In this document: piece by piece, positions 1 through 20,399 of the stretch
How the letters are laid out: each line of letters begins with the position of its first letter
Numbering within the stretch: position 1 is the stretch's first letter
Source: a bacterium
GTDB taxonomy: Bacteria; Bacteroidota; Ignavibacteria; UBA10030
Reading direction: 5' to 3'
NCBI GenBank assembly: GCA_043803945.1
Contig: JAZDJN010000076.1
Coordinates: 1-20,399, forward strand
Length of the DNA: 20,399 nt
Program-made: the position numbers and the translations under genes
The notes under the pieces: model-generated
The model's input: only the letters and a program-made list of their open reading frames with translations
Databases searched by the model: none
What the model was told of the DNA's origin: nothing

Positions 1-165
1 TGCACAGAATAACCGCGGTCTCATATGAAGGGTTAAAACTCAATCTGCATTTACATGCACTGAAAACCGCATTCAAGCATTTGAGATCTCTTCAACCGAT
101 CGATTGGACCGCAAAACCTATTTTTGCGTAACATCAGTTAAAAGATGACTGGCACCTTCATGTTC

Positions 166-3100
166 CTACCGTGCCTTATAGACTTTTGCATACACCACCG
201 GCACGACAATCAACGTTAACAGCATGGAAGATGTTAATCCCCCAATGGTGCCGACCGAGAGCTGATACCAGAGGCTCGATTTATCTCCCATTAAGAGCAA
301 GGGAAGCATTCCGCCGATTGTTGTAAGTGTGGTCATTAAGATCGGTCGAAGACGTGTAGATGCAGCGTCAATCAGGACGGACTCGCTCCTGTTTTCTCCA
401 TGCAGGTGGCGGGCAAGATAGTCTACCAGCACAACAGAGTTGGTGACAACAATGCCGATAAGCAATACCACCGCTGCATAGCCGCCGCGGCCGAAAGGAA
501 CCTCCATGAGATAAAAGGCAAGAAAGAGCCCGATGAGAGAGAGTGGTATTGCAAGGATGACGATGAAGGGCTTAAGGAGTGATTCATAGAGAGAAGCGGT
601 AACCATGAAAACAATTGTAAACGCCAGCAGGGCAATGAGGATAAGGGAAATCTCCTGTTCTTCACGAAATCTGAAGAATTCATAACCCTGGTTGAATTGA
701 TAGCCGCTCGGCAAAGGCATAGCCTTTATTGTTCGCTCGAGATGCTGGGTACCATACTGCCATGGGCCTTTATATTCATAGGCAATGTTCCGGATGTATT
801 GTTGATTCTCGCGGGTAATTTGCGACGGCACACGGCGCTCTTCGAGCTTGATCAATTCACCCAGGCGAACCTGATCGCCGCGGCCATTGGCGATGACCGA
901 CTTCTGTAAATCATCGACGGAATAGTTCCGATACCCGATGAATTTAACGATGTACGGAACACGCTCTCCTTCAATATTGAGTGTGCTTTGCGTTACCGAA
1001 CCGCGGGAGAAATTCAGAATTGCCCGGACCACCTCCGCCACGGTGAATCCATGCCGTGCAATGGCATCGCGATCAACCGTGACAAACAGCTCAAATGTTT
1101 TTCTCCCCCACCCTCCTTCGATATCGACATCCTGCACGCGTGGATTACGCGAGAGCTGTTCCTTAAACTCCTCCGCAATTTCTCTGACTCTATTGTAGTT
1201 GTAACCCAATATTCCCACACGAAAGCTCATACTGCCGCCCTCACCACCGCTATAAAAACCGGGACCGAATCCGCTGACACTAATCGACGCGCCTCCTGTC
1301 TGCGCTGCAAATAATGTCAACTGATTTTTGAGTTCATAGGGAAGCGCTGTCATGGCAGCGGAGTCGGCAACATCGATTCTGATGACAGCGGAGCCCTCGG
1401 CAACACGCGTCGTTACTTTTGCAATGCTGCTGCCGTATTCCAGTGCCTGCCGCTCAATATCGGAGGCGATCTTGTCGAACCGCTCAAGCTCCGTTCCCCG
1501 CGGAAAGCTTACATATACACTGAGATAGGTGCGTTCGACATAGTTCCATATCTCTCCTTTGGAGACTTTTGCGAAGAAAAGATGCGATGAGCCGCCGAGG
1601 ATGTAATTAATGTACGGTTTTGCTGTAAGGTAATACTCGCTGCCAAAGGTGTAGCCATACAATGCAGAGAGCAGCGATTGCGATTCGATTTTATCCGGCA
1701 TCAGCCAGACCGGCAGGCCAAATATCCATATTGTGAGAGCGATAACGAACTTTTTCCTCCTGAGTGAAAACCGGAGGAATGCCTGATACAGCTTCGTTCC
1801 TTTGTCGCCAATCCATTCAAGAGGAGAGATTCGAAATGGCGTCAGGTCGATCCGGTAAGTGACTGTCGGTATCAAGGTGAACGAAACGAAGAGGGACATT
1901 ATCAAGGAGACTGCAACCGCGATACCGAAGTCGAGAAAGTACGGCTTCAGGTCGGGGGGAAGAAATTCGAGAGGCAGCAATGCACCGACGGTTGTGATGG
2001 TTGATGCAATGACAGGAAGCGCAATTTCATGGACAGCATGAGAGACGTTACTGCTGCTTGCCTCATCCTGCCCTGCGAACATACTCCCTCTCCTCATAGG
2101 AGAGGGAAGGGGTGAGGCTGTAATTGCACTATCTGCGGAACTCCATCCTTCCCTTCCCCTAAGAGGGGAAGGTATTTTTATTTCTTGTAGGTTACTATGC
2201 CGATAAATATTATCCAGCACGACTATCGAATCATCGACAAGGCGTCCGAAGCCGAGGACGAGCCCGGCCATGGTAAGCAGGTTCAGACCGATGCCGAGTC
2301 CCCAGAAGATGAGAAACGTTCCAGCGAGCGAGAAGAAGATAGAGGAAAGCACAAGTGCCGATGCCTTAAGGCTTCTCAGAAAGAGCGTCAGCACAAAGCC
2401 GATGCAGAGCAGTGAGATGATGATTTCCTTGTAAAGGTTATCGAGATCGCTGCGAAGCTTTTCACTCTTATCGGACTCTTTGATCAATTTTAATCCTGGT
2501 GGAAAATCTTTTTGAAGCTCGGCGAGTTTATCAAAGACTGCGTCGGCAAGCTTCAGTGTGTTAACTCCCTGTTCTTTATTAATGATGAGTGTAATTGAAG
2601 GTTTTCCGTTGATACGGTAAAAACTCTTCACCTCGGCAACGCCATCGCGCACGGTGGCGATATCCTGCAGGCGCACCGGCACATCATTCGGCAGTCGGGC
2701 AACGATCTGTGATTCAAGCTCATGCAAGTTTGTGGTGCTGTTACGGACAGCGATGATGATCTTTGCTCCCTGCTCATCGACAGAGCCGACAGGCTTATTA
2801 AATTCGATCTCTCTCAAGCGTGAGGTAATTTCGTCGCTGTTGAGGCCGAGCGCAACGACCTTTGCCGGATCTAGCGAAACCTGCAGTTCCCGTTTTTCTC
2901 CTCCAATAACCTGTGCATTTGCAATACCCTTCAGGGAGAGCAGGGCCGGCACGATTGTCTCTTCTGCATATTTGCTGAGCGCCTGGGCAGACTGGCCGCC
3001 GGAGAGTGAATAGGAGAGGAAGCCCTGCAGGTCGCGCAAATCGCGTGGCACATAGCGGGATATAATTGGTGGAGATGCACCCGGCGGCATGCTCTCGGCA

Positions 3101-3450
3101 AAGGCGGCGAGTTTCTCATTCAACTCCAGCCGCGCAAAGTTCATATCGATGCCCGGTTCGAATTCGAGATCGACCGATGTCTGGCCTTCATCGGATGTAG
3201 AGCTTACCTTGCGGACACCCTGGACGGTGTTGGCAATCTCTTCGATCGGTGCGGTAATAAATTGCTCCATGGTTTCCGGCGAGGTGTTGCCCCACGATGC
3301 AGCGATAGAAAGGCGCGGATATTCTTTTTCCGGTGCAAGTTCCAACGGCAGGTGCATAAACGCAAAGGTTCCACCGACGAGCAACGTGCCATAGAGCATG
3401 CTGACGGCAACAGGGCGATTGATGAGTTTTTCGAAGAAGTGGTGCGACAT
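166..3450 (-). CDS. RND efflux permease subunit (AcrB/AcrD/AcrF family), 1094 aa
   Basis: N-terminal RPVAV + TM1, 'E.FITAPIEE', TM4 'GRLVDDSIVV', TM11 'RLRPILMTTLTT', C-terminal 'GGLTSSMLLTLIVVPVVY'. About 40 aa palindrome-derived insertion after TM4. Confidence 0.95.
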   Translation of the reverse strand: MSHHFFEKLINRPVAVSMLYGTLLVGGTFAFMHLPLELAPEKEYPRLSIAASWGNTSPETMEQFITAPIEEIANTVQGVRKVSSTSDEGQTSVDLEFEPGIDMNFARLELNEKLAAFAESMPPGASPPIISRYVPRDLRDLQGFLSYSLSGGQSAQALSKYAEETIVPALLSLKGIANAQVIGGEKRELQVSLDPAKVVALGLNSDEITSRLREIEFNKPVGSVDEQGAKIIIAVRNSTTNLHELESQIVARLPNDVPVRLQDIATVRDGVAEVKSFYRINGKPSITLIINKEQGVNTLKLADAVFDKLAELQKDFPPGLKLIKESDKSEKLRSDLDNLYKEIIISLLCIGFVLTLFLRSLKASALVLSSIFFSLAGTFLIFWGLGIGLNLLTMAGLVLGFGRLVDDSIVVLDNIYRHSNLQEIKIPSPLRGREGWSSADSAITASPLPSPMRRGSMFAGQDEASSSNVSHAVHEIALPVIASTITTVGALLPLEFLPPDLKPYFLDFGIAVAVSLIMSLFVSFTLIPTVTYRIDLTPFRISPLEWIGDKGTKLYQAFLRFSLRRKKFVIALTIWIFGLPVWLMPDKIESQSLLSALYGYTFGSEYYLTAKPYINYILGGSSHLFFAKVSKGEIWNYVERTYLSVYVSFPRGTELERFDKIASDIERQALEYGSSIAKVTTRVAEGSAVIRIDVADSAAMTALPYELKNQLTLFAAQTGGASISVSGFGPGFYSGGEGGSMSFRVGILGYNYNRVREIAEEFKEQLSRNPRVQDVDIEGGWGRKTFELFVTVDRDAIARHGFTVAEVVRAILNFSRGSVTQSTLNIEGERVPYIVKFIGYRNYSVDDLQKSVIANGRGDQVRLGELIKLEERRVPSQITRENQQYIRNIAYEYKGPWQYGTQHLERTIKAMPLPSGYQFNQGYEFFRFREEQEISLILIALLAFTIVFMVTASLYESLLKPFIVILAIPLSLIGLFLAFYLMEVPFGRGGYAAVVLLIGIVVTNSVVLVDYLARHLHGENRSESVLIDAASTRLRPILMTTLTTIGGMLPLLLMGDKSSLWYQLSVGTIGGLTSSMLLTLIVVPVVYAKVYKAR
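2084..2172. repeat. Inverted pair of REP-like hairpins (second family) inserted in frame in the RND gene
   Basis: TCCCTCTCCT-CAT-AGGAGAGGGA (2085-2107) and CCTTCCCCT-AAG-AGGGGAAGG (2152-2172). They translate as PSPLRGREGW...SPLPSPMRRG. Confidence 0.8.
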
Positions 3451-3743
3451 GAAAATACTCAGGTGCTAATGTGGTTAGAATTCTTAGGTCAGGGAGGATT
3501 AGATATTTTATAGAAAGATGTTAAGTTTTATTAAATTTTAAAACTATCTTTTGTTTATGATTTATTTCTTTTCCCTTATTTCTGCTTTCTTCACATTCTA
3601 GAATATAGCGATAATTAATAGGCGATTAATAAATTATTGGAGTGATAAAGAAAATACTCTATCAGGTGTAAAGACAATATATTAGTAGGAGAGCATAAGA
3701 ATTATTATTCAGAATTCCTCGGAGAGTCTGAGTAAATAGAAAT

Positions 3744-4139
3744 TCAATTATTCAGATTCATTCTTTCCTTCTGTTCGATTTCATCATCCTTCAATTTAAA
3801 ATATTTATTAAAAAGAGGTCTCTTTTTCCAGAGGTATGTGAGAAGTAAACCATAGATAATCAACAGAACAATATAATATTCAATACCTGGGGGAGGGGGT
3901 ATAATCTTTAACCAGGTTAATAATAAATATGTGGGCACGGTTGGTAGATAGCTATAGAATAATACTGAACCAATATATTTGGATTTCCGATAGAATAGTA
4001 AGATGCAATATATAATCACGATGATACTATAGATGCTAAGCGGTGATATACTACCAGTAATTATCATGCGGTATATAGAATATGGTATTACTAATGTAGC
4101 GATAAACAATCCTTTTTTTAAAGAGGGCTTATCTCCCAT
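3744..4139 (-). CDS. Small integral membrane protein (~4 TM), 131 aa, function unknown
   Basis: Four hydrophobic stretches and a charged C-terminal tail. AAAGGA SD before the ATG; co-oriented with the operon; AT-rich. Confidence 0.7.
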   Translation of the reverse strand: MGDKPSLKKGLFIATLVIPYSIYRMIITGSISPLSIYSIIVIIYCILLFYRKSKYIGSVLFYSYLPTVPTYLLLTWLKIIPPPPGIEYYIVLLIIYGLLLTYLWKKRPLFNKYFKLKDDEIEQKERMNLNN

Positions 4140-4159
4140 TTTGTTCCTTTGCTAAATTA

Positions 4160-4726
4160 TTAAGATTTTGAAAGCGTTTTTAATAGAAGTTCTCTAATTG
4201 AAGTTACATCTCTTTTTTCAAAGGGGAAAGCTTTCTTAACAAAACGGTCGGATGATGTATTAATCAGAATACAACTGTTTTTTATTCCAATTTTCGAACT
4301 CCCTTCTACAACATAACTAGTAAACGATATTGAATGTATTTCCTTCCAGCGCTTTGAAAATCTTTCCATTACAATGGGAGAACGGTTTTCTTTTTCGAAA
4401 AGAACAATTATTGCACTTGATGATTTTGAATTTTCAGACTCCAACAATTTACAAACAATAAAAAGTGCTTCCTTACAGCCACCGCAACCTAGGTCGCTCA
4501 TTTTCAGCCATATTATTACTTTAATTGTATCCAGACAATATCTTTGCCTTGAGTGGATTTCTATCGTTTGAATATCCGTGGCTGCGAGCACGTCAGATGA
4601 TTTCAATTCAGAAGCTTTTTGCAATGACCTTCCTTTCTCCTGTTGGCTCATGACAATGAATATACCTATACAAATGCCAGGTAATATTAAAAAGAATAGA
4701 ACAAATCTGAGTTTGGATAATATCAT
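4160..4726 (-). CDS. Membrane-anchored CxxC (thioredoxin-like) protein, 188 aa
   Basis: N-terminal TM; beta-strand KVIIWLKM followed by CGGC and a predicted helix. The Trx fold is inferred, not confirmed. Confidence 0.6.
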   Translation of the reverse strand: MILSKLRFVLFFLILPGICIGIFIVMSQQEKGRSLQKASELKSSDVLAATDIQTIEIHSRQRYCLDTIKVIIWLKMSDLGCGGCKEALFIVCKLLESENSKSSSAIIVLFEKENRSPIVMERFSKRWKEIHSISFTSYVVEGSSKIGIKNSCILINTSSDRFVKKAFPFEKRDVTSIRELLLKTLSKS

Positions 4727-4784
4727 GGCTAATAAATGATCTTTGACCTTTTAATCCGAGTTCCTAGTTCTTCTGAAGTATCTC

Positions 4785-4905
4785 CTTGTTCCCAAGCTCC
4801 GCTTTCTTTACAATCATCTCTCAAATCACCCATCTGTTTAGTTCGTCTCTAACAGCCGAAGCAGAGCTTCACATTCCACGTTCCCAAACAGAGCTTGGGA
4901 ACGAG
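4785..4905. repeat. REPIN-like doublet with collapsed left end
   Basis: CTTGTTCCCAAGCTCCGCTTT (4785-4805), spacer similar to those at 14221 and 16243, GAAGCAGAGCTTC (4858-4870), GTTCCCAAACAGAGCTTGGGAACGAG (4880-4905). Confidence 0.85.
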
Positions 4906-4925
4906 AAGTAAGAAGCTCAAGAAGA

Positions 4926-5987
4926 TTATTTTAGCTTTAATCGATAGTGCACAATCGTTGGATTTCGAAAATCTCCGTCTTCATCAGGCTTGGCTGATTT
5001 GAGAAGATAAAAAGAATCTTCGCTTACAGAATAATCCTCAAACTCTTCCGGAAGTTCTACTTCGGATGCTATCGGAGTACCATCTTTCAAATAGATATCC
5101 AGCCAGGAATATGGTTTATTGCCGTCGATTGGAGAATCCTGCTGGAGGAATACAAAGATAAATTTGTCTTTCAGCATGGATATATTTCTGATAGCTGATA
5201 TTTTCCTCAGATACTCTACAAAGCCTTTCCCACTATTCAGCATAACTGCATCAGGTTTTTTATAAGGGTGATAAGAGGAAGACGGCGCCCCAAAGATTAG
5301 AATCAATTCACCGCGTGCATTGAACTTTTTAATCGCATACTCCCATCTCTCAAGCTCATAGATATTATCCTCGCTATCCATGACAATCCCTCCGCCAAAC
5401 ATTCCCAGCCTTCTGTCATATTCTTTTGAAACAACTGCGAACATGCCCGTCATATTCCCAAGGCTGTCATATCTGGTTATCGTTAACTCTGAGGGCTGCG
5501 GATCGGTCCTCCAGAAAAAGAATTCAGACTTCGAGTTCTGAAGAAATTTGTGGCCATACGCATTCATTTTAATTGAACGCAGAAATGATCCATCTGGTAA
5601 GTATTGAATAATCTTCCGTTGATAGGAATCATAAAGAAGGATATTGCCGTGTCGATCAGAGGTAATATCCATCGCATTGATATACTCATTTGGACCTTTT
5701 CCATTACCCCCCAATATCCCCGCAAATCTTCCATCCTGATGAAACCGGAACACTTGTTGTTTTGAGGATGAGCTAAGAACAAGATATCCGCCGCCAGGCA
5801 CGATAGAGAATCCGCCAATGCGTCCGATCAAATGATCCTTGCCCGTGGAGAGCTGAATTTCATTTACCTTTTCAAAGGCTTCATTGAAGTGTTTCTTCGG
5901 GCCCGGTTGCTGATTATTTGGTGAGCACGATAGTATGAGACAGAGTATTATTGCCAGGAATACAGAAACGAATGAAGTGCTTTTCAT
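4926..5987 (-). CDS. 6-bladed beta-propeller (NHL/DUF5128-like) lipoprotein, 353 aa
   Basis: Lipobox ILSC; GGNGKGPNEY motif; repeated D..GNI.LYD / Y..DG.F blades; GAAGGG SD. Confidence 0.85.
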   Translation of the reverse strand: MKSTSFVSVFLAIILCLILSCSPNNQQPGPKKHFNEAFEKVNEIQLSTGKDHLIGRIGGFSIVPGGGYLVLSSSSKQQVFRFHQDGRFAGILGGNGKGPNEYINAMDITSDRHGNILLYDSYQRKIIQYLPDGSFLRSIKMNAYGHKFLQNSKSEFFFWRTDPQPSELTITRYDSLGNMTGMFAVVSKEYDRRLGMFGGGIVMDSEDNIYELERWEYAIKKFNARGELILIFGAPSSSYHPYKKPDAVMLNSGKGFVEYLRKISAIRNISMLKDKFIFVFLQQDSPIDGNKPYSWLDIYLKDGTPIASEVELPEEFEDYSVSEDSFYLLKSAKPDEDGDFRNPTIVHYRLKLK

Positions 5988-6127
5988 CGCTATCCCTTCT
6001 TATTCAAATATCAGGCTTGAAGATTTATATCTATGCATAATTTACTTGAAAGCGATTACAATTGTTTTCTTCACTAACGATTGTTTATCTACACTTGCAT
6101 ATTCTTTTCGGTGTGACTTGCATTTCT

Positions 6128-6175
6128 GAAGCAGAGCTTCGCTCTCTGCATTCCCAAACAGAGTTTGGGAACGAG
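6128..6175. repeat. Orphan right-type REP end
   Basis: GAAGCAGAGCTTC-N9-ATTCCCAAACAGAGTTTGGGAACGAG. No left partner seen in 5990-6127. Confidence 0.85.
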
Positions 6176-6184
6176 ATTCTTTAC

Positions 6185-6850
6185 CTTGTTCCCAAGCTCT
6201 GCTTGGGAACATTTTTTATAAAGCTCTGCTTACTTCTCTTCTGACAATCTCCAGTCCGTGGCAACTTCTACCAAACCTTTTTTACCCTCATAATCCCGAG
6301 CACTCGAATACCTCCAGTGCGATGGCTCGTCGACATATCCTCTCCGAACAGGATTGTAGTGAATGTACTCGATCTTTTGGATCAACATCGTTTCGTCAGA
6401 TAGCAATTGCGGGTGACTCCCCTCTTGCCACACCTGATACATACTCTCCTTTTTGTGAACACATTTTCTCAGCTGAAGCTCTTTCAACATACCAGCATGA
6501 CCCTTTTCTTCCAATCGATCAATAATCTTTCGGGCAGTAAAGGACTTAAATTCCTTCATTACTTTTGGTAATTTGTCTGCATGAGCAATCAGGTGGAAAT
6601 GATTTTCTAATAGTACATAAGCAAAAATTATAACTGAACGGTCGATGTGAATAAACTGCAACGAGTTTAGGATGATCTCTGCAAAACATGGTTGAGAAAA
6701 AAGCGGAAGCCAGTCCACAACCGTCATGGTCATAAAATAGGGTTGATGAGTTTCATAGAATCTGTATCGAGTGCGTGACATCGTGAACGTTCCTGAATAG
6801 TAGAAGCAGAGCTTCTATGTCTATGTTCCCAAACAGAGTTTGGGAACGAG
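6185..6850 (-). mobile_element. RAYT element 1 bounded by inverted REP ends
   Basis: Left end CTTGTTCCCAAGCTCTGCTTGGGAAC (6185-6210); right end GTTCCCAAACAGAGTTTGGGAACGAG (6825-6850); RAYT ORF between them. Confidence 0.85.
6230..6781 (-). CDS. rayT: REP-associated tyrosine transposase (Y1 HUH, IS200/TnpA-REP-like), 183 aa
   Basis: YFMTMT, HUH motif ENHFHLI, FKSFTA, WQEG, catalytic-Tyr motif YIHYNPV, W.YSS. Flanked by REPs. Confidence 0.92.
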   Translation of the reverse strand: MSRTRYRFYETHQPYFMTMTVVDWLPLFSQPCFAEIILNSLQFIHIDRSVIIFAYVLLENHFHLIAHADKLPKVMKEFKSFTARKIIDRLEEKGHAGMLKELQLRKCVHKKESMYQVWQEGSHPQLLSDETMLIQKIEYIHYNPVRRGYVDEPSHWRYSSARDYEGKKGLVEVATDWRLSEEK

Positions 6851-6896
6851 AAGTAAATTCTATTTTTCCACGAGATGCTCGAGTAACGTTGTAAAA

Positions 6897-8017
6897 TTAA
6901 ATGGTGTACTCAATCTTATATTTCTCAATCCAACTTGTGAGATACTTGCTTTGAATCAGGATATAGACACTCGAATCAGGTCCAATAACTGCACATTTAT
7001 ATTCATATCCATGATCATAGGGAAGCGTGGGGAGTGCGAGACGGGCAGTGTGTTCTCCGTTCCTGTTGTAATAATCGATAATTGACTCTTTACCTTCAGC
7101 ATCCGTAACAACAGCGAGCAGATAGTTACCCACCATAGCAATGCCAATCAATTTCCCAGAAGGGAGATTTTTCAGTTTTACACCAAAAGAAGTTTCTGAG
7201 AGAGATGACTGAAAATCGAAACGGCTTGTCGTGCTGAACGAAACGGGCATAGTAAATTCCTGCTCACTATGGCTCTTCAAATCAAGCATCATCATTCGAT
7301 AGGGATGTCGTTGACTGTATACTATTCCCGTTGATGATAGGGGCAGCATCCGTGTCATATTAGCTGTGTAACTGAACGTAGCCAGAGAAGGGCGTGCTCT
7401 TACATCAGAGTTCAGTATTTTATTAATAATACCCTCCTGTGGCTCTACAATTGTTCCATAGAATTCAATTGGCAGGGGTGAATGAATCTTGTACATATCT
7501 ATCGGTTTCGTGGTAAGTCTGAGAAAATATCTGCTCGTCAAAAAATAGAATCATTCAGGAGAACCGCATCGTCACAGTCATCCTTGAGAATCGAGCTCAT
7601 TATATATTTGCCTACTCTGGAAAAGAGGGTGATAATTTTACTTCTACTATCAAGAACCAAGAGTCTACTATCAGATTCTATTCGCAACCTGTTAATGTCT
7701 TGAAATTCACCCGGACCCTTTCCCTTTCGACCGAACTTTCTTATTTCCTCTCCAGTCTTCGCATCAAGAACCCGGACATAACATTCCGATCCATCGCCTA
7801 AGAAAAGCTCTTCGTTATTTGATACTGCTATATCTCGTATTTTATAATAGGAGGCTTGACTCTCACTCAGAGTATCAGGTGTACCAATAGTAAGAACATG
7901 CCTTATTTTTCCATGAAGGATCGTAACATCTTTTCGCTGTGAATATAACTGGCAATACAAAATTGTGACGATAATTAACACATATCGAATTATTCTCACC
8001 GATGTTCTCTTTTTCAT
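6897..8017 (-). pseudogene. Frameshifted 6-bladed beta-propeller exported protein (ORFs 7538-8017 + 6897-7541; 373 aa if joined)
   Basis: The N-part has a signal peptide and GRKGKGPGEF. The two parts align colinearly with 11784-12911. One extra T in the T6 run (7540-7545) fuses them. Confidence 0.8.
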
Positions 8018-8026
8018 TTCTTTTTC

Positions 8027-8164
8027 CTCGTTCCATAGCTCTGCTATGGAACGTTGCTTTGTAAGCTCCGCTTATATCATGGGAACCCACACATACTAGA
8101 TGTCCATCTCACTAACGAAGCAGAGCTTCACATTCTACGTTCCCAAACAGAGTTTGGGAACGAG
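8027..8164. repeat. REPIN-like doublet with variant left hairpin
   Basis: CTCGTTCCATAGCTCTGCTATGGAAC (8027-8052), TAAGCTCCGCTTA (8062-8074), GAAGCAGAGCTTC (8117-8129), right REP 8139-8164. Confidence 0.85.
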
Positions 8165-8169
8165 AGTCT

Positions 8170-8292
8170 CTCGTTTGTCTGCCGACTGTTATCTGCCTTC
8201 TGTCCTCTTTTACTTGCTCCTTTATACTTAATACTTTCTACTCTCCCCGTCTCCCCCTCACCCACTCACGCTCTTACTCTCTCACCCTCTCG
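8170..8292. repeat. Degenerate 7-/8-mer pyrimidine-rich tandem repeats
   Basis: TGTCTGC CGACTGT TATCTGC CTTCTGT; TACTTAA TACTTTC TACTCTC; CCCCGTCT CCCCCTCA CCCACTCA. Confidence 0.55.
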
Positions 8293-11200
8293 AACCCCTC
8301 CCAATCGCCCACTTATCAATGTAGGTGTAGACAATCGGAATGAACACGATTGTGAACAGCGTGGAGGCTATCAATCCGCCGACAAGCGGAATGGTCAATG
8401 CACGTACCAATTCGGAGCCGGTGCCGAACTCGAATATGAGTGGAATCACACCGAGCACTGTCGTCACCGTTGTCATCAAAATCGGGCGTAGGCGTTTCTG
8501 CATTCCCTCCTTTACCGCATCGAACAGCGCCACACCGTCGCGGCGCATCGAAGTGATAATATCTACCGCAATCACCGCATCGTTATCCACCGCACCGATC
8601 ATAATGACAATACCGATCAGCGACATCACATTGTAATTCTGCCCGGCAAGAACCATTGCACCGATCGCTCCGATAAAAGCCAGCGGACTGGAGAGGAGAA
8701 TGACAAAGGGATAAAGTATCGATTCATACTCCGCTGCTAGGATCATATAGACAAGGAAAAGCGACAGCAGGATGACAATAAAGAGGCTGCGGAATGATTC
8801 TTGAATTTCTTCATTCTCGCCGCCCACCGATATACGGTACCCCGCGGGGAATGTAAACTCTGCCGCCCGTCTCTCGATCTCCTCGACAACACTCCCTACC
8901 GACCTGCCGCTGACATTCGCCGTCATAAGAACGGCACGCTGCTGGTTCTCCCGCCAGATTTCCGAATACCCTTCTGTTCTTTTCCACTCGATTAGCTCAC
9001 GGATGGGAATGGAAGTCTCTCCAACGGTGATCGATGCAGCAAGCAGGTCTTCCATTGTTCTTTGCTGTTCAATCACCGGCTGGACACGGACGGTAACCTT
9101 CCTGTCGAAATCGCTCAGGAATGTCGCCTCCTTCCCCCGAACGTGCTGTGCAATTGCCTGTGCAACTGTTTGAACCGAGAGTCCGTACCGAGCCGCCCGA
9201 TCGCGGTCGATGACAATGCGGTATTCTGGACTTCCCTTTTGCGCTCCTGTTTGTAAATCTACCAGCGCCGGAATTTCCCTGAGCTTCGGTGCAAACTCAT
9301 CGGCAATCCGAAACGAGGTTGCCGGGTCTTTACCGAGGATTCGGATCTTGATATCATTTTGTTCGGGCTGCAGAATCTGCTCGAACGTTGTGCCCCGTTT
9401 CTTCACGTTGAACGTCACACCGCTCAACGAGGTTTGCATCCGTGCAAGTGTTGCACGCACTTCAGTAATAACATTGTCGGTCTCCGCCTGGTTGCTTACT
9501 TTAACTTCAAGATCGGCACGCTCCGCCGCAGCGTTCGAGACTGTCCAGTAATTCTGCTCGTCGGTTATTCCCGCCGAAGTATAGACACCTTTGACAGAGT
9601 GCAGCTTCAGAATGACCTGTTCAATCTGCAATGCAAAACTTGAAGTCCCCTCAAGCGTCGAACCCTTCGGCATCATTACCTGAACGCTGAAACGGCTCTG
9701 ATCGATATCGGGTGCAGGCTCGGTTTTTATTGTGAGCGAAACTAGGATGGATAATATGAACAATCCTACCGTTCCGACAACAACGGTGAACCGATGCTGT
9801 AATGCCCAATTGAGATACCTTGTTAATCCTGCATTTGAACTACTACGCACACCATCGACGATCCGGTGAAAAGGTGGAGAAATTGTGGTGAACAGTTGGT
9901 CAAAGAGATTCAGAAGATTGAAGTAGAGCCACACACTCAGTGCGAGCAGTGCCCGTATTGGAACGGTGATCCAGAACCAGATACGGCCAGGCATACTTCG
10001 CTGCAACGCGACAGCCAATTTCAAGTATTGCCGGACAGAATAGTCCTTTCGCTTCAACACGATCTGTCGCGAAACAAGCATCGGCACCAATGTGACTGCA
10101 ACGACAAGCGACACAAGCAGCGAGACTGTCATTGTAATGCCCATATCGAGAAAAAGCTGTGAGGCAACACCTTCCACAAAGATGATGGGGAGGAAGATGG
10201 CAACGTTGGTCAATGTGGATGCCGTAACGGCGAGATTGATTTCCCTGCTTCCTTCAATTGCCGATTCTATTAAAGACATGCCGCGCTCACGAAGACGCGT
10301 AACATTTTCGATGACTACAATGGCATTGTCGCCTAACATCCCGATACCGATAGCCAAGCCGGTAAGCGAAATAATATTGAGATTGATACGGATGAAATAC
10401 ATAACAATGAATGTTGCCAGAATCGAGATCGGCATACAGAGGCCGATGATGACCGGGTAGCGCACACCTTTGAGGAAGAAAAAGAGAACAAGAAATGCAA
10501 GAAATGCGCCGATGACGATTGCCTGCTCTACATCGTCGATGGACTTCGAGATGAACTCAGCCTGATCGGTGATGACATCGAGCTTAAGGTTTGGATATTC
10601 ATCGCGTAGCTGCTGAAGAACGGTGTGGACGCGCTCAGACACCTGCACGGTATTGGTGCCTGCTTCTTTTCGTACCTGGAGTGCGATGATTTCACTACCG
10701 TTGTAGCGGGTCAATCCGGCTCTCTCTTTAAATGTATCTGAGACACTTCCGATATCGCTCACACGGATTGTCCGGCCGTTGCTTATTTTCGCTACGATAA
10801 CATTCCGGATTTCATCCACACGTTTGAACTCGCCGACAGTGCGCAGGGAATATCTGAAGAGTCCGTATTTGATCGTGCCACCGGGAAGATTCAGGTTTGC
10901 CGCTGCAAGAGCCGCGGAGACCTGATCCAGTGTGAGTCCATGCGCCTGCAGTTTACGCATATCGATCTCGACATGTATTTCCCGTTCAAGTCCGCCCAAA
11001 ACAGCCGCCTGTGCAACGCCCTCTACCTGCTCGATGCGCCGCTTTATCAGCGCTCTTGCTGTTTCTTTCAGCTCAACAAGCTGTGAATATTTTGTTGATT
11101 CGTTTTCTTTTTTCTCTCCAATGCTCCCTCTCTCTCTGTTTTCCTCTCTCCCCGCCTGCGTCCCCTCAAGCTGGGAGGGAGCCCCGCCTGCCGATATGGT

Positions 11201-11713
11201 ACCGCCGAGGCGGGCAGGTCCAGCTCCCGACCTTAATGCAATCTCTTCTCTCATCTCTCTTCTATCTTCTCTCTGCTTTTCCGAAACCGCTACCGTCATC
11301 ACCGGTTCCGTCGAAGGATCGATCTTGAGGATTGTTGGCCTGCCTGCCTCACGCGGCAATCCAGCACGAAGCTGATCCAGCTTTTCACGCACTTCGAGCA
11401 TAGCAAAATCCATGTTGGTGCCCCAATAAAACTCAGCCGTTACTACCGAGATACCTTCGCGAGAAGCAGAGGAGGTTCGTTTGACACCTGTTACGGTTCC
11501 GAGAGCGGACTCGATCGGCTGCGTCAATGTGTTTTCAACTTCTTCCGGAGAGACATTCGGATAGGTTGTCTGCACGGTAAGTTTGGGGATCTTAATGGGC
11601 GGAAGAAAATCGATAGCAAGGTTTTTGAAGGCGATCATGCCCAGCGCAACGACACCGATCGTGAACATGATGATGGTAACCGGGCGCTGGATGGAAGTTG
11701 ATGAGAGAGACAT
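8282..11713 (-). CDS. RND efflux permease subunit (AcrB family), ~1143 aa from the ATG at 11713
   Basis: MSLSSTSIQRPV start typical of the family; SPEEVENTLTQPIE; TM4 GMLGDNAIVV; RLRPILMTT. About 60 aa insertion at ~11085-11280. Confidence 0.95.
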   Translation of the reverse strand: MSLSSTSIQRPVTIIMFTIGVVALGMIAFKNLAIDFLPPIKIPKLTVQTTYPNVSPEEVENTLTQPIESALGTVTGVKRTSSASREGISVVTAEFYWGTNMDFAMLEVREKLDQLRAGLPREAGRPTILKIDPSTEPVMTVAVSEKQREDRREMREEIALRSGAGPARLGGTISAGGAPSQLEGTQAGREENRERGSIGEKKENESTKYSQLVELKETARALIKRRIEQVEGVAQAAVLGGLEREIHVEIDMRKLQAHGLTLDQVSAALAAANLNLPGGTIKYGLFRYSLRTVGEFKRVDEIRNVIVAKISNGRTIRVSDIGSVSDTFKERAGLTRYNGSEIIALQVRKEAGTNTVQVSERVHTVLQQLRDEYPNLKLDVITDQAEFISKSIDDVEQAIVIGAFLAFLVLFFFLKGVRYPVIIGLCMPISILATFIVMYFIRINLNIISLTGLAIGIGMLGDNAIVVIENVTRLRERGMSLIESAIEGSREINLAVTASTLTNVAIFLPIIFVEGVASQLFLDMGITMTVSLLVSLVVAVTLVPMLVSRQIVLKRKDYSVRQYLKLAVALQRSMPGRIWFWITVPIRALLALSVWLYFNLLNLFDQLFTTISPPFHRIVDGVRSSSNAGLTRYLNWALQHRFTVVVGTVGLFILSILVSLTIKTEPAPDIDQSRFSVQVMMPKGSTLEGTSSFALQIEQVILKLHSVKGVYTSAGITDEQNYWTVSNAAAERADLEVKVSNQAETDNVITEVRATLARMQTSLSGVTFNVKKRGTTFEQILQPEQNDIKIRILGKDPATSFRIADEFAPKLREIPALVDLQTGAQKGSPEYRIVIDRDRAARYGLSVQTVAQAIAQHVRGKEATFLSDFDRKVTVRVQPVIEQQRTMEDLLAASITVGETSIPIRELIEWKRTEGYSEIWRENQQRAVLMTANVSGRSVGSVVEEIERRAAEFTFPAGYRISVGGENEEIQESFRSLFIVILLSLFLVYMILAAEYESILYPFVILLSSPLAFIGAIGAMVLAGQNYNVMSLIGIVIMIGAVDNDAVIAVDIITSMRRDGVALFDAVKEGMQKRLRPILMTTVTTVLGVIPLIFEFGTGSELVRALTIPLVGGLIASTLFTIVFIPIVYTYIDKWAIGRGSRG
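11151..11233. repeat. Nested palindromic elements in frame within the RND gene
   Basis: Host CTGGGAGGGAGC (11171-11182)/TCCAGCTCCCGACCT (11219-11233) is interrupted by a 36-nt CCCGCCTGC...GGGCAGG insert. Another CCCGCCTGC-starting fragment sits at 11151-11170. Confidence 0.7.
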
Positions 11714-11783
11714 TTGTAATTGCGTATTTAATAAGGGGTAATAAGTTATTTCAAAATTCTTCTCACTTATATAAATAGCCACA

Positions 11784-12911
11784 TCATAATTGAATAGAGA
11801 ATCTCTCTACCCAGTTCAAATGAAGTTCATTGCTCACCAGCAACAACAATTCTTGGTTTCCTTTGAATGCAGCGCCAAAAACTTTTAGCCCTTTTTTGAG
11901 TGGTGGAATTATCAATCTTTTCGAAAAAACGCCAGAGAGGCTGTAGCAATCCAAATAATTACTCTGCCCATCGATACTTATTATCGGAACAAGCAAATGC
12001 GTCCATCCATTTTTTATTCCTAATGCACTCCCAGAATTATTCATCTGCATAGAACTTCCCCTGTCAATGATCTGTATGTCTAAACCACTTTGTGTATCAA
12101 AACCAACGCTGGGATTTACCTGTTCAATCGTTTTTGTTTTTAAATCATACCTGATCAAGATATATGGATTTCTCTGGGAATAGAGTACGCTTTGGTTATC
12201 GGCAAGTAACACCACGTTTGTCATTCCAAAAGAAGATAACATACTTCGAGCCGAATTTTTTAGAAGGTTATTATTAAATAGTTTTAGCAACCCCTCTTTT
12301 GGTTCAATAATTTTCCCAAATTCATCAAGAATTCTATTATTCTTTAGTGAAATAATTCTTAACGGTTTAAATTGTTGATCCAACAGGAAACTACTTGTTA
12401 TGAGCTGAGTACCGTTGATAAAATCTATATCGTCCGTAAGTCTTTCCAAAGAGATTGTGCGAATGAGTTTTCCATTCTCTGAGAATATTGTACAACGCCT
12501 CAATGTGTTATCTATCACGGATAACTGTTTGTCGTGAAAGATTTTCATTGGACCTAATGTTTTAAACTCTCCCGGGCCACTGCCGATTTTACCTATTCGA
12601 AATAGTTCACTTCCCGTTTTTAGCGAAAACACTCTTATACTTCCTGCCTGTTGATCGGCCAAATAGAGCTTGCCATCCTCTGAACATTCAATACTTCTAA
12701 TACCATAAAAATATATGTCATTGGTCGTATCGGGGAATCCAAACGATGAAATCTTGGTGATTTTTCCTTTGATTGCTTTCACATTTAATTGACAAAGCAC
12801 TGTCGTAGATGTAAATAGAATGATAGCAAACACAAAACTGTATAATATTCGGATACACCAATTATTGATTATCAAGATATTCAATCCTTCTGGAATTCGT
12901 TTTATCTTCAC
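11784..12911 (-). CDS. 6-bladed beta-propeller exported protein, ~375 aa (start uncertain)
   Basis: Signal-like hydrophobic segment ending TTVLCQ; DGKLYLAD; GKIGSGPGEF. Paralog of 6897-8017 (SQRNPY/SQRHPY). Confidence 0.85.
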   Translation of the reverse strand: MKIKRIPEGLNILIINNWCIRILYSFVFAIILFTSTTVLCQLNVKAIKGKITKISSFGFPDTTNDIYFYGIRSIECSEDGKLYLADQQAGSIRVFSLKTGSELFRIGKIGSGPGEFKTLGPMKIFHDKQLSVIDNTLRRCTIFSENGKLIRTISLERLTDDIDFINGTQLITSSFLLDQQFKPLRIISLKNNRILDEFGKIIEPKEGLLKLFNNNLLKNSARSMLSSFGMTNVVLLADNQSVLYSQRNPYILIRYDLKTKTIEQVNPSVGFDTQSGLDIQIIDRGSSMQMNNSGSALGIKNGWTHLLVPIISIDGQSNYLDCYSLSGVFSKRLIIPPLKKGLKVFGAAFKGNQELLLLVSNELHLNWVERFSIQL

Positions 12912-12946
12912 TCGTCGTTACCAAAGGAGAGCGCAATGTCTTCTCC

Positions 12947-14083
12947 TCATCTCTTCATCCTGTAGATTTGGATTCTTGCATTGTGTTCATTTTGTTTTAT
13001 AAGAGTCTCTTCAATCTTTCTGCCATTGATATTTAATCCGGCGGGAAGAAAAACGTATAGCACATCATTAAGAACAAATGAATGTGATACCAGATATGGT
13101 ATAACGATACCGAGCATAATTGCTGCCCCATTTAACGAATAGATATCCATAAAATGTTTTCTAGATGATATCGTCTCGGGAGTCATTCTAAATAGAAGGA
13201 TAAGGTCGTTGTTGAGAAGCTGTATTCTGCCTACGGTGGAATTGGATAGCTCATACTTCCTCGCATCTCTCATATTTCTTTGTATTTCCGCTGTAGGTAT
13301 TTTTTCTGAGGCCTTCCAGTCAGAAGGAATATCACCGAATGAATCCAGAAGCTTACCATTTTCGTTAAACACTTGAATTCGATATTCATAGGGAGAGGCA
13401 TGATAAATTAATCCGGTTCTATCGATTACTATGCCGCCACCCTCTCGTTGAAATGCTGGTGTAAATGACTTTGGATGAGGAGCAAATCTTACCAGTTCCT
13501 TTCCCTCAGGATCATATTTCACCACAGTTCCTTCCGTTGAACCTTTTCTGGTTACTATGCCAATTGCATACATGTAAATATTCTTCGCTGCATCGAATTG
13601 GAACTGTGTGAAGGGATTACCTAGCATGAAGGTGGCATTGTCGTACTCGCCGGTCGAGGTATAACGAATTAATTTCCCCTCTGTGCTGAAAATATAGATT
13701 TTACCATCCCGGTCGAACTGTGTATCATAAGCTTCAATGTATTCCCCGGGACCTCTTCCGTTACTTCCAATTTCGCGTACAAAACTGCCACTGCTGTCGA
13801 GCAAGTAGCAGCGTCGAGTTGTATAACGATCGTAAATCAAAAATCTTCCATCAGTACCTACAATGATCTGCGGATGTTGACCAAGCAGGAAGCCTTTCCG
13901 TTCCGATAAGATAATTTGTCGTTCCAATGCAAAGATCTCATTAAAATCATTTGCATCCGTGAAGAGAACAGGGTAAGTGTCTTTGAATGTTATTGGAATA
14001 TCTCTTTTGGGAGGTTTCGCACAACCAGAGATAATTAACACGAAGAGAGTAACATAAAGTAGTTGTACAACGAATTGTTTCAT
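12947..14083 (-). CDS. 6-bladed beta-propeller lipoprotein, 378 aa
   Basis: Lipobox ISGC; GSNGRGPGEY; DRDGKIYI and EYRIQVFNENGKLL blades; AAGGAG upstream. Confidence 0.88.
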   Translation of the reverse strand: MKQFVVQLLYVTLFVLIISGCAKPPKRDIPITFKDTYPVLFTDANDFNEIFALERQIILSERKGFLLGQHPQIIVGTDGRFLIYDRYTTRRCYLLDSSGSFVREIGSNGRGPGEYIEAYDTQFDRDGKIYIFSTEGKLIRYTSTGEYDNATFMLGNPFTQFQFDAAKNIYMYAIGIVTRKGSTEGTVVKYDPEGKELVRFAPHPKSFTPAFQREGGGIVIDRTGLIYHASPYEYRIQVFNENGKLLDSFGDIPSDWKASEKIPTAEIQRNMRDARKYELSNSTVGRIQLLNNDLILLFRMTPETISSRKHFMDIYSLNGAAIMLGIVIPYLVSHSFVLNDVLYVFLPAGLNINGRKIEETLIKQNEHNARIQIYRMKR

Positions 14084-14163
14084 TGCTTCATCATCTCCTT
14101 GGAGATTTTAATCAATGAAGAATACGAACAAGTACGGCTTTCTTGACAAGCTACAATCTGTTT

Positions 14164-14214
14164 AGGTCGGGAGCGGACTTGTCCCAACGTTTTTTGTCGG
14201 GAGCTCCCTCCCAG
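14164..14214. repeat. Third-family REP-like hairpin with a nested 25-nt palindrome
   Basis: AGGTCGGGAGCGGA + CTTGTCCCAACGTTTTTTGTCGGGA (14178-14202) + GCTCCCTCCCAG. The host matches the reverse complement of 11171-11233. Confidence 0.7.
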
Positions 14215-14220
14215 ATCAAC

Positions 14221-14369
14221 CTCGTTCCCAAGCTCCGCTTGGGAATATGTGTTTTTTTAAAGCTCTGCTTTCTTCACAATCATCTTTCAAGTTGCCCATC
14301 TACTTGGTTAATCTCATCACTGAAGCAGAGCTTCTCGTTTTGCGTTCCCAAACAGAGTTTGGGAACGAG
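14221..14369. repeat. REPIN-like doublet (149 bp)
   Basis: Left REP 14221-14245, AAAGCTCTGCTTT, spacer, GAAGCAGAGCTTC 14322-14334, right REP 14344-14369. Near-identical to 16243-16394. Confidence 0.92.
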
Positions 14370-14426
14370 AAGAACTTCTGGAGGTAAGCGAGTCTATAGA
14401 CATCCCAGCGATGGGAAAGTGATGCT

Positions 14427-15458
14427 TCACCTTAATGTATACCTCCCAATCTTGGGATTCGCCTCCGGATAATCCTCCAGCTTGACGTAGATGCTATTGC
14501 CGTGACATCCAAGGACATCCTTTTCAAACGGAATTGACTTTACAAGCAAGTTACCATCCGTGTCATAGAAATCGAGTTGATTATCGTACTGGATGAACAC
14601 AATCCCCTTATCGAGAACAAGTGGTCCTTGCATCAGCACCGGACTTCTACGGCCTTCAGATTCTTCATAGATAATCTTCCCTTCACTAAATTCTTTTATG
14701 AGCTTGCCCTCTGAATCATACTTCCGGATTCTGTAAAAAAGCGGATTTATTTCGTAGATGAAGCCCGATGTATCGATGACCATGCCGTTGTATCCAGCCG
14801 AGAAGTTGAGGTCGCTAATTTCTTCTGGGATGAGAGCAAACGATATCATATGTTTTCCAGTAGAAGAAAATTTATGGATCGTTGGAAATATGTTGGGCTT
14901 TTTTGATCTTATGAAGCTCGGTTGAAGCATTCCGTCATAAAGGAAGATTTCATCGTTTTTATTGATATGAATGAAATACTCAGTTCTATCGGGGAACATC
15001 ATCGATTTATAGTTGTAATTCGAGGTATATACCAAAACTTTTCGACCCATATAATCATTAAGGAATATCTCTCCCTCTCTGTTTATCGCAACACTAAGGG
15101 GAGTTTGATATTCCCCCGGTCCATGTCCCTGGCCTCCCAAATCACTAAGAAACTTACCTGTGGTGTCAGCAATGAAGACGGTTTTCGATTGCCATCCATC
15201 GCAGATGATTATATTACCTTGCTGATCAATATCGAAGTCGGTTATCAACGAGATGAAATGATCTTTGCCGGATGATAGTTGTACCTCTTTCTCCAGCACA
15301 GTAAAGTCAGCGAAGGACTTTGCTCCTTTAATAAGATCTAAGGATGCAGGTGGCGGGGGAGCAGCCGTTGTCTTGGTCTTTGACTTCTTACAACCCGACA
15401 ATGAAAAAATTAGGAAGACCAGTACCGTTGCGACCACAGAGCTACTATGATATGCCAT
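14427..15458 (-). CDS. 6-bladed beta-propeller lipoprotein, 343 aa
   Basis: Lipobox LSGC; Pro linker; QLSSGKDH shared with 4926-5987 (QLSTGKDH); GGQGHGPGEY. Confidence 0.88.
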   Translation of the reverse strand: MAYHSSSVVATVLVFLIFSLSGCKKSKTKTTAAPPPPASLDLIKGAKSFADFTVLEKEVQLSSGKDHFISLITDFDIDQQGNIIICDGWQSKTVFIADTTGKFLSDLGGQGHGPGEYQTPLSVAINREGEIFLNDYMGRKVLVYTSNYNYKSMMFPDRTEYFIHINKNDEIFLYDGMLQPSFIRSKKPNIFPTIHKFSSTGKHMISFALIPEEISDLNFSAGYNGMVIDTSGFIYEINPLFYRIRKYDSEGKLIKEFSEGKIIYEESEGRRSPVLMQGPLVLDKGIVFIQYDNQLDFYDTDGNLLVKSIPFEKDVLGCHGNSIYVKLEDYPEANPKIGRYTLR

Positions 15459-15462
15459 AGAT

Positions 15463-15494
15463 CTTGTTCCTCGATCTCAGAGTTTGGGAGTGAG
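15463..15494. repeat. Degenerate right-type REP
   Basis: ...GTTCCTCGATCTCAGAGTTTGGGAGTGAG resembles GTTCCCAAACAGAGTTTGGGAACGAG, and is followed by AAG like several intact copies. Confidence 0.55.
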
Positions 15495-15553
15495 AAGATT
15501 CTAAAAAATGATTTGGGATCATGCATTACAGCTTCTATGATACCTCTCATCAT

Positions 15554-16153
15554 TCAACCTCGTTCCCAAGCTCCGCTTGGGAACGTGTGTTTTTTAAAAG
15601 CTCTGCTTTCTTCTGGCAACCTCCAATCCGTGGCAACTTCTACCAAACCATTATTACCCTCATAATCACGAGCACTCGAATACCTCCAGTGCCGCGGCTC
15701 ATCAACATATCCTCTCCAAACCGGATTGTAATGAATATAGTCGATCTTTTGAGCCATCATCCTCTCGCTGGAGATCATTTGCGGGTGGCTTCCCTCCTGC
15801 CATACTTGATACATACTCTCCTTTTTGTGAGAAGATTTCCTCACATGAAGCTCACTCAATAATGCAGCAGGACCGCTTGCTTCTAATTGATCAATAATCT
15901 TTCGTGCCGTATAGGATTTGAATTCTTTCATTACCTTCGGTAACTCTTCCGCATGAGCAATCACATGGGAATGGTTTTCTAATAGTACGTAAGCATAGAG
16001 TATAATTCTACGTTCTGTATGAATAAACCGAAGTGAGCTTATGAATATCTCTGCAAAACTCGGTTGAGAAAAGAGTGGAAGCCAGTCCACGACCGTCATG
16101 GTCATAAAATAGGGCTGATGAGTTTCAAAAAATTTATATCGTGTGCGGGACAT
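15554..16153 (-). CDS. rayT: REP-associated tyrosine transposase copy 2, 199 aa from the ATG at 16153
   Basis: About 77% aa identity to copy 1 by hand count. ENHSHVI and YIHYNPV motifs. Reads through the left REP to a stop at 15554. Confidence 0.9.
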   Translation of the reverse strand: MSRTRYKFFETHQPYFMTMTVVDWLPLFSQPSFAEIFISSLRFIHTERRIILYAYVLLENHSHVIAHAEELPKVMKEFKSYTARKIIDQLEASGPAALLSELHVRKSSHKKESMYQVWQEGSHPQMISSERMMAQKIDYIHYNPVWRGYVDEPRHWRYSSARDYEGNNGLVEVATDWRLPEESRAFKKHTFPSGAWERG

Positions 16154-16222
16154 AGCAAACCTTCTTGTATAGTTAAAGCAGGGCTTCACACTTTGCGTTC
16201 CCAAACAGAGTTTGGGAACGAG
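15559..16222 (-). mobile_element. RAYT element 2 bounded by inverted REP ends
   Basis: Left REP 15559-15584 and right REP 16197-16222; same layout and length (~665 bp) as 6185-6850. Confidence 0.85.
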
Positions 16223-16242
16223 ACCTTATCGCCTCATTCGAC

Positions 16243-16394
16243 CTCGTTCCCAAGCTCCGCTTGGGAATGTGTGTGTGTTTTAAAGCTCTGCTTTCTTCAC
16301 AATCATTTTTCAAGCTGCCCATCTACCTGGTTAATCTTTCATCATTGAAGCAGAGCTTCTCGTCCTGCGTTCCCAAACAGAGTTTGGGAACGAG
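16243..16394. repeat. REPIN-like doublet (152 bp)
   Basis: Left REP 16243-16267, right REP 16369-16394; spacer nearly identical to that of 14221-14369. Confidence 0.92.
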
Positions 16395-16398
16395 AAGG

Positions 16399-16643
16399 GT
16401 ATAGGATTTGAATTCTTTCATTACCTTCGGTAACTCTTCCGCATGAGCAATCAAATGGGAATGATCTTCTAATAGTACGTAAGCATAGAGTGTAACTCTA
16501 CGGTCTGTGTGAATAAACCGAAGTGAGCTTATGAATATTTCTGCAAAACTTGGTTGAGAAAAGAGTGGAAGCCAGTCCACGACCGTCATGGTCATAAAAT
16601 AGGGCTGATGAGTTTCAAATATTTTATATCGTGTGCGGGACAT
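16399..16643 (-). pseudogene. rayT: 3'-truncated RAYT copy 3
   Basis: Near-copy of 15909-16153 (6 aa differences over ~82 by hand count). Homology ends after FKSYT, 4 nt from the REPIN end, so the catalytic YIHYNPV is missing. Confidence 0.9.
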
Positions 16644-16664
16644 AGCAAACCTTCCTACATGGTT

Positions 16665-16712
16665 GAAGCAGAGCTTCACACTTTGCGTTCCCAAACAGAG
16701 TTTGGGAACGAG
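16665..16712. repeat. Right-type REP end upstream of RAYT copy 3
   Basis: GAAGCAGAGCTTC-N9-GTTCCCAAACAGAGTTTGGGAACGAG. Confidence 0.92.
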
Positions 16713-16736
16713 ACCAATATTCTCACACCCTCTCGC

Positions 16737-18047
16737 TCATTTCACTCTACCCACAACTCTAACCTTCGCGTCATGCGCAAGCGTGTAATGGCCCCCGATC
16801 AATACCGTGTCTCCTGGCACCACCTCTTTGTATTGACCACGGAGAATTTCTATAAACTCTTCGTTCTCTTCGCCAACATCGACATAGTTCCACTTTGCCA
16901 GGTCGCCTTCTTTGTAGAAGATTAGATTGCGCTGGTCGCGGACCAGAAGCGCCGCCTTGGGTACAAGCAACCGGTTTGTAAAAATATCCGTCTCGATTCG
17001 AACAGTAGCAAACATCCCAGGACGAAGCTGCGGGAGAAACCCGGTTGAAATTGCTGATTGGCGAGTGACGATTGACGGTTGAAAAGATTTAGTGCCATCC
17101 TTTAATTCTATTGTGACCTTTACGGTTTTTGTTTTGGTGTCGACGATTGGATTAATGTAGATGATCGCACCAAAAAATGTTTTCGCCGGGTATGCATTGA
17201 CAATCACTTCTGCCCTGCGGCCGAGATGCAGTTTTCCAATCTCACTCTCCAGTACTTCCACATCTACCAGCAGGCTGGAGAGATCAACAAGCTTCAACAC
17301 CGTTCTGCCCATCGAAATCTGCATGCCGGGTGTGATATCGCAGTCGGCAATGTAGCCGGTGTAAGGAGCCTTGATTTCCGTGCTTTCGAGATCGAACTTT
17401 GCGCGTTCAAATGCTTCACGCGCAGAGCTGAGACCCGTACGGCTTGCCTGGACATCGTTCCGATGAGAGTGGAGAATGGCGATATCGGCTTCGTAGTTCC
17501 TTTTCTTCCGGGCATATTCAATTTCATTCACCTGAAGCCCTCGCCAGAGTTTTTCAAGCTCTTCCAAATTCTTTTCCGCTTCTTTTAGCTGCTGTGATTG
17601 TTTTACGCTATCAACATCTTCGGCGTAGGGAGAATAAACCTGTTGACGGTATTCAATTTGCGCCGCTAATAGTGCAGAAGCCGCTCGGTCATAGGAGATC
17701 CGTTTTTCCCGTTCATCGAGTTTCATAAGCAGATCGCCCTGCCGGACGAATGAGCCGTTGTGAACTTCGACCTGCAGCGCTTCGCCGCTGGTTCGGGCAA
17801 CAATTTCTGCCTCGCGTTTCGCACGCAGTGTGCCTGTTGCCGTAAGCCATTTAATGAGGTTCCCCCGATGGGCCAATGCGGCATCGACCGGAAATATAAC
17901 TTCCGTCGTTGACTGGGTGGATTTTGTCGGCGAGCCTTCGGTTTGTTGAACATCTGTTCCGTCGGAAGATGAAGATGGTTTCAGGAGATACCACAGAAGA
18001 ATTCCGATTGGAATGAACGCAAGAATGAGGTAATAGGATGTTTTCAT
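16737..18047 (-). CDS. RND efflux periplasmic adaptor (membrane fusion protein), ~436 aa from the ATG at 18047
   Basis: MKTSYY + TM anchor; lipoyl-like 'G.FVRQGDLLMKLD' and 'IKAPYTG'; coiled hairpin; LRPGMFA; LLVPKAAL. Confidence 0.93.
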   Translation of the reverse strand: MKTSYYLILAFIPIGILLWYLLKPSSSSDGTDVQQTEGSPTKSTQSTTEVIFPVDAALAHRGNLIKWLTATGTLRAKREAEIVARTSGEALQVEVHNGSFVRQGDLLMKLDEREKRISYDRAASALLAAQIEYRQQVYSPYAEDVDSVKQSQQLKEAEKNLEELEKLWRGLQVNEIEYARKKRNYEADIAILHSHRNDVQASRTGLSSAREAFERAKFDLESTEIKAPYTGYIADCDITPGMQISMGRTVLKLVDLSSLLVDVEVLESEIGKLHLGRRAEVIVNAYPAKTFFGAIIYINPIVDTKTKTVKVTIELKDGTKSFQPSIVTRQSAISTGFLPQLRPGMFATVRIETDIFTNRLLVPKAALLVRDQRNLIFYKEGDLAKWNYVDVGEENEEFIEILRGQYKEVVPGDTVLIGGHYTLAHDAKVRVVGRVK

Positions 18048-18193
18048 ATGCGCCGGTGTCTTGTGATGTACGAGGAGAACGGTTGCGAATGATGAAGATC
18101 CTTCAGACTGTTCGGTCCATCCTCTCTCCATTATTAGTGATCTAGAATTCTCAATACTTCGACGAGCGATAGACGGTCTGTAGAGTTGGTAGG

Positions 18194-18222
18194 ATGGTAG
18201 CAATAATTCTGTTTGATGTCAA
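18194..18222 (-). promoter_or_regulatory. Sigma70-type promoter for the efflux operon
   Basis: Minus strand: TTGACA (18222-18217), 17 nt ending in TGC (extended -10), then TACCAT (18199-18194). Confidence 0.7.
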
Positions 18223-18224
18223 AC
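18211..18224. promoter_or_regulatory. Candidate operator palindrome overlapping the -35
   Basis: GTTTGA-TG-TCAAAC is a perfect inverted repeat. GTTTGATG recurs at 18242-18249. Confidence 0.4.
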
Positions 18225-18392
18225 CGGGTTGAATTAGCAAAGTTTGATGGCATGACTAAATGCAGATGACCGGCACCCTGGCATTGATTGAACGCATTTA
18301 TGTGACGGTTATCTCGTTACTTATGGTTGGTAGTGGACTTTTTCCCTGGTTTCTTCCCAAAAACGTTAACCCGTAATATCAATAGAATTCCC

Positions 18393-18421
18393 TTGCACCC
18401 TCCCGTTACCGCATGTAAATT
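18393..18421 (+). promoter_or_regulatory. Possible sigma70 promoter for the divergent genes
   Basis: TTGCAC-N17-TAAATT, ending 23 nt before the ATG at 18445; AAAGGA SD. Confidence 0.45.
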
Positions 18422-18444
18422 AAGGTGAGCAGAAAAGGAAAACT

Positions 18445-19485
18445 ATGAAGGAACGATTTAGAATATCCACTCGAACGACGCATGTCTTGACGTTCTTCTT
18501 CGCTCTCACCGCCGGCATTATTATCTACCTCGTAATCCATGATTCCAATTCAATGGCTTTCCCTCCCGCCCAGCCAATAACCTACAGCATGTTACTCGAT
18601 CCAGGTGCTACTCTGGTTGACACATCGGCTATTATAAGCGTACCAGGAAGGATGCAATTTGATCCGGAGGGAAATGTGTACATACTTGAAACCCATTTTA
18701 GGGGAGGTCTTCAAGATCGTATATATAAGTTTGATCCAAAATTCAATCATAAAAAACTGATCGGGGAGGTAGGTCGGGGACCTGGTGAATACACTCGCCC
18801 AACGGATATCTGGATAGATAAACGAGGGTATCTCTATGTACCAGATGTGGGTAATCAGAGGATTAGTATCTGGAACAATACTGACACACTCGTTAAGCTG
18901 ATTACAAATATTTTTATCCCCTCTGACACGCGAATTGCCGTTGATAGTAAAGGATTCATCTATCTCAGCAGCTTTTTCACAGACAGTCTTGTAAGAAAAT
19001 TATCACCAGACGGCTCATTTTTGAGACTCTTCGGCAAAAAGAATCAAAATAAGGATAGATCCATTGTCCGATTGGAGAATGAAAACTCGATTGATTTTGA
19101 CAGCGATGGGAGATTATGGATGTCGTTCCGGTACAGGCCCGTCATAAGAACATATGATACAACAGGAGTTCTGCTCTGGGAGAGAGAGTTTCTTACACCG
19201 GAGATGGAAGAGGAGCGAAAAAAATACGCAGGAAAGCCAGGCGCGCTTGAATACAACGTCGATATTGCTTCCGTACCATGGGGAGGAATACTTCTTTTCA
19301 CACGAAATCATATCAATTTATTGAACCATAAAACGGGTGCAATCCAATTTCGATATCGCACTCCGGAATTACAATACGGTATGGTTGATGATATTCTGTT
19401 CTGTCAGAATGATTCCTCTCTCTGGTGTGCGAGTGCACATTTTGGGCATATCCTTAAGTTCGATTTTGCTCCTGATACACAGTAA
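18445..19485 (+). CDS. Membrane-anchored NHL-repeat/6-bladed beta-propeller protein, 346 aa
   Basis: N-terminal TM; GEVGRGPGEYTRPTDIWIDKRGYLYVPDVGNQRI is a canonical NHL blade; AVDSKGFIY. Confidence 0.9.
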   Translation: MKERFRISTRTTHVLTFFFALTAGIIIYLVIHDSNSMAFPPAQPITYSMLLDPGATLVDTSAIISVPGRMQFDPEGNVYILETHFRGGLQDRIYKFDPKFNHKKLIGEVGRGPGEYTRPTDIWIDKRGYLYVPDVGNQRISIWNNTDTLVKLITNIFIPSDTRIAVDSKGFIYLSSFFTDSLVRKLSPDGSFLRLFGKKNQNKDRSIVRLENENSIDFDSDGRLWMSFRYRPVIRTYDTTGVLLWEREFLTPEMEEERKKYAGKPGALEYNVDIASVPWGGILLFTRNHINLLNHKTGAIQFRYRTPELQYGMVDDILFCQNDSSLWCASAHFGHILKFDFAPDTQ

Positions 19486-19550
19486 CGATGGAGTAATTGA
19501 TAAACAATTACTATCAAATAACAATATCCAATCATTGGAGGGTAAATCAA

Positions 19551-19865
19551 ATGAAGACGCAACAATTAATCAGGATCGTTTCATCATTTTTGATTGTACC
19601 GTTAATATTCATCATTTTAGGTTTATCGAGTGCGTCTGGGGAAACACAACGTTGGACAGTTTATTGTTATTGGGGTGGCAGTGAACCCCTTAAATGCGAG
19701 CACGCCAATTGCATAGACGGACAATCTTGGGATCGTGATGGGATATGCGGAACATCACACACATACGCAACAGCTGCGAGGTGCCAATTTCCCGTAAATG
19801 ATAAATGTAATTGTACACCAGATGCCGATAGCCCTCTTTGTACACAGGATCATTGGCCAAATTAG
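19551..19865 (+). CDS. Small secreted cysteine-rich protein, 104 aa (8 Cys)
   Basis: GGAGG at 19537-19541 before the ATG at 19551; signal peptide MKTQQ...LSSASG; all 8 Cys fall in the ~74 aa mature part. Confidence 0.75.
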   Translation: MKTQQLIRIVSSFLIVPLIFIILGLSSASGETQRWTVYCYWGGSEPLKCEHANCIDGQSWDRDGICGTSHTYATAARCQFPVNDKCNCTPDADSPLCTQDHWPN

Positions 19866-20399
19866 AGAATATCTCATGATATTATACTGGAATGGAGAAC
19901 AGTGCCTTTGTTGTACTCAGGAAGCTATTATTCCTGATAGCCGCCGTCGTAGCATCATCTTACCAGGCACCGCTTTGAATGTATCTTACAAGGCGTTGTT
20001 CAAATTCAATTTTTACATTACCCCATCAAGTCACCAAATGAGCTATGGCTCTGAGAACCTCTTTATGTTGCCCTTCATTTTTTTAACCATCTTCTGCTCA
20101 ATGAATTCCAATGGAAGGAGAATTTATAAACTTGTCGGCATCCCTATATGGGATTTAGTATAAGAAGAGCTGCACATGTTCGTTGCAAACTGCACATCTA
20201 TTGACTCCTCGTAGGAATAGATGTACGTTTCCACTGACACCGCAGGGAAGAGACAGATCTAACCCAAGTTCGACAGTTGTGAAGAAAAAACGATGATTCT
20301 GAGCTATAAGAGGCAAAAGGTGTCAAAAGTTTACACTACAATTTGAGTTTCATTTCAAGCCTGGAAGGGGGTTTGAGATTTAGTTTGTGCAATAGAATG

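Follow-up and report, generated by a model that had tools for sequence, protein, structure and literature searches.

Why does a permease of the RND (AcrB) type carry, in a cytoplasmic loop, about 40 residues that its relatives lack, and what kind of DNA encodes them? The question is raised by a gene at positions 166 to 3450 (minus strand) of the window, i.e. of the whole stretch of 20,399 nt that was analyzed. The window belongs to a 5.54-Mb draft genome (118 contigs) of the Ignavibacteria type.

An RND permease with an extended loop

The gene is an intact open reading frame of 1094 aa, devoid of internal stop codons. Its product matches the Pfam family ACR_tran (E = 2.3e-164) and, upon comparison with solved structures, MdtB, CmeB, MexB and AcrB. 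In an alignment of 55 sequences, the permease itself included, it has the shared residue at 78/78 invariant columns, among which is the aspartate pair of TM4. Within a collection of 5.8 billion proteins, the permease is a singleton, and its nearest homologues are about 64% identical. The gene sits at a contig end. No adaptor gene was identified directly upstream of it, and when the upstream genes were compared with four orthologous loci, there were either no matches or weak ones to beta-propeller paralogues.

The earlier note on this DNA had counted 55 aa between TM4 and TM5, where the second RND has 15. When counted from the conserved R after TM4 to the (H/R)EI of TM5, the cytoplasmic loop has 57 aa versus 17 aa, which leaves the difference at 40. 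In the alignment, the segment with the extension has 88 residues versus 45-52 in 54/54 aligned homologues (hits P0003-P0062 minus six that are short or partial; weaker hits were left out of the alignment). The excess is 39-40 residues, both over these homologues and over four of the five orthologues from related genomes, which have the short loop. The fifth (G035) has an extension of its own at this loop (about 20 aa), which is free of a triplex-type hairpin. The loop is thus not conserved at the protein level, which is what an ortholog alignment had been proposed to check. Residues 433-473 of the permease are unmatched in the solved MdtB (9lyq_B). Judged from its composition and from the alignment to solved pumps, the additional segment is probably a disordered cytoplasmic stretch.

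Our best estimate for the inserted DNA is 2060-2176 (117 nt or 39 codons, no strand assigned), with edges that are accurate to about 10 nt. The corresponding peptide of about 39 residues (roughly PSPLRGREGW...MFAGQDEA) is rich in Pro, Ser, Gly, Arg and Glu. The reading frame is kept, as had been stated earlier, and two of the six frames are open across the insert. Among the homologues there is no empty site at high identity (the nearest are about 64% identical, the permease being a singleton), and for this reason the boundaries of the insert are estimates. The one candidate for a target-site duplication is the hexamer GTTACT, which occurs in direct orientation at 2047-2052 and 2191-2196. Its two copies are 144 nt apart, a spacing that does not agree with an excess of 117 nt, and they may be there by chance. 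An intein or another self-removing insert was considered and rejected, given that the segment has only 39 aa, is of low complexity and shows nothing that looks like an intein.

Two opposed units, each with a third block

The insert contains two hairpins. Hairpin A (2085-2107, plus strand) consists of the pyrimidine arm TCCCTCTCCT (2085-2094), the loop CAT and the purine arm AGGAGAGGGA (2098-2107). Hairpin B (2152-2172, minus strand) reads, on that strand, CCTTCCCCT, loop CTT and AGGGGAAGG, with the arms at 2152-2160 and 2164-2172. The arms of 10 nt in A and of 9 nt in B are 100% complementary, each pair enclosing a loop of 3 nt. The hairpins are oppositely oriented, as the earlier note had recognized, and they form an inverted pair. 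The module is palindromic overall.

What the earlier note missed is a third block in each unit, which mirrors the purine arm (G opposite G; T or A opposite A). In unit A, this block is GGGTGAGG (2110-2117, plus strand), with a mirror match at 8/8 positions. In unit B, it is GGATGGAG (2141-2148, minus strand), which matches at 7/8 positions with one mismatch; in other copies the block reads GGATGGGG, a mirror at 8/8. Each unit is thus tripartite, with pyrimidines first, then the complementary purines and then a block of G, T and A, the parts being separated by loops of 3 nt and of 3-5 nt. By this architecture, units A and B are potential intrastrand triplex motifs of the BoxC/PIT/TMECO type. 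A spacer (2118-2140, no strand assigned) lies between them.

Additional features are found on both sides. A C-rich block on the plus strand, GCCTCATCCTGCCCT (2060-2074), forms an outer stem with 2104-2118 in the DNA fold. Its minus-strand complement is G-rich and resembles a third block, and the same stretch adjoins the hairpin of a DUF559 gene on contig C85 (see below). The left 25 nt of the insert (2060-2084) are outside the A-spacer-B module that is known from relatives. Hairpin B is followed by a T-rich tail (2173-2182, plus strand, antisense to the gene), which is terminator-like as a consensus match only.

Folding was evaluated with Watson-Crick pairs only. A stretch of 146 nt has z = -4.98 as DNA (0/200 shuffles as good) and z = -3.08 as RNA (1/200 shuffles as good). 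The pattern CCCTCTCC-N2-8-GGAGAGGG, which describes the A-type hairpin, has one match in the window, while 0/100 shuffles matched. An Rfam scan of 1700-2600 with a permissive threshold gave no match that approached its gathering score; of the relevant ones, Whalefall-1 ranked first (16.6 bits versus 37).

Copies in this genome and in others

The A-type hairpin pattern occurs at nine loci of the genome and in none of 20 block shuffles. For the complete three-block motif there are 46 matches, which are mostly intergenic, with some in frame in hsdR and hsdM. A mirror block is found on 45/122 strand-sides of the pyrimidine/purine hairpins of this genome. When flanks were swapped as a control, the mean was 13.6% and the maximum 21.6% (500 permutations), and on the wrong side there was a mirror block in 1/122. 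Across these hairpins, the mirror block is thus enriched, and it covaries.

Unit A has 88-90% identity over 40-43 nt to copies on contigs C67 and C65, and unit B has 84-91% identity over 34-41 nt to copies on C104, C105, C3 and C10. Both unit A copies are located at contig ends. When unit B was compared with a profile built from five intergenic doublets of the genome, which are inverted and about 78 nt long, it matched with E = 3.9e-07. Other genomic copies, for which the earlier note had suggested a search, thus exist. They match single units only (84-91%), and nhmmer did not find the 117-nt module in full anywhere else in the genome.

Two hsdM genes illustrate the behavior of the motif within coding regions. 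One of them (C78) has about 29 extra aa in frame at the motif when compared with 3khk; in the other (C54), the frame changes at the motif. In other genomes, exact three-block patterns of 24 and 26 bases recur (0 with the reversed control). The unit-A pattern is present in 13/61 genomes, G000 included (again 0 with the reversed control), while unit B is represented in several phyla, with at least 120 stretches that contain it. In Betaproteobacteria, it is found in frame inside three genes, all conserved, which code for Pyr_redox_2, Radical_SAM_N and leucyl-tRNA synthetase-type proteins. The complete arrangement A(+)-spacer-B(-) flanks a DUF559 gene on either side in G016; G020 and G002 have it at solo sites. 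The spacers in relatives have about 10-50 nt and are not conserved in sequence.

Association with DUF559 nuclease genes

DUF559 proteins have a PD-(D/E)XK, Vsr-like nuclease fold. In this bacterial order, triplex-type repeats cluster around a small gene of this family, a connection that the earlier note had not made. The genome has four full-length DUF559 genes. Motifs lie within 24 and 50 nt of two of them, and one of these two genes is located in frame inside hsdR, as a complete cassette. The other two have no motif within 1.4 kb. In relatives, a motif lies within 300 nt in 23/30 DUF559 loci; with a strict scan, 7/30 are devoid of it. At these 30 loci, 45/46 motifs are at most 300 nt away from the gene, a zone which comprises 21.6% of the non-ORF bases (binomial P ~4e-29, computed over loci that are non-independent). 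In other phyla, a DUF559 gene was found within 600 nt in only 2/80 unit-B loci.

Hairpins that flank a given DUF559 gene on either side appear to be more alike than those from different loci, which is suggestive. By Hamming distance, a crude measure, the mean is 1.1 for pairs flanking one gene versus 2.1 between loci, and a distance of at most 1 is found, by the same crude measure, for 6/10 same-gene pairs versus 31% between loci. The family has the features of a hairpin-ended cassette: a DUF559 ORF, triplex-type hairpins within about 300 nt, and gene-less copies elsewhere. The insert in the RND permease is ORF-less and would count as one of the gene-less copies. The link between DUF559 and the motif is an association, and from it we infer mobility driven by DUF559. 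A literature search found no paper that describes a DUF559-hairpin link or cassette. A MITE would be expected to stem from a parent element that codes for a transposase. Here, no transposase is linked, and it is DUF559 that such units enclose.

Origin of the insert

We consider it probable that a triplex-motif repeat module has inserted in frame into the permease gene and is tolerated there. The module, with its two opposed units, would have entered the DNA coding for the TM4-TM5 cytoplasmic loop. The arms are all-pyrimidine or all-purine and therefore free of stop codons. This copy may have ended up, or persisted, in an open frame, where translation would yield about 39 additional residues, which are expected to be tolerated rather than functional. 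The open frame by itself is weak evidence of selection, with two of six frames open and with the frame change in the hsdM gene on C54. The module may be an ORF-less copy of the hairpin-ended cassette. It is conceivable, though somewhat doubtful, that the DUF559 protein of the cassette acts on the folded units in single-stranded or supercoiled DNA and thereby spreads them.

A more sceptical reading is that the permease gene is non-functional or dispensable, so that the insert is a neutral event in a decaying gene, with the frame kept by luck. With two of the six insert frames being open, retention of the frame has a prior of roughly one in three, and one hsdM gene of this genome (C54) changes frame at its motif. 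The location at a contig end and the lack of an identified adaptor gene directly upstream also fit. Decay is nevertheless unlikely for a gene with 1094 codons that are free of stops and frameshifts, an ACR_tran match of E = 2.3e-164 and conformity at 78/78 invariant columns, the paired aspartates of TM4 included. Even less likely is a local function of the element, be it as a pause in translation or membrane insertion, as an antisense terminator, or as a deletion or recombination hotspot by which the pump is switched. Perfect stems and third blocks of 8/8 and 7/8 demand either recency or maintenance, the mRNA stretch has a folding energy of -53.4 kcal/mol, hairpin B with its T-rich tail fits the terminator consensus on the antisense strand, and such motifs have been tied to local genomic instability (Holder et al. 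2015, PMC4666352). The same paper states in its introduction, however, that PIT elements have neither promoter nor terminator activity in E. coli. In addition, no aligned homologue has anything at this site, which argues against a conserved role.

Two further possibilities concern the nature of the sequence itself. Local slippage or duplication in a low-complexity loop could generate pyrimidine and purine runs, which are simple sequence, and the resemblance to repeats would then be one of composition alone; the identity to other copies is indeed just 84-91% over about 40 nt. Such an origin is very improbable, because the match extends over the ordered blocks, the loops and the flanking third blocks (doublet profile E = 3.9e-07), because the exact patterns of 24 and 26 bases recur in other genomes with a reversed control of 0, and because the two-unit arrangement also adjoins DUF559 genes. 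Finally, the assembler might have spliced a repeat into the contig, a concern for a draft of 118 contigs in which the unit A copies on C65 and C67 lie at contig ends. This can hardly be the case, as the same coding frame with orthologous residues is found on both sides, and the artefact would need to add an exact multiple of three at a loop.

The insertion of a repeat module is thus retained as the best explanation, and the same genome has further in-frame copies in addition to the complete DUF559 nuclease cassette within hsdR. It is tempting to speculate, although the evidence leaves this a tentative proposal, that BoxC/PIT/TMECO-type motifs are the non-autonomous partners of DUF559 nucleases. 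They would then constitute a REPIN/RAYT-like or homing-like selfish system across phyla, with stop-free arms that allow genes to be colonized in frame, and the inserts in the RND and hsdM genes, together with the DUF559 cassette in hsdR, would be three stages of one process. There are two experimental handles: DUF559 is a candidate enzyme for defined hairpin and triplex substrates, and the naturally filled sites in conserved genes provide a route to empty alleles and to insertion rules. For annotation, a caution follows: where an otherwise conserved protein has an odd loop of Pro, Ser, Gly, Arg and Glu, the loop can stem from repeat DNA instead of being a feature of the protein.

Comparison with known repeat systems

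REPs are extragenic by definition. The earlier note had described the insert as a REP-like doublet within the permease ORF. An in-frame repeat doublet is supported by the sequence, but the third mirror block places it with BoxC/PIT/TMECO and not with the REPs. There are similarities to the REP/REPIN-RAYT system: the short palindromic units form inverted doublets, many copies are gene-less, and a few flank a small gene of the nuclease type. That gene is, however, DUF559 and not a Y1 HUH transposase. The proposal that the family is distinct from RAYT-linked REPs is borne out, as 0/13 Y1_Tnp (PF01797) matches in the genome have a motif within 20 kb.

The resemblance to Rickettsia palindromic elements, also proposed earlier, is a fair analogy for an in-frame insertion that may be tolerated. 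As summarized in a review (PMC10969869, on Ogata 2000/2002), these palindromic repeats of about 100-150 bp are inserted in frame in unrelated genes and are read through as peptide. They are found in another taxon, and the likeness considered here is one of behavior. We know of no three-block triplex design in them.

For the proposed action of DUF559, the Ssn nucleases may serve as precedent. They combine a small nuclease gene with a cognate multi-copy repeat (NTS/SRM), which they are reported to bind and cut as single-stranded DNA (Chenal et al. 2025, PMC11893778). In contrast to DUF559, they are GIY-YIG nucleases with other repeats, and the abstract of that paper does not mention in-frame insertions.

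The closest match is to the BoxC/PIT/TMECO motifs. These are abundant in many bacteria and, to our knowledge, have been unexplained since the 1990s. Units A and B share with them the pyrimidine stem, the purine stem, a mirroring third stem and short loops. They are likewise multi-copy and far above chance (46 motifs; nine loci versus 0 in 20 shuffles), often in inverted pairs, and with a copy number that is patchy between related genomes. As described by Holder et al. 2015 (PMC4666352, which also covers Hoyne and Maher 2000/2002), BoxC/PIT/TMECO are intrastrand triplex motifs; TMECO has the pattern CCCTCNCCC N3-6 GGGNGAGGG N3 GGGNGAGGG and forms a class II triplex in vitro as an isolated strand; 3610 TMECO copies were collected from 262 proteobacterial genomes, and function and means of spread were left unassigned. 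One copy in our genome (C78:3277) fits this pattern exactly. Unit A (CCCTCTCCT / AGGAGAGGG / GGGTGAGG) and unit B (CCTTCCCCT / AGGGGAAGG / GGATGGAG) are variants, which deviate from the consensus by at least one base per block, and the host is of the Ignavibacteria type while the published copies are proteobacterial. For TMECO in E. coli, that paper reports that there is neither a link to mobile elements nor a stable triplex in vivo, and in strain K-12 TMECO is described as "always located intergenically" (PMC4666352). Here, in contrast, the motif is tied to DUF559 genes, and a triplex-type module is located in frame within the gene for a conserved membrane transporter.

The permease gene and its extra segment

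The RND permease gene (166-3450, minus strand) codes for a protein of 1094 aa (ACR_tran, E = 2.3e-164). Its source genome (G000) is a draft assembly of 5.54 Mb in 118 contigs (C-numbers), of which the window is C76. From the TM4 aspartates to TM5, the protein has 88 residues, compared to 45-52 in all 54 homologues that were aligned (35-64% identity; hits P0003-P0062 minus six short or partial ones, with weaker hits excluded). An earlier note, made from the sequence alone, had counted 55 residues in the loop against 15 in the second RND protein; a recount gives 57 against 17, which is the same 40-residue difference. As also noted then, the reading frame is kept throughout. Four of five orthologues from related genomes have the short loop, as do the 54 homologues, and the loop is hence not conserved. 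In the orthologue from G035 (locus L010, G035:C63, ~2725-2900), this loop carries a separate extension of ~20 aa. The DNA of this extension contains only an imperfect palindrome, without a triplex-type hairpin. With this extension besides the RND insert, the TM4-TM5 loop seems to have tolerated insertions repeatedly.

When aligned to the solved structure of MdtB (9lyq_B), permease residues 9-432 match chain residues 16-436, and residues 474-533 match 438-497. Residues 433-473 are unmatched, and the alignment supports an insert position after TM4. At all 78 invariant columns the permease has the shared residue (the alignment includes the permease itself). Judged from these sequence comparisons, the extra segment is an insertion. 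The permease is a singleton in a collection of 5.8 billion proteins, so that there is no near-identical empty site to fix the boundaries. The best estimate, based on DNA homology and residue excess, is 2060-2176 (117 nt, with an uncertainty of ~10 nt at each end).

Six paralogous genes for DUF5128-type six-bladed beta-propellers are found around the two RND genes (4926-5987, 7538-8017, 11784-12911, 12947-14083, 14427-15458 and 18445-19485). In G031 and G035, ORFs that lie upstream of the orthologous pump show weak tblastn matches (E = 5e-07 and 2e-05) to one propeller ORF.

Hairpins and third blocks

The two opposed hairpins described in the earlier note are present, and both are perfect. Hairpin A (2085-2107, plus strand, 10 bp) consists of TCCCTCTCCT, the loop CAT and AGGAGAGGGA. 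Hairpin B (2152-2172, 9 bp, given in plus-strand reading) consists of CCTTCCCCT, the loop AAG and AGGGGAAGG. The pattern CCCTCTCC-N2-8-GGAGAGGG has one match in the window (0 of 100 shuffles had any) and is found at 9 loci genome-wide (0 in each of 20 shuffles). Compared to shuffles, a 146-nt stretch has a z of -4.98 when folded as DNA and of -3.08 when folded as mRNA (-53.4 kcal/mol).

In both cases, a G/T/A block that mirrors the purine arm comes next to the hairpin, on one strand. In unit A (plus strand), the purine arm AGGAGAGGGA is followed by 2 bases and then by GGGTGAGG, which is a mirror at 8/8 positions, with G-G, T-A and A-A pairing at all 8. In unit B (minus strand), AGGGGAAGG is followed by 3 bases and then by GGATGGAG (mirror 7/8); other copies have GGATGGGG as third block (8/8). 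Hairpin B, together with a T-rich tail, matches a terminator consensus on the antisense strand.

A genome-wide scan resulted in 46 matches in G000 to a three-block pattern, in which an 8-nt pyrimidine arm and a perfectly complementary purine arm are followed by a mirror block with no more than one mismatch. The mirror block is found on 45 of 122 hairpin strand-sides. This compares to a mean of 13.6% and a maximum of 21.6% in 500 permutations, in which flanks were swapped among hairpins with other arms, and to 1/122 on the wrong side. A cruder control, with a directly repeated purine arm replacing the mirror, gave 32/122 at up to one mismatch; its discrimination is poorer, since many of the arms are close to symmetric.

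By their sequence, units A and B share the design of the published intrastrand triplex motifs BoxC, PIT and TMECO. The TMECO pattern is CCCTCNCCC N3-6 GGGNGAGGG N3 GGGNGAGGG (Holder et al. 2015, PMC4666352). Both units are inexact variants of the consensus, while a copy at C78:3277 matches the TMECO consensus exactly.

Copies in the source genome and arrangement of the units

Further genomic copies exist, as the earlier note had anticipated. Unit A recurs on C67 and C65 (88-90% identity over 40-43 nt) and unit B on C104, C105, C3 and C10 (84-91% over 34-41 nt). A profile built from five intergenic doublets (~78 nt) matches unit B with E = 3.9e-07 and unit A with E = 0.042. A genome-wide search of G000 for the whole insert returned no second copy. 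Motif copies in G000 are mostly intergenic, but some are intragenic.

In the RND insert, the third blocks face inward: unit A (plus) is followed by a spacer of ~22 nt and by unit B (minus). The intergenic doublets of G000 and the commonest doublets of its relative G020 have the reverse order, with third blocks outward and the ends GACCCC...GGTC. Examples of the inward order are found as well, both at solo sites (L204, L205, L209, L213, L215, in G020 and G002) and in G016, where a DUF559 gene is flanked on either side by an A-spacer-B module (spacer ~47 nt). This module does not include the leftmost 25 nt of the insert (2060-2084), in which there is a C-rich block. The complement of this block is identical to a third-block-like stretch that adjoins the hairpin of the C85 DUF559 gene.

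At two contig ends (C65:96340-96728 and C67:25700-26156), unit-A copies lie within a longer repeated sequence that terminates both contigs. Probably, a larger repeat that includes unit A breaks the assembly there. A second, more numerous triplex-type family has ~20 loci in G000 (CCCCCTTT, loop, AAAGGGGG, loop, GGGGGATT; examples are C27:66134-66240, C40:23008-23130, C101:72640-72747 and C114:23225-23345). It often forms inverted pairs, 80-100 nt apart and with third blocks inward, which is the geometry of the RND insert.

Association with DUF559 genes

G000 has four full-length DUF559 matches. The distance to a motif is 24, 50 and 1488 nt for three of these, and the contig of the fourth has none. 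None of the 13 Y1_Tnp (RAYT) matches in G000 has a motif within 20 kb, which bears out the claim that the family is distinct from RAYT-linked REPs. Among 61 genomes from the same order, G000 being one of them, 13 contain the exact unit-A pattern with 1-17 copies each (a reversed control gave 0 in all), and 37 have DUF559. Of 30 DUF559 loci, analysed with flanks of at most 1500 nt, 23 have a motif no more than 300 nt away from the gene, while a strict scan detected no motif at the other 7. This 300-nt zone holds 45 of 46 motifs, yet represents only 21.6% of the non-ORF bases (binomial P ~4e-29, which is overstated as the loci are related). By tendency, hairpins flanking one DUF559 gene are of the same type, according to a weak test. 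The reading of the earlier note, a translated repeat doublet within the permease that is distinct from RAYT-linked REPs, was right in kind; more precisely, the doublet is a triplex-motif module of the BoxC/PIT type, from a family associated with DUF559.

Motifs and repeats inside other genes

At a triplex-type motif, the hsdM gene on C78 (7384-9066, minus strand, L075) codes for ~29 residues more than its solved homologue 3khk, with the frame kept (residues 449-481 against 498-501 of 3khk_A; overall E = 4.6e-138). The hsdR gene of the same locus (C78:286-4098, minus strand) contains several motifs and a complete DUF559 domain, all in frame. This domain (residues 364-468) is positioned between the HSDR_N and the SWI2/SNF2 ATPase domains, with three tandem hairpins upstream and one downstream. 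A further motif, matching the TMECO pattern exactly, is found ~100 codons ahead of it. In a second hsdM (L076, within the region C54:37207-39454), the frame changes at a 46-nt palindromic motif near the 3' end, and the true C-terminus runs on in a different frame. A sequencing error is possible, because the region has homopolymer runs.

Just upstream of this second hsdM is a free-standing DUF559 gene, itself preceded by a near-copy of the first ~20 codons at the 5' end of hsdM. The sequence gives the impression of a target duplication by the cassette.

The second RND gene of the window (8282-11782, minus strand) has an extra segment of ~65 aa (residues ~168-233, window 11084-11281), after which the Pfam match resumes at residue 234. 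Positions 11170-11232 are 94% identical over 63 nt to the intergenic C12:122582-122644, and a short motif of the segment, CTGGGAGGGAGCCCCGCC, recurs on many contigs. Thus, both pumps of the window bear in-frame repeat DNA, though from different families.

Spread beyond the lineage

An exact B-unit pattern (26 specified bases) was searched in a collection with one genome per species and matched at least 120 stretches. Hosts among the matches listed include Ignavibacteriaceae, many Beta-, Gamma- and Deltaproteobacteria, Poribacteria, Actinomycetota and Spirochaetia. For 80 of these loci flanks were available, and a DUF559 gene is within 600 nt at 2 of them. At 8/80 loci, the unit lies in a frame that stays open for 100 codons or more on either side. 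Five were dropped as spurious high-GC frames, judged on translations alone. Three host genes are real by Pfam: a Pyr_redox_2 gene with the match split into two stretches, a Radical_SAM_N gene with the match stretched by ~100 residues, and a gene with tRNA-synt_1 and Anticodon_1.

Origin and persistence of the insert

The arms are all-pyrimidine or all-purine and are therefore devoid of stop codons. The insert is open in two of its six frames, corresponding to a read-through chance of about one third per insertion, so that an open frame alone is no proof of selection. In AcrB-type pumps, the loop after TM4 faces the cytoplasm. There, the insert would add a segment with a high content of Pro, Ser, Gly, Arg and Glu. 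Because of this position, and with the rest of the protein undamaged, the insert is most likely tolerated selfish or repeat DNA. The stems are still perfect, which implies either a recent event or a maintained structure. As for the arrival of the module, a possible agent is a DUF559 nuclease that would recognize the folded units. Such recognition is suggested by the tight clustering of motifs around DUF559 genes and by the DUF559 fold, which matches a solved "endonuclease-like protein" (3hrl).

Comparison with known systems

Palindromic insertions that keep the frame have been described before: in-frame fusions caused by intragenic MITEs are "not unusual" according to a 2024 review, which gives particular mention to the Rickettsia palindromic elements (PMC10969869). 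No published description was found of triplex-type motifs inside genes or of their link to DUF559, in a searched literature that lacks most subscription journals; the DUF559 papers listed do not concern repeats, by title or abstract. The term 'in-frame' does not occur in the text of Holder et al., supplements aside (PMC4666352). According to that paper, the isolated TMECO strand folds in vitro into a class II purine triplex, while no evidence was found for a stable triplex in vivo; PIT elements lack terminator activity in E. coli; and TMECO motifs are associated with local genomic variability (PMC4666352). E. coli K-12 has 23 TMECO copies, including five inverted pairs, which are "always located intergenically" and without mobile-element association (PMC4666352). 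In this respect the motifs of G000 differ, some being intragenic and DUF559-linked. For the pairing of a nuclease with a repeat, the Ssn nucleases and their NTS repeats provide a published precedent (PMC11893778).

Follow-up and report, generated by a model that had tools for sequence, protein, structure and literature searches.

Gene content of the locus

The window analyzed here is an entire contig of 20.4 kb from an uncultured Ignavibacteria-like bacterium. It encodes an MFP, two MdtB/C-like RND permeases, six DUF5128/NHL-type propellers, a CGGC protein, a 131-aa membrane protein and an 8-Cys protein, and all genes are located on the minus strand except for propeller 6 and the 8-Cys ORF. 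This gene content is as listed in the original prediction, which overlooked two intact and one truncated RAYT genes, 12 REP hairpins and a frameshift in one of the propellers.

The pump operon is transcribed in the order MFP, RND2, RND1. The MFP (16737..18203), the periplasmic adaptor of the pump, matches TIGR01730 with 149 bits (cut-off 94.9) as well as PF16576, and orthologs in four relatives are 39–53% identical. RND2, the proximal gene of the pair, is an MdtB-like ORF of 1166 aa (8282..11782; PF00873, E 3e-221) whose likely start, MSLSS, is codon 24, and the distal RND1 encodes an MdtB/MdtC-like permease of 1094 aa (166..3450; PF00873, E 2e-164). The nearest solved structure is MdtB 9lyq_B for both (E 3e-104 for RND2 and 8e-79 for RND1); orthologs share 55–68% identity with RND2 and, in relatives, 47–62% with RND1. 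Top-ranking NCBIfam matches of the permeases include the MdtC and MdtB models, with scores far below the MdtB and MdtC equivalog cut-offs (342 vs. 1774 bits and 409 vs. 1584 bits). TM4 of RND1 contains an Asp-Asp pair (D406, D407) that does not vary in alignment A1. The loop after this helix carries an in-frame insertion of ∼40 codons of palindromic DNA (2071..2190), which is missing in three orthologs in the same alignment and pieces of which (34–43 nt) recur on five other contigs with 84–91% identity. A variable loop of RND2, at about aa 168–232, includes a 67-nt piece that is repeated on contig C12. In 13 of 19 orthologous loci, and in 7 of the 8 Gemmatimonadota-type ones, both paralogs have remained linked, and such pairs are adjacent or near-adjacent in two phyla. 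A heteromeric pump, as had been proposed, is therefore plausible, probably in the form of a mixed trimer. The contig carries no gene for an outer-membrane factor (OEP), which is found adjacent to five other RND loci of the genome.

The six propellers match PF17170 with 31 to 74 bits. Propeller 1 (4926..5987; 74 bits) is a lipoprotein with a lipobox-like ILSC and is predicted by AF2 (pLDDT 91.3) as a six-bladed NHL-type fold; its best Foldseek match is 4raa BF0058 (E 1.8e-13), followed by NHL domains. Propeller 2 (6897..8017; 31 bits on the N-terminal half) is split by a frameshift into the ORFs 7538–8017 and 6897–7541, with a run of six T at the junction near 7541, and is a paralog of propeller 3, to which both halves are aligned by tblastn. 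Propeller 3 (11784..12911; 34 bits) abuts the RND2 ORF and groups with an ORF of a related locus (L018, 2488–3615; SH-aLRT 100 in a quick tree, 38% identity) that is likewise encoded directly upstream of RND2. Propellers 4 (12947..14083; 58 bits) and 5 (14427..15458; 46 bits) are lipoproteins with the lipoboxes ISGC and LSGC, respectively. The five exported propellers described between the pump genes are thus present, but one of them is no longer intact. As predicted, propeller 6 (18445..19485; 31 bits), which has an N-terminal membrane anchor, is encoded divergently on the plus strand together with the secreted 8-Cys protein; it forms a clade with a propeller on contig C104 of the same genome and two propellers of locus L020. 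Overall, 6 of the 11 family members in the genome are located on the window contig and none is encoded less than 10 kb from any of the six other RND loci, so that the gene arrangement exceeds chance.

The CGGC protein (188 aa; 4160..4726) consists of an N-terminal TM helix, a hydrophobic strand and then CGGC, a build that equals that of eight CxxC proteins adjoining propellers in relatives. It has no match in Pfam, its own AF2 model is poor (pLDDT 51.6), and the fold assignment rests on a third-party ESM Atlas model, which matched redoxin/TlpA domain models at TM 0.62–0.72; the top match was to MauE fusion proteins of 316 aa, in the part outside MauE. Although the CGGC protein lacks the Pro that precedes strand 3 in relatives, it most likely has a thioredoxin fold of the MauD/TlpA/DsbA-like kind, anchored in the membrane. 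The neighboring gene (3744..4139) encodes a protein of 131 aa with four predicted membrane helices, which occupies the position of MauE in relatives. It has no match in Pfam or NCBIfam and only unnamed clusters as Atlas matches, and it was rejected as a MauE since it lacks the CXC motif and reaches a probability of only 0.2% in an hhalign comparison with the MauE alignment A5. The window encodes no MauE.

The 8-Cys ORF (19497..19865, plus strand) directly follows propeller 6 and has a signal-peptide-like N-terminus. Its likely start is ATG 19551, which would give a protein of 104 aa and a mature form of about 75 aa. We found no homolog, and the sequence is absent from a collection of 5.8 billion proteins, indicating that no gene caller reported this ORF. 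Only propeller 6 has such a partner, so that one Cys-rich gene stands against six propellers; the gaps beside propellers 1–5 contain REPs and no Cys-rich gene.

REP hairpins and RAYT genes

Nearly all intergenic gaps of the window are occupied by REP hairpins, of which we detected 12 sites with the pattern GTTCCCAA-N7-TTGGGAAY (0 expected from shuffles). REPIN-like doublets are located at 4789..4908 (repeat families D2, D5 and D6; hairpin core 4880–4902) and at 14216..14372 (fold z −5.1), and a REP with a two-hairpin fold (8109..8167; z −7.0) lies between propeller 2 and RND2. RAYT1 (6230..6781) is an intact REP-associated tyrosine transposase of 183 aa with the H-x-H and Tyr motifs (NF047646, 102 bits; cut-off 80), flanked by a REP pair at its 3′ end (6120..6239; cores at 6150 and 6188) and a further REP upstream (6795..6853), the latter detected by repeat and hairpin searches. 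RAYT2 (15554..16225; ORF of 216 aa, 15554–16204; 101 bits against the same cut-off) is 77% identical to RAYT1 and has a REP at each end. The adjoining stretch (16238..16715, minus strand) contains a REP doublet, a truncated RAYT3 (16323–16694), which shares 90% identity with residues 1–99 of RAYT2, and another REP. The separation of the pump genes is therefore not caused by propellers, the CxxC protein and the small membrane protein alone; RAYT genes and REPs lie between them as well, and the unusual spacing is partly due to REP/RAYT invasion.

As in REPINs, the RAYT genes pass the NCBIfam cut-off and are flanked by inverted two-hairpin REPs, with doublets in intergenic gaps. In contrast to the usual arrangement of one RAYT and REPs scattered across the chromosome, 11 of all 19 REP-core matches in the genome are concentrated in this single 20-kb locus, together with two and a half copies of RAYT, although the assembly may under-report REPs elsewhere. 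No RAYT or REP was detected in the RND loci of five relatives scanned for the REP core (L013–L017), and close RAYT orthologs in other genomes are encoded away from the RND pair.

Neighborhoods of orthologous RND loci

We compared 19 loci with RND1 orthologs (47–61% identity), of which 16 are informative and three (L019, L025 and L027) have no usable flank; these loci derive from related MAGs and should not be counted as independent. All 16 informative loci carry at least one propeller, as detected by Pfam and a profile built without the window, 12 carry a thiol-redox gene, encoding a membrane-anchored thioredoxin-like CxxC protein, a MauE or a DsbA-like protein, and nine a signal-peptide ORF with at least four Cys. 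Thus, the suggested co-occurrence of the pump with propellers and small Cys-rich ORFs extends to the orthologous loci, and a thiol-redox protein is a conserved companion of the RND pair as well. In most of the nine loci, the Cys-rich ORF precedes a propeller of the same orientation by 54–176 nt; the three ORFs of L021 lie 389–785 nt upstream and that of L020 just downstream. These ORFs are analogous to the 8-Cys gene and dissimilar in sequence, and no mutual similarity was detected among them, as clustering at E 1e-3 joined only AraC-like ORFs. The relatives' loci contain 15 matches to Cys-rich signal-peptide ORFs in 0.42 Mb (13 without duplicates), compared to 45 in the 5.54 Mb of the window's genome, three of which adjoin propellers.

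Cassette units are also found after the MFP ortholog in three genomes (G017, G031 and G003) and before the RND2 ortholog in one of them (G017), and in a locus of Gemmatimonadota (L040), RND2 and RND1 are separated by three propellers. Moreover, fragments of RND genes are seen at cassette borders, which suggests that cassettes were copied together with pump gene starts and are linked to the pump by more than shared regulation. In four of five relatives, about half of the family propellers are encoded on RND or MFP contigs, as counted with a model built from these very loci. Short single-domain HTH_18 regulators (123–160 aa) are encoded alongside the MFP as well as the cassettes; the window has no AraC-like gene, and an ortholog is present on contig C82. 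The two modules also occur separately, with cassettes lacking any RND on C12 (twice) and C82, and pumps lacking cassettes at L038, L041 and L043.

Two MauE fusions of 373–393 aa are encoded at L020, and the CGC motif is invariant in cassette MauE proteins. According to a preprint (10.64898/2026.03.05.709764), the CGC active site of MauE is needed to replace DsbB in E. coli. The genome of the window, 100% complete by marker genes, has three MauE matches and no match to DsbB or VKOR.

A possible peptide-handling system

The locus hints at an undescribed peptide-handling system; we found no description of this pump–cassette layout in the literature. Copies of a separate periplasmic cassette are inserted into the pump operon. 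A complete cassette, as seen in relatives and elsewhere in the genome, comprises genes for a small Sec-exported Cys-rich peptide, a six-bladed NHL-type propeller that is often a lipoprotein, a CxxC protein with thioredoxin fold and membrane anchor, in many cases MauE as a DsbB-like disulfide generator, and an AraC-type regulator as short as MarA. A functional link of some kind between pump and cassette is likely. In our preferred, still tentative, reading, a heteromeric RND pump and such cassettes form a conserved union, in which the peptide would be exported by Sec, oxidized, handed to the propeller and passed to the pump. Disulfide maturation has good support: based on knowledge of the family and the MauE–thioredoxin fusions, MauE probably oxidizes the peptide via the CxxC protein. 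Whether each propeller would then hold or process its peptide, as their adjacency suggests, is an even bet, and final expulsion from the periplasm by the pump, in analogy to STII and MacAB-TolC, is rather doubtful. HAE-1-type RND pumps are known for small molecules and some linear peptides and are not known to carry folded proteins of 5–8 kDa, and for a disulfide-bonded peptide, no pump other than MacAB, which is of the ABC type, is documented. The copy in the window is eroded, because only one peptide gene is left, propeller 2 is frameshifted, and MauE, an AraC-like regulator and an outer-membrane factor are missing; the REP/RAYT family has colonized the gaps and occupies the positions of regulator and peptide genes in relatives. 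The companions named in the original prediction are conserved in relatives, and the propellers could, as proposed there, act as receptors, chaperones or immunity proteins. For this window, the single Cys-rich gene, the missing genes and the REP/RAYT invasion speak against its interpretation.

An unlikely alternative, although the strongest of those considered, is that the pump is linked to the cassettes without secreting peptides. It could protect the producer by clearing peptides, or an associated redox-active or toxic small compound, from membrane and periplasm, or the MarA/SoxS-sized AraC regulator could simply control both modules jointly in a response to envelope or thiol stress. The short HTH_18 regulators, the resemblance of both permeases to ordinary MdtB/C-type drug pumps, the cassettes without a neighboring pump and the absence of an outer-membrane factor gene agree with this. 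Mere co-regulation is at odds with the position of cassettes, which in all 16 informative loci immediately precede the RND genes or lie between them, with propeller 3 abutting RND2 and with the RND fragments at cassette borders, yet such tight coupling does not distinguish export from protection.

Improbable is a two-subunit periplasmic enzyme or receptor of propeller and Cys-rich protein, resembling methylamine dehydrogenase (MADH), whose product or ligand the pump would remove. All four components have counterparts in mauB, mauA, mauE and mauD, where the propeller MauB is the heavy chain and MauA the disulfide-rich light chain, matured by MauE and MauD, but no Cys-rich ORF matches the MADH light chain in Pfam, and no MauG-like gene was found in the flanks submitted to Pfam. 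A conserved subunit that bears a cofactor would also not be expected to differ so freely in length and number of Cys as these small proteins do. Moreover, MauB is a seven-bladed propeller, unlike the six-bladed NHL-type propellers of the window. Least probable is an accidental layout in which a drug-efflux operon served as landing site for mobile or fast-moving DNA: the low G/C content of the cassette genes (31–43%, whereas the RND genes have 50% and the genome 46.5%), the local concentration of REP/RAYT elements, the in-frame repeat insertions in both RND genes and the cassettes elsewhere in the genome would fit. However, propellers are present in all 16 informative loci and in a Gemmatimonadota locus, although RAYT and REPs are absent from the scanned loci L013–L017 and close RAYT orthologs of other genomes are encoded away from the RND pair. 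Moreover, propeller 3 and its counterpart in L018 occupy matching positions before RND2, and about half of the family propellers in four of five relatives are found on RND or MFP contigs.

The pump itself resembles the heteromeric MdtABC-TolC and MuxABC-OpmB of Proteobacteria in that an adaptor gene precedes two paralogous RND genes, which remain linked across lineages. In contrast to MdtABC-TolC, the window pump is interleaved with propeller, thioredoxin-like and peptide genes and has no outer-membrane factor gene, and its mixed trimer is presumed from the gene pair. The mau cluster (mauB, mauE, mauD, mauA) likewise co-encodes a propeller, MauE, a thioredoxin-like CxxC protein and a small disulfide-rich exported protein; according to the introduction of the MauE preprint (10.64898/2026.03.05.709764), MauE and MauD mature the small subunit with its six disulfides, and the preprint makes no mention of propellers or gene neighborhoods. 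Unlike the mau cluster, the window lacks MauE, MauG and amine-oxidation genes, its propellers are six-bladed, and the small proteins do not match MauA.

In Bacteroidetocin (class IIf bacteriocin) clusters of Bacteroidota, which reportedly have no general machinery for disulfides, a Cys-containing peptide is encoded together with a thiol oxidoreductase and an exporter of its own as well as a multi-pass membrane protein (PMC6671954), and the small peptide genes are often unannotated there, too. Bacteroidetocins carry double-glycine leaders and use a peptidase-domain ABC transporter, whereas the window peptides have Sec-type signal peptides and no known antibacterial activity, and are associated with RND and MFP genes and additional propellers. 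The E. coli enterotoxin STII is secreted through Sec, DsbA and MacAB-TolC (PMC5985334). Its pump is of the ABC type with TolC and the system has no propellers, in contrast to the RND-type window pump, whose outer-membrane factor is not encoded nearby; the pathway proposed here would share with it a small Sec-exported peptide, disulfides formed in the periplasm and an MFP-type tripartite pump across the outer membrane.

Gene order, pump genes and repeat elements of the window

The genome under study comprises 5.54 Mb in 118 contigs, and the window is all of one of them, C76 (20,399 bp). Read along the minus strand, it begins with the gene for the pump's periplasmic adaptor, MFP (16737–18203; TIGR01730, 149 bits against a cut-off of 94.9), followed by a truncated and a full gene for a REP-associated tyrosine transposase (RAYT3, 16323–16694, NF047646 at 48 bits; RAYT2, 15554–16204, 101 bits against a cut-off of 80). 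Three propeller genes come next, propeller 5 (14427–15458; 46 bits to DUF5128, PF17170), propeller 4 (12947–14083; 58 bits) and propeller 3 (11784–12911; 34 bits), and then the permease gene RND2 (8282–11782). Downstream lie propeller 2, split into two ORFs (7538–8017 and 6897–7541; 31 bits on the N-terminal half), a second full transposase gene (RAYT1, 6230–6781; 102 bits against the same cut-off of 80), propeller 1 (4926–5987; 74 bits), a gene for a 188-aa CGGC protein (4160–4726), a gene for a 131-aa membrane protein (3744–4139) and the second permease gene, RND1 (166–3450). On the plus strand, propeller 6 (18445–19485; 31 bits) is followed by an ORF with eight cysteines and a signal-peptide-like N-terminus (19497–19865, likely start 19551). 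The original prediction had this gene inventory right but overlooked the transposase genes, the REP sites, the frameshift in propeller 2 and insertions within the RND genes.

Both permeases are full-length matches to ACR_tran (PF00873; 549 and 737 bits, cut-off 28), and for both the nearest solved structure is MdtB. They miss the NCBIfam equivalog cut-offs (best 342 versus 1774 for MdtC and 409 versus 1584 for MdtB) and, judged by sequence, are MdtB/C-like proteins and not MdtB/MdtC orthologues. In TM4, RND1 carries a pair of adjacent Asp residues, conserved without exception in an alignment across four orthologues, at positions that we take to be those of the AcrB proton-relay residues; the translation of RND2 reads Gly-Asp-Asn there. 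RND1 also has about 40 extra in-frame codons after TM4 (2071–2190), which are palindromic, G+C-richer and missing in three orthologues, and RND2 has an in-frame, palindromic, G+C-richer insertion at about 11087–11281. Pieces of these insertions are found again on contigs C67, C65, C104, C105, C3 and C12, and both resemble repeat elements known to enter coding genes in frame. None of the 20 matches to the outer-membrane factor family (OEP, PF02321) in this genome lies on C76; an OEP gene is adjacent at five of the six other RND loci. A Pfam search detected no ABC transporter genes in the window, and an Rfam search of the window returned no match.

A two-hairpin REP unit with fold z-scores of −5 to −7 occurs at 12 sites in the window versus none expected from shuffled sequences. 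The units stand as singlets or inverted doublets in nearly all intergenic gaps and at both ends of RAYT1 and RAYT2; repeat and hairpin-core matches delimit REP stretches at 4789–4908, 6120–6239, 6795–6853, 8109–8167, 14216–14372, 15554–15613, 16167–16397 and 16657–16715. The two full transposases share 77% identity, the truncated copy 90%, and 11 of the 19 matches to the REP core in the genome are in C76. Close RAYT orthologues in relatives (47–61% identity) are mostly single-copy and remote from the RND locus, and a scan of the RND loci of five relatives (L013–L017) detected no REP core. This invasion is therefore specific to the genome under study.

In four relatives (G003, G017, G031 and G005), a short AraC-type regulator gene follows MFP. 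It is missing in the window, where RAYT3 and RAYT2 occupy its position. An AraC-type orthologue that looks C-terminally truncated lies right at the beginning of contig C82 (C82:236–586), and C82 might adjoin the window locus in the real chromosome. The split of propeller 2 results from a frameshift at a T6 run (7520–7560), which could reflect a true pseudogene, a tract prone to slippage or an error in the assembly. The window copy is a decayed, repeat-ridden example that calls for caution, and experiments are better directed at intact relatives, for example the G003 locus.

Association of the pump with propeller genes

All six propellers exceed the PF17170 gathering score of 22.9, propeller 2 by its N-terminal half, and have the motif G-x-G-P-x-E-[FY] in common; propellers 1, 4 and 5 have lipobox-like N-termini. 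A model of propeller 1, the only one folded, is six-bladed (pLDDT 91.3, pTM 0.88), and its best Foldseek match is B. fragilis BF0058 (4raa, E 1.8e-13), followed by the NHL domains of Brat, Thin and TRIM proteins. Its nearest structures include the exported Bacteroides proteins 4raa and 3s9j, which have no assigned function, with peptide-amidating lyase and virginiamycin B lyase as farther fold neighbours. Neither enzymatic role that we considered for the propellers fits the associated peptides: by eye, their ends have no C-terminal Gly as expected for a peptide-amidating lyase, itself only a distant fold neighbour, and no regular N-terminal Gln/Glu as expected for a glutaminyl cyclase. In a quick tree, propellers 1, 4 and 5 group with a propeller of a relative (L030:785), propeller 3 pairs with the propeller of locus L018 that likewise precedes RND2, and propeller 6 groups with a propeller on C104 and two from locus L020. 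Compared with 1.84 billion representatives, propeller 6 matches mostly giant multi-NHL-repeat proteins; a word-based search yielded four weak relatives.

A census of the genome with a profile built from 30 propellers (E < 1e-18) revealed 11 family members, six of them on C76, and the profile detected none closer than 10 kb to any of the six other RND loci. An alignment search for RND1 orthologues in relatives returned 27 loci, of which 19 (47–61% identity) belong to Ignavibacteria and to Bacteroidota- or Chlorobi-labelled MAGs, and eight (27–38%) to seven Gemmatimonadota-labelled MAGs and one unclassified bacterium (L043). Of the 270 ORFs below 900 aa in 21 loci, 148 were chosen for their position around the pump genes and searched with Pfam, as were 27 ORFs from the five loci examined first. 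Three of the 19 closer loci (L019, L025 and L027) lack usable flanks, leaving 16 informative ones, which are not independent samples, their source genomes being related; each of the 16 has at least one propeller according to Pfam, a window-free profile or direct comparison. The window-free profile, built from Pfam-positive relatives only, recovers the six window propellers with E-values of 1e-37 to 8e-20.

The arrangement of the pump genes varies: RND2 and RND1 are adjacent in eight loci, cassette genes intervene in five loci and the window, and in six loci RND1 occurs without RND2 in the fetched stretch. Within the Gemmatimonadota-type set, L038, L041 and L043 show MFP followed by RND2-RND1 in contiguous order, an OEP gene was confirmed wherever that ORF was submitted to Pfam (L038 and L041), and L040 has three propellers between its RND genes. 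In G003, the MFP orthologue and RND2 share a contig, MFP being 3.7 kb upstream; in G017, G031 and G005, the MFP orthologue is on other contigs. Between the propellers and RND2 of G017, there are also genes for 114-, 79- and 87-aa proteins (L055:5610–6486) that read as toxin-antitoxin-like.

Cassettes with Cys-rich peptides and thiol-redox genes

Three further cassettes of the same genome are all remote from RND genes. One (C82:16250–18679) encodes a 175-aa anchored protein, a DUF5128 propeller, MauE and a 95-aa peptide with ten cysteines; the second (C12:99986–103391) an HTH_18 regulator, a weak MauE match, a 73-aa peptide with seven cysteines, a 304-aa protein and a DUF5128 propeller; and the third (C12:11845–13554) a DUF5128 propeller and a 185-aa anchored CxxC protein. 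The G/C content of the cassette genes is 31–43% versus 50% for the pump genes in the window, and 2–8 points lower than that of the pump genes in four relatives. Fragments of RND1 or RND2 are present at cassette borders in relatives (L020:6821–6946, L035:538–636, L045:6276–6491 and L055:11106–11648), which suggests that cassettes were duplicated along with the 5′ ends of pump genes.

Candidate peptides were collected by a six-frame scan for ORFs of 40–130 aa with a K/R-containing start and a 12-residue hydrophobic core, followed by at least four cysteines and at least 7% Cys. The scan yields 45 matches in the 5.54-Mb genome, three of which adjoin propellers (on C76, C12 and C82). In the loci of relatives (0.42 Mb), it yields 15 matches, or 13 without two duplicates, one of them probably spurious, against a background of about 3.4. 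Most of these peptides are encoded on the same strand 54–176 nt upstream of a propeller (L028–L033); the peptide ORF overlaps the start of the propeller ORF in L035, lies just downstream of the propeller in L020 and L047, and occurs as three ORFs 389–785 nt upstream of the next propeller in L021. By eye, we further noted an ORF with ten cysteines (L046:491–757) and two peptide ORFs at the RND2 locus of G017. Overall, at least one Cys-rich signal-peptide ORF is found in nine of the 16 informative loci. An all-versus-all BLAST of 612 small ORFs grouped nothing beyond AraC-like ORFs and chance pairs, and no peptide family emerged by sequence. Propeller 6 is the only propeller of the window with a Cys-rich neighbour, and the gaps around propellers 1–5 hold REPs only. 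The N-terminus of this 8-Cys protein is hydrophobic and Sec-type; sequence searches found no homologue, and the ORF is absent from the protein collection searched.

Thiol-redox genes occur in 12 of the 16 informative RND1 loci. They encode Pfam-negative anchored CxxC proteins of 172–215 aa (L020, L021, L023, L024, L026, L029, L031 and L033), MauE (L020, L021, L028, L029 and L034), AhpC/TSA-domain proteins of 569–571 aa (L029 and L030) or a DsbA-like protein (L032). The AhpC/TSA proteins (L029:4648–6363 and L030:2093–3802) carry a C-terminal AhpC/TSA-thioredoxin domain after ∼420 unexplained residues, and a 29%-identical paralogue is encoded on another contig of our genome (C87:158156–159763).

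The 188-aa protein of the window, a candidate thioredoxin-fold thiol-disulfide oxidoreductase (MauD/TlpA/DsbA-like), is anchored by a TM helix at its N-terminus; a hydrophobic strand follows, and then CGGC (residues 81–84) at the start of a helix. Together with eight positional counterparts it forms an alignment of nine anchored CxxC proteins in which the two cysteines are the sole invariant feature; in this low-identity alignment, five of the eight relatives have a Pro in or immediately ahead of the column of the cis-Pro before strand 3, where the window protein reads Asn-Ser-Cys. The ESM Atlas model of the protein (pTM 0.70) matches redoxin, TlpA and thioredoxin domain models with TM scores of 0.62–0.72, and comes closest to the portion of 316-aa MauE fusion proteins that lies outside MauE. 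AF2 without an alignment gave a pLDDT of 51.6, the best relevant match in a PDB profile search has an E-value of 0.61, Pfam gave no match and sequence searches returned only the protein itself. The 131-aa membrane protein occupies the place of MauE in L021, L028 and L029, but it is not MauE: an hhalign comparison with six cassette MauE proteins gave a probability of 0.2%, and the protein has one Cys and no CXC. PF07291 has no match on C76, and neither the 131-aa nor the 188-aa protein shows BLAST similarity to the MauE and AhpC/TSA proteins of relatives.

A CGC motif is invariant across the six cassette MauE proteins. In a 2026 preprint, MauE is reported to take the place of DsbB in E. coli, an activity that depends on its CXC motif, and fusions to thioredoxin-family domains account for 8.2% of MauE proteins (10.64898/2026.03.05.709764). 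The genome under study, 100% complete by marker genes, has three MauE matches (on C21, C82 and C12) and no match to DsbB or VKOR, and MauE may be its sole membrane disulfide generator. The cassettes offer MauE a set of probable natural substrates in organisms that lack both DsbB and VKOR.

Possible roles of the pump and relation to known systems

On the best-supported interpretation of these data, an Ignavibacteria-like lineage has joined an MdtABC-like pump to repeated cassettes in which small secreted peptides are made and oxidised beside a cognate propeller. The comparative evidence supports the original prediction in part; peptide export, which it proposes for the pump, is a candidate role. 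Such export would follow the model of the E. coli enterotoxin STII, which leaves the cell via Sec, DsbA and MacAB-TolC (PMC5985334). Alternatively, the pump could serve self-protection or a co-regulated stress defence. It could also remove the product of a two-subunit complex resembling methylamine dehydrogenase; a search of the 8-Cys protein against Pfam at E-values up to 10 gave no family beyond a chance membrane match, and so no match to MauA.

Taking the peptide-export reading to its furthest, Ignavibacteria and allied uncultured phyla would have recruited a dedicated heteromeric RND pump as the outer-membrane exit of ribosomal peptides that are exported by Sec, oxidised by MauE and knotted by disulfides. 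Fast-diversifying NHL-propeller lipoproteins would serve as peptide-specific adaptors or immunity partners, and the whole would constitute a peptide secretion or competition system without a printed description. We regard this full scenario as speculative and rather unlikely. If the link between pump and cassettes is functional, RND pumps, commonly regarded as exporters of drugs or metals, would have a part in handling folded ribosomal peptides, and the DUF5128/NHL families of the Bacteroidota-Ignavibacteria would gain a first testable partner in the adjacent Cys-rich peptide. For annotation, it matters that many cassette peptide genes go uncalled.

Our literature search, whose coverage did not extend to subscription journals and supplements, found nothing on DUF5128 propellers, on NVEALA, or on RND pumps accompanied by NHL and thioredoxin genes, and no relevant account of MauE together with propellers or with Cys-rich signal-peptide proteins. 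Among described systems, the bacteroidetocin clusters differ in that their peptides have double-glycine leaders and leave through an ABC exporter with a peptidase domain (PMC6671954); the window has neither feature, its 8-Cys protein being of the Sec type and an ABC transporter gene being absent. The same clusters are alike in combining a peptide with a thiol oxidoreductase, a TM protein and an exporter (PMC6671954). The pump itself is MdtABC-like in its layout, but both of its permeases score far below the MdtB and MdtC equivalog cut-offs.

Follow-up and report, generated by a model that had tools for sequence, protein, structure and literature searches.

Organization of the locus

The window (the whole 20.4-kb stretch of DNA analyzed) is an entire contig of a 118-contig assembly. 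Its MFP-RND-RND efflux operon contains two intact RAYT genes, a RAYT half copy, four REP doublets (REPINs) and six DUF5128 β-propeller genes (Table 1). A first-pass annotation described a ~2 kb module, present twice, of REPIN, propeller, REP and REP-flanked RAYT (4785–6850 and 14221–16222), and a third copy, module C, reduced to a REPIN and the 5′ half of a RAYT. RAYTs, propellers and REPINs are indeed present in both modules, but the propeller-to-RAYT intervals are not homologous (a full REP in one, a collapsed remnant in the other), and the left REP at 4785, like the REP at 15463, is collapsed. All elements listed at that stage are real; REPIN 8027–8164 and the second-family repeat at 14165–14215 had been omitted.

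Table 1. Genes and repeats of the window
Feature	Position	Strand	Basis
RND permease 1, AcrB family, final gene of the operon	166..3450	-	Pfam PF00873, E 2e-164
Small membrane-protein ORF, GC 0.32, no family match	3744..4139	-	Pfam, NCBIfam
Cassette-type thioredoxin-like protein, CxxC (CGGC)	4160..4726	-	no Pfam match
REPIN A: collapsed left REP, spacer, right REP	4785..4905	.	repeat analysis
DUF5128 six-bladed propeller, lipoprotein-like signal, LSTGKDH	4926..5987	-	PF17170, E 1.5e-20
Lone REP, 9 bp off the RAYT1 element	6128..6175	.	repeat analysis
REPtron 1: REP 6185–6231, RAYT1 6230–6781, REP 6803–6850	6185..6850	-	NF047646 over cut-off
Propeller, paralogue of 11784–12911; two ORFs, 7538–8017 and 6897–7541	6897..8017	-	alignment
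REPIN D, spacer unrelated to REPINs A, B and C	8027..8164	.	repeats, alignment, folding
RND permease 2	8282..11782	-	PF00873, E 3e-221
DUF5128 propeller, no REP at either end	11784..12911	-	Pfam
DUF5128 propeller, lipoprotein-like signal, subfamily of 4926 and 14427	12947..14083	-	Pfam, alignment, tree
Palindromic repeat, second family	14165..14215	.	blastn, 88–98% to copies on contigs C82, C87 and C27
REPIN B	14221..14369	.	repeats, folding
DUF5128 propeller, lipoprotein-like signal, LSSGKDH	14427..15458	-	Pfam; nearest relatives P0002/P0003 at 37%
Collapsed REP remnant	15463..15497	.	repeat family D11
REPtron 2: REP 15559–15608, RAYT2 15554–16153, REP 16176–16222	15554..16222	-	NCBIfam, repeats
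REPIN C, 93% identity to REPIN B	16243..16394	.	alignment
RAYT3 5′ half (16398–16643) and upstream REP 16665–16712	16398..16712	-	alignment
RND periplasmic adaptor (MFP), first gene of the operon	16737..18047	-	TIGR01730 over cut-off; alignment
Divergent propeller 18445–19485 and small secreted-looking Cys-rich peptide ORF 19497–19865	18445..19865	+	Pfam

A frameshift in a run of T interrupts the propeller at 6897..8017. As a lead on the 4160..4726 protein, predicted structures in the ESM Atlas match Redoxin/TlpA models (TM 0.62–0.72). Within the window, no REP was found between 12947 and 11784, 11784 and RND2, 4160 and 3744, or 3744 and RND1, nor any REP of the RAYT-linked family at the divergent 18445..19865 pair. 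A promoter scan of the window returned 36 candidates, with 30.8 expected.

RAYT genes and their local copies

RAYT1 and RAYT2 score 102.1 and 101.4 bits with NCBIfam model NF047646 (cut-off 80), and both are thus RAYT members. RAYT1 carries the motifs NHFH and YIHYNP; RAYT2 has NHSH, with a polar middle residue in place of the H-hydrophobic-H pattern, and YIHYNP. No stop codon precedes the REP in RAYT2, and its reading frame runs into the repeat. An IS200/IS605 TnpA (class 1) identity was rejected, given YIHYNP instead of YxxxQ and a PF01797 score under the cut-off. A phmmer search of the PDB with RAYT1 gave no matches at E 0.01. As is typical of RAYT/TnpA-REP genes, inverted REP hairpins flank the gene and recur across the genome, often as doublets; the usual single copy is not seen, since an 82% sister and a 95% part-copy are present.

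The two intact genes share 77.5% of amino acids, as first estimated (~77%), and 81.9% of nucleotides. They are sisters in a FastTree phylogeny of 78 RAYTs (support 0.999) and are under purifying selection (dN/dS 0.18). RAYT3 was correctly recognized as a 5′ half, 95.1% identical to RAYT2 at the nucleotide level. At least two local copying events of the REP-RAYT-REP unit are recorded, an old one (dS 0.69) and a recent one (dS 0.11). The RAYT3 truncation sits 3–4 nt outside the foot of REPIN C; hence REP ends do recombine here, and the earlier suggestion that they act as recombination points holds for this one rearrangement. The same recent event, however, retained no propeller.

REPs and REPINs

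The REPs have a hairpin foot of CTCG, and the three full doublets that were folded gave z values of −7.5 to −7.9. A REP profile, derived from window copies and so biased toward them, matched 13 sites in the window and 18 in the remaining 5.52 Mb of the genome, a ~195-fold difference in density. Passive colonization at equal density genome-wide, which the first-pass annotation had set against its own proposal, is rejected by this comparison. The total REP population is small, at about 31 profile matches.

The spacers of the REPINs at 4785 and 14221 are homologous, as claimed (73.6% identity; shuffled sequences averaged 48 and reached at most 60), while that of REPIN D is 41–43% identical to the other spacers. 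The A/B spacer family was found by eye at none of eight doublet sites elsewhere in the genome. When REPIN B DNA was searched against 401 genomes of the class, scoring two candidates per genome, six others matched, on the REP arm and never on the spacer. Four 12-nt REP words used as literature queries returned unrelated matches.

REP doublets, RAYTs and cargo propellers all share one polarity, as had been pointed out. Of six sites elsewhere in the genome that could be scored by eye, five show this REP orientation relative to transcription; the common polarity is a trait of this REP family across the genome, no mark of a cassette system. Five left-type REPs resemble terminators on the antisense strand; on the sense strand there are none.

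Propeller genes

The propellers 4926–5987 and 14427–15458 are 26.4% identical over 288 aligned residues, so their low likeness stands, against a hand estimate of about a third in their best region. At the DNA level they do not rise above shuffled sequences (46.9% versus a shuffle mean of 47.4%). Of 32 propellers from the window and its relatives and nine database matches, the query itself counted in the nine, only this pair carries the motif L[ST]xGKD. Together with propeller 12947 and two outside homologues they form one clade (support 96/96). Propeller 14427 groups with the outside proteins P0002 and P0003 (99/98), to which it is 37% identical, compared with 26–27% to propeller 4926. A sister relationship of 4926 and 14427 is rejected (p-AU 0.002); the wider clade of both with P0002/P0003 is not (p-AU 0.44). 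The closest homologues of propeller 11784..12911 (32–38%) precede RND2, or a 5′ fragment of RND2, in genomes G146 and G161. Four propellers lie outside both RAYT-REPIN frames: 12947, 11784, the split 7538+6897 and the divergent 18445. Our literature search for DUF5128 propellers with RND or NVEALA gave incidental mentions only.

Related operons and RAYT loci in other genomes

At least one propeller is present in related operons of 18 of 24 genomes, and at least two in 12 of the 24. Across the order, cassette slots gain and lose propeller, thioredoxin-like, Cys-rich peptide, MauE and AraC genes without REPs; in the 24 related genomes (484.5 kb) there were no RAYT and no REP matches alongside the variable propeller cassettes. 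Consistently, none of 40 metagenome operon loci carried a RAYT or a REP, although at least four of them duplicate GTDB loci from the count above and are not independent. These 40 came from a scan with an MFP alignment that gave no full-length match above 51% identity; MFP alone as the query in the GTDB locus search led to no confirmed locus. MFP 3′ or RND2 5′ fragments are found in 6 of the 24 genomes (G003, G106, G159, G161, G162 and G164), but not in the window itself.

Relatives of the window RAYT were analyzed in the same way. No propeller lay near any of 74 GTDB loci or 22 same-order loci, and in two genomes with both operon and RAYT (G003 and G017) the RAYT is on a separate contig. The RAYT clade with CTCG-footed hairpins is widespread but patchy, and most members are flanked by the same REP type. 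Dense REP clusters also occur beside the cognate RAYT without propeller cargo (32 matches at locus L166, 18 at L051 and 15 at L093).

The proposal that RAYT and REPs supply or shuffle propellers in an integron-like manner is therefore not upheld, given cassette variation without them in 18 of the 24 genomes. Nor is RAYT-driven duplication or swapping of propellers supported, in view of the absence of propellers from the 74 and 22 loci and the rejected sister pairing.

A RAYT probably lodged in a variable region

We consider it probable that the RAYT arrived by horizontal transfer and then multiplied locally, together with its REPINs, within a cassette region that already existed. The RAYT and REPs look like a lodger, not an integron-like swapper, because accessory genes already vary in relatives without these repeats. 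The host operon (MFP, RND2 and RND1) would have offered its cassette slots, which are seen to vary across the order without REPs. Cassettes were likely gained horizontally through recombination on short pump-gene copies, because duplicated 3′ ends of MFP or 5′ starts of RND2 persist at the borders of cassettes in several relatives. A RAYT of the patchy CTCG-footed clade, to which gene and REP type both belong, would then have reached the genome, presumably by horizontal transfer. It may nick single-stranded DNA near its own REPs and join the ends, as established for E. coli TnpA-REP. The REP-RAYT-REP unit was copied locally, and REP doublets were seeded in adjoining non-coding gaps, as the copies and their divergences show. 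The doublets occur in only one orientation, with the terminator-like arm facing the antisense strand; this would spare the operon transcript, and either selection or strand-specific insertion may account for it. The appearance of modules would arise because propellers dominate the variable part of the operon and large gaps were filled.

Several observations, among them the RAYT and Rhs insert of genome G614 described below, speak against a lodger. REPINs A and B have diverged (74%) roughly as much as RAYT1 and RAYT2 (82%), as if one frame had travelled; LSxGKDH is common to the two framed propellers alone, and their wider clade with P0002/P0003 is not rejected; and the 195-fold REP enrichment coincides exactly with the variable part of the operon. 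An active RAYT role in this lineage alone is possible, because the best full-length MFP orthologue is only 53% identical.

In an unlikely alternative, REPIN and REPtron make up a conserved frame and the propeller inside it is exchanged. Either the RAYT would do this, through cleavage and strand transfer at REP ends, or RecA would recombine the 150-bp and 650-bp arms; module C would be an emptied frame. The identical order in the two modules would follow from such exchange, as would the shared spacer family with near-RAYT divergence, the common motif and the REP-end position of the module C junction. Two inserts elsewhere are also in its favor: a 2.3-kb one bounded by a 35-bp REP-half direct repeat on contig C26 of the same genome, and a 3851-bp REP-bounded RAYT and Rhs insert at a C|T-like site in the Balneolaceae genome G614, one of three dispersed loci there at which a REP-bounded RAYT unit carries Rhs toxin-immunity-like cassettes. 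Moreover, Ton-Hoang et al. (PMC3333891) propose that BIME units are able to sequester flanking genes, which makes the initial premise that RAYTs spread REPINs, not cargo, too strong. Yet exchange within a frame is unnecessary for cassette variation in relatives, has no counterpart at the 74 and 22 other RAYT loci, and leaves the non-homologous cargo-to-RAYT intervals and the four unframed propellers unaccounted for. Module C is no clean empty site, because half the RAYT is gone too; it can arise by copying of REPtron 2 and REPIN B with cargo uninvolved.

An assembly chimera, in which two strain haplotypes joined via REP repeats would make module C and its REP-anchored junction unreal, appears improbable. 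The contig does come from a 118-contig assembly and module C is a tandem near-copy at 93–95%, but the REPIN-to-mid-RAYT junction is away from any shared repeat, and comparable REP-joined RAYT part-copies occur at L051, where a 5′ part-copy lies upstream of an intact RAYT, and at L074. Doubling of the whole REPIN-propeller-RAYT module in place, with fast divergence of the propellers under diversifying selection, would explain the same gene order, subfamily and motif, but is very improbable: propeller DNA is no more alike than shuffled sequence, against 82% for the RAYTs, propeller 14427 is nearer to outside proteins, and the AU test largely refutes it.

The literature leaves unsettled whether RAYTs ever move or take host genes along (PMC8266576, PMC5581495, as far as retrieved); the introduction of PMC8266576 states that there is "no evidence of tnpAREP mobility". 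The locus displays local RAYT self-copying at two ages, has one junction that falls at the end of a REP, and offers defined substrates for a cleavage assay. The literature retrieved held no description of the widespread CTCG-footed clade. RAYT-plus-array layouts can arise by colonization, because the same array varies without RAYT or REP. More speculatively, and with little likelihood, some RAYT clades may not be fully domesticated: REP-RAYT-REP and REPINs would form composite single-strand element ends that exchange kilobase cargo in polymorphic arrays, HuH-driven and integrase-free, with propeller lipoproteins here and Rhs cassettes in G614. If true, the cargo reading would represent a new route to gene-cassette shuffling.

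Comparison with known systems

In integrons, co-oriented genes are separated by hairpin-forming repeats that are processed as single strands. The window likewise has co-oriented genes with hairpin-forming repeats between them; unlike in integrons, it does not have a site for every gene, the repeats are inverted doublets, and the array type exists without repeats. No tyrosine recombinase or integron integrase was found among 15 window ORFs scanned with Pfam and NCBIfam, the window being the whole contig.

Rhs/CDI orphan modules are polymorphic cassette arrays of toxin-immunity pairs that grow by homology at conserved gene ends. Comparable borders exist in relatives, where MFP 3′ ends and RND2 5′ starts are duplicated beside cassettes; the differences are the cargo (propeller, thioredoxin-like and Cys-rich peptide genes) and the window's lack of a border fragment. 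Searches for RAYT with cassette, integron or Rhs retrieved no description of a RAYT-driven cassette system.

A similar layout is that of the prochlorosins, where tnpA-REP genes are interleaved with procA and a diversifying mechanism was proposed (bioRxiv 10.1101/2020.03.09.984088); a later note by its authors finds causation neither strongly supported nor strongly contradicted. Both systems have full and truncated RAYT copies scattered in an array of variable paralogues, but the link is clade-wide there (32% of 136 copies lie within 200 bp of procA) and was seen in a single genome here.

The element itself corresponds to a REPtron (E. coli TnpA-REP, PMC3333891; Bertels, PMC5581495; Quentin class 2, PMC6006769), with a Y1 HuH gene (YxxxNP) between inverted REP hairpins, REP doublets nearby and at scattered intergenic sites, and purifying selection. 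It differs in having two and a half RAYT copies at one locus, including the 95% part-copy, whereas RAYTs are mostly single-copy, with 7.7% recently duplicated, or 2% by the strictest definition (PMC5581495), and in its CTCG instead of GTAG foot. Two REP words searched in the text of two supplements, Quentin's Table S1 among them, gave one unrelated match, and the window REP type was not found in the table or among the REP types listed for subclass 2.6, in a comparison covering 30 of 68 "2.6" places. Quentin subclass 2.6 (Bertels Group 5; Bacteroidetes, "atypical" hairpins) shares a length of ~180 amino acids, a WQ motif, YIHxNP and non-GTAG hairpins. The window motifs NH[FS]H and YIHYNP are each one residue off those of the subclass (NH[LIV]H and YIH[QN]NP, ~179 amino acids). 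Identity is only 32% between a window RAYT and one with a CTAG-footed REP similar to those in the 2.6 rows. Judged by the subclass description as retrieved, the window RAYT clade is probably the sister of subclass 2.6.

The host operon and its RAYT/REP elements

The window makes up all of contig C76 of the source genome, G000 (5.54 Mb, 118 contigs). Among MFP, RND2 and RND1 lie a small membrane ORF, a CxxC ORF that may be thioredoxin-like (a lead from modeling) and five DUF5128 propeller genes, designated here by their start positions. One propeller, paralogous to that at 11784–12911, is broken into two ORFs where a T run (7538–7545) carries a frameshift, and could be a pseudogene, a slippage switch or an assembly error. 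GC content is 0.49–0.51 in the pump genes versus 0.32–0.43 in the inserted genes. Compared with RND1 and the Pfam model, RND2 has a low-complexity insertion of ~65 residues past residue 170 (about 10900–11300). The propeller-peptide pair upstream is a cassette type found in relatives; the in-operon propellers have no adjoining peptide genes. Other G000 propellers, one of them inside a peptide-MauE-AraC cassette on contig C12, carry no REP of the window family.

Pump genes, RAYT copies and upstream gene pair in the window
Feature	Position	Strand	Remarks
RND1	166–3450	minus	operon member (profile searches)
RAYT1	6230–6781		
RND2	8282–11782	minus	operon member (profile searches)
RAYT2	15554–16153		
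RAYT3	16398–16643		5′ half copy
MFP	16737–18047	minus	operon member (profile searches)
Sixth propeller and 10-Cys secreted-looking peptide	18445–19865	divergent, upstream of operon	no REP

The element order and copies described in the first-pass annotation were confirmed with corrections, the anatomy, the divergences and the RAYT3 junction being read directly. Each REP unit (~48 nt) consists of a CTCG foot, a 9–11-bp hairpin and an inner AAGCAGAGCTT motif, and arms of two types occur. In a REPIN the left and right arms enclose a spacer, with the feet pointing outward; in a REPtron they enclose a RAYT. The order on the + strand is REPIN A, prop4926, a single REP, REPtron 1, the split propeller, REPIN D, RND2, prop11784, prop12947, REPIN B, prop14427, a REP remnant, REPtron 2, REPIN C, half RAYT3, a REP and MFP. 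The same order is thus seen twice, in module 1 (REPIN A to REPtron 1) and module B (REPIN B to REPtron 2), as had been claimed; the main correction is that the stretch from framed propeller to RAYT lacks homology between the modules. RAYT1 and RAYT2 are 77.5% identical in amino acids and 81.9% in nucleotides (dN/dS 0.18, dS 0.69), and RAYT3 is 95.1% identical to RAYT2 in nucleotides (dS 0.11). A second palindromic repeat family (14165–14215) abuts REPIN B, with near-full copies on C82, C87 and C27 and many part-matches on C101. Contigs C62, C85 and C72 encode further RAYT-like genes with about 28–34% identity to RAYT1.

Propeller arrays and RAYTs in relatives

An MFP orthologue (E <= 1e-60) is present in 28 of the 277 genomes of the order, including G000. 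Operon loci were compared in 24 genomes (23 of the other 27 with MFP, plus G035; 484.5 kb, several loci ending at contig ends); the closest full-length MFP shares 53% identity, hence these operons belong to other genera. At least one propeller was found in 18 of the 24 and at least two in 12, while none of the 24 contained a RAYT match or, at 14 bits, a REP-profile match. Five genomes (G203, G204, G206, G207 and G208) have a bare MFP-RND-RND operon, and the G166 locus stops at MFP. The relatives' cassettes mix propellers, Cys-rich peptide ORFs and thioredoxin-like ORFs (the latter two recognised by eye) with MauE, AraC and O-antigen-ligase genes (identified with Pfam in example loci). In 6 of the 24 genomes, additional pieces of the MFP 3′ end or the RND2 5′ end border cassettes, suggesting that these arrays grow through recombination between pump-gene ends. 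Duplicated MFP 3′ ends (with an AraC gene) or RND2 5′ starts are interspersed in arrays L029/L030, L031, L033, L036 and L046, the last having the most (up to three). A scan of 40 metagenome loci, at least four of which duplicate GTDB loci, gave no RAYT and no REP. Relatives' arrays vary with neither element, and array type and variability therefore do not require RAYT.

The RAYT family (74 loci, identity up to about 55% over full length) spans Planctomycetota, Chloroflexota, Desulfobacterota, Cyanobacteria, Balneolaceae and Ignavibacteria and is found (E <= 1e-40) in 31 of the 277 genomes of the order. Most of the 52 best loci have hairpins of the window type at their flanks. No propeller-profile match was detected near RAYTs in the 74 loci with flanks of up to 6 kb, or in 22 same-order loci (20 drawn from 35 other matches, plus two). 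RAYT1 and RAYT2 are mutual sisters among 78 sequences, and their duplication is therefore local to the source lineage. In one Thermodesulfobacteriota genome, a RAYT of the clade, 11 REPs, a PIN-domain gene and two ORFs lie between MFP and RND of a different efflux operon (L081:1575–10899), and a bare REPtron occupies a similar slot (L203).

An integron-like supply of propellers by RAYT/REP, the central proposal of the first-pass annotation, is thus unsupported: arrays vary without RAYT, and the RAYT loci compared elsewhere have no propeller nearby. We consider it probable that RAYT and REPs colonised locally a variable region that existed before. Exchange of propellers between a REPIN and a REPtron, each module serving as a frame for its cargo, appears unlikely, given that arrays vary without RAYT in relatives and that the cargo-to-RAYT intervals differ between modules.

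REP density and polarity

The REP profile matched 13 times in the 20.4-kb window and 18 times, two of them weakly, in the remaining 5.52 Mb, a ~195-fold enrichment; building the profile from window REPs favors window copies, and repeats can be lost in assembly (a REP-like match lies at 1 of 236 contig ends). Uniform passive colonisation of the genome, which had been named as grounds for refutation, is ruled out by this enrichment. Dense REP clusters adjoining a cognate RAYT are normal in the clade, with 32 profile matches in L166 and, by the hairpin rule, 18 in L051, 15 in L093 and 11 in L081. Those in L166 (3482–7465) form tandem arrays flanking the RAYT on both sides and one gene further.

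REP doublets elsewhere in G000 adjoin ordinary genes. Eight doublet or near-doublet sites were found, of which six could be scored (the C38 site lies between convergent genes, and that on C66 has two like arms). The arm upstream relative to transcription is the same as in the window at five (C26 being scored against a 533-aa gene) and opposite at C18 (by eye), so the common polarity of the window elements loses its value as a cassette sign. By consensus scan, the antisense strand of the window has five terminator-like left arms, and no REP hairpin resembles a terminator on the sense strand. Strand-specific insertion is known for IS608-type enzymes (PMC3333891). The polarity is accounted for, with no cassette mechanism, either by selection against polar insertions or by insertion into one strand only.

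Junctions at REP ends

Several observations support recombination at REP ends. Half RAYT3 joins REPIN C 3–4 nt outside the REP foot. One reading of module C makes it a tandem duplicate of module B that lost 1.5 kb in a deletion anchored at a REP; the other makes it a REPtron 2 duplicate into which a copy of REPIN B inserted. In neither case was a propeller kept. That module C is an assembly chimera seems improbable. RAYT part-copies adjoining REPs recur in L051 and L074, and captured tnpA-REP fragments are described by Ton-Hoang et al. (PMC3333891).

Elsewhere in G000, a 2.3-kb insert (C26:47129–49549, L183) has on each side, in direct orientation, the same 35 bp from a REP arm. The insert encodes a secreted-type protein (weak Por_Secre_tail match) and a HEPN protein, and next to the right arm copy lies a repeat of a third family, about 100 bp long. 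In the Balneolaceae genome G614 (L074, L198–L200), all four Rhs-core matches, at three dispersed loci, adjoin RAYT genes or fragments. A 3851-bp insert with CTAG-footed REP ends (L200, about 7730–11580) lies within a host tandem repeat, adjoins tRNA-like sequence and reads REP, RAYT, REPs, immunity-like ORF, Rhs fragment, RAYT 3′ fragment, REP. Its insertion point in an intact repeat copy, GCC|TCTT, fits the C|T rule of TnpA-REP; its ends are of another RAYT type (32% to RAYT1). In six other family members (121 genomes searched), 1 of 12 Rhs loci has a RAYT within 1.5 kb. In at least one other genome, G614, RAYT ends do seem to carry cargo, though in a lineage-specific way, and the 3851-bp unit is possibly the best case here.

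History of the framed propellers

Prop4926 and prop14427 are 26% identical to each other and 26–28% to prop12947. Prop14427 has outside homologues at 37% identity and groups with them (99/98). In topology tests on 13 rows picked from the nearest sequences, a wider clade of both propellers and outside proteins is not rejected (p-AU 0.44). Co-duplication of the propellers with the RAYTs is highly improbable: a sister relationship is rejected (p-AU 0.002) and the DNA alignment is at shuffle level. Judging by these comparisons, the framed propellers were not duplicated jointly with the RAYTs. The LSxGKDH motif is common to these two alone; the two genes disagree at most third codon positions within it, so it is old.

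Discussion

Local colonisation of a region that was already variable would involve horizontal arrival of a RAYT in the genome, RAYT enzyme activity, selection on REP orientation and a separate route of cassette gain. The CTCG-foot clade of RAYTs is apparently uncatalogued. Together with the G614 insert and a RAYT that copied itself locally, leaving a junction at a REP end, it makes RAYT mobility testable.

The locus came out negative in those integron tests that were run. The closest precedent for the supply idea is bioRxiv 10.1101/2020.03.09.984088, whose authors later reported no strong evidence either way on causation. The window RAYTs come close to Quentin subclass 2.6 (PMC6006769), probably as a sister clade. 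The window system works like a REPtron, with the RAYT profile, motif and REPs all found, but differs in that its RAYT is not single-copy.
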